From NCBI GenBank assembly GCA_963716175.1, contig OY970296.1, positions 2,496,001-2,560,000 of the forward strand: 64,000 nucleotides of DNA, given 5' to 3'. The notes beneath the pieces were generated by a model. That model had not been told where the DNA came from. It saw only the letters and a program-made list of their open reading frames with translations, and did not search any database. The number at the start of each line of letters is the position of its first letter. The stretch's first letter is position 1. Positions 1-64,000 of this stretch are shown here, in pieces. This DNA is from an uncultured Armatimonadetes bacterium (GTDB lineage: Bacteria; Armatimonadota; Hebobacteria; Hebobacterales; Hebobacteraceae). The position numbers and the translations under genes were made by a program.

Positions 1-343
1 TTGGTCTGGCCAAGAGAACTGAGGCCGCGGCGCCGCAGAGCAGGACAAGCGCGAGTCGGCCCTGTGTGGAGCGGCACGGCCTGCGCAGGACCAGTACACG
101 CACACCAAGGGCCACCCCGAACGCGAGGTACAGGGTGAGCAGGAGGGGCCACACAAAGGACAGGAGCGGTGGAAGGTCGCGGCCGACCGGGGTAAGCCAG
201 TCAGGTCCGGGCATCAGTGGGAGAGCGACGGCGCCGAAGCACGCCAACAGAGGAGCTGTGGCCACGACGCACCATCGCAGCACCGTGACTGCGCGCCACC
301 CGGTGGCCCTGGCCTTCTGCCTGCCTGCGGTCTCCTCGGTCAT
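1..343 (-). CDS. hypothetical membrane protein, truncated by window edge
   Basis: Open frame from ATG at 343 (MTEETAGRQK...) with two hydrophobic stretches, running off the window. Confidence 0.4.
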   Translation of the reverse strand, partial: MTEETAGRQKARATGWRAVTVLRWCVVATAPLLACFGAVALPLMPGPDWLTPVGRDLPPLLSFVWPLLLTLYLAFGVALGVRVLVLRRPCRSTQGRLALVLLCGAAASVLLARP

Positions 344-447
344 CCTTCAGTGCTCGGCCCCTGCTCGGCACCGTGTCAGCTTAGAACGCCTACCGTGGAC
401 CGTCAAGCCTGCCCGCCGGCCGTGTGGCGGCGATCTGCCCTTCTGGC

Positions 448-1242
448 TCAGTGATGGTCTTCCCGCGCCCTCATCGGCCTTGCCTTGAACTCCCGGATCA
501 GGGCCGCTAGCTGCTCGGTCATAGCCCGATAGAGCGTTTCCCCCTTCTCCGCCGTCGCCTTCGTGGGATCGCCCAGCACCCCGGTGTGCGAGAAGGTGCT
601 CCACCATTCCATCATGCCGACTCTGGCGCCGCCCTCCAGGTCTTGCCACCAGAACTCGGAGGGCAGCATGTTGTTCTCGGCCTGCGCCAGCTCTCGCCGC
701 ACGCCCTCCGGCCGCAGATAGAGGTAGAGCGAGGTCTCGATCTCATCTGCATGGGCCACCCATCCCCTCGGGGATTCACGCACAGCATGAACGGCATCTC
801 GCGCGACCTCGAAGTAATCCAGGCCCGCGCAGATCACCGGGTTGTCCATGGTCGCCTGCCGCGCCGCCACCTCCACCAGGATGCGATTGGACCCGTGTCC
901 GTTTACTATCAGCACCTTCCTGAACCCGTGGTGCGCTACGCTCCTGATGATGTCGAGCAGGAACCGGACGAAGTTGTCCCAGGCAATGCCGATGGTTCCA
1001 GGGAAATCAATGTGGTGCCAGTTGAAGCCATAGCTGAGTTGGGGCATGAGCAGCACATCATCGGGCACGAGCTTCCCCGCTCCCTCGCAGACCTGCTGGC
1101 AGAGGAAGTTGTCCACGTCCAGCGGCAGATGAGTACCGTGCTGCTCGGTGGAGCCGACGGGCAGCACGATCACCCGCTCCTGGGCCGCCGCCTCCCGGAT
1201 CTCGGGCCAGGTCAGCTTGTCGTAGTGGTACTCCGCCATCAT
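448..1242 (-). CDS. creatininase / creatinine amidohydrolase family protein
   Basis: Motifs PVGSTEQHGTHLP, NGHGSN, HADEIETS, GVLGDP; RBS AGAGGAGG. Confidence 0.9.
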   Translation of the reverse strand: MMAEYHYDKLTWPEIREAAAQERVIVLPVGSTEQHGTHLPLDVDNFLCQQVCEGAGKLVPDDVLLMPQLSYGFNWHHIDFPGTIGIAWDNFVRFLLDIIRSVAHHGFRKVLIVNGHGSNRILVEVAARQATMDNPVICAGLDYFEVARDAVHAVRESPRGWVAHADEIETSLYLYLRPEGVRRELAQAENNMLPSEFWWQDLEGGARVGMMEWWSTFSHTGVLGDPTKATAEKGETLYRAMTEQLAALIREFKARPMRAREDHH

Positions 1243-1289
1243 CCCTCCTCTTCAGTCGCCTCCGGCGACTCCGCCGTGGGGCCAGGGAT

Positions 1290-2783
1290 CTACGCCTGCC
1301 ATTGCCGCAGAGCTCGGCTCACCTCCACGAACCGCTGGTAGGCGCGGTCCCAGGCCCCGACCTCCTTCGGCTCGTAGCGCTTGAGTGGGAAAGAAGTCCT
1401 CACGATCTCCCGCAGCTCGACGAGCGAGCTGATGTGCCCCAACCCCATCGCCTGCACCAGCAGATTGCCGATCGCGGTGGCCTCCGACGGCCCGGCAAGG
1501 ACGGGCAGCCCGCTGGCGTTGGCGGTGAACTGGCACAACGTGCCATTGCTCGATCCGCCGCCAATGACATGGACCCGGTTGATAGGGGAGGGGTGGATCT
1601 GGCGCAGCTCGTCCAGCACCATCCGGTACTTCAGGGCGAGGCCCTCCAGGATGCAGCGCACGAACTCGGCCGGCGTCTCTGGTCTGCTCTGCCCCGTCGC
1701 CTCGCAGTAGTGGCAGATCGCCTCCGGCATATCCCCCGGGTTCAAGAACCCGGCGTGGTCGGGGTCAATCAAGGCCCGGAAGGGCCGCCCGGAGGCCGCC
1801 ATTCCGGCGAGTTCTTCATAGCTGTAGACGCGCTCGCGCGTCCAGGCCCTTCTGCATTCCTGCACCAGCCACAAGCCGGTGACGTTCTTCAGCACCCGGA
1901 ACGTGTTGCCCACTCCGCCCTCGTTAGTGAGGTTGAAGTCGAGCGCTTGCTGGGTGATCACCGGCCGGTCGCTCTCGAACCCGACCAGCGACCAAGTTCC
2001 GGAGCTGATATAGGCCCAGTCGGTCCCCTCCCCCGGCGCCGCCGCCACTGCGGCCCCGGTGTCGTGGCTGGCAGTCGCGATCACGGGCACCGGCGGCAGT
2101 CCTGTTTCCTGGCAGATCGTGGGGCGAAGCTCCCCGATCACCGTCCCCGGCGGGACGACCTCCTGCATCAGCGCCTGCGGCACTCCGAGGGCCGTGAACA
2201 GCTCCGCCTCCCACCCTCCCTTGACTGGGTTGTAGAGCTGGGAGGTGGTCGCGATCGTGAACTCAGTCACCCTCTTGCCGGTGAGCAGGTAGCTCAGCAG
2301 GTCGGGGATCAGCAACAGCGCATCGGCCGCCGCCAGCAGGGGCGAGCGGTCGCGCGCCATCACATAGAGCTGGAACAGGGAGTTGATCGGCATCATCTGA
2401 ATGCCCGTCAGCTCGTAGAGCCTCCGGCGCGGCACTCGCTGGAAGAGCTCCTCGGGTGCGCCTTGCGTCCGCGGATCGCGGTAGGAGTAAGGCAGGCCGA
2501 GCAGGCTGCCGTCCGCAGCCACCAGCCCGAAGTCAACACCCCAGGTGTCCACCGCCAGGCTCTCGGGGCGTACCTGGAGGTCGCCGGCGCACGCCTCCAT
2601 GCCCTGCTTCATCTCCTGGTAGAGCTGCGCGATGTTCCAGTGGAGATGTCCCGCCAGCTCGACCATCTCATTGGGGAAGCGGTTCACCTCCCTGATGCTG
2701 AGCCGGCCCTGATCGAGCGTGCCGAGAATGCTGCGGCCGCCGGAGGCGCCCAGATCGAATGCTAGGAAGGACTTGGTGGGCAT
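1290..2783 (-). CDS. rhaB: rhamnulokinase-family sugar kinase (FGGY)
   Basis: AFDLGASGGR, DTWGVDFGL, ASHDTGAAV, ISSGTWSL, TNEGG, EATAIGN; likely start MPTKSF at 2783. Confidence 0.85.
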   Translation of the reverse strand: MPTKSFLAFDLGASGGRSILGTLDQGRLSIREVNRFPNEMVELAGHLHWNIAQLYQEMKQGMEACAGDLQVRPESLAVDTWGVDFGLVAADGSLLGLPYSYRDPRTQGAPEELFQRVPRRRLYELTGIQMMPINSLFQLYVMARDRSPLLAAADALLLIPDLLSYLLTGKRVTEFTIATTSQLYNPVKGGWEAELFTALGVPQALMQEVVPPGTVIGELRPTICQETGLPPVPVIATASHDTGAAVAAAPGEGTDWAYISSGTWSLVGFESDRPVITQQALDFNLTNEGGVGNTFRVLKNVTGLWLVQECRRAWTRERVYSYEELAGMAASGRPFRALIDPDHAGFLNPGDMPEAICHYCEATGQSRPETPAEFVRCILEGLALKYRMVLDELRQIHPSPINRVHVIGGGSSNGTLCQFTANASGLPVLAGPSEATAIGNLLVQAMGLGHISSLVELREIVRTSFPLKRYEPKEVGAWDRAYQRFVEVSRALRQWQA

Positions 2784-2794
2784 TCTGTCACCTG

Positions 2795-4480
2795 TCAGGT
2801 CCGTGATCGCCCGTCCCCGCACGAGCCGAGCAACGCGTTCTCAGCGCGGAGGTTCCACAAGCCACTGCTGAGCATAGGCGCGACGCTCGGCATTCTTTCT
2901 GCCATCTGCTCCAGCTTGATCAGCCCCAACCCCTGGCACGCGGGATAGACGATGATCTTGCCCGGAATTCCTCGCTTCTCCACCGCCGTCATGCCCTCCG
3001 GCGCTCCTTCCAGTCCGCAGATGGCGGCCACCGAGAGGTTGGTGTCGAGGGTACCGGCCTCCACCTTCGCCAGCACCGTCCTCATGTCCGCGAGCACCGA
3101 GCCGCTGGTCCCGGTGAGGTAGATCTGCTTCTCGATGTACCGGTCCAGGTCAATCTGCGCCGTCACCTCGGCCGGGATGCCGGCGAAGACGTTGACGATG
3201 GCATGGCGGTCAGAGCGCGCGACGGCTTCGCTCACCAAGGCCGGCGCCGGCACCATCAGGATGGTGTAGGTGAAGCTTTCGCTGGGGCCGGGCTCGCTGC
3301 TGTCCTGTGCCCGGAACGAGACCCCGTGCTCGCTGGCGAGCGGACCGGCAATCCGGCTCAGCGCCGCCAGCCGCTCGGCATCTATGTCGCTGGCAACTAT
3401 CGCCACATCGTCCAGTCCCAGGCAGATATCGCGGATGACGTGCATCACGCCCATCGGCCCCCCGGCCCCGATCACGTGGAGTCTGTCGTCGCGCCGGATC
3501 TCTCCCGAGGTCGGAATCGTGCCCATGGACAGGGCGGGGTCGTGTCCGCTGGTGCCGATGACTCTGATGCCGCCATAGTGCACGCGGCCCACAGCCACCG
3601 CCACGGGCCGGCCCAGCTGCCCGCCGCAGAGCACGACATTGAGGAGGCCGTGAGGCGCTAGCTTGGAGAACAGTCCTTCCACCGCCTCCGGGCGCGCGCC
3701 GAAGTAGATCGCATCATCGTAGCCGCCATCGGCTGCGTGATCTGGGTCAGAGACGCTGAACACCCGCGCCTCCAGTCGCGGAGGCGCAGAGGTGCGAGAG
3801 CACCAGGTGACCTCGGCGGGGTTGCCATAGCGTCTCAGGAATCCCGTGAGGGTCTGCTCGCGCATCGCCGCTTCGGCCACCACCAGCATCCGGCCCCCGG
3901 CCTTGAGAGTCCGGCGTTCCTGGGTGGCATAGGCGTCCTCCACACAGGCCCAGGGTTCGACCAGCGCGATCGCCGAGGCCGCGAACTGCTCCGAGGCGGG
4001 GATCAGCATGGGCTCACCCTCAGGCGAGGTGATCACCCGCTCATCCATCAACACGAATTCCTGAAGCGCCCCCTCGAAGTTGTAACCAAAGGCGGCATTG
4101 CCGTCGGCCGTGCGCAGCCAGCGGTAATCGGTCTGGACCAGATAGCGCTCGCCCGGTCTGAATCTGGTGACTGCGTCTCCCACTGCCCACACCCGCACCA
4201 CAGTCTCATGCCCGGGAACCGTGGGCGCCTCTCCAGGTACGTAGCTCGGGAGTTCCTTCAGCACCGCCGGCTCAATCCCCGAGACGATCTCACCTTTGCG
4301 GGCGTGGCGGGAGAACTGTTGCAGCAGCTTCAGGTCGGAGAAGCAGAGCCCTACTGCTTCCACCCGACACAGAACCTGATAGGGGCCGGGCGGCACTACG
4401 GGCTTCTTGTCATTCAGCCGCAGAGCATGCTGGCCGACAAGCTGGATCGCCCGCTGGGTGTCGGGGATCTCGAATCTCAA
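2795..4480 (-). CDS. elongated Zn-dependent (MDR) alcohol/sugar dehydrogenase
   Basis: GLCFSD, PGHE, ALVEPWACV, IGAGGPMG; TTG start overlaps the upstream TGA (TTGA) with RBS GGAGAGG. Confidence 0.75.
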   Translation of the reverse strand: MRFEIPDTQRAIQLVGQHALRLNDKKPVVPPGPYQVLCRVEAVGLCFSDLKLLQQFSRHARKGEIVSGIEPAVLKELPSYVPGEAPTVPGHETVVRVWAVGDAVTRFRPGERYLVQTDYRWLRTADGNAAFGYNFEGALQEFVLMDERVITSPEGEPMLIPASEQFAASAIALVEPWACVEDAYATQERRTLKAGGRMLVVAEAAMREQTLTGFLRRYGNPAEVTWCSRTSAPPRLEARVFSVSDPDHAADGGYDDAIYFGARPEAVEGLFSKLAPHGLLNVVLCGGQLGRPVAVAVGRVHYGGIRVIGTSGHDPALSMGTIPTSGEIRRDDRLHVIGAGGPMGVMHVIRDICLGLDDVAIVASDIDAERLAALSRIAGPLASEHGVSFRAQDSSEPGPSESFTYTILMVPAPALVSEAVARSDRHAIVNVFAGIPAEVTAQIDLDRYIEKQIYLTGTSGSVLADMRTVLAKVEAGTLDTNLSVAAICGLEGAPEGMTAVEKRGIPGKIIVYPACQGLGLIKLEQMAERMPSVAPMLSSGLWNLRAENALLGSCGDGRSRT

Positions 4481-5826
4481 GTCAGCCTCTCCAGTACCGC
4501 TTCCGGCCGCGCATCCTCGGGCAGTCCTGACAGCAGGCCCTCTTCGCCAGCTTCCAGCCGCCGCCCGACCTCCTGGAAGAACTCGCCGCGGGAGGCCAGG
4601 TCGGGGAAGTTCCCCTCGGCCCAAGGGCTAGTATAGCCCAGTCCGCTCTCCCGCTGGAGCACGGAATGCGCGTAGACGGCATAGGCGCTTCTCAGAAAAA
4701 CGGGCAGCAGAGGCGCAAGCTCGCTCGACTGAAAATCGTCAACCAGCTTCTGCCCGGGGCTGTTCATCTCCGTCCCCGCCACCACCAGCAGGCCCAGCGT
4801 CTCTGCCAGCTGCACCGCCTGGTACAGGTTCGCCAGCTTCACATCCGCACTTCCCGGAGTGTAGTTGCGGTCCGGGATGACGTTGATCGCCGCCACCCCG
4901 GTGCCCATGGCCACCCTTAGCAGCTGCTCGAGCCTGGCCTCGCCTTCGGACGTGCCATCCAGCCAGGTATGGGTGGGAATGCCGCCGGCCGCGAGGATGA
5001 ACCGGTTGGTCTCAGCCAGCTCCGGAAAAGCCCCCTCCCCTGGTTGCACATAGCCCACGCCGCCCCGCTTCATGGTCTTCGCTCTGATCTGCAGCTCGAG
5101 TGCAGCGCTGGTAGGCAAGTCGAGTTCGCTGGCATCAACTCCCAGCTTCTCACTCCAGAATCGCCCCAACTCGGTGCCATCCGGGAAGACCACGCGTGCC
5201 TTGAGAGCATAGGCGTGGCAGATGTGCCGTTCGGTGGCATTGCCCGAGGGTGTCAGCGGCAGCACCTCCCGGTCGTAGTCGAGAGTCACCGGTCTGAGGT
5301 ACTCGTTTACCCGCCGCATCAGGTCCCGGTTTCTCTGCTCGGAGGTGCGCCGGAGTCGCGATAGGAATGCCTGCTGCGAATCCGGCACCCGCGAAGTGGG
5401 GAACCCCACTCCCATGTGATAGGAGATCCCCGGCTCTCCCGGCGAGTTGATCACTTTATCGGCGAACTCCGGGATGTACACCCTGGTCTCCAGGCCCACA
5501 CAGGTCTTGAGCCTCAGCCTCCGTCCCGCCTCTTGGAACTCCTCCAGGCCATCGAGCACGTCGAAATCAACTATCCCCGCAACCGACAGCCCCAGCCTGC
5601 GTGCCAGCCACGCGAACGCGGTGGGTGAATAGCCATAGGAATTGTAGGAGAAGAAGGTATGGCAGTGCAGGTTCACGTCATTGCCGGCCGCGGGCAGATG
5701 GATGTGATCGCGCTCCACCATTGCCATTAGACCGGCGAGCGCTTCCTTCCGATGGAAGGGATCGAAGTGGTTCAGCTTGTTTTCCAGAGCTGCCACATCG
5801 GCGGAAAACTCGGCAGCAGAGCGCAT
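4477..5826 (-). CDS. PHP-domain (phosphoesterase-like) protein
   Basis: VNLHCHTFFS, GIVDFD, GLETR, AGTEMNS motifs; likely start MRSAAEF after GGGGAGAGAG. Confidence 0.7.
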   Translation of the reverse strand: MRSAAEFSADVAALENKLNHFDPFHRKEALAGLMAMVERDHIHLPAAGNDVNLHCHTFFSYNSYGYSPTAFAWLARRLGLSVAGIVDFDVLDGLEEFQEAGRRLRLKTCVGLETRVYIPEFADKVINSPGEPGISYHMGVGFPTSRVPDSQQAFLSRLRRTSEQRNRDLMRRVNEYLRPVTLDYDREVLPLTPSGNATERHICHAYALKARVVFPDGTELGRFWSEKLGVDASELDLPTSAALELQIRAKTMKRGGVGYVQPGEGAFPELAETNRFILAAGGIPTHTWLDGTSEGEARLEQLLRVAMGTGVAAINVIPDRNYTPGSADVKLANLYQAVQLAETLGLLVVAGTEMNSPGQKLVDDFQSSELAPLLPVFLRSAYAVYAHSVLQRESGLGYTSPWAEGNFPDLASRGEFFQEVGRRLEAGEEGLLSGLPEDARPEAVLERLT

Positions 5827-6078
5827 CTCTCTCCCCGTGTGCTGCGACTCCGTGCTGACGGCGTGCCTCCGTTGCCGCGGAATCTCTGGGTCGAAACCAC
5901 CACATAGTTCGAGTGTAGCCATGGGCAACCTTCCGCTCCAGGTGGAGGCCGATCGGCCCTGGGCGGCATGATCTGGGGCGGCAGGTCGGCGGGGTGATGG
6001 CCCGAAATAACGGTGGCGGGCAGGGAGCCGGCGGCTCCCTGCCAGGCGGTATGGAGCAGATCGGGATAGGACCACATC

Positions 6079-7150
6079 ATGATGCCCATCGAATCTATCC
6101 CCGACTGGGAGCAGCGCCTGGCGCGGCAGGATGCCTTTTGGAGCCGCGCCATCATTGATCGGCCGGTGGTCTGCATCACCATCCCGAAGACAGGGCCGCG
6201 GCAGCCGTGGCCGCAATCCCACCACACCACCTTGCGCGACCGCTGGATGGACGCGCAATATGCCGCGGAGATCGCCCTGGCCACCGCGCTGGACACAGAC
6301 TACCTGGGTGATGCGCTCCCACATGCCCACCCCAACCTGGGGCCGGAGGTGTTCAGCGCCTTCTTCGGGTGTGAGCTGGAGTTCGGAGAGGACACCTCCT
6401 GGTCCGTTCCCATCCTGAGCGACTGGGCTGATGTGGGCAAGATCAGGTTCAACCCGGAGAGTATCTACTGGAAGAAGATCATCGAGATCACCGATGCCAT
6501 GTTGGAGGCCGGCAAGGGCCGGTTCTACACCGGCCTGACTGACTTCCACCCGGGCGGCGATGCCATCGCCGCCTTCCGCGACCCGGCGCAGCTGAACCTT
6601 GATATGATGGAGAGAGTGGAACAGGTCAAGGCCCTGCTCTCCTATATAACCGAGACCTATCTTCAGGTCTACGATTTCTTCCACCGGAAGTTGACGTCGG
6701 CCGGCCAGGCGATCTGCACCTGGATCGGAATCGTCTCCACCAAGAAATGGCTGGTCCCGTCAAACGACTTCTCGTGCATGGTCTCGCCCAAGATGTTCCA
6801 GGAAGTCTTTCTTCCCAGCATCGTAGCTGAGTGCCAGCATTACGATGCTTGCATCTATCATCTGGACGGGCCCAGCGCGCTCAAACACCTGGACAGCCTG
6901 CTGGCGATCGAGGAGCTCAGCGCGATCCAGTGGGTATACGGCGCCGGAAACGGCCGCGCCTCGGATTGGCTGCCGGTCTACCGGAAGTGCCAGGCCGCCG
7001 GGAAGGGGCTGCAGATCCACCTGGACTTGGATGAGCTTGACCTGTTCATGGCCAGCCTCAGGCCCGGAGGGGCTCTGGCTTGGCATCAGTGGAGTTCAGG
7101 ATCGCGAGCAGGCCGAGGCCATCCTCAGGAGAATGGCGCAGTGGAGATGA
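6079..7150 (+). CDS. UroD/MtaA-like TIM-barrel protein, frameshifted near 7065
   Basis: TDFHPGGD, SNDFSCMVSP, YHLDGP, IQWVYGAG; natural C-terminus (PEGLWLGISGV...MAQWR*) lies in another frame. Confidence 0.7.
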
Positions 7151-7185
7151 GCCTTCTGGCCTCGGGCTATCGCGGCCGCACCGGG

Positions 7186-8556
7186 TCAGGCGAACTGCGG
7201 CAGCAGCTCCCGTGACGCGGCCAGCAGTTCGTCCAGCATGGCCGTCGCCTTCTCCGGCAGGACCGCCATCTCATCCAGCAGCAGGGCTTGCAGCGCCAGC
7301 TTCCGGTCGCCCTTCACCCCGGCCTCCACTACCAGCTCCTGCCAGGCGATCCGCTTCTGGAGCAGACCCATGAGAGAGAGCGGGGCCTCGCCGGCGTAGA
7401 CTCCGCGCACTCCACAGCTATCAGTCACCCCTTCCACCTCGAGGATGGAGTAGTCGGGAAGGTTGGGAACAACACCTCGATTGGGGATGTTGACGATCCG
7501 CACTTCCCGGCGCCCGGTTGCTATCGCCTCGATCAGGCTGGCGATGCCCTCGCCGCGGATCGCGCTGGGCTCGGGCTCCGGCAGCCCCCGCTGGTCGAGC
7601 CGCTGCTGGAACTCCTGCAACTGCTGCTTCCGCAGCGCCGCGCGCTTGGCGGCCGAGAGCTTCGCGGGCCGCCTCCGCTTCAGCTCGGCGAAGTGCGGCC
7701 CGATTCGCTCACCGTAGCCATACGGGATTTCCATGGGGTCCCTCACCTGGGCGAGGAAGGGATAGAACTCCAGCTCGTGGCCGTCCTCCTGGTAGACCAG
7801 GCGAAAGCCGTAGATCTCAGAGAGCGCGGCTGACAACTCCTCTGCGTGCGGCGGCTTACGCTTCGCCGCCCTCCGCATCACCTCAGGATAGACGTCCTTG
7901 CCGTGCAGGCGAATGCGGGTGAACCAGTAGTAGTGATTGGTGCCGATCCAGACTGTCTCCAGTTCCTCCGGCTCCACCCCCAGCAGCTCCGCCACTTGCA
8001 TCACGCCGTGCTGCACCCCGTGGCAGATTCCGATCACCCTCTCCAGTCCACCGTACTTGATCATGGCCCGGCAGAGCACGGCCATCGGGTTGGAGTGATT
8101 CAGCAGCACCACCTCAGGACAGCGCTTGTGCATCTCCTTGCAGATCGCCAGGTAGGCGGGAATGCTGCGCAGCCCCATCATCATCCCGGCCGGGCCGCCG
8201 GTGTCGCCCACCATCTGGTAGATCCCGTAGCGAGCTGGGATCAGGATGTCAGCGCTGTGCGCGGCCGTGCCATAGACCCCGCCCATGGAGGGCCCGGAAC
8301 CACCGATCGAGGAGATGGCAAAATCGGCCCCGTCCACCGCCTCCGCCAGGCCAGCGCAGGCGCGCACCCGCAGCCCCGTGCCGCTCATCTGGGCCAGGCG
8401 CTTGCCCAGCCGCGCCATCAGCCTGGCCTTGTCCGCGTCGATGTCATAGAGCGTGATCTCGCTCTCGGCCAGGCCGGGTGTGATCGCCAGGTCACCCAGT
8501 GCCCTGGGAAAGTAGAAGCTACCCGCGCCCAAGCACACGATCTTCTTGCGAGGCAT
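7186..8556 (-). CDS. glycoside hydrolase family 4 (NAD+-dependent alpha-galactosidase-like)
   Basis: KIVCLGAGS, GDTGGPAG, NHSNPM, GICHG, GTNHYYW. Confidence 0.9.
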   Translation of the reverse strand: MPRKKIVCLGAGSFYFPRALGDLAITPGLAESEITLYDIDADKARLMARLGKRLAQMSGTGLRVRACAGLAEAVDGADFAISSIGGSGPSMGGVYGTAAHSADILIPARYGIYQMVGDTGGPAGMMMGLRSIPAYLAICKEMHKRCPEVVLLNHSNPMAVLCRAMIKYGGLERVIGICHGVQHGVMQVAELLGVEPEELETVWIGTNHYYWFTRIRLHGKDVYPEVMRRAAKRKPPHAEELSAALSEIYGFRLVYQEDGHELEFYPFLAQVRDPMEIPYGYGERIGPHFAELKRRRPAKLSAAKRAALRKQQLQEFQQRLDQRGLPEPEPSAIRGEGIASLIEAIATGRREVRIVNIPNRGVVPNLPDYSILEVEGVTDSCGVRGVYAGEAPLSLMGLLQKRIAWQELVVEAGVKGDRKLALQALLLDEMAVLPEKATAMLDELLAASRELLPQFA

Positions 8557-8574
8557 CAGCTTGCGCTCCCTAAT

Positions 8575-8670
8575 GGCGTTCGCACAAAGAAGTAATGTGC
8601 GAACGCCGCTCTGGGCCCATCTGAACAGTTGCCTGAGCTTCGCCTCGTTGCTTCTTTGGGCGAAGCTCAG
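8575..8670. repeat. paired-hairpin repeat (GAAGTAA-loop family), copy A
   Basis: GGCGTTCGCACA-aagaagtaa-TGTGCGAACGCC, 25 nt spacer, CTGAGCTTCGCC-tcgttgcttctttg-GGCGAAGCTCAG. Confidence 0.8.
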
Positions 8671-8775
8671 TAGATGCTGAGATGTGACTCTGCTCACTCT
8701 TCTGGCCCCAGGCTGCGCGTCCTGCCCGTGCATCTCTGCTATACTGAGCCAGGCTTCAAGACCGGAGGCAAACCT

Positions 8776-10002
8776 GTGAGCAACGAGGATCTGCTGAACC
8801 CGGACGCGGCGCTCGCCATCATCCTGGAATCCGTGAACCAGGTGGGCGTCGGGCGCGCGAATCTGCGCCAGGCCCTGGGGCGGACGCTGGCGGAGGACAT
8901 TCGCGCGCAGCAGGACCTGCCTCCGTTTGCCAACTCCGCCATGGACGGCTATGCCGTCGTTGCCTCTGACACGCGGGGAGCCAGCCGGCAGTCACCCTGC
9001 CGACTGCGAGTGCTTGCGGAGCAGCCGGCCGGCAAGATAGTGACTGCCGCGGTGATCCCGGGAAGCGCGGTGCGCATCATGACCGGCGCAGCGCTGCCCC
9101 CCGGCGCCGACGCGGTGGTGATAGTGGAGAGCACCGAAGCGAAGGATGACCTCGTTCTCATCTATGACGAAGCCGCCCCCGGCGCGAACGTGCGGCCCGC
9201 GGGCGAGGATGTGATCCAGGGCCAACTGGTCCTGAAGGCGGGCACGCGAATCGGGCCCGCGGAGATGGGGATGCTGGCCGCGCTGGGCAGGGAGGAGGTT
9301 GATGTCTTCCGCAAGCCCCGGGTGGCGATCATCACCACTGGCGACGAGATTGTGGATGTCTCACGGCCTCTCGCGCCGGGGCAGATACGCGACGCCAATC
9401 AGTACTCGCTAGTGGGCGCGGTGATGGCCGTGGGAGCAGATCCTGCCATGGTGCGGCGGGTGGCGGATGAGCGCGAGGAACTGGCGGCTGTGCTGCTCGC
9501 CGCCGCGGAAAGCGGTGACGCTATTGTCACCTCGGGCGGCGTATCCGTCGGCGCCTTCGATTTCGTGAAGGAGACCCTGGGCCGGCTGGGGGAGGTGCGA
9601 TTCTGGAGGATCGCGATGAAGCCGGGCAAGCCGCTGGCCTTCGGGTTCATCGCTGGCAAACCACTCTTCGGGCTGCCAGGCAATCCTGTGTCCTCTATGG
9701 TCACCTTCGATCTCTTCGTGCGGCCCGCGCTGTTGCGCATGGCGGGGGTCAAAGACGTTAGACCTTCGGTGGTCACCGGTGTCTGTTCGGAGGCGGTATC
9801 GCACAGGCCCGGCCGGCGCGAGTTCGTGCGAGCTCAGGCCGCCTGGAGCGATGGCCGGTACCTGGCGACGCCCACGGGGCCGCAGGGGTCGGGACGCCTG
9901 AGTTCAATGCTGAACGCGAACTGCTACCTGGTCATCCCCGAGGGCCGCGGCGATGTCGCCGCCGGTGAGACGGTGGAGATCATTCTGTGGGAGTGGGTCT
10001 AA
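8776..10002 (+). CDS. moeA: molybdopterin molybdotransferase
   Basis: PPFANSAMDGYA, RIMTGA, TTGDE, SGGVSVG, KPGKP, GLPGNPVS; GTG start after GGAGG. Confidence 0.95.
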   Translation: MSNEDLLNPDAALAIILESVNQVGVGRANLRQALGRTLAEDIRAQQDLPPFANSAMDGYAVVASDTRGASRQSPCRLRVLAEQPAGKIVTAAVIPGSAVRIMTGAALPPGADAVVIVESTEAKDDLVLIYDEAAPGANVRPAGEDVIQGQLVLKAGTRIGPAEMGMLAALGREEVDVFRKPRVAIITTGDEIVDVSRPLAPGQIRDANQYSLVGAVMAVGADPAMVRRVADEREELAAVLLAAAESGDAIVTSGGVSVGAFDFVKETLGRLGEVRFWRIAMKPGKPLAFGFIAGKPLFGLPGNPVSSMVTFDLFVRPALLRMAGVKDVRPSVVTGVCSEAVSHRPGRREFVRAQAAWSDGRYLATPTGPQGSGRLSSMLNANCYLVIPEGRGDVAAGETVEIILWEWV

Positions 10003-10040
10003 GGCCCGCGCCGGGGCGGAGGGCCCCGCGGGCGGGGTGG

Positions 10041-10913
10041 TCACCCGATCTGCCGCCAGGTTGCTCTTCGCTTCCGGCCGGAGCGTTTCGGCCGCGAACC
10101 GGTGATCTCCATCGCTATTCCCCTCGCCACCGCGGCCTCAACAACGGGCCGCAGGTCCGTCTCCTCGCGTGCCGGCGGCCGGGCGTGCAGGAAGAACTCC
10201 CGCGCTCCGCCCCGCCCCGAGGCGCGGCAGGGGATCACATCCCGAACCGGGATGCCGGATTCCCGCAGCCGCGGCAGGAGCCAGGCGAATACCGACTCCT
10301 GTAACAGCTCCGCTCCTGCCAGGCCGGCCAGCTTCGCTTCGTGCAGCGGCTTCACCAGCGCACATGCTTCCCGTTCCTGCGCCAGGAGGCTCCATGCCTT
10401 TGGCAACACTGTCGAGAGAGAACGGAAGGTCACATCCACGGTCGCCAAGCTGGGCGCAGGAACGAGTTCATCGGGCTGCAGCGCCATCACGTCCCGCCCC
10501 CCGAGGTCCATCACACGCGGGTCCGCGCGGAGGCGCTGGGCGAGCTGCCCGCGTGCGACATCCACCGCATAGACGCGGCTCGCGCCACAGGCCAGCAGAC
10601 AGTCGGTGAAACCGCCCCCCGCGGCGCCGATGTCCAGGGCGCACCGTCCGGCCACCGCGATCCCGAAAGCGGCCAGCGCCTCTGCTAACTTCTCGCCGCC
10701 GCGGGTGGCGTAGCGGCGACGTCTGCGGAATCGCACCTCCGCAGTCACCGGCACCGGCCTGGCCGCCTGATCCACCAGCTCTCCGTCAACGATGACTTCG
10801 CCCGACCAGATGGCGCGCCGCGCCGCTTCCAGGTCCGCGGAGAGCCCGCGATCCACCAATACTTCCTCCAGGCGCTTCCTCGCCGGACGGGCCGCCTTTG
10901 CCACGAAGCTCAC
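10041..10913 (-). CDS. tlyA: TlyA-family rRNA methyltransferase (S4 + FtsJ domains)
   Basis: RLEEVLV S4 domain, YATRGGEKL, LDIGAAGGGFTDCLL, DVTFRSL, LVKP; start approximate. Confidence 0.8.
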   Translation of the reverse strand: MSFVAKAARPARKRLEEVLVDRGLSADLEAARRAIWSGEVIVDGELVDQAARPVPVTAEVRFRRRRRYATRGGEKLAEALAAFGIAVAGRCALDIGAAGGGFTDCLLACGASRVYAVDVARGQLAQRLRADPRVMDLGGRDVMALQPDELVPAPSLATVDVTFRSLSTVLPKAWSLLAQEREACALVKPLHEAKLAGLAGAELLQESVFAWLLPRLRESGIPVRDVIPCRASGRGGAREFFLHARPPAREETDLRPVVEAAVARGIAMEITGSRPKRSGRKRRATWRQIG

Positions 10914-11089
10914 TCTCCCAGGCTGGGGGAGCACTTCGACCAGGGGCCCTTGCGCCCCTACCGCTCGAGGCGGACAAGGGCCGCCGAAGGAATCCGCGCG
11001 CTCCACGGCAAAGGGAAGCACACGACGAACCGGGTTGTAGCTTGCTCGTGGGTTAGCTCTATGACTATCCTGGCGACGGAGGTGCTGAG

Positions 11090-12181
11090 ATGGACAAGGT
11101 CGGCGTCGCGCTGCTGGGCTGTGGGTTCGTGGCCGGGATCCACGCGGACTGCTACCACCGGTTCGTCCCTGACGCGCGGATCGAGGCCGTGGTCGGGCGC
11201 AATGAGGCTAAGGTGAAGGCCTTCGCCGAGCGCTTCGGCATTCCGCGCTGGTTCACGGACTACCGCAAGGCGCTTGCGCTCGACCAGGTGCAGCTTGCGG
11301 ATCTGTGCATTCCCACTTACCTGCACGCCGAGGCCACCGTGGCCTCCGCCCAGGCCGGCAAGCACGTGATCTGCGAGAAGCCCCTCTGCATGAACCTGCA
11401 GGAGGCCGATCAGATGATCGCGGCCTGCCGCCAGGCTAAGGTCCATCTCATGTATGCGGAGGAGCTCTGCTTCACCCCCAAGTACGTCCGCGCCAAGCTG
11501 CTGGTGGATGAGGGAGCGCTTGGTAAGGTCTACCTGGTGAAGCAGAGCGAGAAGCACTTCGGCCCTCACGCCGACTGGTTCTGGGACGTGGAGCGCTCCG
11601 GCGGCGGGGTGATGCTGGACATGGGATGTCATGCCTTGGAGTTCTTCCGCTGGGTGCTGGGCAAGCCCAGGGCCACCTCGGTCTACGCCCATATGGGCAC
11701 CTACGTCCACAGCGATAAGACCAAGGGGGACGACAACTCCATCGCCATTGTCGAGTTCGAGGGAGGCGCGGTGGGGATGGCCGAGGAGAGCTGGGCGAGA
11801 CGGGGCGGGATGGACGACCGCGCCGAGATCTACGGCTCAGATGGCGTGACCTATGCCGACCTGCTGCACGGCAATTCCCTGGAAACCTACAGCGAAATCG
11901 GCTATGGCTACGCCGTGGAAAAGGCCCCTCAGACCAAGGGCTGGACCTTCACCATGTACGAGGAGGCCTGGAACTACGGGTTCCCGCAGGAGTTGGCGCA
12001 TTTCGTCGGCTGCGTGAAGGATGGCACTCAGCCCCTGGAGACCGGCGAAGATGGTCGCGCGGTGCTGGAGATCATCATGGCCACCTACGAATCCGCGGCC
12101 ACCGGCCGGCGGGTGGACCTGCCCTTCTCCACCAGCGCCAAGAGCCCGATCGAGCCCTGGCTCAAGCGGAAGCGGGCCTAG
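11090..12181 (+). CDS. Gfo/Idh/MocA family oxidoreductase
   Basis: LGCGFVA, HVICEKP, GGGVMLDMGCH. Confidence 0.92.
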   Translation: MDKVGVALLGCGFVAGIHADCYHRFVPDARIEAVVGRNEAKVKAFAERFGIPRWFTDYRKALALDQVQLADLCIPTYLHAEATVASAQAGKHVICEKPLCMNLQEADQMIAACRQAKVHLMYAEELCFTPKYVRAKLLVDEGALGKVYLVKQSEKHFGPHADWFWDVERSGGGVMLDMGCHALEFFRWVLGKPRATSVYAHMGTYVHSDKTKGDDNSIAIVEFEGGAVGMAEESWARRGGMDDRAEIYGSDGVTYADLLHGNSLETYSEIGYGYAVEKAPQTKGWTFTMYEEAWNYGFPQELAHFVGCVKDGTQPLETGEDGRAVLEIIMATYESAATGRRVDLPFSTSAKSPIEPWLKRKRA

Positions 12182-13399
12182 ATGGGGAACCAGAACGGTT
12201 CCAGTCGGGAACGGCTGCTGGCCGCCATTGAGGGCGCAGAGGGGGCGCCAGTCCCCTGTTGCTTCATGATCTTCCGCGCCCTCAGGGAGCGGTGCCGCGA
12301 TGAACTCGAGTTTGCCGCCCGTCAGGCCGAGATGGGGCTGGACACTCGCCTCCAGCTCGACGACTTGCCGCTGCGGCTTGCGCCGGAGGTCAAGGTTCGC
12401 GACTGGACGGAGCCCGCCTCCGGAGGCCGGCCGCCTTGTCTGCACCGGACCTATGAAACCCCCGCCGGGGCGCTCACGGCAAGCGTGAAGCTGACCGAGG
12501 ACTGGCCCTACGGCGCCAGGCTTCCTCTTTTCGGCGACTACATCACTCCTCGCGCCATCAAGTACCTGGTCACCGGACCCGAGGACGTGGATGCTCTGCG
12601 CTATCTCTTCCCCGCGCCCACCGCCCAAGATCGGGACGCCTTCTTTCGCGCCGCGGCCGAGCAGAAGCGCTTCGCCCACGAGCGCGGTCTGCTCTTCGCC
12701 GGCGGCTGGAGGTCAGATCGCTCGCGGCTCCCGGAGGACAAAGGCCTGACTGGCGAAAACGGAGGCACGGGAACCGTTGTTGACACGCTGATGTGGCTGT
12801 GCGGCGCCACCGAGCCGCTGCTGTGGGCCTACGACCAATCCAGCTTCCTTTCCCAGCTCCTCTCTCTTATCGAGGGCTGGAACCGCCAGCGATTGGAGAT
12901 GCACCTGGAGGCCGGCGTTGACCTGGTGGTGCGCCGCGCCTGGTACGAGGGCACCGAGTTCTGGTCCCCTCGCTTCTACCGCCAGTTCATACTCCCCGGC
13001 CTGCGAACGGAGGTGCAGCTCGCCCATCAGGCAGGCGCTCGCTATGGCTACATCATGACCAGCGGCATGGTTCCCCTGGCTGAGGATCTGCTCGCCTCCG
13101 GCGCGGATGTCATCATCGGTATCGATCCTGGTGAGGGGAAGGGCACCACCCTGGAGGAGGTGCGCGCTTCCTTCGGGGGCCGCATCGGCCTCTGGGGCGG
13201 GGTGAGCGGGCCGCTTGCGGTAGAGCAGGCAAGCGAGGGCCAGGTCCGGCAAGCAGTGCGGGAGGCGATGGACGCCTTCGCTCCCAGCGGTCGCTTCATC
13301 CTCTCTCCGGTGGACAACATCCGGGCCAGCGATGACCAGACCTGGCGTAACGTCAGCATCTTCATTGACACCTGGAGGGCGATGAGCGCGGCGGGGTGA
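12182..13399 (+). CDS. uroporphyrinogen decarboxylase-family (UroD-like) protein
   Basis: SRERLLAAI, YETPAGAL, FWSPRFYRQFILP, LWGGV, RFILSP. Confidence 0.75.
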   Translation: MGNQNGSSRERLLAAIEGAEGAPVPCCFMIFRALRERCRDELEFAARQAEMGLDTRLQLDDLPLRLAPEVKVRDWTEPASGGRPPCLHRTYETPAGALTASVKLTEDWPYGARLPLFGDYITPRAIKYLVTGPEDVDALRYLFPAPTAQDRDAFFRAAAEQKRFAHERGLLFAGGWRSDRSRLPEDKGLTGENGGTGTVVDTLMWLCGATEPLLWAYDQSSFLSQLLSLIEGWNRQRLEMHLEAGVDLVVRRAWYEGTEFWSPRFYRQFILPGLRTEVQLAHQAGARYGYIMTSGMVPLAEDLLASGADVIIGIDPGEGKGTTLEEVRASFGGRIGLWGGVSGPLAVEQASEGQVRQAVREAMDAFAPSGRFILSPVDNIRASDDQTWRNVSIFIDTWRAMSAAG

Positions 13400-13461
13400 G
13401 CGCCGCGGGGTGCGCCCGGCTAGTCTCCCGGAGTGGACGACCAGAGGGGGCGCCGGCGCTG

Positions 13462-14385
13462 TCAGCTATCCCAGAACAGCTTCGCGGCCCCCAGCAGCGC
13501 GGCTGAATCGCCCAGGGCTGAACGCTCCAGCCGCACCTTCCCTCCCTGGGTGGTCGTGGCGCCCACCACCTCCGCCAAGGGCCCGCGGAAGTGATCGAAG
13601 GACCGGGAAATGGATCCTCCGAAGACCACGACCTCCGGGTCCAGCAGGTTCACCAGAAACGAGATCACAGCCCCCAGCGTGCGGCCGAAGGAGGCGAAGG
13701 CCTTCAGGGCGCGCTCATCGCCTCGCTCGGCGAGGGCTGCAATCTCCGCGCCGCTCGGGGCTTGCCCGCCGGCCGTGTGGCGGGACTGCGCCAACGCGCG
13801 TTGGTAACTGCGCTCGATCGCGCTGGCGCAGACCTGGGCCTCCAGAAAGCTGTCCCCCATAGGAGTGTTCCAGATCTCGCCGGCGAAGCCGTGGCTGCCC
13901 CGGTAGGCCTGCCCCCCGATGACGATGCCGACCCCGATCCCCGTGCCCAGCGTTACTCCGCACAGGTTCGATGCGCCCTTCCCAGCCCCCATCCACCATT
14001 CGCCCACGGCAAAGCAGCAAGCATCGTTGGCCACCGTCACCGGTAGCCCTAGCCGGGCCTCGAGATGGCGGCCCAGGTAGAGCCCGCCGAGTGTGGGCAG
14101 GTTTGGGCACGGGATCACCTGCCCCTCACTGTCCAAGACGGTGGCGATCCCAACCGCGGCGCCAGCGATCGCGCCTTCTGCCTCCCCGGCCTGCTGGGCC
14201 TCCCCGATCACCCTCAGCAGATCCGCGATGATCTCCGCCTGCGGTCTGCCGGCCTCGGTCGGCCGGCGCGCGACCGGCCCGGTTGCGCCGAGCGCGGAGA
14301 CAACCGCAGCTCTCATCCAGGTGCCGCCCAGATCAACCGCGGTCACCTGCCCGCCCCCACGACTGTGAGCAATGCTGGCGCACAT
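13462..14385 (-). CDS. ROK family sugar kinase
   Basis: VDLGGT, NDA, TLGTGIGVGI, GFAGEI, GAA; start may be GTG 14346. Confidence 0.9.
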   Translation of the reverse strand: MCASIAHSRGGGQVTAVDLGGTWMRAAVVSALGATGPVARRPTEAGRPQAEIIADLLRVIGEAQQAGEAEGAIAGAAVGIATVLDSEGQVIPCPNLPTLGGLYLGRHLEARLGLPVTVANDACCFAVGEWWMGAGKGASNLCGVTLGTGIGVGIVIGGQAYRGSHGFAGEIWNTPMGDSFLEAQVCASAIERSYQRALAQSRHTAGGQAPSGAEIAALAERGDERALKAFASFGRTLGAVISFLVNLLDPEVVVFGGSISRSFDHFRGPLAEVVGATTTQGGKVRLERSALGDSAALLGAAKLFWDS

Positions 14386-14505
14386 TCAGCTCACGGCCTT
14401 CTTCTCTTCCGCGTTTCCTCCCTTCACCGCCTCACTACGTCACGCACCCCGGGCAGGCTGCCCGGGGTGCGTTTGTTCCGCGTGGTATGGGTGCTGCCTC
14501 CGGCG

Positions 14506-14846
14506 CTACCAGCGGGGTCCCCGGCCTCGCGGGGCGCCGCCACCGCTTCGACCGCCCCGCCGGAAGCCGCCGCCCCCTCCGCCACCACCGGGGCCGCGCC
14601 CCGGTCGTCCCGCTCGCGCTTGGGCCGGGCCTCGTCCACTCGCAGCGCGCGGCCCTTGAGATCGCGTCCGTTCATCGCCGCAATCGCCTCCGCGGCCTTG
14701 TCATCGGGGAGATCCACGAACGCGAACCCCTTGCCCTCGATCACCCGGACTGCCTCCAGAGGCCCGAACTGGGCGAATAGCTCCCGCAGCTCGTCCTCCG
14801 TTGTGCCGTGGGGCAGGTTCCCCACATACAAACTCTTGGTCGGCAT
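14506..14846 (-). CDS. RRM RNA-binding protein with Gly-rich tail (frameshift at ~14600)
   Basis: LYVGNL and KGFAFV RNP motifs; adding one G to the run at 14599-14602 gives DRGRGPGGGGGGGFRRGGRSGGGAPRGRGPRW*. Confidence 0.88.
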
Positions 14847-15074
14847 TGCGACTCCTCTCTTTCCCACCGTAGCCTGGCTCGGCCTCTGGGATCTCTCACC
14901 GCATGGCCCGTCGCCGCCGCAATCCTCGCCCCTTGCTCCACCCGCCAGGCAGGCGCCTCAGTGGCGCGACAGAGGACGTGCGCGCAGCGCCTGCCCCTAT
15001 TCTGCCGCCTTGGTGGGGTTCCTGCCCTCCCTGCAGCCGCTCTGTTCCCTCCCTGGCCCACGGGCGGCCCCCCT

Positions 15075-15923
15075 TTAGGCCTCTCGGCCCGGGGCACGGC
15101 CGGCGGGCAAGCCCGCCACTATGCCCCGCGCGTTCCCACCTAGCACCAGCTCGGCCGCGCCGGGCTGAGGGAAGACCTGGGTGAAGTAGTGCCTCCAGAA
15201 CAGCACCCGTTCCTGCCAGGTGCGAATCCTGCCGCGGTGGTCCTGGCCCTCGGGAGTGAGCAAGTTGATGTCCGTGCCCATCAGCATCTTGCTGGCGATG
15301 CCATGGACCGTCATCGCCCGCGCCACCGCATCCAGGAACACGCCGATGTAGCCACTGGTATCGAGGAAGAAGTTGGGATGAGTGAGCGCCATCCCCATGG
15401 CGGCCTCGCAGTGCGGCCAGCCGAAATGGGCGGCGATCACGGTGAGAGACGGGAACTGTTTGATCACGACATCGAGCCGCTCCACGTGCATCCAATCGGT
15501 GGACCGGGAGCGATGCCCTGCCGCGTGGGGGTAGTGATCCAGCGTATCCGCCCAGGCCTGCCCGGTATGGAACAGGATCGGCATCCCCAGCGCCTCCGCG
15601 CGCTGGTAGATGGGGAAGAACGAGTCGTCATCCCAGGGCCTCGGAGGAGTGTGGGCCTTCAGTCCCACGAATCCGCGCCCCTTCTGGCGGTCCACCCAGT
15701 CGGGCCCCTCCGCCAGCTGGAGATAGCCAAACGGGATGATCTTGCCTTTGAGATCGCGCGCCAGCTCCAGCACCACCTCATCGTTGTCCCGGACCCCCGT
15801 CCAGTGGGTGAGCGGAGCCGAAAGCGCCCAGACCTCATCCACGAAGCCGAGAGAGAAGGCAGTCTCGAGCTCCCGCGCGGTGAAGCCTTGCGGCAGGTGG
15901 CAGTGCGCGTCTACGACCAGCAT
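15075..15923 (-). CDS. amidohydrolase_2 family metal-dependent hydrolase
   Basis: DAHCH, GLKAH, ILFHTG, AHFGWP, DTS, MGTD. Confidence 0.85.
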   Translation of the reverse strand: MLVVDAHCHLPQGFTARELETAFSLGFVDEVWALSAPLTHWTGVRDNDEVVLELARDLKGKIIPFGYLQLAEGPDWVDRQKGRGFVGLKAHTPPRPWDDDSFFPIYQRAEALGMPILFHTGQAWADTLDHYPHAAGHRSRSTDWMHVERLDVVIKQFPSLTVIAAHFGWPHCEAAMGMALTHPNFFLDTSGYIGVFLDAVARAMTVHGIASKMLMGTDINLLTPEGQDHRGRIRTWQERVLFWRHYFTQVFPQPGAAELVLGGNARGIVAGLPAGRAPGREA

Positions 15924-15956
15924 CGAACTCCTCCTCTGTCCAGAAGATGGCCAGAC

Positions 15957-15980
15957 CCCTCGCTTCGCTCGGGGCAGGCT
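15957..15980. repeat. short 'CCTGCCCYGAGCGAAGC' intergenic repeat (second copy at ~33535-33558)
   Basis: Reverse complement agcctgccccgagcgaagcgaggg matches cctgccctgagcgaagccgaaggg at 33535. Confidence 0.55.
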
Positions 15981-16010
15981 TACCCCCTGCCCAGGCCCGG
16001 TCCTGCAGCG

Positions 16011-16058
16011 GCTTGCCCGCCGGCCGCGTGGAGGGCTTGCCCGCCGGTCGTGTGGAGG
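16011..16058. repeat. two tandem copies of a 24-bp palindromic repeat GCYTGCCCGCCGGCCGTGTGGMGG
   Basis: Further copies at 407-430, 13760-13783, 15095-15112, 28015-28038, 35122-35145, 58148-58171. Confidence 0.8.
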
Positions 16059-16146
16059 ACAGGAGAGTTGAGCCGGAATATGGCTAACATCAGTCCGGGA
16101 CAGGGGGCAAGTGCCTGCCCAACGACATCAATGGAGCCCTGCTGCC

Positions 16147-16956
16147 ATGCCAAGCATATCTGCCAGGTGCCTCGCCGAAACCGACCTCTACCCTCCTCTC
16201 TATCACTATCTGGTGGCCCAGGGATACACTGTCAGAAGTGAAGTGAACTACTGCGACATCACCGCCGCCAGGGGCGATGATCTGATCGTGATCGAGCTCA
16301 AGCGAAGCTTCAGCATTGAGCTGCTCATCCAGGCCACGCGGCGCCAGCGGATCACCGACTCCGTCTATGTGGCCCTTCCCCGGCCCCGCCCCAGCCGGAG
16401 ATGGAACGGTATCCGTCATCTCCTGCGGCGGCTGGAGCTGGGCCTGATCTTGGTCTCCTTCCGCGGGAAGACACCGCGGCTGGAGGTGGTCTTCCATCCG
16501 CTTCCCTTCGACCGCAAGCAGCGCACTCAAGCCAGACGCGCCGTGCTCACCGAGATCGCGCGCCGTTCCGCCGATCTCAACGCGGCCGGCAGCCATCGCC
16601 GCAAGATCGTCACCGCCTACCGCGAGCACGCAGTCCACATCGCCTGCTGTCTCGCCGAGCTGGGGCCGCTTTCGCCGCGACAGCTCCGGACCCTGGGCGC
16701 CGGGCCCAAGGCGCAGTCCATCCTTTACCACGACTTCTATGGCTGGTTCGACCGGATCGGGAGAGGCCAGTATGCCCTCCGGCCGCAGGGGCAGGCCGAG
16801 CTGGCGCAGTATCCTAGCCTGGTGCAGCACTACCGCACCCTGCTGGCGGGAGCTTCCGCTCCTGCCCAACATGGAGATGTCAGTGGCCCTCAGCTACCAG
16901 ACCGAAGACTGGGACCGCTACCACATGGATTACTACCATCCTCACCGCGTGCTTGA
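16147..16956 (+). CDS. DUF2161-like putative PD-(D/E)XK protein
   Basis: ETDLYPPL, VRSEVNYCDI, VIELK, QATRRQ, IVTAYRE, YGWFDRI. Confidence 0.8.
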   Translation: MPSISARCLAETDLYPPLYHYLVAQGYTVRSEVNYCDITAARGDDLIVIELKRSFSIELLIQATRRQRITDSVYVALPRPRPSRRWNGIRHLLRRLELGLILVSFRGKTPRLEVVFHPLPFDRKQRTQARRAVLTEIARRSADLNAAGSHRRKIVTAYREHAVHIACCLAELGPLSPRQLRTLGAGPKAQSILYHDFYGWFDRIGRGQYALRPQGQAELAQYPSLVQHYRTLLAGASAPAQHGDVSGPQLPDRRLGPLPHGLLPSSPRA

Positions 16957-17626
16957 GCCGCTGGAGGAGGAGATCTCGGCGGTGGCGGGCGCGCTCAGTG
17001 CGCTTCAGCGAGCAGGTATCCTGCCGCACGCCAGCTACGACCAGGCCAGGATGTTGGCCCATCGCCGGGCGGTGGCCGAGGGCTTCGACATCCCCTGGAC
17101 TGCGATCACGCCGCGCATGCAGCGTCTCCTTTATGCCGTCAATGCCATCGTCGGGCCGGAGAACATGATCGCCGCCGGCGTCTTCTGCGGGTTCACCTTC
17201 ATCTCCAACGCCGGAGCCGCCGTGGGCCCGGGCGCATGCTACACCGCCCGCAACCTGATCGGGGTCGAGATCAAGCCGAAAGAGGCGCAGCGGGCGGAGC
17301 GCAACGTCAGGCGCATTGACCCCACCGGCGTGGCCCGCGTGCTCGCGGCGGACGCCGTCGAGGTGGTGGCCAGCTTCCCCGAGCCCATCCACCTTCTCTA
17401 CCTGGACGCCGACGGCGACGGAGGCAGGGGCAAAGGGATCTACCTCGACATCCTGGAGGCCGGCTACGAGCGCATGCCCTCAGGCAGCCTCGTGTTGGCC
17501 CACAACAGCGTCAACCTCGCCGGCCTGCTGAGACACTATCTGGACTACGTCCGTGATCCTGGCCGCTTTCGGGCGAGCGTCAACGTCATCCTGGACCCCG
17601 AAGGGCTGGAGGTGTCCGTCAAGTGA
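16883..17626 (+). CDS. class I SAM-dependent methyltransferase
   Basis: AGVFCGFT, IGVEI, LLYLDAD, LVLAHNS; start 16871 or 16883. Confidence 0.7.
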   Translation: MALSYQTEDWDRYHMDYYHPHRVLEPLEEEISAVAGALSALQRAGILPHASYDQARMLAHRRAVAEGFDIPWTAITPRMQRLLYAVNAIVGPENMIAAGVFCGFTFISNAGAAVGPGACYTARNLIGVEIKPKEAQRAERNVRRIDPTGVARVLAADAVEVVASFPEPIHLLYLDADGDGGRGKGIYLDILEAGYERMPSGSLVLAHNSVNLAGLLRHYLDYVRDPGRFRASVNVILDPEGLEVSVK

Positions 17627-17664
17627 CGAAGTGGCTGGCCTGTGAGGGACGCGCGAGCCCGACC

Positions 17665-19890
17665 TCACAGGCGGCCAAAGACCACCGGCCGCTCCTGCTG
17701 GCGGAACCCGAAATCGGCTCCGCTCGCCCGCTGCCCTGGCTCGAGGCGAAACGACCAGGAGCTGGGAGGAACGGGGCTGAGTAGAGGGTCACGCGGCTGG
17801 TCCGGGAGCGCAACCGTGTACCGGCCCGGCCTCAAGCCGCTGAACTGATAGCGCCCTTGGTCATCGCTTGTGGTGCGCGCCCCGGTGTTCAGCTCCACTG
17901 CCACTCCCGCCAGAGGCGCTTGCTGCCCGGAGCCGGTCTCGACATACACCCGGCCGCTGATCAGGCAGAGGCGGGTGACCGTGAAGTCAGCCCGGCCTCT
18001 CTCCTGCGGTGTTGCGAACACAGTGCGTGCTCGCAGGTCGCCCTCCAGGTCGGCGGGAATCCGCTCTGGGTCCAGCCTCAGCGTGTGGCGGCCTTCGCTC
18101 ACCGCGAGGAACTGATAGCTCCCGTCGGACCGGGTCACCGCCACCTCTCCGTCATCTAGCAAGACAGCCACGTCCGGAACGCCCCGACCCGCATCATCTC
18201 TCACCTGGCCCCCGATGTGGGCTGTTCCTGCTCCCGCTCGGCCCGGCCCTCCGAAGGCCAGCGCGGCTTGCACTGCGAAGGCCATCTCCGGACCTGAGCT
18301 TGGCAGTCCGGAGTCGAAGCTGCCGTAGCGCACTGAAACCACCTGGTCTCGCGCCGGCCGCCATTCGATTCTGCATTCGGGATGGACAGCAGAACTCTCC
18401 CAGGCCAGCGCGGTTTGCACACGCACCCGCCTGCTGACGGGAGAGTAGGTTCCGAGGCGATAGCTGCGGCCGCCCCCGCCGTCCCCGGTCGGTGGTGCGC
18501 TTGAGCTCAGGAACATCTGCCGGCCGGAGGCTGCGGCCCGCGACAGGCTCCATTCCAGACCCGATTGGCCCGTACCCTCTCGCATGGCGACATACCGCAC
18601 GATGCCCGCCACAGGCCGGCGGAAGAAGGAGATGGAGAAGGCGTCGGACAGCCAGCCCTCTCCCGACGACGTGCCCCGCGCTCGCTCCACAGCAGCCTGG
18701 GCGCGGCCCAGGCTCCACCGCAGGCCCAGCGCGCTGGCCTCGTCCTGATACCATCCCTCCACCGCTGAGGCGCGGCCCAGGATCGCGAGCGCCGGCGTTG
18801 CTTTCACCTGCCCCCACAAGGCCCGGCGCCGGTTCTCGCTGCCCTCCAGCGCTGACGAATAGAGGGAGAAGCGTGGTCTTTCCCAACGCGCTGAAGTGTA
18901 GTAAGACCCGTCGGCGGCGATGCCCGCTTCCGTCGTCAACTCTCGCCCCGCCCGCGTCTCGGCTCGCAGGGAGAGCTGACCCTTGGCCCGTTCGCCAGGC
19001 CTAGCCGTGGGTAGCATGACTGAGGCCCCAGCCCTGGTGCTGTCCGAGAGCGCCGTGGAGAACATGATACCGGTGGCCGTGCCGAATAGAGGATCGAACA
19101 CATCACCTAGCTGATAGCGGCGCCCTGCTTCGCTGATATCCATGTTGAAATAGGACAGCACTGGGCTGAAGGGTGAGCTCGGGTCGAGTCCGCGCTGCCG
19201 GCTCTCGAGCGTGTACAGCGGTGGCCCGATGCTCTCCTGGTAGATGCCCCGGCTCGCAGGCCCGCTTAGCCCGGAGGTGCGCGACAGCCCCAGGTTCATA
19301 GCTATCGGTGAGATGTCAGCCCAGGTGCGATCGCGCGTCGTTTCCACCACCAGTTGCGCCAGCGACAGCGGCCGCGTGATCTGTGTAGGCAGAGGAGCCG
19401 GGCTGGATACGGTCGGCTTCTTCACCTCGAAGGTCTCGAATGACGGCCCTTCGGCTTCGCCCTTGTTCTTTGGCCCTGCGCCGCCGTTGGCAGCCGACCC
19501 GGCCTCAGAACCCAGGAGCAGGGCAATCTCTCTTGGCGTCGCCCAGGCCTCACCATCGCGGATCACTGGGGCCCCATCCCTCTGCCCCGAGCGTCGTCTG
19601 CCGCCTGCCTTCTGTGCGTCGGAGGATACGCCGACAACTCTGGACTGGCTGCCATCAGGGCGGATGATGTGGATATCAGTGCCGTTGATTACTACGATCA
19701 CGCCCAGCTGCGCGGCGGTAGTGGATAGGGGCAGGCGCTGCGCATCGGCCAGAGCTTCTGGCGGCAGCGCCGCCACGGCCCTACCGGTGCTAACGGCAGA
19801 CCCGGAGGCGATCTCGCTGGCCCGCGCCGCTCCCATGGCGAGCAGCAAGGTGGCGATCGAGCCGACCACGCTCGCGAGCCGAGACCTCAT
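17665..19890 (-). CDS. exported usher/porin-like protein with two C-terminal carboxypeptidase-regulatory/SdrD-B-like domains
   Basis: Signal peptide; central beta-strand-rich region; two repeats of I.G.V...G..GV.V.L...T..DG.YQF..L..G.Y/H; last gene of a pilin-chaperone operon. Confidence 0.6.
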   Translation of the reverse strand: MRSRLASVVGSIATLLLAMGAARASEIASGSAVSTGRAVAALPPEALADAQRLPLSTTAAQLGVIVVINGTDIHIIRPDGSQSRVVGVSSDAQKAGGRRRSGQRDGAPVIRDGEAWATPREIALLLGSEAGSAANGGAGPKNKGEAEGPSFETFEVKKPTVSSPAPLPTQITRPLSLAQLVVETTRDRTWADISPIAMNLGLSRTSGLSGPASRGIYQESIGPPLYTLESRQRGLDPSSPFSPVLSYFNMDISEAGRRYQLGDVFDPLFGTATGIMFSTALSDSTRAGASVMLPTARPGERAKGQLSLRAETRAGRELTTEAGIAADGSYYTSARWERPRFSLYSSALEGSENRRRALWGQVKATPALAILGRASAVEGWYQDEASALGLRWSLGRAQAAVERARGTSSGEGWLSDAFSISFFRRPVAGIVRYVAMREGTGQSGLEWSLSRAAASGRQMFLSSSAPPTGDGGGGRSYRLGTYSPVSRRVRVQTALAWESSAVHPECRIEWRPARDQVVSVRYGSFDSGLPSSGPEMAFAVQAALAFGGPGRAGAGTAHIGGQVRDDAGRGVPDVAVLLDDGEVAVTRSDGSYQFLAVSEGRHTLRLDPERIPADLEGDLRARTVFATPQERGRADFTVTRLCLISGRVYVETGSGQQAPLAGVAVELNTGARTTSDDQGRYQFSGLRPGRYTVALPDQPRDPLLSPVPPSSWSFRLEPGQRASGADFGFRQQERPVVFGRL

Positions 19891-20687
19891 TTTCCACCTG
19901 TGGGCCCCATCGCCAGCTTCGTGCGCGCGCCCAGCAGCGAGGGCCCGCCGCAGTCGAGGACGGCGGTGACTTCATATTCACCATCGGCCAGTCCCGCGAA
20001 CGCCTCCTTGCTCAGCTTCACCTGATGCCGGTTGAAGGGAGCGGGCAGGACCACGAAAGCGTTGAGATCGCTGGCTCGCACCAGCTCCCCGGAGCGTCGG
20101 ATCTCCAACCTTCCGGTGAACCGGAGGTGTCCCGGCCCGGCATTCTCGATCACCAGCAGCCCCATCTCCGGTCCCACGTTGAACTCCGCCACCCGCGCTT
20201 GCGCCGGGGCGGCTGCTCCGGACTGAACGTAGATAATGGTGCCGATCCGGGGGATCACCCGGGAGGGCGCGCCTCGCAGCGACAGCGCTTGTGCTTCCGC
20301 CTCGAAGATCACCACGGTCCGGGTCTCACCCACCGCGTCGGAGGGGACGCGGACGGTATAGCGCACCTGCTGGGAATCCCCGGGCGCCAGATCGAACTCA
20401 GAGGGGGTGAGCGCTACCCAGCCGCTAGCCGACTGCGGCAACCTCCCCGCGCTCACGAAGATCACCACCCCATCCGGCCGCAGCGTCCAGTCCTGGCAGT
20501 AGGCCTTGATGTGCTGGCGATTGGCCCCCGTGTTCGTTATCTGGATGGCGTCAGTGTGGGCACGACCCGGGTCAACCTGGAGCTCCAGGGTGAGCGGGGA
20601 GACCTCAATGGAGCAGACGCTGGCCGCGCTGGCGGCGCCGGCGAAGAGCAGGATCCCCAAAGCACAGGCCGTGATCACCTTGTACAT
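19887..20687 (-). CDS. fimbrial chaperone-like (PapD/DUF916-like) exported protein
   Basis: Signal peptide; IEVSP, I.N.G, SASGWVAL.P.EF.L.PG..Q.VRY.V.VP, IEN.G..H.R; RBS GGAGGAGG. Confidence 0.7.
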   Translation of the reverse strand: MYKVITACALGILLFAGAASAASVCSIEVSPLTLELQVDPGRAHTDAIQITNTGANRQHIKAYCQDWTLRPDGVVIFVSAGRLPQSASGWVALTPSEFDLAPGDSQQVRYTVRVPSDAVGETRTVVIFEAEAQALSLRGAPSRVIPRIGTIIYVQSGAAAPAQARVAEFNVGPEMGLLVIENAGPGHLRFTGRLEIRRSGELVRASDLNAFVVLPAPFNRHQVKLSKEAFAGLADGEYEVTAVLDCGGPSLLGARTKLAMGPTGGK

Positions 20688-20740
20688 CTTGTGCCTCCTC
20701 CGCTCCTGGGTAGAGCATGTCCGCAGCAGTCGGTAACCTC

Positions 20741-20770
20741 CGGGGGTGGGCCCGACCGGGCCCACCCCCG
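20741..20770 (-). other. 13-bp perfect intercistronic hairpin downstream of the pilin-like gene
   Basis: CGGGGGTGGGCCC-gacc-GGGCCCACCCCCG. Confidence 0.7.
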
Positions 20771-20799
20771 CCGAGGGAATAATCACCGACGCGCCAACC

Positions 20800-21309
20800 C
20801 TACGGAGCCGACAGCGTGTACACCACGCTCTGGGTGTAGCTGCCGGTCTGGTAGTTCCAGTCATTGGCCAGGAAGTAGGAGAAGGTTCCGCTCCGCTGGC
20901 CGGACCCGGTCCATGAGCCCGCGGGCTGGGCCAAGGTGTTCATGGTGCCGGCCACGAATCCGGAGCCGGATGCCGTCCACGTCACCTTCGCGATCGGGAT
21001 GCTGTCAACGCCGGACTCGAGATCACCGCTCGCCTGCACGGTGAGAGTGACAGTCTGGCTGCTCCCGCTGTGGGCCTTCACCGTCACCGAGACTGGGTTT
21101 TCGCTCGCCCCAATCGAGGGCACACTATCCGGGTCCGAGTCCGCGAAGTTGATCGCAGCCACGCCCAGTGTGAGCTTCGCCTTCGCCGCGACCGCGGCGT
21201 TGATCGTCAACGTCTGCTGATCAGTCACGGCCCAGCCCACCGCGCTCATGCTCAACAGCACGGCCAGGCAAGTGACTACCATCGTTCCCGCAACAGCATA
21301 CTTTCTCAT
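20800..21309 (-). CDS. pilin-like secreted beta-sandwich subunit (probable major subunit)
   Basis: Sec signal; N-terminal extension TLTINAAV; C-terminus GSYTQSVVYTLSAP resembling chaperone-usher/WxL-like subunits. Confidence 0.65.
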   Translation of the reverse strand: MRKYAVAGTMVVTCLAVLLSMSAVGWAVTDQQTLTINAAVAAKAKLTLGVAAINFADSDPDSVPSIGASENPVSVTVKAHSGSSQTVTLTVQASGDLESGVDSIPIAKVTWTASGSGFVAGTMNTLAQPAGSWTGSGQRSGTFSYFLANDWNYQTGSYTQSVVYTLSAP

Positions 21310-21364
21310 CGTTGAGCCTCCGCTCTTGGTTTCTGATCGCCTTTCCTAGTGAGGCGCCCCACAC

Positions 21365-21907
21365 TCAATAGGCGATCAGTGTATACACCAGGTTCTGACT
21401 GTAGGCCCCGACCGCATAGGACCAGGAGTTCTGCAGCCAGAACCGTAGCTGCCCTGTAGCATCCACCTTCCAGAGCCACTGCCCCACCAGCTCGGGCTGA
21501 GTCTTGCTCAATGTTCCCGAGACGAAGCCCTGCCCTTGGGCCGTCCAGGTAACCTGGCCGACCGGGATCGAATCTGACCCTGACAGCAGGTCTCCCACTG
21601 CCTGTACCGTCAACTGAGACGGGCTTGATGGCTGCTGGCCTTTGACCACTACCCTCACTTGGACCGGGTTCTCGGCGGCGCCAATCGTCGGAGCCAGGTC
21701 CGGATCGGCGGAGGGAAACGAGACGGTGGTGACATCGAAGGAAAGCTCGGCCTGGCTGGCGTGAGCCACGCCCGACGCCAGCGCCAGGACGACCGCGATC
21801 GCGGGTGCCAGCCGCGCCGTCCGGGCGCAGCCTCTCCCCGCACACCAACTCCGAAGCTGTCGTGCTTTCGCCGCCACCTGCTCGCTCTCGCGCGTCCCTT
21901 GTTCCAT
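21365..21907 (-). CDS. second pilin-like subunit, paralog of 20800-21309
   Basis: Shares F.D.DPD..P.IGA.ENPV.V.V, L.VQA.GDL.SG.DSIP...VTWTA.G.GFV.GT, G.Y.Q..VYTL; start uncertain. Confidence 0.65.
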   Translation of the reverse strand: MEQGTRESEQVAAKARQLRSWCAGRGCARTARLAPAIAVVLALASGVAHASQAELSFDVTTVSFPSADPDLAPTIGAAENPVQVRVVVKGQQPSSPSQLTVQAVGDLLSGSDSIPVGQVTWTAQGQGFVSGTLSKTQPELVGQWLWKVDATGQLRFWLQNSWSYAVGAYSQNLVYTLIAY

Positions 21908-21950
21908 AGAACCCGTCCGGCTCCAACATGCGACCTGCCTCCCAGAATGC

Positions 21951-21993
21951 AAAAACCCGTTTCCCGAGGGCGCTGGTGGCCTTGGAAACGGGT
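21951..21993 (-). terminator. intrinsic terminator in riboswitch expression platform
   Basis: Minus strand ACCCGTTTCC...GGAAACGGGT followed by TTTT, upstream of the first pilin gene. Confidence 0.8.
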
Positions 21994-22083
21994 CAGTGTG
22001 GTGCTCGTGGTCTCCGCTAGGCCAGCCGACTCAGCCCTCCCAGCGCTCCCCAGACTCAGCTGGTGAATCGCTGGTACGGTCTC

Positions 22084-22176
22084 CTTCGGCAGCCTGGCTG
22101 TCATCGTCCGCGCTAGCGGACCTTAGATCCACGGCTTTGCGTCCCCGCCTTTCGGCGGGTTTGCCTTTATCGGAAG
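22084..22176 (-). ncRNA. cyclic di-GMP-I (GEMM-I) riboswitch
   Basis: Minus strand CGATAAAGGCAAACCCGCC-GAAA-GGCGGGGACGCAAAGCCGTGGATCTAAGG...ATGACAGCCAGGCTGCCGAAG matches the class-I consensus. Confidence 0.92.
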
Positions 22177-22575
22177 ACAGTTCGCTTCTCAAAGAGCAAG
22201 GACCAGGCGCTGGCGGCTTCGCCGACACCCGGTCCAGGTTCACTAGGTTTCTTCCACAGTCATCACGCGGTTTTGAGATTCCACTCTCAGGTCTTGGGGC
22301 GGTTTATCAGACATCGAGCCAGGCCGCGCCAGCGGCTTCAAGATGCCCCTGGGCCGCATCCCCTCGCCGGCATCAGGCGGAGAGCAGGGCAGCAGCGTGT
22401 GGCTAGGTCGGTTGTGCCGGCCGCCACCCCGGTCGCTTTGCGACTTGGCGGCTCTTGCCCAGGCCTACCTGCTGCTACCAGGAAAAGCAGGGCCGCCAAC
22501 GAAAAGAGAGTCGCTCTCTCCGGGGCGCCAAGTTAGGCCGGATGACACTGCCCCTGGGTGGAAAGGAACTAGCCC

Positions 22576-23805
22576 ATGACTGAGAAACAGCGCAAAGCGG
22601 CCCTCCAGCGCGGCCGACCCTCCATCGCCTGGCCCGGCGAGCCACTGCTGGGAAGCTACTACGGGGAGGAGGAGATCGAGACTGTTGTCAAGACCATTCG
22701 CGCCTCCCTCGATCCTACCGTCGGGTTCGGCTTCATCTGCGAGGAGATCGAGGAGTTCGAGAAGGCGTTCGCCAAGTACGTCGGCACCGACTATTCCGTC
22801 TCCATCAACGGGGCCGGCGGCGGCCTCGACATGGCGGTGATGGCGCTGGATCTGCAGCCGGGCGACGAGGTGATCGCTCCCTCCATCAACTTCCGCGCCG
22901 CCCTCATGTCCATCATCGGCCAGGGCGGCAAGCTGGTGCTGTGCGAGATTGACCCCAGGACTCTGAACCCCGACTTGAACGACGTCGAGAAGAAGATCAC
23001 GCCGCGGACGCGGGCCATTCTCCCCACCCATATGAACGGGCTCTCGGCCGACATGGACGGCCTGCTGGAGCTGGCCAGCCGCTACCCCAACCCCAAGCAC
23101 GGCCCGCTCAAGGTGATCGGCGACGGGGCCCGCGCCTGCGGGGGTGGCTACAAGGGCACCAAGATCGGGAAGCGGGGCTGGATGAACGTGTTCAGCTTCC
23201 ACACCCAGAAGAACATGACCACTCTGGGGGAAGGAGGCGCCCTCACCACCGACGATCCGGACCTGCGCACCCGGCTTCAGGGCGTGCGCCAGTTCGGCAA
23301 CCCCATCCATTACGCCGATCCCAATCTGCGGGGAGCGGGGTGGGGGTCCAATTACAAGATGACCAAGGTGCAGGCCGCGGTCGGGCTGGTGCAGTTGCGC
23401 CGGCTCGATGGCCTCATTCAGAACCGGCGCCGGCTGGCGCAGGCCCGCAGCAAGCTGCTGGAGGGCTGCCCGGGCCTGCAATTGCCCTATGAGCCGGAGG
23501 GCTACGAGCACAGCTACTATCTCTACTCGATCCTGGTCCCGAAGGAGTGGGCCGGCGACAAGCGCGATAAGCTGATGCAGATGCTGAAGGACGACTACGG
23601 GGTTGACACCGTGGTGGCCAACCCGCCTTGCCACCAGACCGTCACCTTCATCAAGCATCACACGCAAGGCCAGCAGCTGCCCATCTCCGACGAGGTGGGC
23701 GCGCGGCTCTTCTGCCCGCCCATGCACCCCATGATGTCGGACGCGGACAACGAGTTCATCTCCGCCGCCATCTGGGAGGCGGTGGAACGGATTCGAAAGG
23801 AATAG
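22576..23805 (+). CDS. DegT/DnrJ/EryC1/StrS PLP aminotransferase
   Basis: FEKAFA, PGDEVI, FSFHTQKNMTTLGEGG, GSNYKM. Confidence 0.9.
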   Translation: MTEKQRKAALQRGRPSIAWPGEPLLGSYYGEEEIETVVKTIRASLDPTVGFGFICEEIEEFEKAFAKYVGTDYSVSINGAGGGLDMAVMALDLQPGDEVIAPSINFRAALMSIIGQGGKLVLCEIDPRTLNPDLNDVEKKITPRTRAILPTHMNGLSADMDGLLELASRYPNPKHGPLKVIGDGARACGGGYKGTKIGKRGWMNVFSFHTQKNMTTLGEGGALTTDDPDLRTRLQGVRQFGNPIHYADPNLRGAGWGSNYKMTKVQAAVGLVQLRRLDGLIQNRRRLAQARSKLLEGCPGLQLPYEPEGYEHSYYLYSILVPKEWAGDKRDKLMQMLKDDYGVDTVVANPPCHQTVTFIKHHTQGQQLPISDEVGARLFCPPMHPMMSDADNEFISAAIWEAVERIRKE

Positions 23806-23845
23806 CTGGCGCGGCTCCGACTCTCTGCGCCTAGGCGGGTGAACC

Positions 23846-24652
23846 TTGGCCAACAAAGCTAGGATCATGTACGAGATGACGGTGAGGCAGGTCCGGGAGG
23901 GCCTGCGGGAGATGAAGACCGTGCTGCTGCCGGTCGGGGTGGTGGAGCAGCACGGTTACCATCTGCCTCTCAGCACCGACATCCTGGTGGCGCAGGAGAC
24001 TGCGCGCCTGGCGGCCGAGAAGACAGGTTGCTTCGTGGCCCCGGCGGTGCACTACAGCTTCTCGGGCGGAATGCTCCCGGGCACCATCAACATCAGCCCC
24101 CAGGTCTTCTCTTTGGTGCTGATGGATATCTTTCGCAGCCTGGTCGTTCAGGGGTTCCGCAGCGTCATCGTGGTTCCGGGGCATGGCGGCACCGAGGCGG
24201 TGCGGGCCATCCAGGATGCAGCCGAGAACTTCCAGCGCCTCAGCCCCGAACTGGAGGGAGTCGTCATCGCGGTGTTTCGCCGCGAGCAGTCGCGTGCGTT
24301 GGAAGCCGCGCGCCGCCAGCTCGGCAACACCGGCCCGGATTTCCACGCGGGCCTGGCGGAGACTTCCCTGGTGCTGTACTTCAGGCCCGACCTGGTGCGG
24401 ATGCAGCAGGCCCAACAGGACCGGCCCCAGATCCTGGCGATGATGCTGGCCGACCAGGACGGCTACCTGCAGAGAACCCGAAGAGTTGAGGACGACCAGG
24501 TGGTGCCCAAACTGACCCAGCATCCCGAGATCGAGGTCGGGGTCATGGGTCACTACCAGGGGGCCAGCCCGGAGCTGGGCCGGGCGATGGCGGAGGAGCG
24601 GGCTGCGGCCCTGGCCGAGCTGGTATTGAAGCTGGAGGCGGCGGCTGGCTAG
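23846..24652 (+). CDS. creatininase family protein
   Basis: PVGVVEQHGYHLPLSTD, GHGG, HAGLAETS. Confidence 0.88.
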   Translation: MANKARIMYEMTVRQVREGLREMKTVLLPVGVVEQHGYHLPLSTDILVAQETARLAAEKTGCFVAPAVHYSFSGGMLPGTINISPQVFSLVLMDIFRSLVVQGFRSVIVVPGHGGTEAVRAIQDAAENFQRLSPELEGVVIAVFRREQSRALEAARRQLGNTGPDFHAGLAETSLVLYFRPDLVRMQQAQQDRPQILAMMLADQDGYLQRTRRVEDDQVVPKLTQHPEIEVGVMGHYQGASPELGRAMAEERAAALAELVLKLEAAAG

Positions 24653-24725
24653 CCGCAATGCCGGCGCGCGCGTCCACTGTGCTTCCAGGCTCGAAGCGGA
24701 TAGACGTAGATGCAGGAGAGAGATA

Positions 24726-26411
24726 GTGATGGGGACCACTGGCAGCTACGACCCCTGCTATTGGATCTTCGCCCTGCGCAACCCGGAGGACCTGGACTGG
24801 GCGAAGGCGCAGGGCTTTGGCGGAGTGGGTTTCTGGGGCGCGGATCGCGATGGCGATAACCTGAAGTACTACTTCACCTCGCCCACCCTGGCGGCCCAGC
24901 CCTGGGCGCGTTTCGAGGGAGACCGCCTCACCCCCTTCGCCGCCCGCGCCCATGCCCTGGGGCTGAAAGTGTTCGTCAACATGGAGGGCGTGAACCCCTG
25001 GCACTGGCCGCCTGGGCGCACCAACTGGAGCCCGAAAATCCTGGCCGGCGTGATCACCGATCTGCACCACTGCGGCACGGACCGCTGGTTCGACGAGTGC
25101 TTCAGCTGCTATTCGGACTTCTTCTTTGCGCTCGCGAATACCGCCAAGCACATCGGAATGGAGTATCAGGAGGGGACTGATCCGCAGTCGCTCTACAGCG
25201 AGGCCCAGTTCCAGACTCGCAGCAACTTCCCCGGGCTTTTCGAGCACTGCCACCCCCTCGGCATCTACCATTATTACCTGCGGCGCGATGTCGGCTTCAA
25301 CACTGCCACCCTGGCTCAGGAGGGGACTCTGGGCTACGGCTTCGCGAAGGCCTGGGGCCACCCCATGGCCCTGGTCTACTCCATCGCGCATGACTGGGGG
25401 ATCAGTCCAGAGCATTGGCCGGGCGTGCTGCGAGCGTGCTGTCTGATCCGGGCGCTGCAGTTTCGGGTTGACGACATCATGGTGATCGGCGTGAACTCCG
25501 AGCGCGGCGCCCGGCTCGACGTGCCGGCCACCAAGGCCTGGGTCGCGGGATACGTGGAGAAGCAGGCGCAGGAGCGGCGTCCCTTGCTCAACATCATCGC
25601 CCACCTCTCCATAGGGACGAATGCACACTGGGATGACTTTGCGGTGTCAGGCGATGCTATCACCTCGGGCGCGTTCCACGCCGGCTATGATGTGGCCTGC
25701 AGCACCAGCCCCCTGGCGGATGCCGACGCCTATTGGGTCTACACGCGAGGAAGCGACCAGGAGGGGACTCTGGACCTGACCCCCGAGATCGCCCGCTTGT
25801 GGGATGGCGCCAACCCGGTCTTCCTGCAATGCGGCGCCCGCATCCCCAGCGGAGAGTCTCTGACCGAGAGCTGGAGTAAGGTGCTGACCGAGTGCGGCGT
25901 GAACCCGGAGGCCGGCTTCGATTACGGGGACCTGCCCGCGACCAGCGCCTATCAGGGCCTGACCTTCAAGTACACCGGCTATCGGGCAAAGGGCGAGCAA
26001 GGTACGGAGCGCCGCCGCGGCACCTTGATCCCAAAGACCGCGGTGACTGGGACCGTGCATGCTGCCTCGGCTGCCACGCCCCTGATCATCGGCCGCAACC
26101 GCAAGTACCTGATCCCGGCCACCTGCCTGAGCTGGCAGGCGAGCTATCCCATTGGTCAGCTCCTTTCCGGCTGCGGGGCGAAGCCCACCTCCAACGTCTG
26201 GGGGATCGCGGGGGAGAAGGTAACGGCCCTGCTGGCGATCGAGGACACGACGCTCGAGATCACTCTCCCGCGCCTGGAGGACGGCGCCAGGATTCACGTG
26301 GTTGAGTGGGACGAGTATCACCACAGAGTCCGCGAGGACACGGTCACGTACCGGGCACCGTTCAGCAGGGGTCTGGGGCGCTACCACTTGCTGGTAGTGG
26401 ACGCGGCCTGA
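24726..26411 (+). CDS. hypothetical protein, possibly glycoside-hydrolase-like TIM barrel plus accessory domains
   Basis: Long ORF with typical codon bias and RBS GGAGAGAG; AHALGLKVFV motif; family not recognised. Confidence 0.6.
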   Translation: MMGTTGSYDPCYWIFALRNPEDLDWAKAQGFGGVGFWGADRDGDNLKYYFTSPTLAAQPWARFEGDRLTPFAARAHALGLKVFVNMEGVNPWHWPPGRTNWSPKILAGVITDLHHCGTDRWFDECFSCYSDFFFALANTAKHIGMEYQEGTDPQSLYSEAQFQTRSNFPGLFEHCHPLGIYHYYLRRDVGFNTATLAQEGTLGYGFAKAWGHPMALVYSIAHDWGISPEHWPGVLRACCLIRALQFRVDDIMVIGVNSERGARLDVPATKAWVAGYVEKQAQERRPLLNIIAHLSIGTNAHWDDFAVSGDAITSGAFHAGYDVACSTSPLADADAYWVYTRGSDQEGTLDLTPEIARLWDGANPVFLQCGARIPSGESLTESWSKVLTECGVNPEAGFDYGDLPATSAYQGLTFKYTGYRAKGEQGTERRRGTLIPKTAVTGTVHAASAATPLIIGRNRKYLIPATCLSWQASYPIGQLLSGCGAKPTSNVWGIAGEKVTALLAIEDTTLEITLPRLEDGARIHVVEWDEYHHRVREDTVTYRAPFSRGLGRYHLLVVDAA

Positions 26412-26498
26412 GTCGTTCACGAGCAGCGGGATAGGATACCTCCATCCCCGCGGGCACCGCACTGCTACTCGCCCCGTCCGGTGCATCCGCTGCTGCAC

Positions 26499-26527
26499 TT
26501 GACAGAATTCGTGAGAAATGGTACTAA
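26499..26527 (+). promoter_or_regulatory. candidate sigma70 promoter of the hemA/cytochrome operon
   Basis: TTGACA-17 nt-TACTAA with TG upstream of a weak -10. Confidence 0.5.
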
Positions 26528-26663
26528 GTGCCTGCACCAAGGGCTGGGGGCGCATGTCTGTTGCCTGCCCATGCCTGAATCAGTTGTCGCACATTGCCTC
26601 TCCAGTCCTTGCAGGTGAGCGACTGCTTTCGCGCAAAGCCCCGGACTTGGCGGAGCGGACGTC

Positions 26664-28064
26664 GTGATTCATCTAGTCGGTACCAACCACAAACGGACCT
26701 CAGTGGATGGCCGGGAGCGGTTGGCCTCGGGCCAGGGCCCGGCCGCAGAGTTGGTAGCTAGCGCGCGGGCTGACCTGGGTGCCCGCGAGTGCGTGCTGTT
26801 GGCCACCTGCAACCGATTTGAGGCCTACTTCCTGGCCTCCCCCCATCTCTTTGACCCTACGGCAGCGAGGAGCCTGTTCGGGGCCGGGGTTGCCGGCGGC
26901 GAAGTGTTGGCCGCCGACAGCATCTACTACCATAGCGGGCGCGAGGCCGTCGCCCACTTGCTCACCGTGGCTTCCGGCCTGGACTCTATGGTGCTGGGTG
27001 AGCATGAGATCCTTGGCCAGGTCAAATCTGCCCTGGCGGGAGCGCTGGAGCGGAAGCAAGCCGGCCCCACCCTCACCCGTCTCTTCCAGCACGCGGTGAG
27101 GACCGGCAAACGGGCGCGGCGGGAAACGGCCATCTCCCGCGGCATCTTCTCTCTGGGCCAGTGCGCCGCTCGGGTGGCGGAGGGAGTGTTGGGCGACCTG
27201 GAGGGCAAGCGGGTGCTGATGCTGGGAGCCGGCCGGATGGCCAAGATGACTGGCAAACACCTCGCGGCCTTCGGCGCCCGGCCCATCGCTGTTTTCAGCC
27301 GCACTCCCGAGAGGGCCAGGGATCTGGCCGCGGCGCTGGGCGGCCAGGCCATCGGCGGCACTGAACTCATCGGAGCTCTGCAGACTGCTGACATCCTGAT
27401 CGGATGCGCGGCCGCCCCTCACCATATCATCGGTCGGCCCCAGGTCGAGCAGGCGCTTGAGGGCCGCCAGCACCGGCCCCTGGTGGTGATTGACCTGGGG
27501 GTGCCCAGAAACGTGGATCCCGCGGTCAGACCCCTCGCTGGGGTGAATCTCTTCGACCTGGACGACTTGGAGGCAGTGGTGGCCGAGAACGCAGAGGCGC
27601 GGGAGGCCGAGATCGAGCGGGTCCGCGCCATCGTCGCGGAGGAGACGGCCGAGTTCGAGCGCTGGCACGCCCGCGCCCGGGCCGCCGCGATCGTCGCTCG
27701 GCTTCAGGCAAAGGCAGAGGAGGTGCGCCAGGAGTGCCTGAGAAAGGTGGCGGGCAAGCCGCTTGGGGAGGGTGATGCGTCCACCCTCGACTATCTCACC
27801 GACTTGCTGGTGAGGAAGCTGCTTCACCGCCCCCTGGTCGCGCTGCGGGAAGCGGTTGGCGAAGAGCCTGGCGAGGCTGACCTCGACCTGACCAGCGCGG
27901 TTGCCAGGCTGTTTGACCTGGCCGAATCCAGCCAGCCTGAGGTCTTGGAGCAGCCTGCTGACGAGCGCGCCACACCGACGGCGGACGATCCCGCTACACC
28001 GACGGCGGGCGAGACCTCCAGACGGCCGGCGGGCAAGCTTCGGGGGGCGGGTGGCCGATCCTGA
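26664..28064 (+). CDS. hemA: glutamyl-tRNA reductase
   Basis: LATCNRFE, ASGLDSMVLGEHEILGQVK, LGAGRMA, IDLGVPRNV. Confidence 0.95.
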   Translation: MIHLVGTNHKRTSVDGRERLASGQGPAAELVASARADLGARECVLLATCNRFEAYFLASPHLFDPTAARSLFGAGVAGGEVLAADSIYYHSGREAVAHLLTVASGLDSMVLGEHEILGQVKSALAGALERKQAGPTLTRLFQHAVRTGKRARRETAISRGIFSLGQCAARVAEGVLGDLEGKRVLMLGAGRMAKMTGKHLAAFGARPIAVFSRTPERARDLAAALGGQAIGGTELIGALQTADILIGCAAAPHHIIGRPQVEQALEGRQHRPLVVIDLGVPRNVDPAVRPLAGVNLFDLDDLEAVVAENAEAREAEIERVRAIVAEETAEFERWHARARAAAIVARLQAKAEEVRQECLRKVAGKPLGEGDASTLDYLTDLLVRKLLHRPLVALREAVGEEPGEADLDLTSAVARLFDLAESSQPEVLEQPADERATPTADDPATPTAGETSRRPAGKLRGAGGRS

Positions 28065-28089
28065 TCTGATTGTACGGAGAGAGGGCGAA

Positions 28090-31008
28090 GTGGCTGACGC
28101 TTGGGTGTGGTTCCGAAGAAGGGCAGTCGGCAAGATCGTGGGAGTGAGTCTGGCGGCCGGGGTTTGCGCAGTGGTGCTGTTCTTTCCCGGCGGCCTGGTG
28201 GTGCGGGCCGAGGAGCAAGCAAAGGCCCCCATATCGGGGACGGCCGCGGTGTGCGCGGGCTGCCACCCCGAGGCGGCACAGAGCTGGGCGAACAGCCTGC
28301 ATCGCCGCACCGTTGGCGCGCCCCAGCTCAAGAGTGAGTGGCAGGGCTGCGCTGCCTGCCATCGCGGCGCCAGCGAGCACCTCGCCGATGTCACTGATGT
28401 GAGCAAGCGGCCCACCCTGGCGAACCTGACCCCGGACCAGATCACCGACCTCTGTCAGACCTGCCACCGCGGCGGCAAGCAGGCGCTGTGGATGCTCTCG
28501 CCGCACTCTCGCACCAAGGAGGCCTGCCTCACCTGTCACGATCCTCACGGTGTCAACCCGGATCACATGCTCAAGGCTCCCGAGGTCGAGCTCTGCCGGC
28601 AGTGCCACCCGACCCAGGTGGCGGAGGGAAATCTGCCCTCCCATCATCCCATCCAAGAAGGGAAGATGACCTGCTCCGACTGCCATAACGTGCATGGAGA
28701 AGAGCGCGGGACTCTGCCAGAGGCCACCAATGGCGAGATGTGCTACCGCTGCCATGCCGACAAGCAGGGCCCTTTCATTGCCGAGCATCCGCCGGTGACC
28801 GAGGATTGCACCATCTGCCACCGGCCGCACGGCTCGCCCGTGGACAACTTACTGGTGGAAGACATGCCCATGCTCTGCCTCCAGTGCCATAGCGGCCACG
28901 GCAGCAACCACCGTGATGCCCTGGTTCCAGTGACCACCGATCCCGCCGGCGTGGCCAACGGCCTGCAGGCCATCGGCGCCTTCTACACCAGGTGCACCAG
29001 TTGCCACAGCCGCATCCACGGCACCGATCTGCTCTCACAGAGGGGGGAACCGGTCTTCATGCCAGGCACTCCGCTCGCGCCGCTGGGATCGGAGGAAATC
29101 GGGACCGCGATGAAGGCCGCCGCCCTTGACCAGAGCCTGTGGGGCTTCAGCTATGTGGACGTGGGGCGGTTCGATCAAGACAACAACCCCCAGTTCGTCC
29201 GGGAGTGGGATGGCAAGGACTACAACGTGCCCACCTCCCGCCTCAGCATCGTCAAGTACGGCCAGCAGGACGACTTGCGTTTCGAGGCCACTGACCTGCC
29301 CCGGGGCGACCAGGAGATCAGGCTGCGTTTCGGCAGCCCGCGCTACGACGTGCAGATCAGGCAGTCCGGCCTTACCCACCGCCTGGGACGTTTCGATGAG
29401 AATGTGGACGTCATGGTCCCGGCCTTCCCGTCGCACGGGAGCAGCACCTATCAGGTCAACACCACTGACCTGACAGACGGCGAGAATGACTTCAGAATAA
29501 ACCGGACCTTGGTAGACGCGCGCCTCGCCGCGCGCTGCCCCAGGCTGCCCTACGCCAAGCTCCTCCTGAACTACTGGCAGGCGGCGGAAACGGGGACCAG
29601 GCAGTTTCTGTTCGTAAGTCATTGCACCGCTTGCCACAAGATCCAGACCGCGGAGCCCATTGACCGCATCACCACCATCACCGAAGGAGGCGCCCAACTC
29701 GATTTCCCCAAGGCCTCTTTGCGCTATCTGCGAGGCCACGAGGAGTTCAGCAACCGCGCTCCCGAGAGCTACTTCACTTTCGCCGGTGCAGGACCGGTCT
29801 TCGCCGGCACTGCCCCCCTCTTCGGGGTGGCCAGCACCCGCGCCGACACCAACGACCTTCGCGGCTCGGCCGCCATTGGCGACCGCGTCAGCGTGGCCGC
29901 GCTATGGCGGACCCGAGACCGGAGGGACCTGCTGGGCAATGGGACGATCAACATCAGCAGCGCCGGCGGCGGCGCCACTTACGCCCTGTCACCCCATCTG
30001 CGGCTGCAGACTAGCGCCTTCCGGCGTCGCCTGAACACGTCGCCGCTGCTCGAGGAGGGCATCGCCCGGGACCGGGATACCACCCGGGCCGACCTGCGGT
30101 TCACCGGCCTGCCCCACACCATTGTCAACGTAGGCTATGAGGTAGAGGCGGTGCGTCGGGCCGACGAGCGGGCGCTGGTGCCGGACAGGAGCGATTCCAG
30201 CATCTGGAGCAGCTCGCTCCTCTTCCGGCCGCTCTCTCGACTCTCACTGCAAGTTCGCTACAGGAATACCAAGACCGATCAGAGGGACTTCTTCGATCCC
30301 ACGGCCCCGCCCGCCCAATTCGGCGCGCGGCTGCTTGGCCTGCCCACCGATGGCACTCTGCTCTCCGCCGTGCTCAGCTATAGCCTGCGCAGCAATACCA
30401 TGCTGAGCGGGATGTACAACCGGCAACGCGACATCTTCGAGGAAACCGCGCCGGAGTTGGGGATCTTCAACCAGGTTGAGCAGGAGACCAGGAGCTGGGG
30501 CAGCCAGCTAGTGCACAACCGCGGGCGCAGCCAGCTCAGCGCCGGCTACTACCGCCAGGACGGCAGCAACCTCACCAACGCCATCTACGGCAAGGATACC
30601 TTCACGCTCGCGCCTCCGCTGGTCGAGTCCTCGGTGGACTTCCCGCCGATTGACTCGCACGTCGCCTACGACTACCGAGCTACCATCGAGACTCTGGACG
30701 GCTCGACCTGGCTGACTTCGCGGGTGCGGCTCTTTGGGCGCTATGCTCGCACCCAGACCGACGGCCGGGAAAGGCTAAACGACCTGGGAGATTATCTCGA
30801 TCAGAACCCTGATCTGAACGGCGTGGCCGTCATCCTGAACCCCTTCGATATCGAGATCCTGGATCGCTGGTGTGGGGTAGGCTACGCCGTAGACAGGGAC
30901 ACCGAAGTAGTGCTCAGTCAGCAGCGTCGCTCCTGGGATGACGCCGCCAATCCCTCCCATGATGGCGCTTACACCCTGTGGCGACTTGGTCTGCGCAAGC
31001 AGTTCTAA
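28090..31008 (+). CDS. DmsE/MtrA-type decaheme cytochrome c fused to an MtrB/GSU2204-like outer-membrane beta-barrel
   Basis: Signal peptide; 10 CxxCH with DmsE-like spacing (SHHPI.EGK..C.DCH, KQGPF..EH.PV.EDC..CH.PHGS, IHG); ~620-aa amphipathic beta region containing an 11th CxxCH; terminal LGLRKQF. Confidence 0.8.
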   Translation: MADAWVWFRRRAVGKIVGVSLAAGVCAVVLFFPGGLVVRAEEQAKAPISGTAAVCAGCHPEAAQSWANSLHRRTVGAPQLKSEWQGCAACHRGASEHLADVTDVSKRPTLANLTPDQITDLCQTCHRGGKQALWMLSPHSRTKEACLTCHDPHGVNPDHMLKAPEVELCRQCHPTQVAEGNLPSHHPIQEGKMTCSDCHNVHGEERGTLPEATNGEMCYRCHADKQGPFIAEHPPVTEDCTICHRPHGSPVDNLLVEDMPMLCLQCHSGHGSNHRDALVPVTTDPAGVANGLQAIGAFYTRCTSCHSRIHGTDLLSQRGEPVFMPGTPLAPLGSEEIGTAMKAAALDQSLWGFSYVDVGRFDQDNNPQFVREWDGKDYNVPTSRLSIVKYGQQDDLRFEATDLPRGDQEIRLRFGSPRYDVQIRQSGLTHRLGRFDENVDVMVPAFPSHGSSTYQVNTTDLTDGENDFRINRTLVDARLAARCPRLPYAKLLLNYWQAAETGTRQFLFVSHCTACHKIQTAEPIDRITTITEGGAQLDFPKASLRYLRGHEEFSNRAPESYFTFAGAGPVFAGTAPLFGVASTRADTNDLRGSAAIGDRVSVAALWRTRDRRDLLGNGTINISSAGGGATYALSPHLRLQTSAFRRRLNTSPLLEEGIARDRDTTRADLRFTGLPHTIVNVGYEVEAVRRADERALVPDRSDSSIWSSSLLFRPLSRLSLQVRYRNTKTDQRDFFDPTAPPAQFGARLLGLPTDGTLLSAVLSYSLRSNTMLSGMYNRQRDIFEETAPELGIFNQVEQETRSWGSQLVHNRGRSQLSAGYYRQDGSNLTNAIYGKDTFTLAPPLVESSVDFPPIDSHVAYDYRATIETLDGSTWLTSRVRLFGRYARTQTDGRERLNDLGDYLDQNPDLNGVAVILNPFDIEILDRWCGVGYAVDRDTEVVLSQQRRSWDDAANPSHDGAYTLWRLGLRKQF

Positions 31009-31107
31009 TGAATGTCGCCCAAAGAAGTAACGGGCGACATTCATCAGAAAGCCAGGGAATGCCTGAAGAAAGACGTTCGCGCAGTGTTACTTCATTGCGC
31101 GAACGTC
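31008..31107. repeat. paired-hairpin repeat (GAAGTAA-loop family), copy B
   Basis: ATGAATGTCGCCC-aaagaagtaac-GGGCGACATTCAT, 27 nt, GACGTTCGCGCA-gtgttacttcat-TGCGCGAACGTC. Confidence 0.8.
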
Positions 31108-31136
31108 GGTAGCTGACCGAGGAGTCTGCTTCCCCT

Positions 31137-32558
31137 TTGCCGAGAGTGACGGAGAGCCTGAGAGAGGGGGGCGCTGCCGCCCAGAGCAGCGCCCCCTCGG
31201 TCGAACGCGGGTCGCCCGCCTCCGGCGGGCTGGCCCGCATGGCCTCGGTGAGGCTGACCCTGTGGCTGCTGGCCGTGCTCACTATCGGCATGGCCCTGGC
31301 GACTCTCATCCCCTGGGGCGTGCACCGCTTCGCGTGGCTGGAGCCGCTGGTGGCGAAGACCACCTTGCGCAACATCTATGGGTCCTGGTGGTTCATCGGT
31401 GCCTTTGGTCTGCTCGCAGTCAACCTGTTGGCGTGCAGCATCCAGCGCACCGGACAGTTGCTGCGCCAAGGCCAGTTGCCGGAGGGACCTATCACCCGGG
31501 CGCAAGTGCTCGCCCGCGGGCATCAGGCGCGCTGGCGCGTCCCGCGGGATGGAGAAGAGGTGGCGAGCATCCTGGCCGCCTCCCTCCATCGGCGCGGCTA
31601 CCAGGTTGCGGCTCTGCCGGGCGAGAACGGTCACCGCGGGCTGGCCGCGAGGCGCGGCCGGCTGGCGCCTTGGGCGCCGGTGATCGTGCATGTCGGGATG
31701 GTGATCGTCCTGCTGGGGGCCGCCTGGGGGCGGCTGCCGAGTCACACCTACCGGACGGCCGCCGCCCTGCAGCCAGGCGAGACCTTCCCGGTCACCATCG
31801 GCGAGGACGCCTTCGGGCTGCGGCTGGTGGACGCCGGCGCCAAGCGCGACGCCAGGGGGCAGCCCAGCGACTTCTGGGCGCGCGTGGAGCTGATGGAGGA
31901 GGGCAGGGCGGTTCGCGCCGAGACCGTCCGGCCCAACCATCCCCTCCGCTACCACTCCGTGAGCATGGTGCTGCAGAGCATCATGCCCGCGGGATATAGC
32001 GTGGAGGTGGCGCGGGGGCAGTCCCGGGGCCTGGTGCCCGTGGTCTTGTCCGAGGAGGGGGTGGTGGACATGATGAGCACTATCCGCCGCCTCGACGACC
32101 CCCCCTGGATCGTGTTCATCCACGATTTCCAGGAGGCGTATGAGCAGAGCCCGGAAGGGCCTGAGGCGAAGGTCTTCATTGACCAGTCCGGCGAGCTGAG
32201 CCACAACTGGCAGCTCGTGGGCTGGGTGGGAGAGCCCGGCCTGGACTATGCCGGGGCTCACTTCCGTCTGGTGCGCGCTGGCAGCGGCGTCCAGCTCTCC
32301 CTGGACCGGGATGTTGGTGTGCCCATCGTCTACCTCGGCTTGGTGGTGACCGCGCTGGGCTCGCTCTTGATCCTCGGAGGCCCGCGCCGGAGCCTGGTGG
32401 CTCTCGTCGCCCCGCGTGGTCGGGGCTCCCAGGTGCTGGTGGGTCTGTCCCGCTCCCGTCGGGGCGGGGATGGTGAGAGGTTGCTGGAGCAGCTGCAGTC
32501 CGAACTTGGGGCCGCCTCGGAGGCGGGGCCGCCCCGGGAAGGTGAGGAGACCAAGTGA
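31137..32558 (+). CDS. resB: cytochrome c biogenesis protein ResB/CcsB (system II)
   Basis: ASVRLT, IYGSWWF, NLLACS, IVHVG, VRPNHPL, RDVGVPIVYLG. Confidence 0.9.
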   Translation: MPRVTESLREGGAAAQSSAPSVERGSPASGGLARMASVRLTLWLLAVLTIGMALATLIPWGVHRFAWLEPLVAKTTLRNIYGSWWFIGAFGLLAVNLLACSIQRTGQLLRQGQLPEGPITRAQVLARGHQARWRVPRDGEEVASILAASLHRRGYQVAALPGENGHRGLAARRGRLAPWAPVIVHVGMVIVLLGAAWGRLPSHTYRTAAALQPGETFPVTIGEDAFGLRLVDAGAKRDARGQPSDFWARVELMEEGRAVRAETVRPNHPLRYHSVSMVLQSIMPAGYSVEVARGQSRGLVPVVLSEEGVVDMMSTIRRLDDPPWIVFIHDFQEAYEQSPEGPEAKVFIDQSGELSHNWQLVGWVGEPGLDYAGAHFRLVRAGSGVQLSLDRDVGVPIVYLGLVVTALGSLLILGGPRRSLVALVAPRGRGSQVLVGLSRSRRGGDGERLLEQLQSELGAASEAGPPREGEETK

Positions 32559-33544
32559 GACGCCAAGCAAGCGAACGGCGGGTCGGCCTGCGCCGCAAGA
32601 GCGTGGCCGGGCTGATCCTGGTGGCGGGGGTGGCACTCGCCCTCCTGGCCGGTCCGCCGGCCCGTGGGGGTGTTCCCGCGGGGGCCAGCTATCTGGGCTC
32701 GAAGCTGTGCGTCGCCTGCCACCAGGCCACCCATCCGCAAGCGGTGGCCGGGTGGGCGACCTCGGCTCACGCTCACACCCTCTGGCCGATTGAGGAGTCT
32801 GACGAGAGCCAGAAGGTGGTGGCCGACTTCGCCAAGAGCGCGTTTCCCAAGGAGCAGGCCGCCTACGTGGTGGGCGCGGGCAACCGCTATCAGGCCTTCC
32901 TGGACAAGGATCTCAAAGTGCTCCCAGGCGAGTGGGCGGCCAAGAGCAAGAGCTGGCGGCCCCGCGAGGCGATGGACGCCAGGCAGGACTGCCTGGGCTG
33001 CCACACCACCGGCTATGACCCGGCCGCCGCCCACTGGGTGGAGCTGGACGTAGCCTGCGAGATGTGCCACGGTCCCGGTTCAGTGCACGCCGGCTCCGCC
33101 GACAAGAAGGAGACCATCGTCATGGTGCAGAGCCTCGACCCGGCGCACCAGGCCATGGTCTGCGGGCAATGCCACTCCCAGGGCCGGAGCAAGGACAGCA
33201 AGTATCCCTTCCCGGTCGGCTTCCGCCCCGGGGATGACCTCGACCAGTTCTTCACCTACACTGAGGAAATCCCCAGGGGCGCCATGAACTCGCAGTACAA
33301 CGAGCTTCGCTTCGGCGGGGGCAAGCACCTGGCCTCAGGCACGGTCTGCACCACCTGCCACGACCCCCACGGCTCGGGCGTGCCCAATGAGCTCCGTGCG
33401 CCCGTGAACCAGCTCTGTCAGAAATGCCACACCAAGCTCACGGGGTCCCAGCATAGCAAGGAGGCGCTTGCCGTGGTGACGTGTGCCGTGTGCCACATGC
33501 CCGGTGGCAAGCACACCTTCGTGCCGCCGAAAGGCCTGCCCTGA
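32555..33544 (+). CDS. periplasmic 7-heme cytochrome c
   Basis: Signal peptide; 7 CxxCH (CVACH, CLGCH, CEMCH, CGQCH, CTTCH, CQKCH, CAVCH). Confidence 0.88.
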   Translation: MRRQASERRVGLRRKSVAGLILVAGVALALLAGPPARGGVPAGASYLGSKLCVACHQATHPQAVAGWATSAHAHTLWPIEESDESQKVVADFAKSAFPKEQAAYVVGAGNRYQAFLDKDLKVLPGEWAAKSKSWRPREAMDARQDCLGCHTTGYDPAAAHWVELDVACEMCHGPGSVHAGSADKKETIVMVQSLDPAHQAMVCGQCHSQGRSKDSKYPFPVGFRPGDDLDQFFTYTEEIPRGAMNSQYNELRFGGGKHLASGTVCTTCHDPHGSGVPNELRAPVNQLCQKCHTKLTGSQHSKEALAVVTCAVCHMPGGKHTFVPPKGLP

Positions 33545-33561
33545 GCGAAGCCGAAGGGATC

Positions 33562-33635
33562 GTAGGGCGGGATTCATCCCCCCATGCAGTAGGGCGGGTC
33601 CGCGACCTGCCCAAGAACAGGTCCGCGACCTGCCT
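33562..33635. repeat. GTAG-type REP-like cluster (GTAGGGCGGG)
   Basis: Two GTAGGGCGGG copies plus direct repeat GGTCCGCGACCTGCC; related copies at 43571, 46953 (inverted), 50093. Confidence 0.6.
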
Positions 33636-33649
33636 AGGAGATTCATCTC

Positions 33650-34609
33650 ATGCTGCGAGCTGAAGAGCTGCTCGTGCAAGCCGCGCTCGGCCTCTACCTG
33701 GCCGCCTTCCTCGGCTACGTGCTAGGGCTTGCGATTGGCTGGAGGAAAGCGGGCAAGGCCGCCACGGCTCTCGCCTGGCTGGGTCTGGTCGCCCAGTCTG
33801 TCATGCTCGTGATGCGCGGCCTGAGCGCCCGGCACGTGCCTCTGGTGAGCATGTACGAATACCTCACCGCTTTCTCCTGGATGGTGGTGCTCGCCTACCT
33901 GGTGTTTCAGGTGTGGGCGGGGCGCGGACCTGCCCTACCGGCCGACAGGGGGGTGCAGGTGGCCACGTCGCCTGAGGCGGCCGCCACGGCGGCCGGAGGC
34001 CTGGCCGCGGCCGCGGTGCCGGCGCTGGCGCTGGCGGTGGGGCTGCTCGCCTACGCCTCCTCCCTTCCCTCCCACCTCAAGCAGGCCGAGAGTCTGATGC
34101 CGGTGCTCAGGAGCGATTGGCTGATCTTCCACGTCTCCGTGGCGGTGATCGGCTACGCCGCCGCCGCGCTCGCCAGCGCTTTGGCGTGCCTCTACTTCGT
34201 CAGCTACTACGGGCTGCGGGCGGGCCCGCAGAGAGGTTCCCCTACGAACTCCAGGAGCTCCCGCTGGATAAGAGATCGGTTGCCTGCCGCACCCCTGCTG
34301 GACGAATACGTCTACCGGGTGGTGCGCTTCGCTTTCCCCTTCCTCACCCTGGTGAATGTGACCGGCGCCATCTGGGCCAACAATGCCTGGGGGCGTTACT
34401 GGGGTTGGGACCCCAAGGAGACCTGGTCACTGATCACCTGGCTGATCTATGTCTTCTATCTTCACGCCCGCCTGCGCGCGGGCTGGCGGGCCCCGCAAAC
34501 CAATGCCGTCGTGGTGGTAGGCATCGGCGCCATCCTGTTCACCTTCCTCGGAGTTAACCAGCTTGCGGCCTTCTCGGACAGCCTGCACTCCTATGCCCCT
34601 GGCGGTTAG
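33650..34609 (+). CDS. ccsA: cytochrome c biogenesis protein CcsA/ResC
   Basis: WWD motif WANNAWGRYWGWDPKETW, WLIFHV, LHSY. Confidence 0.95.
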   Translation: MLRAEELLVQAALGLYLAAFLGYVLGLAIGWRKAGKAATALAWLGLVAQSVMLVMRGLSARHVPLVSMYEYLTAFSWMVVLAYLVFQVWAGRGPALPADRGVQVATSPEAAATAAGGLAAAAVPALALAVGLLAYASSLPSHLKQAESLMPVLRSDWLIFHVSVAVIGYAAAALASALACLYFVSYYGLRAGPQRGSPTNSRSSRWIRDRLPAAPLLDEYVYRVVRFAFPFLTLVNVTGAIWANNAWGRYWGWDPKETWSLITWLIYVFYLHARLRAGWRAPQTNAVVVVGIGAILFTFLGVNQLAAFSDSLHSYAPGG

Positions 34610-36521
34610 CACCGGGAGGGGATCTCAGCACTCTCGCAACCGGGGTGGGCATAGGCGCCAATCCGCTACGCTTCTGCTCGCACTTCGCAGCGAGCGAGCT
34701 TCGCTACTACGCAGAGCAGCAGTGGCAGCGGCCTGGTGGCTGGCGCTCCTCGCCCTCGCCCGTCCCGGCGGCGCCGCCGTCATCTCGCCTGCTGTGCTGC
34801 GGGACAACAGCTTCTGCCTGGGGTGCCATGGGCCGGGCTCGCACGCCAAGGGCGCCCCCAGAGTTGAGCTCGGCGGCCAGGTCCACCAGACTCTGACCTG
34901 CGTGGACTGCCACCAGGAGGTGCGCAGCGTGCCCCATCAGCCCGCTCCGGTGAAGGTGGACTGCGGCCGCTGCCACAGCGAGGCCGCCCAGGAGGAGCTG
35001 CTGCCGGCAAAGGTCAGGATCGCGCCCGCGCTCAGCACCCATGCCGCCGCCAAGCAGCTCGTGCTTCGTAGCGAAGGAGCTCCGCCACTTCGCAGAGTAG
35101 CAAGCGGAGCTATCGGCAAGCCCGCCACACGGCCGGCGGGCAAGCCGGCCTGCCGCGACTGCCACGGCGATCACGACCTGCGCGCCCCTTCCGATCCCAG
35201 TTCCCGGCTCGGGCGCGAACACGTCGTCAGCACCTGCGGCGCTTGTCATCCCCGGATCGCCGCCGAGTATCGGGAGAGCGTGCACGGGCAGGCGCTGCTC
35301 GCCGGCAATCCCGATGTGCCGGCCTGCGACAACTGCCACCCCGAGCACCCAGCGGCGCAGCGGCTCGGCATCTCCCAGAGGGGGGTAGTTGCCACCTGCG
35401 TCTCCTGTCACGAGGACCCGGGGCTCCAGCAGCGCTACGCCATCCCCGGCAACCGATTGGCTAGCTACCTGGGAAGCTATCACGGAGCCGCCACTCAGCT
35501 CGGCGATAGCAGGACCGCGAACTGCGCCAGCTGCCACACCGCCCACCACATACTCCCCTCCAGCGACCCCCGCTCCTCGGTCAACCCGGCCAACCTGCCC
35601 AAGACCTGCGGCCGCTGCCACCCGGGCGCCACCGCTCATTTCGCTGAGGGCAAAATCCACCTTCAGCCTTCACCCAGGCAAGACCGGCCCGTGTTCTACG
35701 TGAAGGTGGCCTACCAGTTGTTCATCGTGGGCTTGATGACGGCCTTCCTGGGCTATATCGGCCTCGACCTGGCGGCCCGCTTCCAGGGCAAGCTCGGCCG
35801 CGGGGAAGCCCACCGGCATAGCCGGGACGAGCCCCAGTTCCAGCGGCTGACCTTCAACCAGCGCCTCCAGCACTGGGCGCTCATTCTCAGCTTCATCACG
35901 CTCCTGCTCACCGGGCTCCCGCTGGCCTCGCCCAAGTCGGCGGTGGCCCAGGGGTTGATCACTTTCCTGGGGGGTATGGGCGTCCGGTCGGCGCTGCACC
36001 GCGCGGCTGCTATCTTGCTGATCGCCATCGTCGGCTATCACGCCGTCTACGTGCTCTTCTCCCGCAAGGGCTACTGGGAGTTCCGTCAACTTCTGCCGGG
36101 CGCCCACGATGGCCTCGATCTGGCCCAGATGCTGGGCTTCTACTTCGGCCTCACCCCCGTCCGCCCCCGGTTTGGCCGCTACAACTACATCGAGAAGTTC
36201 GAGTACCTGGCCGTGGGCTGGGGTTCGGTAGTCATGATCGCCAGCGGGGCCCTGCTCTGGTCGCCACAGGTCAGCCTGATCTTCTTTCCCAAGTGGGTGA
36301 TGGACATCGCGCTGATCGTGCATGGCTGGGAGGCGATCCTGGCCTTTCTGGCGATCATCATCTGGCATATGTACAATGTGCACTTCAACCCATCGGTCTT
36401 CCCCATGAGCAAGGTCTGGCTCACGGGGAAGGTGGGCCTGCGTGAGTTCCGGGAGAACCATCCTCTGGAGTACGAAGCCTATCTCCGCCAGCGGCCGCAG
36501 GCCGAGGGGGAGCAGCCATGA
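34592..36521 (+). CDS. CbcL-like protein: 9-heme cytochrome c fused to FdnI/HydC-type cytochrome b
   Basis: 9 CxxCH, then TM domain with QRLQHW, ALHR, GYH, FGRYNYIEKFEY, VHGWEA, IWHMY, HPLEY; start uncertain. Confidence 0.85.
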
Positions 36522-38545
36522 ACCGCCTCAAGCTCTGCCTGCCCTTCGCGCCCCTCCTGAGACGGGTCCGGCTGCCCTTCGTCCGAAGGCGAGTGCCAGT
36601 GTGGGCGCTGGTCGTGATCGCCATTGTGGTGCTGGTGCCAGTCACCGGCGGAGCCATGGTCGCCACCAGCCAGCCCATCTTCTGCAAGTCCTGCCACGAG
36701 ATGAGTTTGCACTACGCCACCTGGAGCCAGTCGGCGCACCGGGACGTGAGCTGCGAGGAATGCCACGTCATGCCCGGCACCGCCAACATGTTCAAGAGCA
36801 AGATCAGGGCTCTCCGGTTGGTGAAGGCGCATGCCGCGGGCGATGTCAAGGCCACCGCCATCCAGGGGCATGTCCCGGATGCCAACTGCAAGCGGTGTCA
36901 CCCCCAGACGCCTGAGCTCGTGACCTATCACGGCCTGAAGATCACGCACCGGGACCATTGGAACATGGGGGTCAAGTGCACCTTCTGTCACGACCGGGTG
37001 GTGCATGGACCCAAGTGGCTCTATACCGGGGTCACCTCCTCCGAGAAGATCAAGGTGGTCTCCACTCCCTACAAGTTCACCCCGCAGATGGAGACCTGCT
37101 ACAAGTGTCACGACGGTAAGCGCGCCTCCAACAAGTGCTCCACCTGCCACGTCACCCTGGGTGAGCGTAAGCCCACCGCCTTCGACCCGGCCTGGGTGGA
37201 GGCCCATCGGGATGAAGTGCGCCGCACCGGGAAACAGGACTGCGAGCGCTGTCATCTGCCCTCCTTTTGCGACGCCTGCCACCGCGCGGCCAATCCCCAT
37301 CCCGGTGACTGGATCGCCCGCCACCCCCAGGAGGCGCGCAGGGATACCGCCGGCTGCTCCTCCTGCCATCTCGCCCCAGGGGAGCAGCGCCCCAAGCAGG
37401 TGAGGGATATGGCCTTCTGCCGGGCTTGCCATGGGCTGCGGCAGGAGCATCGCCAGGCCGACTGGCAGGTGATCCACGGCCGGGAGTCGCTCGCCAACCC
37501 GGCCTCTTGCCAGCGCTGCCACACCCAGAGCTGGTGCTCAGACTGCCATGCCATCAGCCGCCCGCACCCGCAGGAGTGGCTGGCGCGGCACCCCGCGGAG
37601 GCCAACCGCAACCCGGAGAGCTGCCGCGTCTGCCACACTCAGCAGTTCTGCGACGCTTGCCATCACGGCAAGCAGGGCATTCCCGCCTCCCATCAGCAGG
37701 ACTGGCTCACCCGCCACAAGGACGCCGCCCGCCAGGGCCAGGAGACCTGCGCCGTCTGTCATAAGACTGGCTTCTGCCAGAGCTGTCACGCCAAGCAGGC
37801 ACCCACCAGTCACGGCCCCCAATGGCTGAGCCAGCATGGCCCGGCGAGCAGAGCCCAGCCTGCCTCCTGCCTGCTCTGCCACAAAGAACAGCACTGCAAC
37901 CAGTGTCATGGCCTGACTATGCCCCATCCGAAGCTGTGGCTGGCCTCCCATCACAAGGCCGCCGCGCAGAACGAGGCCCTGTGCGAGCGCTGCCATCAGA
38001 AGCAGGCCTGCGACAGCTGTCACCGGGGCGCCTTCCCGGCCTCCCATCAGCCCTCGGACTGGATGAGCCGCCACGGCGCGGAGACGAAGAAGCCCGCCGC
38101 GCAGTGCAGCCTCTGTCACCGCCGGGAGTTCTGCTCCTCCTGTCACGGCGTAGCCATGCCGCATCCCTCCGGATGGAGAGGTCCGCCCCACGGCGCCGCC
38201 GCGCAGAAGGAGCAGACGGTCTGCCTGCGCTGCCATCAGGAGAGCCAGTGCGCCAAGTGCCACGGCCTGGCCATGCCGCATCCGAGCAATTGGATGACCG
38301 AGCATGGGAAGAAGGCGACAGCTTCCCCTGCCCTATGTGGCACTTGCCATGGGCCCGGTCGTCATGACTGCGCCACCTGCCACACTGCCCTGGCCCCATC
38401 CAGCCACCAGCAGGAGAACTGGCGGCAGCAGCACGGCCAAGCAGGAGCGGCCTCCACCGCGCTCTGCTCGCTCTGCCACGGGAAGAATGCTTGCGCTGAT
38501 TGCCACGCGCGGCAGGCCGGGAGGGGCGCCGCAAAGGGCAGTTAG
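36518..38545 (+). CDS. membrane-anchored 28-heme cytochrome c with NapC/NirT-like N-terminus and 11 tandem di-heme modules
   Basis: N-terminal TM, TSQPIFCKSCHEM...W..SAH..V.C.ECH; 28 CxxCH counted. Confidence 0.9.
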   Translation: MNRLKLCLPFAPLLRRVRLPFVRRRVPVWALVVIAIVVLVPVTGGAMVATSQPIFCKSCHEMSLHYATWSQSAHRDVSCEECHVMPGTANMFKSKIRALRLVKAHAAGDVKATAIQGHVPDANCKRCHPQTPELVTYHGLKITHRDHWNMGVKCTFCHDRVVHGPKWLYTGVTSSEKIKVVSTPYKFTPQMETCYKCHDGKRASNKCSTCHVTLGERKPTAFDPAWVEAHRDEVRRTGKQDCERCHLPSFCDACHRAANPHPGDWIARHPQEARRDTAGCSSCHLAPGEQRPKQVRDMAFCRACHGLRQEHRQADWQVIHGRESLANPASCQRCHTQSWCSDCHAISRPHPQEWLARHPAEANRNPESCRVCHTQQFCDACHHGKQGIPASHQQDWLTRHKDAARQGQETCAVCHKTGFCQSCHAKQAPTSHGPQWLSQHGPASRAQPASCLLCHKEQHCNQCHGLTMPHPKLWLASHHKAAAQNEALCERCHQKQACDSCHRGAFPASHQPSDWMSRHGAETKKPAAQCSLCHRREFCSSCHGVAMPHPSGWRGPPHGAAAQKEQTVCLRCHQESQCAKCHGLAMPHPSNWMTEHGKKATASPALCGTCHGPGRHDCATCHTALAPSSHQQENWRQQHGQAGAASTALCSLCHGKNACADCHARQAGRGAAKGS

Positions 38546-38720
38546 CTCCCGCGCCGCGGGTGAGGGCCGAATCGCCCAAGACCGCGACGCCCAGAGCAGG
38601 GAACGCGCCGCCAGGCGGACAACCGCGGGGAACGAAGGGACCTTCGTCCAGATGCTGATCGGAAGCTCCAGGGGGGAGGGGGAGCCAGAGGAGGCGCCAG
38701 GCCAGGGATCGGACGCGAGC

Positions 38721-39194
38721 ATGGCCTCGGTCAGCCGCCGGCGGTTTCTCAGCTATCTCAGCGGCTTGCTCACTGGGTTGATCGCGGTGGCCTTGGGCCT
38801 GCCCCTGGTCCGCTTCTACGTGGGCAACGCGTTCCAGCAGAGAGCGGCGCGGTGGCTCAAGCTGGGGCCGAGGGCGGAGGTGCCAATAGGCCGCCCCACG
38901 CTGTTCCGTCTCAGCTATGTGGAGCAGGAGGGGTGGCGGGACACTACCCGGCGGGAAGAGGTCTACGCGGTTACCCAGGATGGGCGGAACTACCTGGTGC
39001 TCTCGAACATCTGCACCCATCTGGGCTGCCCGGTGCGGTGGGATGACAGAGTTCGAGCTTACCTCTGCCCGTGCCACGGCGGTATGTTCGCCGCGGATGG
39101 CCGGGTGCTGAAGGGGCCACCCCCGAGGCCTCTTCTCCGCTTGCCGCACAAGTTCGAGGGCGGCGTTCTCTATGTCCGGGTCGGGGGAGGCTGA
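38721..39194 (+). CDS. qcrA: Rieske 2Fe-2S subunit of a quinol:cytochrome c oxidoreductase
   Basis: Tat motif SRRRFL; CTHLGC and CPCHG boxes; GPPPRPL. Confidence 0.92.
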   Translation: MASVSRRRFLSYLSGLLTGLIAVALGLPLVRFYVGNAFQQRAARWLKLGPRAEVPIGRPTLFRLSYVEQEGWRDTTRREEVYAVTQDGRNYLVLSNICTHLGCPVRWDDRVRAYLCPCHGGMFAADGRVLKGPPPRPLLRLPHKFEGGVLYVRVGGG

Positions 39195-39196
39195 CC

Positions 39197-41310
39197 GTGT
39201 TTCGCAGGCTGCTCCGGTGGGTTGACGAGCAGACCGAACTGGTCAGCCTACTCCGCCAGTTCATGGAGGAACCGCTCGCGCGGGGCGTGGGTTGGCCCCA
39301 CGTTTTCGGCGGCGCCGCTCTCTTCCTCTTCATCGTGCAGGCCTGCACCGGCGTGCTGCTGGCGGTCTACTATGTGCCTTCGCCCGTGGCCGCCTACCAG
39401 TCCACCTCCTACCTCAGCATGTCCGTTCCCCTGGGCAGCGTGGTGCGCAGCCTCCACCACTGGGGGGCAAGCGCCATGCTGGTGGTGGTGTTCGTGCACA
39501 TGCTGCAAGCCTTCTTCTGGGGCGCTTACAAGCGGCCTCGCCAGATCGTCTGGGTGATCGGTGTGTTCCTGCTCCTGGCCACCCTGGGGCTCAGCTTCAC
39601 CGGATATCTCCTTCCCTGGGATCAGAAGGCCTACTGGGCCACCGTCGTGGGCACCCGCATCGCCGGCAGCCTGCCGGTGGTGGGAACCTACATCACCACC
39701 CTCATCCGGGGCGGCCCCAGTGTGGGGGCGCTCACTATCACCCGGTTCTTCGGCCTGCACGTCTTGATCTTCCCCGCGCTGCTCATCGCACTGATCGCGT
39801 TCCACATCTCACAGGTGCGCATGAAGGGCATCACCGCGCCCTGGCGCCGAGTGGGTGACGAAGACGCCGTGCCCCACCCCGGGCTCTTCTACCCCGACCA
39901 GGTGTTCAAGGATGTAGTGGCGGCCCTGCTGCTCTTGGCCCTGCTTTTCGCCATTGCCGTCCGCTATCCGGCGCCGCTGGAAGCCATCGCCAACCCCACC
40001 AGCACCGGCTATGTGCCTCGCCCCGAGTGGTACTTCCTGCCCAACTTCCAGCTTCTCAAGTACTTCCCCGCGGCCTGGGGCGAGTGGGGTGAGTTCTCCG
40101 GCGCCATCCTCATCCCGGCCCTGGTAGTGCTGCTGCTCATCTTGTTGCCGTACCTGGACTACAATCCCAATCGGCGGCCCCGCCGTCGTCCTTTCGTCAC
40201 CGCTGCCGCGCTGGCCAGCCTCTTCGGCCTCAGCTATCTGGGCGTCGAAGGCGCGAAGAGTGGGCCCAGACCGGTGACTCTCACCGCGACGCAGGCGCGG
40301 GGCGAGAAGGTGTTCCTGGACCTGCGCTGTCAGTCATGCCATGGCATCAACGGCGGCGGCGGCATGGAGGGAGTGGATCTTGCCCAGGGCGGGCCCCGGG
40401 ACCCCCGGAAGGTGGCCGAGAAGCTGCGCTTCCCCACCAGGTCCAACCCCCGTTCGGTCATGCCCCCGGTGCCCAGCAGCCTCAGCCCGGCCGGCTTCGA
40501 TGCCTTGGTGGCCTTCGCCTCGGCCATTGACACTCGCTTCCAGATGCCGACGGTGGCCCCGGTTGGGCCCACCAAGCCCCTCTCTCACTATGAGGAGAAC
40601 TGGTTCGCCAACCACAAGTACGAGGTGCGCAAGGATCCCACCGTCTGCGCCCAGTGCCATCAGCCCAGCTTCTGTCAGAGCTGCCATCGCAATCGCAGAC
40701 CCGATTCGCACCTGCATCGCTGGCTCGAGTTCCATGCTGGGACCGCGCGCGAGCAGCCCGAGTACTGCCAGGTCTGTCACGAGAAGAGCTTCTGCAACGC
40801 CTGCCACAGCAAGCTGATGCACACCTCCGACTGGCTGCACCGGCATGACGAGGCCGGAAGGACACAGTACGAATGTGCCTGCAGTGCCATCAGGAAGGCG
40901 AATGTACCTCCTGCCACCGGGGCGCGACGCCGGTCAGCCACGCCCGCAAAGACTGGGTACACTCTCACCAAGGGGCAAAGGCGGCGGAATGCCGGACCTG
41001 CCATCGCGAGAGCTTCTGTATCACCTGCCATGAGGGAGCCAGGCCCAGGTCGCACGATGCCAGCTGGCTTTCTCGCCATGGCGCGGCCGCCAAAGCGCAG
41101 CCAGCGGGATGCCGCACCTGCCACGCGGCCAGCTTCTGCAGCAGCTGCCATGGAGGTGTGACCATGCCCCATCCGGCTAACTGGGTGATCGCGCACAGGG
41201 TACAGGCGAGCTTTGCCCCCGGCTCAGTCTGCTATCGCTGTCACCAGTACAAGCAGGACTGCGCCAAGTGCCACGGAGAATGGCCGCCTGAGCCGGGCGC
41301 CGGTGGGTGA
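39197..41310 (+). CDS. qcrB: cytochrome b fused to a monoheme cytochrome c and a 12-heme tail (frameshift at ~40872)
   Basis: RSLHHWGAS, FVHM, GYLLPWDQ, FGLHV, PEWY; 5 CxxCH before and 8 after the frameshift; adding one A gives ...TQYEMCLQCH. Confidence 0.85.
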
Positions 41311-41361
41311 ACAGAGGGCGGGCATGCTTCTGCCCGCCTGATTGACCGGGAAGGACAACGC

Positions 41362-42549
41362 ATGATCGGTTTCACGAAACTGCTCTGCGGGAAGGCCACG
41401 GTGTCCCGCGCCCTGCGCCAGGCCGCGGGTGGGCTACAACGAGACCCGGCCTTACTGCAGTTCACTACTGCTCACCGTCCCCTCGTGGTCTGGAACACGA
41501 CCGCCCGCTGCAATCTCCGGTGCGCTCACTGCTACAACGATGCCGGGCCTCAGGCCAGCGGCGAACTCAGCACCGCGGAGGCCGAGGGCCTGATTGATGA
41601 TCTGGCGCAGATGGAAGTCCCGGTGCTTCTGTTCTCCGGCGGCGAGCCCGTGCTCAGGGATGACATCTTGCATCTCGCCGCCTACGCCTTTGATCGCGGA
41701 CTGCGCCCTGTGCTTTCCACCAACGGGACGCTGATTGACGCCGAGGTGGCGCAGGCGCTCGCCCGGGCCCGCCTCCAGTACATCGGGGTTTCGATTGACG
41801 GCCTGCCGGACACCCACGATCGCTTCCGCTGCCAGGAAGGGGCCTGCGCCGCGGCTTGGCAGGGGGTTCGCAGCGCCCGCGACGCGGGCCTGCGGACTGG
41901 CGTCCGCTTCACCGTCACGCGCGAGAACGTGGATGAGCTGCCCGGCGTTCTTGACCAGGCCGTCTCGGAAGGGGTAAACCGCTTCTGCCTCTACCACCTG
42001 GTCTACTGCGGGCGCGGCGCCGCGCTCGCCGACCGCGATCTCTCCCCGGCGCGCCGCCGCGAAATGATCCAGTGGCTGGTGCGCAGAACCGAGGAGCTTC
42101 ACCATCAGGGCCGCGAGATCGAGATCCTGACCACCGACCAGCATGCGGACGGCGTCTTCCTCTATCGCCTGATCGCGCAGCGCGATCCCAACCGGGCGGC
42201 CGAGGTGCTAGAGCTGCTGGGCATGCACGGCGGGTGCTCGGCCGGCACGAAGTTCGCCAACATTGATGCTCAGGGCAATGTGCACCCCTGCCAGTTCTGG
42301 GGGCACGAAGCCGTCGGCAATGTGCGCGAGCGCCCTTTCTCTCGCATCTGGCGAGACCCCGATCAACCTGTGCTCTGCGGACTGCGAGAGCTGCAGCAGC
42401 AGCTGCGAGGCCGCTGTCGGGAATGCGCCTACCGGCATTACTGCGGAGGCTGTCGCATCCGCGCCCAGGCCGTCAGCGGCGACCTCTGGGGCCCCGACCC
42501 GGCCTGCTATCTGAGCGATGAAGAGATAGCCGCCGAGGCGGTGTCGTAG
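41362..42549 (+). CDS. ahbC: radical SAM Fe-coproporphyrin III synthase (alternative heme biosynthesis)
   Basis: MIGFTKLLCG N-terminus, VVWNTT.RCNLRCAHCY, YHLVY.GRG, TDQHADG, SPASM cysteines. Confidence 0.82.
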   Translation: MIGFTKLLCGKATVSRALRQAAGGLQRDPALLQFTTAHRPLVVWNTTARCNLRCAHCYNDAGPQASGELSTAEAEGLIDDLAQMEVPVLLFSGGEPVLRDDILHLAAYAFDRGLRPVLSTNGTLIDAEVAQALARARLQYIGVSIDGLPDTHDRFRCQEGACAAAWQGVRSARDAGLRTGVRFTVTRENVDELPGVLDQAVSEGVNRFCLYHLVYCGRGAALADRDLSPARRREMIQWLVRRTEELHHQGREIEILTTDQHADGVFLYRLIAQRDPNRAAEVLELLGMHGGCSAGTKFANIDAQGNVHPCQFWGHEAVGNVRERPFSRIWRDPDQPVLCGLRELQQQLRGRCRECAYRHYCGGCRIRAQAVSGDLWGPDPACYLSDEEIAAEAVS

Positions 42550-43575
42550 ATGGAGGGAGCGCCGGACCTGGCCCCGGAAGACAAGGCCCTCCTCACGCTT
42601 GCCCAGGCCTCCTTTCCCTTGGTGCAGAGGCCCTTCGCCGCGCTTGCCGGCAAGGTGGGTCTGAGCGAGGAAGCCGTGATCGCCCGGATGACCGCGCTGA
42701 AGGCATCGGGCCTGATTCGCAAGATCGGCCCCGTGTTCGAGCCCGCGCGGCTCGGCCTCACGACTGAGCTGGTGGCGGTGGAAGTGGCGCCGCCAGACCT
42801 GGAGACGGCCGGGGCCGCGGTGGCGGCCTGGCCTCCGGTGACGCATTGCTACGCCCGCGAGCACCGCGTCAACCTCTGGTTCACTGGCGCCGCATCCGGG
42901 GAGGCCTGGTTTGCGTGCGCCGCGGCTCGTGCCGCCGCCCTTCCCGGGGTGTGCGGCGTATGGCGGCTCCCGGCGGTGCGGCGCTTCAAGATCGCGGTCC
43001 ACTTCGACCTGATGGCCGGTCCCGATCCCCCCGCGGGTCGGACTTGCCCTTCACCGTCCGAGACGCCCGCACCGCCTCCGCCCCGGTGGTCTGGCTCCGA
43101 TCTCTCGCTGCTGCGAGCGGTGGAGGCCGATCTGCCTCTATGCCCCGAGCCCTTTGCTGCGCTCGCCTCCTCTCTCGCCATGGCGCCCGAGGACCTCCTG
43201 GGGAACTTGCGCCAGTGGGTGGCCGATGGTCGCATCCGGCGCTATGGCGCATTGGTGAACCACCGGCGCCTCGGGTTCGTCGCCAATGCGATGACCGTCT
43301 GGTCGGTGCCAGATGACCGTCTGGAGACGGTCGGGCGGTGTCTCGCGACCTCGCCCTCCGTCTCCCACTGCTACCAGCGTCCGGCCTTCCCGGATTTCCC
43401 TCACAACCTCTATGCGATGGTGCACGCTCAATCCCGGGCCAGGTGTCTCGACTTGATCCGGGAGCTTTCCCGCAAGTGCGGAGCGGGCGATCCCGTCCCG
43501 CTCTTCTCCACCAGGGAGTTCAAGAAGGCCGCCCCTCGCTACTCCGAGCTGCTTACCTCCGGCCCGTTGCTGTAG
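42550..43575 (+). CDS. fused siroheme decarboxylase AhbA-AhbB (NirDL-like)
   Basis: Two Lrp-like halves: FPLVQRPF...VTHCYAR..NLWFT and LPLCPEPF...NHRRLGF..NAM..VSHCYQR..NLYAMVH..FSTREFKK. Confidence 0.88.
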   Translation: MEGAPDLAPEDKALLTLAQASFPLVQRPFAALAGKVGLSEEAVIARMTALKASGLIRKIGPVFEPARLGLTTELVAVEVAPPDLETAGAAVAAWPPVTHCYAREHRVNLWFTGAASGEAWFACAAARAAALPGVCGVWRLPAVRRFKIAVHFDLMAGPDPPAGRTCPSPSETPAPPPPRWSGSDLSLLRAVEADLPLCPEPFAALASSLAMAPEDLLGNLRQWVADGRIRRYGALVNHRRLGFVANAMTVWSVPDDRLETVGRCLATSPSVSHCYQRPAFPDFPHNLYAMVHAQSRARCLDLIRELSRKCGAGDPVPLFSTREFKKAAPRYSELLTSGPLL

Positions 43576-43756
43576 GGCGGGCATGTGGCTAGGTCGCCAG
43601 TGGGCGACCGCCATCCCGGCCTTCAGGCCTAGGGACCCATGCCCGCCCAGGTGCGAGCCTGGCCCCGCAGACAACCCCTGGTGACCTCGCGCGGCCCCGT
43701 CACTCTTTCTTCTTGCTTTTTTCCCCGAACTTTCGGCGGGCCCGCTCCGGCCGCGC

Positions 43757-43812
43757 TTGACACCGGGCAGCGGGGATGAGATAGTATTTCCGAGTATTCC
43801 GATTCGAAAGAT
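43757..43812 (+). promoter_or_regulatory. candidate promoter and Rrf2-type operator
   Basis: TTGACA followed by GATAGT/TAGTAT and the imperfect AT-rich palindrome TTTCCGAGTATTCCGATTCGAAA directly before the Rrf2 gene. Confidence 0.45.
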
Positions 43813-43818
43813 AGGAAA

Positions 43819-44265
43819 ATGCTAAAGCTTTCCACTCGATCCCGCTACGCCTTGCGCGCGATGATTGAACTCGCCCGCCACGAGGGCCGCGGCCCGGTGC
43901 TGCTGCGCCGGGTGGCAGAGGCGCAGCGGATCTCCCCAAAGTACCTGGAGCAGCTCACTATCCCCCTCCGCAGGGCTGGGTTGCTGCGGGGTGAGAGAGG
44001 GCCGAGCGGCGGCTACGAACTTGCCAAGCCGGCCCCGGAGATCACTGCCCTGGACATCGTGGCTGCCGTCGAAGGGCCCTTGGACTTGCTGAGCTGTGTT
44101 GGCAACGCGACCGCGTGCGATCGCACCGCCACCTGTGCCGCGCGCCAGCTCTGGGTGCGAGTGGGCGAGGCCATGAGCAGAGCGCTGGCACGGGAGACGT
44201 TGGCCGACCTCAGCGAAAGCCAGCGCGCGGCGAGCCAGGCCGACGCCTTCTCCTACCAGATCTGA
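43819..44265 (+). CDS. iscR: Rrf2 family regulator (IscR-like, three Cys)
   Basis: LSTRSRYALRAM, ISPKYLEQL, RGPSGGY, C-x6-C-x5-C. Confidence 0.85.
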   Translation: MLKLSTRSRYALRAMIELARHEGRGPVLLRRVAEAQRISPKYLEQLTIPLRRAGLLRGERGPSGGYELAKPAPEITALDIVAAVEGPLDLLSCVGNATACDRTATCAARQLWVRVGEAMSRALARETLADLSESQRAASQADAFSYQI

Positions 44266-44298
44266 CCCTGGGAGAGAGCGACACACCAGGAGGTTCGC

Positions 44299-45468
44299 GT
44301 GGAGCAAGTCTACTTCGACCATGCCGCTACCACCCCGCCTCGACCTGAAGTCATCCAGGCTATGCTGCCTTACCTTGCCGACAAGTGGGGTAACCCCTCC
44401 AGCCTGCACGTGACGGGCGTTCGCGCGCTCGAAGGCATGGAGCGAGCGCGCGAACACGTTTCAGCGCTGTTGGGCGCCCAGCCTGACGAGATCGTGTTCA
44501 CCGGCAGCGGCACCGAGGCCGATAACCACGCCCTGATCGGCGTCAGCCGCGCCCTGCGGGATAGAGGCGACCACATCATCACTTCTGCCGTCGAGCACCA
44601 TGCCGTTCTTCACACCGCCGTTTTCCTCCAGGAGTGCGGCGTACAGGTCACCCTCCTGCCAGTAGACGGGTCGGGCATGGTTGACCCCGGGGATGTGGCG
44701 GCGGCGATCACGGATCGCACCATTCTTGTCTCCATCATGCATGCCAATAACGAAGTGGGCACGGTTCAGCCTATCGCTGAGATCGGCGCCATCTGCCGGG
44801 AGCGAGATGTGCTCTTTCACAGCGATGCCGTCCAGACCGTCGGCCATCTCCCATTGGGGGTGAGAGAAACCCACGTGGATCTGCTCTCCTTGTCTGCCCA
44901 CAAGCTCTATGGGCCCAAGGGCGTGGGCGCGCTGTACGTGCGGCAGGGCACGCGGTTACGCTCCTACCTGCACGGAGGAGGTCAGGAGCGAGGCCGGCGG
45001 GCCAGCACCGAGAACGTGCCGGGCATCATCGGCCTGGGCGAAGCTGCGCGGCTGGCGCGCGAGGATATGACGTGGGAGATTGGCCACAACACTGAGCTTC
45101 GTTCCCTGCTGATCCATGGTGTGTGCGAGCAAGTGACGGATGTCGTCGTGACCGGTCATCCGGACTGCCGGCTGCCGAACAACGCCAGTTTCTGCTTCGC
45201 TGGTGTGGAAGGCGAGTCTATCCTCCTCAACCTCGATCTTGAGGGGTTCGCGGTCTCCTCCGGTTCGGCCTGCACCTCCGGCGCGCTTGAACCATTCCAC
45301 GTGCTGCTGGCAATGGGAATCCCGCATGAGATTGCTCGCGGTTCTGTGCGCGTCAGCGTGGGCCGCGACAGCACCGTGGAACAGGTGCAGCGATTCCTCG
45401 AAGTCCTCCCTCGGGTCGTGGCGCGATTGCGCGGCATGTCCCCGATTGCTCCGGCCGTTTCCCGGTGA
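44299..45468 (+). CDS. iscS: cysteine desulfurase
   Basis: YFDHAATT, GNPSSLH, SAHKLYGPKG, SSGSACTS. Confidence 0.95.
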   Translation: MEQVYFDHAATTPPRPEVIQAMLPYLADKWGNPSSLHVTGVRALEGMERAREHVSALLGAQPDEIVFTGSGTEADNHALIGVSRALRDRGDHIITSAVEHHAVLHTAVFLQECGVQVTLLPVDGSGMVDPGDVAAAITDRTILVSIMHANNEVGTVQPIAEIGAICRERDVLFHSDAVQTVGHLPLGVRETHVDLLSLSAHKLYGPKGVGALYVRQGTRLRSYLHGGGQERGRRASTENVPGIIGLGEAARLAREDMTWEIGHNTELRSLLIHGVCEQVTDVVVTGHPDCRLPNNASFCFAGVEGESILLNLDLEGFAVSSGSACTSGALEPFHVLLAMGIPHEIARGSVRVSVGRDSTVEQVQRFLEVLPRVVARLRGMSPIAPAVSR

Positions 45469-45475
45469 AGATAGC

Positions 45476-45712
45476 ATGACGGCCCCTGAGCCCGACGCGA
45501 CCATTGACCTGCGAGGCACCCCCTGTCCCCTGAACTGGGTGAAGACGAAGCTGAGGTTGGAGCGGATGCAGCCGGGTCAGGTGCTGGAGGTGGTCGTGGA
45601 CGATGGCGCCCCTGCCCGAAACGTCCCGCGCAGTGTCGAGGCCGAGGGGCATCGGGTGTTGGCCATGACCAACGGCGCTGGGCGAGTCCGCATCTTGATC
45701 CAACGGCAATGA
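45476..45712 (+). CDS. tusA: TusA-family sulfur carrier
   Basis: IDLRGTPCPLN, PGQVLEVVVDD. Confidence 0.88.
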   Translation: MTAPEPDATIDLRGTPCPLNWVKTKLRLERMQPGQVLEVVVDDGAPARNVPRSVEAEGHRVLAMTNGAGRVRILIQRQ

Positions 45713-45892
45713 CCCTGGAGGGGAGGCGCGGCTTTGGTTGACGGCGATGACTGTCCTTACCCGAGAGCTGAGAGACTGCTACAGTCGGCGCATCCAGGCG
45801 AACGGACTCGGGGGCGGCGGCCAGCCTGGACGCCTGGCCGCCGCCAGAGGCTAGGGGCACTCCCGCCCCAGATGCTGAGCTAGGGCCGATCC

Positions 45893-46879
45893 TTGTCATA
45901 CCCCGTCTTACTGGTGGTCTTTGCAGCCTTCGGCCTCGCCTACGGCCTCGTGCTCCAGCGCAGCCGCTTCTGCTTCGCCCGCGCCGCGTACGAGCTATTC
46001 CTGCTGCGCAGCCGCGATGCGCTCGACGGCGTGATGGCCGCGCTCCTCATCACCACCCTTGGGTTCGGCGCCGTCACCCTGGGCCTTCTCCATCGTGGCC
46101 TCCGGGCCGAAAGCCACCTCCTGATACTCCCGGTTGGCCCCGGAATTGCTCTCGGCGCGTTCGCCTTCGGTCTGGGCATGGCTCTCGTCGGCATGTGCGC
46201 CTCTGGCACGCTCCAGCGGATGGGGGAGGGCTATGCCATCGCCTGGCTGTCATTGGCCGGGATCATCGCTGGCGCCGCCCTGGATCCAGGCCGCGGTGGG
46301 GCCACGGCCTGGCTCAGCCATCCAGGCTACGCGCTCTCGCTGGGCCAGTGGACCAGTCCAGCCGCCGGGTTCCTGCTGACTCTCTCGGCGCTGGCCCTGA
46401 TCTGGGTGGCGCTCACGCGCCGCAGAAGCTCCCGCAGGGCGGAATCTCTCGCTGCGCCTGTCATTGGGGGCGCGCTGCTGGGCCTGCTGAACACTGCTCA
46501 GCTTGCCCTGGCGTCGCCGTGGACGGTCGGCTATCCCCTCGCCCTGGTTCCCTCCCTGTGGTCGCGGCACGCATCAGGGACCGATGTCCGCGGCGCTTTG
46601 CCGCTTCTGGTGCTGGACACCTGCATGGTGGCTGGGGCCCTGGTCGCGGCCGCCGCCCAGGGCGGGCTGCGCCTGCGCTGGCCTCGGCGATTCGGCGAAG
46701 CCTTCCGGGCGCTGGCCGGCGGGGTGCTGATGGGCTTCGGCATCAAGCTCGCGCACGGCTGCAATGTGGGTGGCATCCTCAGCGCCCTCCCTTCGCTCTC
46801 CCTCAGCGCCTGGCTCTATCTTCCCTCCATGCTGCTCGGGGCCTGGTTCGGGGTCAAGCTGATCTCGAAGTGGAGCTAG
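45893..46879 (+). CDS. YeeE/YedE family sulfur-compound transporter
   Basis: QRSRFCF, GMCASG, GGVLMGFG.KLAHGCNVG. Confidence 0.88.
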   Translation: MSYPVLLVVFAAFGLAYGLVLQRSRFCFARAAYELFLLRSRDALDGVMAALLITTLGFGAVTLGLLHRGLRAESHLLILPVGPGIALGAFAFGLGMALVGMCASGTLQRMGEGYAIAWLSLAGIIAGAALDPGRGGATAWLSHPGYALSLGQWTSPAAGFLLTLSALALIWVALTRRRSSRRAESLAAPVIGGALLGLLNTAQLALASPWTVGYPLALVPSLWSRHASGTDVRGALPLLVLDTCMVAGALVAAAAQGGLRLRWPRRFGEAFRALAGGVLMGFGIKLAHGCNVGGILSALPSLSLSAWLYLPSMLLGAWFGVKLISKWS

Positions 46880-47029
46880 CGCCCGCCGTGGCAGGCGCAT
46901 TTCATGCGAGGGCGTGGTGCGGCCAGCCAGCAGGTAGGTTATGAAATGCGCTCTAGCCGCATGCCCGCCCTACAGGGCTTCGCGGCCGCGCTGGAGGAAA
47001 GCGCCTCAGCACCCAGAAGCTCAAGCTCG

Positions 47030-48145
47030 ATGAAACCTCGCAGGGATCAAGGGTTCGCACGCCGGGATTTCCTGAAGGCCGCCGCGGCCGCCGCGTTGGC
47101 GGTGGCCTTCGCCCCGGCCTGTGGGACTGGCGCAGCGCAGAAGGAGAAGAGAGTGGCCGCTCAGAGTTCGCTGCCGCGGTGGCGCGGGTTCAACCTGCTG
47201 GAGATGTTCACCACGCAGAGTGACGGCAACTGGCAGGAGGATGACTTCCGCTGGATGCGGGACTGGGGTTTCGACTTCGTGCGCCTGCCGCTCTGCTACA
47301 CGCTGTGGATAGAGGGTGACGATGTCTACCAGCTCCACGAACCGGGTCTGGCGAAGGTGGACCGGGCGGTAGAGCTGGGCCGCAAGCACGGCGTTCATGT
47401 GAACATCGCCTTCCATCGGGGCCCGGGCTATAGCGTCAACGAGGAGCGGAAGGAGCCCTTCAACCTGTGGAAGGATCAGGAGGCGCTCGATGCTTTCTGC
47501 TTCCACTGGCAAGCTTTCGCCCAGCGCTACAAGGGCATTCCCTCCTCCCAGGTCACCTTCAACCTGATCAACGAGCCCGCGGCGCCAGTGGCCGAGATGA
47601 CGCGGGAGGACCACAAGCGCGTGGTCAAGACCGCCACCGAGACCATTCGCAGGGTGGATCCCGATCGGCTGGTGATCGCGGATGGGGTGGAGTGGGCGAG
47701 TGTGCCGTGCCCGGAGCTGGCCGACGTGAAGGTGGCGCAGAGCTGCCGCGCCTACACGCCTCACACGCTGAGCCACTATCGAGCGGAATGGGTGGACTCT
47801 CAGGGCTGGCCTCTTCCGAAATGGCCTGGCCAGCCGGAGGAGGATAGGATCTGGGACCGCAAGGCGCTGGAGGAGCACTACCGGCCCTGGGCGGATCTGG
47901 CGCGGCAGGGCATCGGTGTGCACTGCGGGGAGGGAGGCGCCTACAACAAGACTCCGCATCCGGTGGTGCTGGCCTGGCTGCGGGATGTGATGGAGATCCT
48001 GAAGGGGCACAACATCGGCTACGCCCTCTGGAACTTCCGCGGCTCCTTCGGCATCCTCGACTCCGAGCGCGGCGATGTCAGCTACGAAGACTTCCACGGC
48101 CATCAGCTAGACCGGAAGCTGCTCGCCCTTCTGCAGGAGTGCTAG
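47030..48145 (+). CDS. glycoside hydrolase family 5, Tat-exported
   Basis: RRDFLK; GFDFVRLP, NEP, CGEGG, WNFRGSFG. Confidence 0.9.
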   Translation: MKPRRDQGFARRDFLKAAAAAALAVAFAPACGTGAAQKEKRVAAQSSLPRWRGFNLLEMFTTQSDGNWQEDDFRWMRDWGFDFVRLPLCYTLWIEGDDVYQLHEPGLAKVDRAVELGRKHGVHVNIAFHRGPGYSVNEERKEPFNLWKDQEALDAFCFHWQAFAQRYKGIPSSQVTFNLINEPAAPVAEMTREDHKRVVKTATETIRRVDPDRLVIADGVEWASVPCPELADVKVAQSCRAYTPHTLSHYRAEWVDSQGWPLPKWPGQPEEDRIWDRKALEEHYRPWADLARQGIGVHCGEGGAYNKTPHPVVLAWLRDVMEILKGHNIGYALWNFRGSFGILDSERGDVSYEDFHGHQLDRKLLALLQEC

Positions 48146-48155
48146 CGGCAACGAG

Positions 48156-50085
48156 ATGGCCGTGAGAGGCGCTGGTCGGCCCCTGACACCGCGCTCCGTG
48201 GCCATCGGCCTGGTGGGCAGCGCGGTGGTGACGGTCTGGATCCACCACGCTGAGCTGGTGCTGGGAGGGGACCGCGGCCACACCGCGCTGGCCAATACCT
48301 CCATCCCCGTCGGGGCCTTCGCAGTGCTGGTGGCCTTGGTGGCGGCACGGGTGGTGTTGCCCAGGCTGGCGCTCACCCAGGGTGAGCTGATCGCCGCCTA
48401 CGCGATGATGACGGTCTCGACCGTGCTCGCCTCCAGCGGCGGGATCCACTTCCTGGTGCCCACGCTGGCCGCCGCCTTCCATTTCGCCACCCCGGCCAAC
48501 CAGTGGGCCTACTTCCATCAGTGGATCCCCACCTGGTTTGCCCCGCGGGACAGAGATGCCCTCGATGCCTTCTATGTCGGTGGCTCGCCGGTCCCGGTCG
48601 GCGTCTGGTTGACCCCGTTTCTGGTGTGGGGAGGGTTCCTGCTCGCCTTCGTCTCCGCCAGCCTCTTCCTATCGGCGATCCTGCGGCGGCCCTGGGTTGA
48701 CCACGAGCGGCTGACCTTTCCCACCGTGGTCTTGCCTCTGGAGTTGACTGACCCGGCCGGGTCGCTGCTCCGGGACAAGCTGATGTGGATCGGGTTCGGT
48801 GTGGCCTTCGGCATCGGCACCATCAACAACCTCCACTTGAATTTCCCCGCCATCCCGGGCATCGAGGTGCGCTCTATTGACGTCTCGTCCTGGTTCCCCG
48901 ACCCGCCCTGGAGCGCGGTGGGCTACCTGCCTGTCTCCTTCTACCCCTTCGTGTTGGGCATCGCTTATCTGCTCTCCCTGGAGGTCACGTTCAGCTACTG
49001 GTTCTTCTTTCTGCTGAGCAGGGCGGAGCTGGTGGCCTGCGCCGCGGGCGGCTGGCGGCAGGCCTGGGCGCCGATGGCGACGGACCCGCCCTATCTCCAG
49101 AACCAGGGGGCCGGCGCCTTCCTGGCGCTGGCCATGGTCTCGCTGTGGATGAGCCGCAGCTACCTGGGTCAGGTGCTGAGGCGAGCGGCCGGGGTCAGGG
49201 GAGGGGCGAGCGGAGAGGAACGGGAGCCGCTGCCCTACCGGTGGGCGGTCCTCGGGTTCGCGGCTGCGCTGGGGGCCCTGATCTACTTCTGCTGGCGCGG
49301 CGGGCATGAGCCCGCGGCTGGCGCTGCTCGCCTTCGGGCTGGTGTTCCTCTATCTGATTGCAGCCACCCGCATCCGGGCCGAGGCTGGCAACGCCTGGCT
49401 GTTCGGGCCGGAGATCGACCCCAACACCCTGATCACAGAGACCCTGGGCGCGGGCCACCTCAGGCCCGTAGATCTGACGGTGATGGCCTATCTGCGTTCG
49501 GTGACGACCTTCGACATGCGCTGCGCCTCCATGCCCCATCAGCTCGATGGCTTTCGCATGGCGATGGCGGCGGGAGTCTCGCTGCGCCAGTTGGTATGGG
49601 CCATGCTGGCCGCGGTGGCAGTCGTGATCACCGTCGGCTTCTGGAGCGGGCTGGCGATATGGTACCACCTGGGGGCGAGCGCCAAGACCGACTGGTGGCG
49701 CACAGAAATGGGGATGGTCCCCTTCCTGGAGCTGCAGGCCCAGCTCATCTCGCCCAGCCGGCCCGACTATCTGGCCGCCAGTTTCGACGGCGTGGGCTTC
49801 CTGGTCACCTGCCTGTTGGCCTTCCTGCGCATGCGGTTCCTCTGGTTCCCCTTCCATCCCGTGGGCTATGCCATGGCCAACACCTATGCCTGGGGCCAGC
49901 TCCCCATGCCCTTCTTCCTGGCCTGGCTGACCAAGACTCTGGTCCTGCGCTACGGAGGGATGCGGCTCTACCGGCGCTCCCTGCCTCTCTTCCTGGGGCT
50001 GATCCTGGGGGACTTCGTGAATGGCGCCCTCTACACCCTGATGGGCGCGGTGGTGCAGATGAACGTGTATCCGGTGAACTGGTGA
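48156..50085 (+). CDS. DUF6785/DUF6784-type polytopic membrane protein (frameshift at ~49299)
   Basis: W.D.ERLTFP, RIRAEAG, WFPFHPVGY, RYGG..LYR, FLGLILGD; two adjacent frames join as ...CWRAGMSP... Confidence 0.72.
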
Positions 50086-50186
50086 GTCGCTTGTAGGGCG
50101 GGTATGCCCCGAAGCCGCAGTGAAGGGGCATGCCCGCCGCTCTCGTTGGGCAGGATCCTCCCTCCTGCCCCTCCCAGATCGCCGAC

Positions 50187-51167
50187 CTAATCCTTCGCCA
50201 GCTCCGCCCCCAGCTTCACCCCGGCGATGACGCGGGGCAGCCGCTCCTTCTTGGGGTCAAGCGGCTCACCCGCCAGGCCGTTGACGATGTCCGTGACACT
50301 GCCCCAGGTGGTGCACAGGTAGCCGAGCATGAGCGGGCCCGATTCCTTCCTCGCCACCTCGATGAAGCGCCGGATGCTCTTCTCCTGGTTCCAGCCCCCC
50401 GGCCACACCCGGAAGCCCTTGTCCTGGAAGAACCGGATAGAGGGGAACTCCATGTTCACTGTCTCGTAATGCCAATCACACATCACGATATCCTTGGCGA
50501 CCATGTCAATGGCCTGCCAGGTATCGTTCTCACTGCTCTCCCACAGGCCATAGCCCATGGTCTTGGCGTCGAGCAAGCGGTCGCCCCACATCTGCATCTC
50601 CACCTTGCGGCGGCCGACCAGGTGAGAGTGGAGGTCATTGACTGACTTGGCGAAGAGCTGGGCATTGGCCGTGCCCTTGCAGCGGGGGCAATGGCCGATG
50701 ATGAAGACCTCATCCATTCCCACGTGGAAGGCATCGGCGCCGAAGGCATCGAGCAGCTCATCGAAGAGATCGAAGACGATGCCGTTCACGCCCGGGTGGT
50801 TCGGGCACCAGCTCATGCAGTAGAAATCCTTCGCCGTCGCATCCGCGTCGGGCGCTTCATTGAACTCGGGATGCGAGCGCAGCAGCGCCGCGGCCCGCTC
50901 CTTCCACGATTGGTGGCCCAGGCAGTTGTACATGGGGACCAGGCGGATGCCGTTCTTCCGCGCCAGCGCGGCCAGCCTCTGGGCCTCGGCTTTGCTGATA
51001 GCATCCGACTCCGCCGCTTCCGGGTGGCTGGTGTACCGGAAGTGACCGTTGACCTCCACGATCACCCAGTTCAGCCCCAGCGCAGGCGCCACCTCTCCCA
51101 CCAGCCGCTCCAGCGCCGGCACCGCCGACCCGCCCGAGGCCATCACGTGAATCCCTCGCCGCTCCAT
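50187..51167 (-). CDS. GH20-like glycoside hydrolase
   Basis: NCLGHQ, FHVGMDEVF, MWGDRL, DWHY; RBS GGAAGGAG. Confidence 0.78.
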   Translation of the reverse strand: MERRGIHVMASGGSAVPALERLVGEVAPALGLNWVIVEVNGHFRYTSHPEAAESDAISKAEAQRLAALARKNGIRLVPMYNCLGHQSWKERAAALLRSHPEFNEAPDADATAKDFYCMSWCPNHPGVNGIVFDLFDELLDAFGADAFHVGMDEVFIIGHCPRCKGTANAQLFAKSVNDLHSHLVGRRKVEMQMWGDRLLDAKTMGYGLWESSENDTWQAIDMVAKDIVMCDWHYETVNMEFPSIRFFQDKGFRVWPGGWNQEKSIRRFIEVARKESGPLMLGYLCTTWGSVTDIVNGLAGEPLDPKKERLPRVIAGVKLGAELAKD

Positions 51168-51250
51168 GCTCTTCTCCTTCCGCTCGCAGTGGTTGCCGCT
51201 GTTCTTGTCCGACCTCCCCCCCTATCCCTGCCTACGGCTGGGCTGGAAAG

Positions 51251-51283
51251 AGGACGGAGTCCGCCTGCCGCGGACTCCGTCCT
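51251..51283 (-). terminator. hairpin downstream of DUF1559 gene 1
   Basis: AGGACGGAGTCCGC/GCGGACTCCGTCCT stem; homologous hairpin at 52949-52979. Confidence 0.6.
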
Positions 51284-51317
51284 TTGCATCAGGTCACGAA
51301 TACGCTGAGGCAGGACG

Positions 51318-52331
51318 TCAGTACGCCCTGGTCGGGTTGATGCAAACACCCAGCCCCATGATGAGAGGATTGTCCGGGTTGGACGCATAGCCCGACCAGT
51401 TCTCACCTCCGAACAGAATGGTCTCAGAGGACATCCAGGCGGCATGCCCATCAGCGAAGCCGAGGTTCGAGCCGCCGAGGTGACGCGACCGCGCGTGATC
51501 TTTACGGTACTGGGGGTCAGTGGCGAACTGGTAGACGCCTCTGCCGGCCCCGCAGTCCACGGTCGCGGAGCAGTTCGCCCAGTCCGCGCCGCATGTCTCG
51601 TCGCAGGCCACGCTGTCCATCCGACAGGTGTCCGGATAGGCCACCCAGGAGGTGCGGTCAAGCTGTTTGACTTCCACTCCCGCATCCGCGGCGACCACGT
51701 ATTTCACGGGATCTGACATCTGGCTAGTCTTCATGTCAGTCAGCGTCCAGGGATACGAGATGGACCAGTCGAAGCCACCCGTGTCCGGCCCGGCCATCTG
51801 GAGCTGCTTTACGGAGTCAGTGATCGTGCCTCCCCAGCCCGGAGGGAACGAACCAGCGCAGGGCTCTATGTTGGAGCCGCCATCGACACCTGCAAGCCAG
51901 GTGTCCTGGGCATACTGCCACCACTTGCCTGTCCCATACCCCCAGTTGACCCCGAAGACGTTCGCGTATCTCGCGCTCGGGCAGCGCCAGACATCGCGGT
52001 TCTTGATGTACTCATCCAGAATCACAGGCCATCGCAGATACGGGTTGAGCTGGGTCCCCCAGCAGTCGGCGCCGGAATCGCAGCCGCAGGCGTCAACGAA
52101 GTACTGCCGCGGCTCTGCGTCATGGAGCATGGGCGGGAACCGGTCGTAGTCCGTCAGGTACATCTGCGCCGCCATGGCGATGTTCTTCACGTTCGACAGG
52201 CACTGAATCTTGCGCGCCGATTCCCGCGCGCGCGCAAATACCGGGAACAGCATGGCAGCCAGGATCGCGATAATCGCGATCACGACCAACAGCTCGATGA
52301 GAGTGAATCCCTTCTGCCTTCGCACCAGCAT
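51318..52331 (-). CDS. DUF1559 prepilin-type N-terminal cleavage/methylation protein, paralog 1
   Basis: GFTLIELLVVIAIIAILAAMLFPVF, CLSN, RHLGGSNLGFADGH. Confidence 0.92.
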   Translation of the reverse strand: MLVRRQKGFTLIELLVVIAIIAILAAMLFPVFARARESARKIQCLSNVKNIAMAAQMYLTDYDRFPPMLHDAEPRQYFVDACGCDSGADCWGTQLNPYLRWPVILDEYIKNRDVWRCPSARYANVFGVNWGYGTGKWWQYAQDTWLAGVDGGSNIEPCAGSFPPGWGGTITDSVKQLQMAGPDTGGFDWSISYPWTLTDMKTSQMSDPVKYVVAADAGVEVKQLDRTSWVAYPDTCRMDSVACDETCGADWANCSATVDCGAGRGVYQFATDPQYRKDHARSRHLGGSNLGFADGHAAWMSSETILFGGENWSGYASNPDNPLIMGLGVCINPTRAY

Positions 52332-52762
52332 CTGGTCTCTCCTCACGTCACCGCATATCACTGCCTTGACACAGCTTGCACACCAACGTTGACCTGAGAT
52401 GACTACTAGGTAAGTGCTGTTCCATCACCTCCTTTCCAGTTCCCTCCCGGGCCGTCCCCAGGCAGTGGATGCCCAACCCTGTCTCCGCCGCAGCCGGCCT
52501 CGCCTCAGCCGGCCGAGGCAACTGCGCGGATAGCCGGTTGACTGGCTGAAGCTGAGAGAAGGGCAGGGGACGGCACTACCTGCCGCAAGGCCAGCGGAAG
52601 AGCTCCGGGCGCGGCCTGGCGGCCGCGCGGCGGACCACGGCCACGCCGCCCCTGTGGGCCCGCTGGCATCCCACAGTGCTGCACGCCTACTTACCCGGCC
52701 GTGACTCCCCACGCGCGCCTCCCTCGGGGGCACAGCCCTGCGGCCCAGTCTCGACCATGGCC

Positions 52763-52823
52763 AGTATAGCCCGGAGAAGAGGCCGCGTCATTGGACAAAC
52801 TTGTGGAATTCTTGTAGATTCTT
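52763..52823 (-). promoter_or_regulatory. sigma70 promoter with AraC-like direct repeats, copy 1
   Basis: AAGAATCTACAA and AAGTTTGTCCAA 21 bp apart, then ATGACG-17 nt-TATACT. Confidence 0.7.
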
Positions 52824-52948
52824 ACGGAGAGGCGCCGTAGCAGTGGTGCGGCGCCTCGATTCTGGGCTGCTGCCGCCGCGAGGGAGCCGTCTTGGCCCAG
52901 TTGGCCGCCGCCGCTTCGTCTCGCCGCACTTACCTGTGGCACATAAGC

Positions 52949-52979
52949 GGGCGGAGTCCGCGTGACGCGGACTCCGCCC
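52949..52979 (-). terminator. hairpin downstream of DUF1559 gene 2
   Basis: GGGCGGAGTCCGCGT/ACGCGGACTCCGCCC stem. Confidence 0.55.
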
Positions 52980-53046
52980 TAACATCCGTCAGCCTCGGCA
53001 GCCCGCCAGCGGCGGTGCTGCCGCCAAGCGCTGAGGTAAAGCGGAT

Positions 53047-54042
53047 CTACTCCCTCGAATTCGGTGGCCCCCAGCCACAGGAGGCAGGCCCCTCAAAGAG
53101 AGGAGTGTCGGTCTGGGGCAGCCACTGCGACGGCGGACCGCCGAAGAGAATGGTCTCCGCGTTGAACCAGGAGGCGTGCCCATCGGCAAAGCCGAGGTTG
53201 CTCCCACCGAGATGGCGGGGATTGGCATGCTTCTGGCGATAGGTGGGATCGAGCTGGAAATCCGCCACGCCTGCGCCGCATTGCTGCGTGTCAGAGCAGT
53301 TCACCCAGTCCGCTCGCCCGCCCGGGTAACACGATGCGCACTCGATGCGGCAGTAGTCCGGGTAAGCATACCAGGACATTCTGTCCAGGGAGTTCACTTC
53401 GGTCCCAGCATCCCCGCAGACTATGTACTTCGCCGCGTCCTCGATCTGGCTGGTCTTCAGGTCCTTGGCGTTCTTGGTGACGCCGATGGACTGATCGAAA
53501 CCACCCGTGTTCGGGCCCGCGCACACTCCGCCTTGGACAATAGAGTCGGTGACGCTGCCTCCCCATCCCGCGGGGAAGGGGGTGCTGCAGTTAGTGGGGC
53601 TGCAGAACTGGTAGTCGGAGTTGTTCTGCCACTCCCTGAACCAGTCCGGGTCCCCGTAGACGCCGAAGGTCTTGATGAACTTCGCGCTCGGGCAGCGCCA
53701 GACATCGCGGTTCTTCACGTACTCGTCGTAGATCACCGGCCACCGCAGATAGGGGTTGGCCTCGGTGGCCCGGCAGTCGGCCCCCTCATCGCAACCGCAT
53801 GCGTCAACCCAGAGCGTCCTTACCTCCGACCGGTGCTCGTTCGGGGGGAATCGGTCGTAGTCCGTGAGATACATCTGCACCGCCAGGGCGATGTTCTTCA
53901 CGTTCGACAGGCACTGGATCTTGCGGGCCGATTCCCACGCTCGCGCAAACACCGGGAACAGCATGGCAGCCAAAATCGCGATAATCGCGATCACTACCAA
54001 CAGCTCGATCAGCGTGAATCCCTTCCGCCTTCGCAACATCAT
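53047..54042 (-). CDS. DUF1559 prepilin-type protein, paralog 2
   Basis: Same motifs as paralog 1; shared Cys pattern DACGCD..ADC. Confidence 0.92.
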   Translation of the reverse strand: MMLRRRKGFTLIELLVVIAIIAILAAMLFPVFARAWESARKIQCLSNVKNIALAVQMYLTDYDRFPPNEHRSEVRTLWVDACGCDEGADCRATEANPYLRWPVIYDEYVKNRDVWRCPSAKFIKTFGVYGDPDWFREWQNNSDYQFCSPTNCSTPFPAGWGGSVTDSIVQGGVCAGPNTGGFDQSIGVTKNAKDLKTSQIEDAAKYIVCGDAGTEVNSLDRMSWYAYPDYCRIECASCYPGGRADWVNCSDTQQCGAGVADFQLDPTYRQKHANPRHLGGSNLGFADGHASWFNAETILFGGPPSQWLPQTDTPLFEGPASCGWGPPNSRE

Positions 54043-54438
54043 CTGCTCTCTCCTTAGTGCATACTACTGGCTGGCGAACCTCGCACACCAACGCTGACCT
54101 GAGGCAACTACCCCTGCGTCACCTCCTTTCCTCTCCCCTCGCGGCCGTCGCTACGAAGCGAACGCCCAGCGCGGTCTCCACCACGACCTGTCTGATCCCG
54201 GCGGCCAAGACAGGCCCGGCGATCATCACTTGACCGGCTGCGACTGGGCGAACGGCGGAGGAGGGCGCAACCGAACACAAGGCCTGCGGGGACGCTCCGG
54301 GCGCGGCCTGGCCGCAACCACACCGCCCCTGTGGGCGAACTCGAATGCCACAGCGCTGCACACCTACTCCCCCGGCCGCGAGTCTCCACCCGGCATTCCC
54401 TCACGGGCACGGCCCGGGGCCCGATCATAGTCAGCATC

Positions 54439-54499
54439 AGTATACCCCCGGCAAGAGGTGGCGTCATTGGACAAACTTGCGAAATTCTTGTAGATTCCT
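54439..54499 (-). promoter_or_regulatory. sigma70 promoter with AraC-like direct repeats, copy 2
   Basis: AGGAATCTACAA and AAGTTTGTCCAA 21 bp apart, then ATGACG-17 nt-TATACT. Confidence 0.7.
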
Positions 54500-54518
54500 A
54501 CGGAGAAGAGCCATAAGA

Positions 54519-55406
54519 GTGATAAGGGGCCTCAACTCTGTGCTGCCGACGCCGGTGGACAGCGGCCTTACGCCAGATGATCCCTTCAACGGGGGCATAT
54601 TCCCACAGCCCTACCCATACCCGCTGGCGACGGACATGCACCAGGCGTTTGAGGTGGCGGTAGTGCTGAGCGGCCAGGAAGATAGGCACTGCCAAGGCCT
54701 GGTGCTGACGCTAGACCCAGGGGATGTCTGGCTGAGCCCGGCGTGGGAGCCTCACGGCTGGCGCGCCACTGCTCCCGACACACGCGAGCTGCTGCTCCAG
54801 TTCCTGCCTGAGTTCCTGGGGGAGGAGACGTTCGAGGGCATGTCGTGGCTCAGCCTGTTCTCAACTTCCCCCCACCATCGCCCGCGCGTCGGCGGCACGC
54901 GAATGCGGGAGCAGGTGCTGTCCCTCGCTCATGAGTTGAGCCAGGAGATAGCCCAGGAACGACGCGGCTGGGCCACCGCAGTCCGGTTCTCCATACTGCG
55001 GTTGCTGTTCCTGATCAGCCGCAACTGGGAGCCCCCGGGGTTGGCCGATCGGCGGCGTCATGTGCGCACCAGCAACCTCGCTCGCATCGCCCCCGCGGTG
55101 GAACTGGTGCACCTGCACCCGGAGCGCCGCCTGACCTTGGCCGAGGGGGCGGCCGCCTGCTCTCTGAGCGTCTCCCACTTCTGCTTTGTCTTCCAGCAGA
55201 CCATGGGGTTGAGCTTTGGGAAGCTCGCCCTGCGCGCCCGCCTGGCCTACGCAGCCCACCTGCTGCTGAGCACGGACTCATCCATGGAGGCCATCACCCA
55301 GCGCTTTGGCTTCGTGGATGTCAGCCACTTCCATCATGCCTTCACCAGACACTACGGCCTGACCCCGGCCCGCTATCGAGAAGACGGCCAGCGCCGTCGC
55401 GGCTAG
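54519..55406 (+). CDS. AraC family transcriptional regulator
   Basis: Cupin (DMH..FE, WEPHGW) plus HTH (GF.D.SHF...F...YG.TP..YR); probable GTG start. Confidence 0.9.
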   Translation: MIRGLNSVLPTPVDSGLTPDDPFNGGIFPQPYPYPLATDMHQAFEVAVVLSGQEDRHCQGLVLTLDPGDVWLSPAWEPHGWRATAPDTRELLLQFLPEFLGEETFEGMSWLSLFSTSPHHRPRVGGTRMREQVLSLAHELSQEIAQERRGWATAVRFSILRLLFLISRNWEPPGLADRRRHVRTSNLARIAPAVELVHLHPERRLTLAEGAAACSLSVSHFCFVFQQTMGLSFGKLALRARLAYAAHLLLSTDSSMEAITQRFGFVDVSHFHHAFTRHYGLTPARYREDGQRRRG

Positions 55407-55558
55407 CCTCCGCCTCAGCGGAAGAAGGCTGCGGCGGCGGCCGCAGTGGCTACTGTCGGTCTCGCGTTACATCGCTCACCGGACTCGTGCTTGGTAGCGA
55501 ATGACACTGCTCCGCTGAAGCTGGGCCGCCCAAAGGGAAGGCTTCGCCACTTCCCAGA

Positions 55559-58036
55559 GTGGCAGAGGACCTGTCGGGCCTGTGGAGAACGGCCCTTGCA
55601 TTCGCGACTTGGAGAGCGATAGTGTCGGGACAGCGCAGCCCGGTAGTCAACCTCTGCGCGGGTGATCCCTCCCTCTGGCAGGTGGAGCCTACCGGCGGCG
55701 CGGCCGTGGGCCCGCTACAGGGGGCGCGGTCAGGCCTTCACACCCCGGGCCTTCGCGACGGGTCTCCGTGCACGCTTACGCTCCCGGGCCCTGGCCGCTG
55801 GAAGACCGCGCCCCGGCATGTGGAGCCCGACCAGCCTTACCTCCTGGAGTGCGATGTCAAGGGGAAAGGCCGGATCGGCCTGGTCTGGGTGCGGGAGGGC
55901 AGACCCGTGGCTGAGGCTGGAGGGGCGGCAGGAGCTTCCGCTCCTGCCCAACAGGCGGAGATCTGGACCTCTCCCGATGGCACGCCTCGGTTCGGGCAGT
56001 TGGCCGAGATCGCTGCCGTCTGGTCGCCAGAGGTGGAGGCCGGCGATTGGCAGTCGGTGACAGTGGAGGGAGTCAGCCCCCGCACCGCTAATCGGGTGCA
56101 GGTGGTGTTGGAGGCCTCGGGCGAGGAGCAGACCGCTTTCGATCACCCTTACCTGGATGGCTTGGGCGCCGTCCCGGTCGAGATCGTCGTGCCCTCTGGA
56201 TACCATGCCAACGGCAGCAAGGTGGCCATGATTGCGTCTCGGGAAAGGGCTTCCCGGGGCCGGTTCGCGCTGCTCTCTGGGGAGCAGGTGGTGCTCTCCG
56301 CTCCCTTGATCTCCTGGGGTTGGTATCTCTGGGGGCGGCAATACTGGAAGGCGGACTTCACCGGTGTCAGGAAGCTGGGACGCTACCGGCTGCGGGTCGA
56401 GTTCGAGGACGGGCGCCAGGCCACCTCGTCCGAATTCGAGATCAACCCGGAGCTCTACCTGGACCTGGCCAACCTCACTCTCACCTGGTACTACACGCAG
56501 CGGTGCGGGATGGAAGTGCCGGGCTGGCATCCGCCCTGCCACCTCGACGACGCGCTGCTGGGCCGCAGCCGCAACCGGCCCTTGGGGCCGGGCGGCGAGT
56601 GGACCATCACCGGCGAGGCCGACCTAACCGGGGGCTGGCATGATGCGGGAGACAACCACAAGTACATCTGCTGGTCCTATCTCGCGCTCTGGGGCCTGGC
56701 CCGACTCCAGGGTATTCAGAGCACTGAGCTGCGCCGCTTGGGCGAGGCCTTGCCCGACCCGCTGGCGGAGGCCTGCTGGGAGGCGCGATTCCTGCTGAAG
56801 ACGGCGAGCGAGGATGGCCTGTTCCCACTCGGGGTGATCTCGCGCTTTGGGTGGGTCAACACTCCCATCCACCAGGAGACCGACAATATCCGCGGCAGCG
56901 GCGACGAGCGCGCGCTGCCCGACCCTCGCGAACGCATCTGCGACATTCCCACTTACGGGCCGGAGCTGACCTCGGCCCTGGTGTCTAGCTCCCTCGCGGA
57001 CCTGGCGTCCGCGCTTCGGGGTTACGACGACGAGCTTGCCCAGGCCCTGGTTTCGACCGCGCGGCTCACCTGGGACCGCCATCATGAGGCCGAGCCGCCC
57101 GATGCCGAGTACCTTCGCTGGCACGCGGCCTTCGCTCTGCTCGATGCCTCGCTCTATCGTCATGCCCCCAGGCCGGAGCTGGCCGACGACTTCGAGGCGC
57201 GGCTCACGCGCATCATCTCACAGCAGAAACCGGAGGGGGTCTTCCCCTTTCCCAAGGACTGCGCCGACTATCGTGACCAGGTCCTGGGCGTGCCGCCGGA
57301 GGAGCGCGCCAAGCTCCCGGATCTGTCACCCCAGAAGAGCCGCTACACCATCTCGCACGAAGCCTGCGGCGTTGATTACATCCCCGCTCCCTTCACCTAC
57401 CTTCATGCCCTGCTGGATTACCTGGAGCTCTTCCCGGAGGGAGCACAGGCGAAGCCGGCGCGTCGGGCGCTAGGCCTGGCCATGGATCTGGCGCTCTCGC
57501 TCACGGAGAAGACGCCGTTCGGCCAGCTGACGGAGTGGACCTTCGCGCCGGACGCGGTCAACTTCGTGCACATGTTCCATGGCTACAATTGCGCGCTGCT
57601 GTCGTTGGCCGTGGTTGCTTGCCGGGCAGCGACTGCGCTGAACCGGCCGGAGTTGCTGGAGTTAGCGGAGCGTCAGATGCAGTGGGTGCTGGGACGCAAT
57701 CCCAGGGCCGCCAGCCTCGTCTGCGGGGTGGGCCACAAGCAGCTCGGCATCTACCACACCGGGCTCTGCCACTACCCGGAGCACCGGACCGGGGCCCAGC
57801 CGGGCGGGGTGGTGAACGGGTTTGTCTCCCTGGGCGCTCCCCGCTTCACTTACTCCGGTCCCAGCTATCCCTGGGACTTCCCCTATCTTGATATCCGGAG
57901 CCCGGCCGAGGAGGCCGGATGGATGGGGGTGGATGCTGATTGGTGGACGAATGAGACCTGGGTGCCCAACTGCTCCTGGTTCATCCTCGCCGCGGTCGCG
58001 CTGCACCGGGCGCTGTCGGGCGATGCCTCGCCGTGA
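55559..58036 (+). CDS. glycoside hydrolase family 9-like protein
   Basis: ADFT, QRCG, CHLDDA, DLTGGWHDAGD, LGRNP, TNE; start uncertain. Confidence 0.8.
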   Translation: MAEDLSGLWRTALAFATWRAIVSGQRSPVVNLCAGDPSLWQVEPTGGAAVGPLQGARSGLHTPGLRDGSPCTLTLPGPGRWKTAPRHVEPDQPYLLECDVKGKGRIGLVWVREGRPVAEAGGAAGASAPAQQAEIWTSPDGTPRFGQLAEIAAVWSPEVEAGDWQSVTVEGVSPRTANRVQVVLEASGEEQTAFDHPYLDGLGAVPVEIVVPSGYHANGSKVAMIASRERASRGRFALLSGEQVVLSAPLISWGWYLWGRQYWKADFTGVRKLGRYRLRVEFEDGRQATSSEFEINPELYLDLANLTLTWYYTQRCGMEVPGWHPPCHLDDALLGRSRNRPLGPGGEWTITGEADLTGGWHDAGDNHKYICWSYLALWGLARLQGIQSTELRRLGEALPDPLAEACWEARFLLKTASEDGLFPLGVISRFGWVNTPIHQETDNIRGSGDERALPDPRERICDIPTYGPELTSALVSSSLADLASALRGYDDELAQALVSTARLTWDRHHEAEPPDAEYLRWHAAFALLDASLYRHAPRPELADDFEARLTRIISQQKPEGVFPFPKDCADYRDQVLGVPPEERAKLPDLSPQKSRYTISHEACGVDYIPAPFTYLHALLDYLELFPEGAQAKPARRALGLAMDLALSLTEKTPFGQLTEWTFAPDAVNFVHMFHGYNCALLSLAVVACRAATALNRPELLELAERQMQWVLGRNPRAASLVCGVGHKQLGIYHTGLCHYPEHRTGAQPGGVVNGFVSLGAPRFTYSGPSYPWDFPYLDIRSPAEEAGWMGVDADWWTNETWVPNCSWFILAAVALHRALSGDASP

Positions 58037-58197
58037 CCAGGCGGCGTGGGTGCTGTGGGGGCCGCGCTGCTCAGCACAGTAGCAGAGGAGCTTTGCTGCC
58101 TCGCGGAGTAGCAGAACCATATCGCGTGGTCGGGCCCGGCTGGGAGCCCGCCAAGAAGCCGGCGGGCAGGCCTGGGCTACCGTAGGCTGCTCGGGAG

Positions 58198-59259
58198 ATG
58201 GAGATGGTGACGCTGTACGTTGCCTCCAGTGACCAGTACTCGGGCAAGACTCTGACTTGTCTCGTGCTGGGTACTCGCTGGCGGAACCAGGGCCGCCGGG
58301 TCGGGTTCATGAAGCCGCTTGGCATGCTGCCGGTGACGGTGGGAAATGAGGTCAGCGACGAGGACGCGCTGTTCGTGGCGCGGCAGCTTGAGTTCGAGGC
58401 CCCACCTGCTCGCCTTTGCCCAGTGATGACGGGGGTGGAGCTGTGCCGCGCGGACCCCGAGCAGCTTCGCCGCCGCGTGCAGGAGGCTTTTGCGGCGAAC
58501 GCGGCCGGGCAAGAGATCATGCTGGTGGGCGGGCTGGGATCGGTCCTGACCCGGGGCAGCACCTTCGGCCTCGACGGGCTATCGGTGGCAGAGATGCTCG
58601 ACGCGAAGGTGCTGCTGGTGGCGCGGGCTGAATCATTCCTCGCTCTGGACAGCATCATCGCCGCCCACCGCGCTCTGGGGGATCGCCTGGTGGGGGTGAT
58701 CCTCAACCGGGTGTCGGTCCGCCACCGGGAGGCGATCGAGGGGGAGGTTGCGGGCTGCCTGGCCCGGCGCGGCATCTTTGTGCTCGGGCTGATCCCCGAG
58801 GATCCTCTGCTGAGTTCGGTGAGCATCCGGGAGCTGGCCGAGGCCACCGCGGGCGAGCTGCTCTCGGCGCCTGAAGCGGCCGATGAGCTGGTGGAGAACT
58901 TCGTCCTGGGCGCCATGGGTGTGCACGCCGCGCTGCGGTATTTCCGGCAGAGCCCCCGCAAGTGTGTGATCACCGGCGGCGACCGCACCGACATTCAGTT
59001 CGCGGCCTTGGAGACTTCCACTCGCTGCCTGGTGCTGACCGGCAGCATGCGCCCCAGCCACCAAGTGATCGCGCGAGCGGAGGAGCTCAAGGTGCCGGTG
59101 ATGCTGGTGAGCGGGGACACGCTCAGCACCGTCACCGCGATCGAGCAGCTTCTGGGCAAGCAGCGGGTGCGCGAGGCCAAGAAGATAGATCACGCCCTGC
59201 AGCAGTTCGAGGCGCTGCTGGACCTGGCGAAGCTCGACCGCGCGCTCGGTCTCACCTGA
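58198..59259 (+). CDS. phosphotransacetylase-family BioD-like/DRTGG domain protein
   Basis: SGKT, GFMKPLG, ITGGDRTDI, LVLTG. Confidence 0.85.
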   Translation: MEMVTLYVASSDQYSGKTLTCLVLGTRWRNQGRRVGFMKPLGMLPVTVGNEVSDEDALFVARQLEFEAPPARLCPVMTGVELCRADPEQLRRRVQEAFAANAAGQEIMLVGGLGSVLTRGSTFGLDGLSVAEMLDAKVLLVARAESFLALDSIIAAHRALGDRLVGVILNRVSVRHREAIEGEVAGCLARRGIFVLGLIPEDPLLSSVSIRELAEATAGELLSAPEAADELVENFVLGAMGVHAALRYFRQSPRKCVITGGDRTDIQFAALETSTRCLVLTGSMRPSHQVIARAEELKVPVMLVSGDTLSTVTAIEQLLGKQRVREAKKIDHALQQFEALLDLAKLDRALGLT

Positions 59260-59260
59260 G

Positions 59261-59354
59261 GAGCTTCGCCGAATGAAGTAACACGGCGAAGCTCAAGAAG
59301 CGGCCCAGACAGGCACAGGGCGATGTTCGCACATTACTTCGTTGTGCGAACATC
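59261..59354. repeat. paired-hairpin repeat (GAAGTAA-loop family), copy C
   Basis: GAGCTTCGCCG-aatgaagtaaca-CGGCGAAGCTC, 27 nt, GATGTTCGCACA-ttacttcgt-TGTGCGAACATC. Confidence 0.8.
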
Positions 59355-59418
59355 ATTAAGATGAGCGTGATGGGAGCGGGCGGCGGGTAAGCTCAAATCG
59401 TGAAAGCATGAGGCTGCG

Positions 59419-60180
59419 GTGGCCCTGAAGATAGCAGTTGCCGGCAAAGGTGGGGTGGGGAAGACGACGGTGAGCGCGGCTCTCGCTCAGTCGCTGCGGC
59501 GCGCTGGCGAGCGGGTGCTGGCCGTGGATGCGGATCCCAACAACTGCTTGGGGCGAGCGCTGGGCTTTGCGGAGGAACGGCTAAGCGGGGCGACCCCGCT
59601 CTCGGAGATGAAGGAGCTGTTGGCCGAGCGGGCCGGCACCGCGTCGGGAGGTGGCTTCTTCGCGCTCAACCCGCCGGTGGAGGACCTGCTTGCCGCCTAT
59701 CAACTGGAAAAGGATGGCATTTCGCTTCTGGTCATGGGGACGGTGGACGAGCCGGGCGCCGGGTGTGTGTGCCCGGAATCCGCGGTGCTGAAGGCGCTGT
59801 TGCGGCATCTGGTTGGGCTGGAGGCGACCTCCCTGGTGTTGGACATGGAGGCCGGGCTCGAGCACCTGGGGCGAGGCACCGCCCAGCACGTGGGGGCGCT
59901 GCTGATCGTGGCCGAACCCACCGCCGCCAGCGCGCGCACCGCGGCCCGCATCGCAGTGCTGGCCCGCGGGCTCGGGCTGCGCCTGCCGGGAGTGGTGGTG
60001 AACAAGGCGACGTCACCAGGAGACACCCAGAAGGTTCGTCCCTATCTGGAGGGGCTGGAGATCATGGCCACGCTGCCGCTCGATGTCTCGGTTGCGGCCT
60101 CCGAATCGGTGCCCTCGTCCGGGCCCCTGGTGCAGGCGGTGGATGAGCTCAGACAGCGCCTGGCCGCGCGGCTGAACTGA
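59419..60180 (+). CDS. cooC: CO dehydrogenase nickel-insertion ATPase
   Basis: GKGGVGKTT, DADP, GCVCP, DMEAGLEHLGRGT. Confidence 0.88.
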   Translation: MALKIAVAGKGGVGKTTVSAALAQSLRRAGERVLAVDADPNNCLGRALGFAEERLSGATPLSEMKELLAERAGTASGGGFFALNPPVEDLLAAYQLEKDGISLLVMGTVDEPGAGCVCPESAVLKALLRHLVGLEATSLVLDMEAGLEHLGRGTAQHVGALLIVAEPTAASARTAARIAVLARGLGLRLPGVVVNKATSPGDTQKVRPYLEGLEIMATLPLDVSVAASESVPSSGPLVQAVDELRQRLAARLN

Positions 60181-60181
60181 C

Positions 60182-60946
60182 ATGGGACAAGTGATTGCGG
60201 TGACTGGGAAGGGAGGGGTCGGCAAGACCACGGTCGCGGCACTCATGGTGCGGCTGCTCGTGGAGGCGAAACGGGGTGCGGTGCTTGCCGTGGATGCCGA
60301 TCCCAACCTCAACCTGAACGCGGCCCTGGGCGTGGAGGTGGCGGAGACGGTGGGCGATCTTCGCGAGGAGGGCTTGGTTCGCGCCTCTTCTCTCCCAGGG
60401 GGCATGGCGAAGAGCGAGTTTCTGCAGATGCGCATTCAGCAGGCCCTGGTCGAGTCCGCCGGCTTCGATCTGCTGGCGATGGGGCGACCGGAGGGGCCGG
60501 GCTGCTACTGCTTCGCCAACTCCATTCTGCGCGCGTGCGTGGATCGCATCGGCAAGCAGTACGCCTATCTGATCATTGACTGCGAGGCCGGGCTGGAGCA
60601 TCTGAGCCGGCGCACCGCAGGCGATGTGGACCTCCTGCTGCTGCTCTCCGACCCCAGCCTACGTTCCCTGGACACCGCGGTGCGGGTGCTGGAGCTGATC
60701 GAGGAACTGCACACCGGAGTCGCGAAGAAGGCCTTCGCCTTCAGCCGCGTCACCGACGGCCTGCCTCCGGAGCTGGCCCAGGCGGCGCGGGCGAGGGGGC
60801 TGCCGGATCCCTTCATCGTCCCAGAGGACGCCGAAGTAAGGGAGCTAGACTTGCGCGGCCTGCCCTTGGTCGGAGTGAAGGCCCAGAGCCCGTGTCTGGA
60901 GGCGGTGCGGACGATCATGCAGGCCACTGGGTTGCTGCCGGCCTGA
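60182..60946 (+). CDS. cooC: second CooC/AcsF-type ATPase
   Basis: GKGGVGKTT, MGRPEGPGCYC, EAGLEHLSRRT. Confidence 0.88.
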   Translation: MGQVIAVTGKGGVGKTTVAALMVRLLVEAKRGAVLAVDADPNLNLNAALGVEVAETVGDLREEGLVRASSLPGGMAKSEFLQMRIQQALVESAGFDLLAMGRPEGPGCYCFANSILRACVDRIGKQYAYLIIDCEAGLEHLSRRTAGDVDLLLLLSDPSLRSLDTAVRVLELIEELHTGVAKKAFAFSRVTDGLPPELAQAARARGLPDPFIVPEDAEVRELDLRGLPLVGVKAQSPCLEAVRTIMQATGLLPA

Positions 60947-61257
60947 CCCGATCCCGCCGGCCATTGCGGCCGCCTTGCTCGGAGCCCACGATGGCGCGCG
61001 CGGCGAGCCGCGCGGTGCGGCTCGGATAGGTTTGTGAAACTTTTCGCGGGCGGGCAGGAAGTCGGCCTTCCAAGAGGAAAACAGGCTTAGTTGGGTATGC
61101 TTATTAGGGTTGCGATGAAGCCCGCCTGGCCCTGGGGCAGGCGGGTTCGCATGACCAACGGGGCCTGGCGCTTGGTGGCCCGCTTGGTCACCGTCCTCAT
61201 CGCGGCCACCCCGAGCGCGGTGTTGGGGATTATCAGCGCGCGTGTGGGGAGAGAAAC

Positions 61258-61448
61258 ATGTGCGAGTCCAAAGTCTTTCTGGCAACACCGGAGGGCGAGA
61301 AGCTGGTACTGGAGGAGGTGGCCGCGATCAGGCCGGAGGGGACGGCTACCGGCTGGTGACGCTGTTCGGTGAGCAGGCGCACGTCCGGGGCCGGATCAAG
61401 GAGATAGACTTGCTGCAGCACCGGGTCGTGCTGGAGGCGATGCCCTGA
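61258..61448 (+). CDS. cooT: CooT nickel-binding protein (frameshift in G run at 61338-61341)
   Basis: Adding one G gives MCESKVFLATPEGEKLVLEEVAAIRPEGDGYRLVTLFGEQAHVRGRIKEIDLLQHRVVLEAMP*; Cys2 hallmark; RBS GGGGAGAG. Confidence 0.85.
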
Positions 61449-61550
61449 TGCGCCTCCGACCTCGTAGGCTTGGGTGGTGTCGTCTCGCTGGGATGGAACC
61501 GAGATGGCGACTGCCCTTTCCCCGATAAGGCGGAGTGAAGGAGTCTGACC

Positions 61551-62060
61551 TTGGCCAAGGCCATTGTGGTTGATGTCAATAAGTGCTATGCCTGCCTTGG
61601 CTGCGTGGTGGAATGCGCCTACCACCAGGCCCGGGCCGGTCAAGACGTATCCCTCAGCTCGGGGGTGCTGTCCTTCGCTGGCTGCGATGTGGTGGCAGTG
61701 GACAGAGAGCCGGTGCCGCTGGTGTGCAATCACTGCGAGGACGCCCCCTGCATGCGGGTCTGTCCCACCAACGCTATCAAGCGGGCGGCCGAGGGCGGGC
61801 CTGTGCTGCTGGAGGCGGAGCGCTGCATTGGCTGCCGGGCCTGTGCCATGGCCTGCCCCTTCGGCATGATCCAGATGCGCCCGGACGGCGTCACCGCGAT
61901 CAAGTGCGACCTGTGCGCAGATCGTACCGCCAAGGGCTTGCCGCCGGCCTGCGTCGCCGCCTGCATCACCGGCGCCCTGGAGCTGAGAGAGATAGACGAC
62001 GTGATCGCCGAGGCGAGAAAGCGCGCCGCGGCCTTGCTGGCGCGCAGCGGGAAGGGGTGA
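61551..62060 (+). CDS. 4x[4Fe-4S] electron transfer protein (CooF/HydN-like)
   Basis: CYACLGCVVEC, CNHCEDAPCMRVCP, CIGCRACAMACP, KCDLC..PACV.AC. Confidence 0.88.
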   Translation: MAKAIVVDVNKCYACLGCVVECAYHQARAGQDVSLSSGVLSFAGCDVVAVDREPVPLVCNHCEDAPCMRVCPTNAIKRAAEGGPVLLEAERCIGCRACAMACPFGMIQMRPDGVTAIKCDLCADRTAKGLPPACVAACITGALELREIDDVIAEARKRAAALLARSGKG

Positions 62061-62097
62061 CCTGCGCGGCTCACTGGTTCGATCGGCGAGTAGTCCC

Positions 62098-62601
62098 ATG
62101 ACGATAGAGACCGCCCCTGATTACCGTGGTGCCGTCGAGGCCGTGATCGCAGTGTACGGCCGCGACCCGGGCTTCCTGATCCCGATGCTGCAGGATGTGC
62201 AGCGCGAGTTCGGATACTTGCCGGCCGAAGCCATGAGGACGATAGCCGAGCTGCTCGGGATTCCCGTGAGTCAGTGCTACTCCGTCGCGACGTTCTACAC
62301 CTCACTCAGCCTGGTCCCGCGGGGGCGGCACCTGATCACCCTCTGCCTGGGAACGGTGTGCTATCTGAAAGGGGCCAACGAGATTGCGGAGACCATTCAG
62401 CGGCGCCTCGTTGTCCAGGTCGGCGGCACCACCGCAGATCGCCTCTTCACCTATCAGCCGGTGAACTGCCTGGGGGCCTGCGCCCTGGCGCCGGTGATGG
62501 TGATAGACGAGGAGTATTTCGACAAGGTCAAGGTGCGCCAGGTGCCGGATATCCTGGCCAAGTATGCCAAGCAGGAGAATCCCCTTCGCGATGGTGACTA
62601 G
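62098..62601 (+). CDS. NuoE/HydC-like 2Fe-2S subunit
   Basis: [20 protein letters not shown]. Confidence 0.9.
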
Positions 62602-64000
62602 ACAGCTCACAAGCGCAGCTGATCTCGCGCGTTGGCAAGATGAGATCAGTGGGCGAGCGGGAGAAGCGAAGGTCACGGTAACGGTGTGCCTCGGCACCGG
62701 CTGCGGGGCCAAGGGTGCGGCGCGGGTGATTGAGGCCTTGGAGGCAAAGGTCAGGGAGCTGAACGGCGACGCGCAGGTCAAGGTCAAGCCCACCGGGTGC
62801 CACGGCTTCTGCGAACGGGGGCCCATCGTAGTGGTCTCGCCCGGTGACATCTTCTACCAGAATGTGCGGGAGGAGGATGTCGCGGAGCTCGTCCAGGAGA
62901 CCATCCTGGGGGGCCGGGTGGTGGAACGCCTGCTCTATCAGGATCCGGTGACCGGCGAGAAGATCACCACCAGCCGGGGCATACCGTTCTACAGCAAGCA
63001 GATGCGGCTGGTGCTTCGGCACAACGGCATCACCGACCCGAGCCGGATCGAAGAGTACATCGCCGTGGGCGGGTACACCAGCCTGGCCAAGGTGCTGACC
63101 AAGATGACGCCGGAGGAGGTCATCGCGGAGGTGGACCTCGCCGGGCTGCGGGGCCGAGGTGGGGGCGGCTTCCCTACGGGCCGCAAGTGGCGCACCTGCC
63201 GGGAGGCGGAGGGCGAGCCCAAGTACGTCATCTGCAACGGCGACGAAGGAGACCCCGGGGCCTTCATGGATCGCTCCATCATGGAGGCCAATCCCCATGC
63301 CGTGATCGAGGGGATGATCATCGGAGCGTATGCGATCGGGGCCCACCAGGGCTACCTCTACGTGCGAAACGAGTACCCGCTTGCGGTCCGCCGCTTGAGG
63401 AAGGCCTTAGACGACGCGGGTGACCACGGCCTCCTCGGCGAGGACATCCTGGGCAGTGGCTTCTCATTCGACATCCGCATCAACCGCGGGGGTGGAGCGT
63501 TCGTGTGCGGCGAGTCCACCGCGCTGATGGCCTCGCTCGAGGGCAGGCCGGGCGAGCCCCGGGCGAAGTACGTCCATACCGTAGAGGCGGGGCTCAACAA
63601 TAAGCCTACGAATCTGAACAATGTAGAGACCTGGGCAAACGTGCCCCTGATCATCGAGCGGGGCGGGAGATGGTTTGCTTCCATCGGCACGGAGCGAAGC
63701 AAGGGCACGAAGGTGTTCTCTCTGGTAGGGAAGGTGCGCAACACCGGGCTGGTCGAGGTGCCCATGGGCATGACCCTGCGTGAAATCGTGTTTGACATCG
63801 GCGGCGGGATCCCCGATGACAAGGCCTTCAAGGCGGTGCAGACTGGCGGCCCCTCCGGGGGCTGCATCCCGGCCCAGTTCCTCGACACCCCGGTTGACTT
63901 CGACGAGCTCTGGAAGCTGGGCTCGATGATGGGCTCCGGCGGGCTGATCGTGATGGATGAAGACACCTGCATGGTGAATGTGGCCCGCTATTTCCTGGAC
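62591..64000 (+). CDS. NuoF/HydB-like FMN/NADH-binding subunit, truncated by window end
   Basis: [58 protein letters not shown]. Confidence 0.9.

Follow-up and report, generated by a model that had tools for sequence, protein, structure and literature searches.

A multiheme cytochrome gene cluster with a single-polypeptide porin–cytochrome, a likely quinone-to-surface conduit in an Armatimonadota genome

The window analysed here, a 64,000-nucleotide stretch of DNA from an uncultured soil and sediment bacterium, contains a cluster of eleven co-directional genes on the forward strand at 26664–43575, all of them at the coordinates first noted (Table 1). The gene families named in the initial annotation are supported by family profiles, the AhbC-like protein scoring below its cut-off. 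Five proteins together carry 68 CxxCH motifs (11 + 7 + 9 + 28 + 13): the frames at 27901–31008, 32555–33544, 34563–36521, 36518–38545 and 39071–41161 contain 11, 7, 9, 28 and 5 motifs, respectively, and the overlapping frame at 40873–41310 contains 8 more. The total of 68 given initially holds, but the 13 motifs of the last of these genes are reached only by adding the 8 of the overlapping frame, so the gene is broken by a one-base shift at 40872/40873 in this assembly, a break that goes unmentioned in the initial annotation. Among stop-to-stop frames of at least 80 amino acids in the 4,560,930-base (4.56 Mb) genome, seven have three or more CxxCH motifs, six of which lie inside the 17 kb cluster; the seventh is a pentaheme frame adjoining a heme-copper oxidase (genome 660195–660749). 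This concentration of heme motifs is far beyond chance. The gene order is kept in relatives, and the flanks contain GH5, GH9, DUF6785, AraC regulator, Rrf2 and NifS genes.

Table 1. Genes and features of the multiheme cluster (positions in the window)
Feature	Position	Strand	Evidence
hemA, glutamyl-tRNA reductase	26664..28064	+	TIGR01035 336.8 bits vs cut-off 209.55
Porin-cytochrome, single polypeptide	28090..31008	+	TIGR03508 208.8 vs 192.2; barrel model resembles 6r2q_B
Eleventh heme motif CTACH, within barrel domain	29623..29637	+	C, C, H invariant 25/25
resB (ccs1), system II cytochrome c maturation	31137..32558	+	PF05140 154.4 vs 24.6; hydrophobic segments
Seven-heme periplasmic cytochrome	32555..33544	+	7 CxxCH; signal peptide
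ccsB (ccsA), system II heme lyase/channel	33650..34609	+	TIGR03144 219.8 vs 187.6; six hydrophobic segments
CbcL-like nine-heme/cytochrome b protein	34563..36521	+	9 CxxCH; PF01292 44.7 vs 30.1
28-heme cytochrome, NrfH/NapC-anchored	36518..38545	+	PF03264 37.8 vs 24.1
Rieske 2Fe-2S subunit	38721..39194	+	PF00355 39.9 vs 20.3
Cytochrome b + 13-heme tail, frame-broken	39197..41310	+	PF00033 151.5 vs 27.2; PF13631 152.1; PF00032 40.7
AhbC-like radical SAM/SPASM, siroheme-dependent heme pathway	41362..42549	+	TIGR04546 445.4, below cut-off 650
Fused siroheme decarboxylase AhbA/AhbB	42550..43575	+	NF040708 175 vs 140; NF040707 230.7 vs 125

The most unusual feature of the cluster, missed by the initial annotation, is that a porin and a decaheme cytochrome form one polypeptide. 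Read from its refined GTG start, this protein has 972 amino acids, the same length as a database entry (P0002). A signal peptide precedes an MtrA/DmsE-type decaheme domain, which ∼50 linker residues connect to an MtrB-like barrel; one hydrophobic segment lies at the N terminus. The decaheme domain matches MtrA (6r2q_A) at 8.4e-40 in phmmer. The barrel was modelled by AlphaFold2 with 26 strands (pLDDT 80.3, pTM 0.71), and its best solved match is MtrB (6r2q_B), both in Foldseek (E 4.8e-19, TM 0.69; runner-up E 1.1e-7, TM 0.38) and by VIA (Z 24.4, rmsd 3.8 Å over 554 residues; next chain Z 16.2), so that the region does model as the outer-membrane porin initially proposed. The model opens with three short strands of 9 residues, like the short first strands of MtrB described in PMC7198977, and the C-terminal Phe is invariant across the 25 aligned sequences. 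The predicted decaheme–barrel complex scores 0.91 (best control 0.00), a mark that 58 of 80 solved complexes but also 2 of 110 mismatched pairs attain; because a like complex (6r2q) is already solved, this pass may be model memory. Complex runs share at least 91% of their contacts with a partner pLDDT of at least 83, and the 482–505 contacts fall on alternate strand residues. These predictions, made without hemes for both fold and complex, suggest that the decaheme domain may be threaded through its own barrel.

The barrel itself carries the eleventh heme motif, CTACH, which lies in a 5-residue turn between strands of 22 and 24 residues in the AlphaFold2 model and aligns with the lone CxxCH of two-gene barrels in other phyla. 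A strand-parity reading of the barrel model and of the predicted contacts, rather than of coordinates, points to an outward-facing loop as the probable site of heme 11.

All 24 near-full-length database relatives of the protein are also fused, and the fused form was seen in a single Armatimonadota class and nowhere else, in 9 of 31 genomes. In other phyla the same decaheme and heme-bearing barrel are encoded by two adjacent genes of the GSU2203/GSU2204 type. Of 76 loci examined (L007–L082), 48 have a decaheme gene and, next after it, a barrel gene containing a single CxxCH; the remainder comprise 8 with a barrel lacking the motif and 20 that are not scorable. In an unrooted FastTree tree, the 25 fused barrels cluster together on a branch of their own (support 99). 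Within the class, the 28-heme query matches all eight other fusion-positive genomes, two of them weakly or partially, and 2 of the 22 fusion-negative genomes.

The three quinone interfaces postulated for this cluster are all backed by family matches: (i) the CbcL-like protein, which probably starts at 34593 or 34722, joins a periplasmic domain with nine hemes to a membrane domain of the cytochrome b561/FdnI type (PF01292, cytochrome b561, at residues 433–608), with five or six hydrophobic segments, all in the C-terminal half; (ii) the NapC/NrfH-like 28-heme protein has a single transmembrane segment (residues 30–48), an N-terminal tetraheme quinol-dehydrogenase domain matching NrfH (2j7a_C, 9.4e-8 in phmmer) and 61 His overall, its 24 other hemes lying nearly all in diheme repeats of ∼38–43 residues (12 repeats, i.e. 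11 paired motifs and one wider-spaced pair); and (iii) the Rieske subunit, starting at an ATG, has an SRRRF motif within a twin-arginine signal anchor and one hydrophobic segment, and is followed by a cytochrome b gene (refined start GTG) that joins b6 and subunit IV to one class I monoheme domain plus six diheme repeats. The seven-heme cytochrome contains Paired_CXXCH_1, Cytochrome_C7 and c554-like domains and one N-terminal hydrophobic segment without a lipobox; it is a candidate periplasmic relay, and its orthologues in relatives have 6 CxxCH.

Among the cofactor genes, resB perhaps starts at ATG 31239, the AhbC-like protein has TIGR04546 as its top family with NirJ-type models scoring almost as high, and the AhbA/AhbB fusion matches NF040708 at residues 11–154 and NF040707 at residues 187–330. 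No paralogues of hemA, resB or ccsB were found outside the cluster by tblastn of the genome (E ≤ 1e-5), and neither CcmE nor ferrochelatase was found in the genome. The ResB/CcsB and Ahb genes thus appear to be its only such systems, which suggests that they are housekeeping genes not dedicated to one pathway. The description of the cluster as self-contained therefore fits its gene content but not the role of its heme and maturation genes.

The wider genome encodes BamA/Omp85 (151.8 bits) and LpxC (280.6 bits), as expected of a cell with an outer membrane. No reductase occurs among the cluster and flanking genes, and PF00384 has three matches in two loci genome-wide (one ActB-like protein and two that look like one gene read in two frames), which argues against a cluster serving a reductase encoded elsewhere. 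A CxxCH frame scan found no extracellular MtrC/OmcA-type cytochrome anywhere in the genome. An MqnA/D-family futalosine-pathway gene suggests menaquinone, and a heme-copper oxidase is present, with one COX1 beside the pentaheme cytochrome, which is alternative-complex-III-like. Near-identical DNA occurs in runs labelled sediment and wetland metagenomes, the four that were aligned being at least 95% alike; no RNA run was among the matches listed for the stretch. The taxonomy of the closest loci agrees with the initial assignment to Armatimonadota. That annotation knew of no electroactivity in the lineage, which needs amending in one respect: iron redox potential has been suggested once in print, for a hot-spring MAG with an MtoA homologue and cytochromes with at least 10 hemes (PMC9671151).

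The genes and domain families present, the folds predicted for them, and their conservation and distribution make it likely, in our view, that the cluster is a respiratory conduit by which a diderm Armatimonadota cell connects the menaquinol of its inner membrane with its exterior, in line with the quinone-to-surface pathway first proposed. At the inner membrane, the CbcL-like nine-heme/cytochrome b protein, the NrfH-anchored 28-heme protein and the Rieske/cytochrome b complex with its 13-heme tail would be alternative modules exchanging electrons with the quinone pool. The long diheme-repeat chains may span the periplasm and carry electrons across it, perhaps aided by the seven-heme cytochrome. 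At the outer membrane, one polypeptide would do the work of MtrA and MtrB, with the decaheme inside its 26-strand barrel and heme 11 on a barrel loop as the putative surface contact replacing a separate MtrC-type cytochrome. HemA and the Ahb enzymes would make the hemes for the whole cell, this pathway included, and ResB/CcsB would attach them.

As to direction, we lean slightly towards outward flow, i.e. anaerobic organotrophy in which Fe(III), Mn(IV), humics or a partner would be reduced. The same hardware could run inward: Fe(II), reduced minerals, humics or a partner cell would supply electrons, which the heme chains would pass to the heme-copper oxidase or which would travel uphill via the Rieske/cytochrome b complex to menaquinone. 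This is a serious alternative, since the PioAB and MtoAB systems, which oxidise Fe(II), likewise lack an MtrC/OmcA-type cytochrome, and both an oxidase that could accept such electrons and a Rieske/cytochrome b complex are present; we nevertheless hold it to be the less probable direction. Several observations point outward: no RuBisCO large subunit was found in the genome (the one carbon-fixation route searched for); the low-potential menaquinone pool implied by the MqnA/D-family gene would make uphill flow costly; CbcL-type and NrfH/CymA-type modules are known chiefly as quinol oxidases; the genome around the cluster appears organotrophic, with glycoside hydrolases in the flanks; and near-identical DNA comes from sediment and wetland. 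For inward flow, a published MtoA homologue from an Armatimonadota MAG was placed nearer to PioA/MtoA than to MtrA (PMC9671151).

On an unlikely reading, the genes mainly serve everyday respiration: a bc-type complex would be encoded together with the cytochrome c maturation and heme synthesis that supply its cofactors, and the porin-cytochrome would act on a soluble or colloidal oxidant (for example DMSO, selenite/tellurite or an organic compound) rather than on a mineral or electrode. The finding of only one genomic copy each of the hemA, resB, ccsB, Rieske and cytochrome b genes and of neither CcmE nor ferrochelatase, and a weak match to ExtP of the Geobacter Ext 'selenite/tellurite reduction operon' model (225.5 vs cut-off 290; the NCBIfam ExtN/ExtO models match at ∼15 bits) are consistent with it. 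Against it stand the absence of a catalytic reductase gene in or beside the cluster and the few PF00384 matches, a heme count, 28- and 13-heme chains included, far above what a soluble substrate would need, and the separate locus of alternative-complex-III-like pentaheme and oxidase for aerobic respiration. Even less probable is a cluster in decay, with a real frameshift and a pathway that is partly or wholly inactive in this strain. The break does occur in the assembled genome, and if real it would truncate one of the three quinol routes here. But the 727-amino-acid intact orthologue in a relative (locus L008) has 13 CxxCH and aligns across both frames; all three covering contigs, from other metagenomes of three other studies, have an extra G after 40872 and read through, while a fourth contig stops at the break site. 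Every other cluster gene is open, whereas at least one more essential-looking gene, for an AhbD-like radical SAM protein (genome 2492524–2493638), is likewise split between frames and a molybdopterin gene may be. Such a pattern is in keeping with indel errors in an assembly of one contig that scores only 90.85% complete.

The preferred reading of an envelope-spanning conduit places the cluster beside several known systems. MtrAB of Shewanella (6R2Q), PioAB, MtoAB and DmsEF likewise have a decaheme cytochrome of the MtrA/DmsE family, and PioAB and MtoAB share the lack of an MtrC partner. The modelled 26-strand barrel and the predicted sheath arrangement also recall MtrAB; the two parts are here joined in one polypeptide, however, and the barrel, at 10–11% sequence identity to MtrB, has its own invariant CxxCH. 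Among NCBIfam models, the pair that scores highest against the two halves is NF041028/NF041027, i.e. GSU2203 (OmcK)/GSU2204, the Geobacter sulfurreducens decaheme and 'MtrB/PioB family' barrel with CXXCH, with both scores under cut-off (251.6 vs 325 and 88.1 vs 350). Two-gene barrels of the GSU2204 type have a single CxxCH at the same alignment place (barrel identity ∼22%), but the Geobacter genes are separate; both are up with hematite and magnetite (PMC4070692). The fused cytochrome–porin concept has been set out before (10.1101/228056 and PMC10654088), and Cyc2 of iron oxidisers likewise joins heme c and an outer-membrane barrel in one polypeptide. The likeness is one of architecture: Cyc2 binds a single heme and its barrel has about 16–17 strands (PMC10654088), whereas the protein described here combines 11 hemes with an MtrB-type barrel of 26 strands. 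Geobacter CbcL has the same nine-heme c and b561-type membrane architecture as the CbcL-like protein, and Shewanella CymA has a similar NrfH/NapC-type tetraheme anchor, which is lengthened here by 24 more hemes in one chain. Several parallel quinol routes also exist in Geobacter (CbcL, ImcH and CbcBA); in contrast to the Geobacter and Shewanella quinol oxidases, the third route here runs through a Rieske/cytochrome b complex to which a 13-heme tail is fused.

The cluster is best explained as a quinol-to-surface electron conduit of the porin–cytochrome kind, with three parallel quinol modules. Conduits of this kind are already known and provide a route for electrons across the outer membrane of diderm bacteria. 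All eleven co-directional genes proposed for this stretch in the initial annotation are present, and several of them abut or overlap. The genome consists of one contig of 4,560,930 bases with a G+C content of 66%, and the window covers positions 2496001–2560000 of it. Among all stop-to-stop frames of at least 80 aa, seven contain at least three CxxCH motifs genome-wide, and six of these lie inside the cluster; the seventh encodes a 184-aa pentaheme protein (genome positions 660195–660749). The cluster frames contain 11, 7, 9 and 28 motifs, plus five in the cytochrome b frame, and the annotated 13 motifs in the last heme gene and total of 68 are reached by adding eight motifs of an overlapping frame (40873–41310). 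Promoter-like and terminator-like sites occur at chance levels over 26000–44400 (three vs 1.3 expected and six vs 6.1 expected, respectively).

Positions of the cluster, its main components and the surrounding or related features (window positions unless prefixed G000:C1, the contig of the same genome)
Feature	Position	Details
Multiheme cluster	26664–43575	eleven genes, plus strand
Fused porin-cytochrome gene	28090–31008	decaheme domain, ∼50-residue linker, MtrB-like barrel
CbcL-like gene	34563–36521	quinol module
NrfH-anchored 28-heme gene	36518–38545	quinol module
Rieske/cytochrome b genes	38721–41310	quinol module, with 13-heme tail
Rrf2/IscR-family regulator	43819–44265	
NifS-type cysteine desulfurase	44299–45468	534.3 bits vs cut-off 530.75
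YedE/TsuA-like membrane protein	45893–46879	
Flanking genes	46904–50096 and 55559–58036	GH5 cellulase-family with Tat-type signal, DUF6785 (646 aa), GH9
Only other multiheme locus	G000:C1:655000–666500	184-aa pentaheme (ActA-like), 1056-aa molybdopterin-family frame, NrfD-like membrane proteins, single COX1

The outer-membrane step appears in the window as one open frame that covers both a decaheme cytochrome and a barrel. Its start is most likely the GTG at 28090, which gives 972 aa, as in this genome's database entry. A signal peptide comes first and is followed by the decaheme domain, with 10 CxxCH motifs at residues 118–365 of the 27901 frame; this domain passes the DmsE-family model TIGR03508 (208.8 bits, cut-off 192.2), and phmmer also pairs it with MtrA from the Mtr structure (6r2q_A; 8.4e-40). 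The last 640 residues form the barrel, which ends in an invariant C-terminal Phe and whose model, built from a 25-sequence alignment, is all-beta (pLDDT 80.3, pTM 0.71). The earlier reading of this region as an outer-membrane porin is borne out by the predicted model, which is best matched by MtrB (6r2q_B; Foldseek E 4.8e-19, TM 0.69; runner-up E 1.1e-7, TM 0.38). VIA gives the same partner (Z 24.4, rmsd 3.8 Å, 554 aligned residues; next chain Z 16.2), and the model corresponds to a 26-strand outer-membrane beta-barrel of the MtrB type. The genome also encodes the outer membrane that the annotation presupposed, with Omp85 (BamA; PF01103, 151.8 bits) and LpxC (PF03331, 280.6 bits).

Complex prediction of the decaheme against the barrel yields a score of 0.91 (best control 0.00), a mark attained by 58 of 80 solved complexes and two of 110 mismatched pairs; since MtrAB is already solved, this pass may show mere likeness to MtrAB. 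The runs share at least 91% of their contacts, with a partner pLDDT of 83 or more. The 482–505 predicted contacts involve alternate residues of many strands, a pattern in keeping with a cytochrome that runs inside the barrel, as described for MtrAB in the available text of PMC7198977.

We then focused on the eleventh CxxCH of the fused protein (CTACH, hereafter heme 11), which lies within the barrel (nucleotides 29623–29637), is invariant in all 25 aligned sequences and aligns with the motif of four barrels from two-gene loci at ∼22% identity. The C-terminus of such barrels ends in the periplasm, and the topology was derived by counting strands backwards from this end in the predicted model. 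The count places connections of two residues on the periplasmic side and loops of 20 residues outside. In the complex prediction, the C-terminal end of the decaheme (residues 325–340) contacts barrel loops counted as outside, at the position of heme 10 in MtrA, and decaheme residues 235–241 contact barrel residue 221 and loop 281–288 (barrel residues are numbered within the domain). Strand count and contacts together point to 26 strands, an extracellular re-entrant loop and an external heme 11 motif. In this predicted topology, barrel residues 224–250, with an invariant APLFGV, probably form the re-entrant loop, and the CxxCH probably sits at the tip of an extracellular hairpin with strands of 22 and 24 residues. 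An invariant His at barrel residue 98 was considered as the distal ligand of heme 11 and dropped; strand parity puts it on the periplasmic side.

The fused form has a narrow distribution. A database search found 26 other protein clusters related to the fused protein (35–59% identity), 24 of them fused (883–985 aa) and the other two, from short contigs (1.8 and 3.2 kb), truncated; where relatives are named, which is rare, the label is Armatimonadota. The fused open frame is also present in seven related genomes (981–1052 aa), and in a genome contig search all full-length single-frame matches belonged to records named Armatimonadetes, Armatimonadota or Candidatus Hebobacteria (a class of Armatimonadota). 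Locus L006, labelled Bacillota, contains one more fused frame, cut by the contig end. In a phylum sample of 401 genomes, 13 have a match, and the nine with a strong fused form all belong to one class, where they account for nine of 31 genomes and are spread over three of five families (f1, five of 14 with the window's genome excluded; f2, one of one; f5, two of two; f4, none of 12). The fused orthologue of L008 (L008:9995–12937, 39% identity) has 10 CxxCH vs 11 in the others.

Outside this class, a two-gene form of the GSU2203 (OmcK)/GSU2204 type is widespread. We scored 76 loci (L007–L082) for decaheme/barrel pairing, of which 20 were not scorable under the criteria used. In 48 of the 76, a 10-CxxCH gene is followed by a 560–820-aa gene with exactly one CxxCH; these loci span Desulfuromonadales, other Thermodesulfobacteriota, Zixibacteria, Aquificota and others. 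Another eight have a barrel without CxxCH, i.e. six Planctomycetota loci plus L007 (Bacillota label) and L011 (Armatimonadota), the latter two matching the whole query as two separate genes. The Planctomycetota loci (L041, L049, L058, L064, L065 and L068) pair a 14-CxxCH cytochrome (500–560 aa) with a subsequent barrel of 730–870 aa. In a FastTree of 81 barrels, from which the truncated proteins P0020 and P0021 were left out, the 25 fused barrels form one group (support 99); because the tree is unrooted, neither the direction between fusion and split nor the donor lineage can be read from it.

A genome of the same family (G265) has the order of the window, i.e. hemA, fused gene, resB, 7-heme, ccsB, CbcL-like, 28-heme, Rieske, cytochrome b/13-heme and ahbC, and a genome of the same order (G124) also keeps it over a stretch that ended before hemA. 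Two genomes of the same class (G178 and G032) keep the order through the 28-heme gene, with the Rieske/cytochrome b pair absent nearby, and in G169 just hemA and the fused gene are together, with the 28-heme gene on another contig. The 28-heme query matched in all eight other genomes of the class that carry the fused gene (E ≤ 1e-20; weak or partial in G212 and G083) vs two of 22 genomes without it (strongly in G251 and weakly in G071).

The three quinol modules differ in their anchors. In the CbcL-like protein, nine CxxCH precede a b561/FdnI-type domain that contains five or six hydrophobic segments (PF01292 44.7, cut-off 30.1). The protein resembles Geobacter CbcL, which joins a nine-heme c domain to a diheme b-type (FdnI/HydC-like) membrane domain (10.1101/2022.08.31.506072), in architecture only, and no CbcL-specific model matched in the NCBIfam search. 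In the closest complete relative (L003:16037–19177), two frames of 439 and 416 aa with nine CxxCH each stand in place of this gene and could reflect its duplication or split. The 28-heme protein has a single membrane anchor (TM 30–48) and an NrfH/NapC tetraheme domain with four CxxCH at 56–154 (PF03264 37.8 vs cut-off 24.1; phmmer to NrfH 2j7a_C 9.4e-8); it is not NrfH proper, because the NrfH equivalog TIGR03153 scores 52 vs 134.2. Its other 24 hemes lie nearly all in diheme repeats of ∼38–43 residues, each with two extra His, a pattern consistent with bis-His hemes. Besides NrfH, the 28-heme protein has no PDB sequence match, and in a protein atlas the repeat part matches generic multiheme clusters only (top score 0.93; commonest phylum Armatimonadota). 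The third module consists of a Tat-signal Rieske gene directly before a cytochrome b6/subunit IV fusion (PF00355 39.9, PF00033 151.5 and PF00032 40.7, all above cut-offs), whose tail contains a class I monoheme domain and then six copies of the same diheme repeat. Whereas bc1/b6f-type complexes have a separate cytochrome c1 or f, here the c-type part (class I domain plus 12 hemes) is fused to cytochrome b. Database relatives bear the repeat attached to anchors of the NapC, cytochrome b and b561 types. A signal peptide, but no lipobox, is present in the seven-heme protein. From heme number alone, the long heme chains would bridge the periplasm. As with ImcH, CbcL and CbcBA of Geobacter, whose use depends on potential, each of the three modules may cover its own redox window, with the Rieske/cytochrome b route presumably the energy-conserving one for higher-potential acceptors.

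The cytochrome b fusion is read across a break at 40872/40873. When an intact orthologue at L008 (727 aa, 13 CxxCH) is aligned with the window, the match passes from one frame to another near 40872. Positions 40400–41300 were also compared with contigs of four other public runs: an extra G after 40872 restores the frame in all three contigs (from three other studies) that cover the site, and the fourth contig stops at 40872. Among the runs listed as containing 40400–41300, none was an RNA run. The break is probably an assembly indel. A real mutation is possible, and the four contigs represent close strains rather than the same DNA because 8–10 other positions differ from the window. The assembly, though a single contig, has a completeness score of 90.85%. 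Elsewhere in it, an AhbD-like radical SAM paralogue of the AhbC-like gene (G000:C1:2492524–2493638, minus strand, ∼2.4 kb before the window) is split over two frames. Should this gene be the heme b synthase, a true break would leave the cell fatally short of heme, which points to assembly indels. At G000:C1:2446491–2447590, two matches to PF00384 (molybdopterin oxidoreductase) lie ∼430 bases apart in different open frames and may represent another frameshifted gene.

The remaining cluster genes encode system II maturation (ResB/Ccs1, PF05140 154.4; CcsB/CcsA, TIGR03144 219.8 vs cut-off 187.6) and siroheme-dependent heme synthesis (AhbA/AhbB decarboxylase, NF040707 230.7 vs 125 and NF040708 175 vs 140; AhbC-like protein, top match TIGR04546 with 445.4 bits, under the cut-off of 650, and NirJ1 419.6). 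Genome-wide tblastn (E ≤ 1e-5) found no second copies of hemA, resB, ccsB, Rieske, cytochrome b or the heme proteins, and neither CcmE (PF03100) nor ferrochelatase (PF00762) was found in the genome at its scored completeness; system II and the siroheme-dependent route thus appear to be its sole systems for heme c attachment and heme synthesis. These genes appear to be housekeeping genes that happen to lie in one cluster with their largest client. Downstream, a sigma-70-like site (10 of 12, with TG extension) at 43757–43785, upstream of the Rrf2 gene, may mark the start of the next transcription unit. Just upstream of hemA (22465–26411), neither a minus-strand ORF of 467 aa nor a plus-strand ORF of 561 aa has a Pfam/NCBIfam match. 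An AraC regulator is also among the flanking genes, and the GH5, GH9 and DUF6785 genes suggest a polysaccharide-degrading lifestyle. Outside the cluster, the single multiheme locus of the genome resembles an alternative complex III plus heme-copper oxidase.

The direction of electron flow is unreadable from sequence, and the context of the cluster can be set on either side. Outward flow is favoured by the organotrophic setting, by the CbcL-type and NrfH-type oxidases, by menaquinone, as suggested by an MqnA/D-family futalosine-pathway gene, and by the RuBisCO large subunit not being found in this genome of 90.85% scored completeness. Inward flow through the same conduit is the alternative, in line with the presence of an oxidase and the lack of an MtrC-type partner: the extracellular decaheme lipoprotein MtrC/OmcA was not found, the pentaheme protein being the sole frame genome-wide with at least three CxxCH outside the cluster.

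We tentatively propose a mechanism that we regard as possible rather than probable. The outer-membrane step would consist of one protein, a single-chain MtrA–MtrB, which BAM would fold around the decaheme covalently attached to it. Heme 11, at the tip of an extracellular beta-hairpin, would act as a built-in surface electrode in place of MtrC, and the NrfH-anchored 28-heme chain would span the periplasm and dock straight onto the fused protein. If so, menaquinol would be wired to the cell surface by two polypeptides, and in the widespread two-gene conduits of the GSU2203/GSU2204 type the barrel heme would likewise be the terminal site, so far unrecognised.

These observations touch two questions in the field, i.e. 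how the cytochrome enters the barrel and what meets the substrate without an MtrC-type partner. The available text of PMC9671151 describes an MtoA homologue and cytochromes with at least 10 hemes in an Armatimonadota MAG and proposes iron redox potential. A decaheme–barrel fusion is not described in the available texts of the literature searched (including PMC10654088, PMC11492766 and PMC10290634), the supplements of which may list such genes; supplements aside, the same literature describes neither a conserved barrel heme as a candidate surface site nor NrfH-anchored 28-heme and cytochrome-b-fused 13-heme diheme-repeat chains. A natural single-chain conduit is a compact object for structure and engineering, with one gene replacing two or three. 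The barrel heme is a testable candidate for surface contact, also in two-gene relatives (e.g. in Desulfuromonadales, Zixibacteria and Aquificota), and the diheme-repeat 'wire' is modular, being joined to three different quinol-binding anchors. Near-identical DNA was found in runs labelled sediment and wetland metagenomes. For this uncultured class of Armatimonadota, the cluster gives redox activity on iron, manganese or humics a concrete genetic basis.

In brief, the fused protein is a single chain and in this differs from MtrAB, PioAB and MtoAB, where neighbouring genes encode the cytochrome and the porin separately. Its two halves score under the cut-offs of the GSU2203 and GSU2204 families (NF041028, 251.6 vs 325; NF041027, 88.1 vs 350, respectively). 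According to the available texts, members of the GSU2204 family are described by NCBI as barrels of the MtrB/PioB family that carry a CXXCH (PMC13188914), and both GSU2203 and GSU2204 increased with hematite and magnetite (PMC4070692). What the fused protein has in common with the GSU2203/GSU2204 family is a single barrel CXXCH at a conserved position, adjoining a decaheme.
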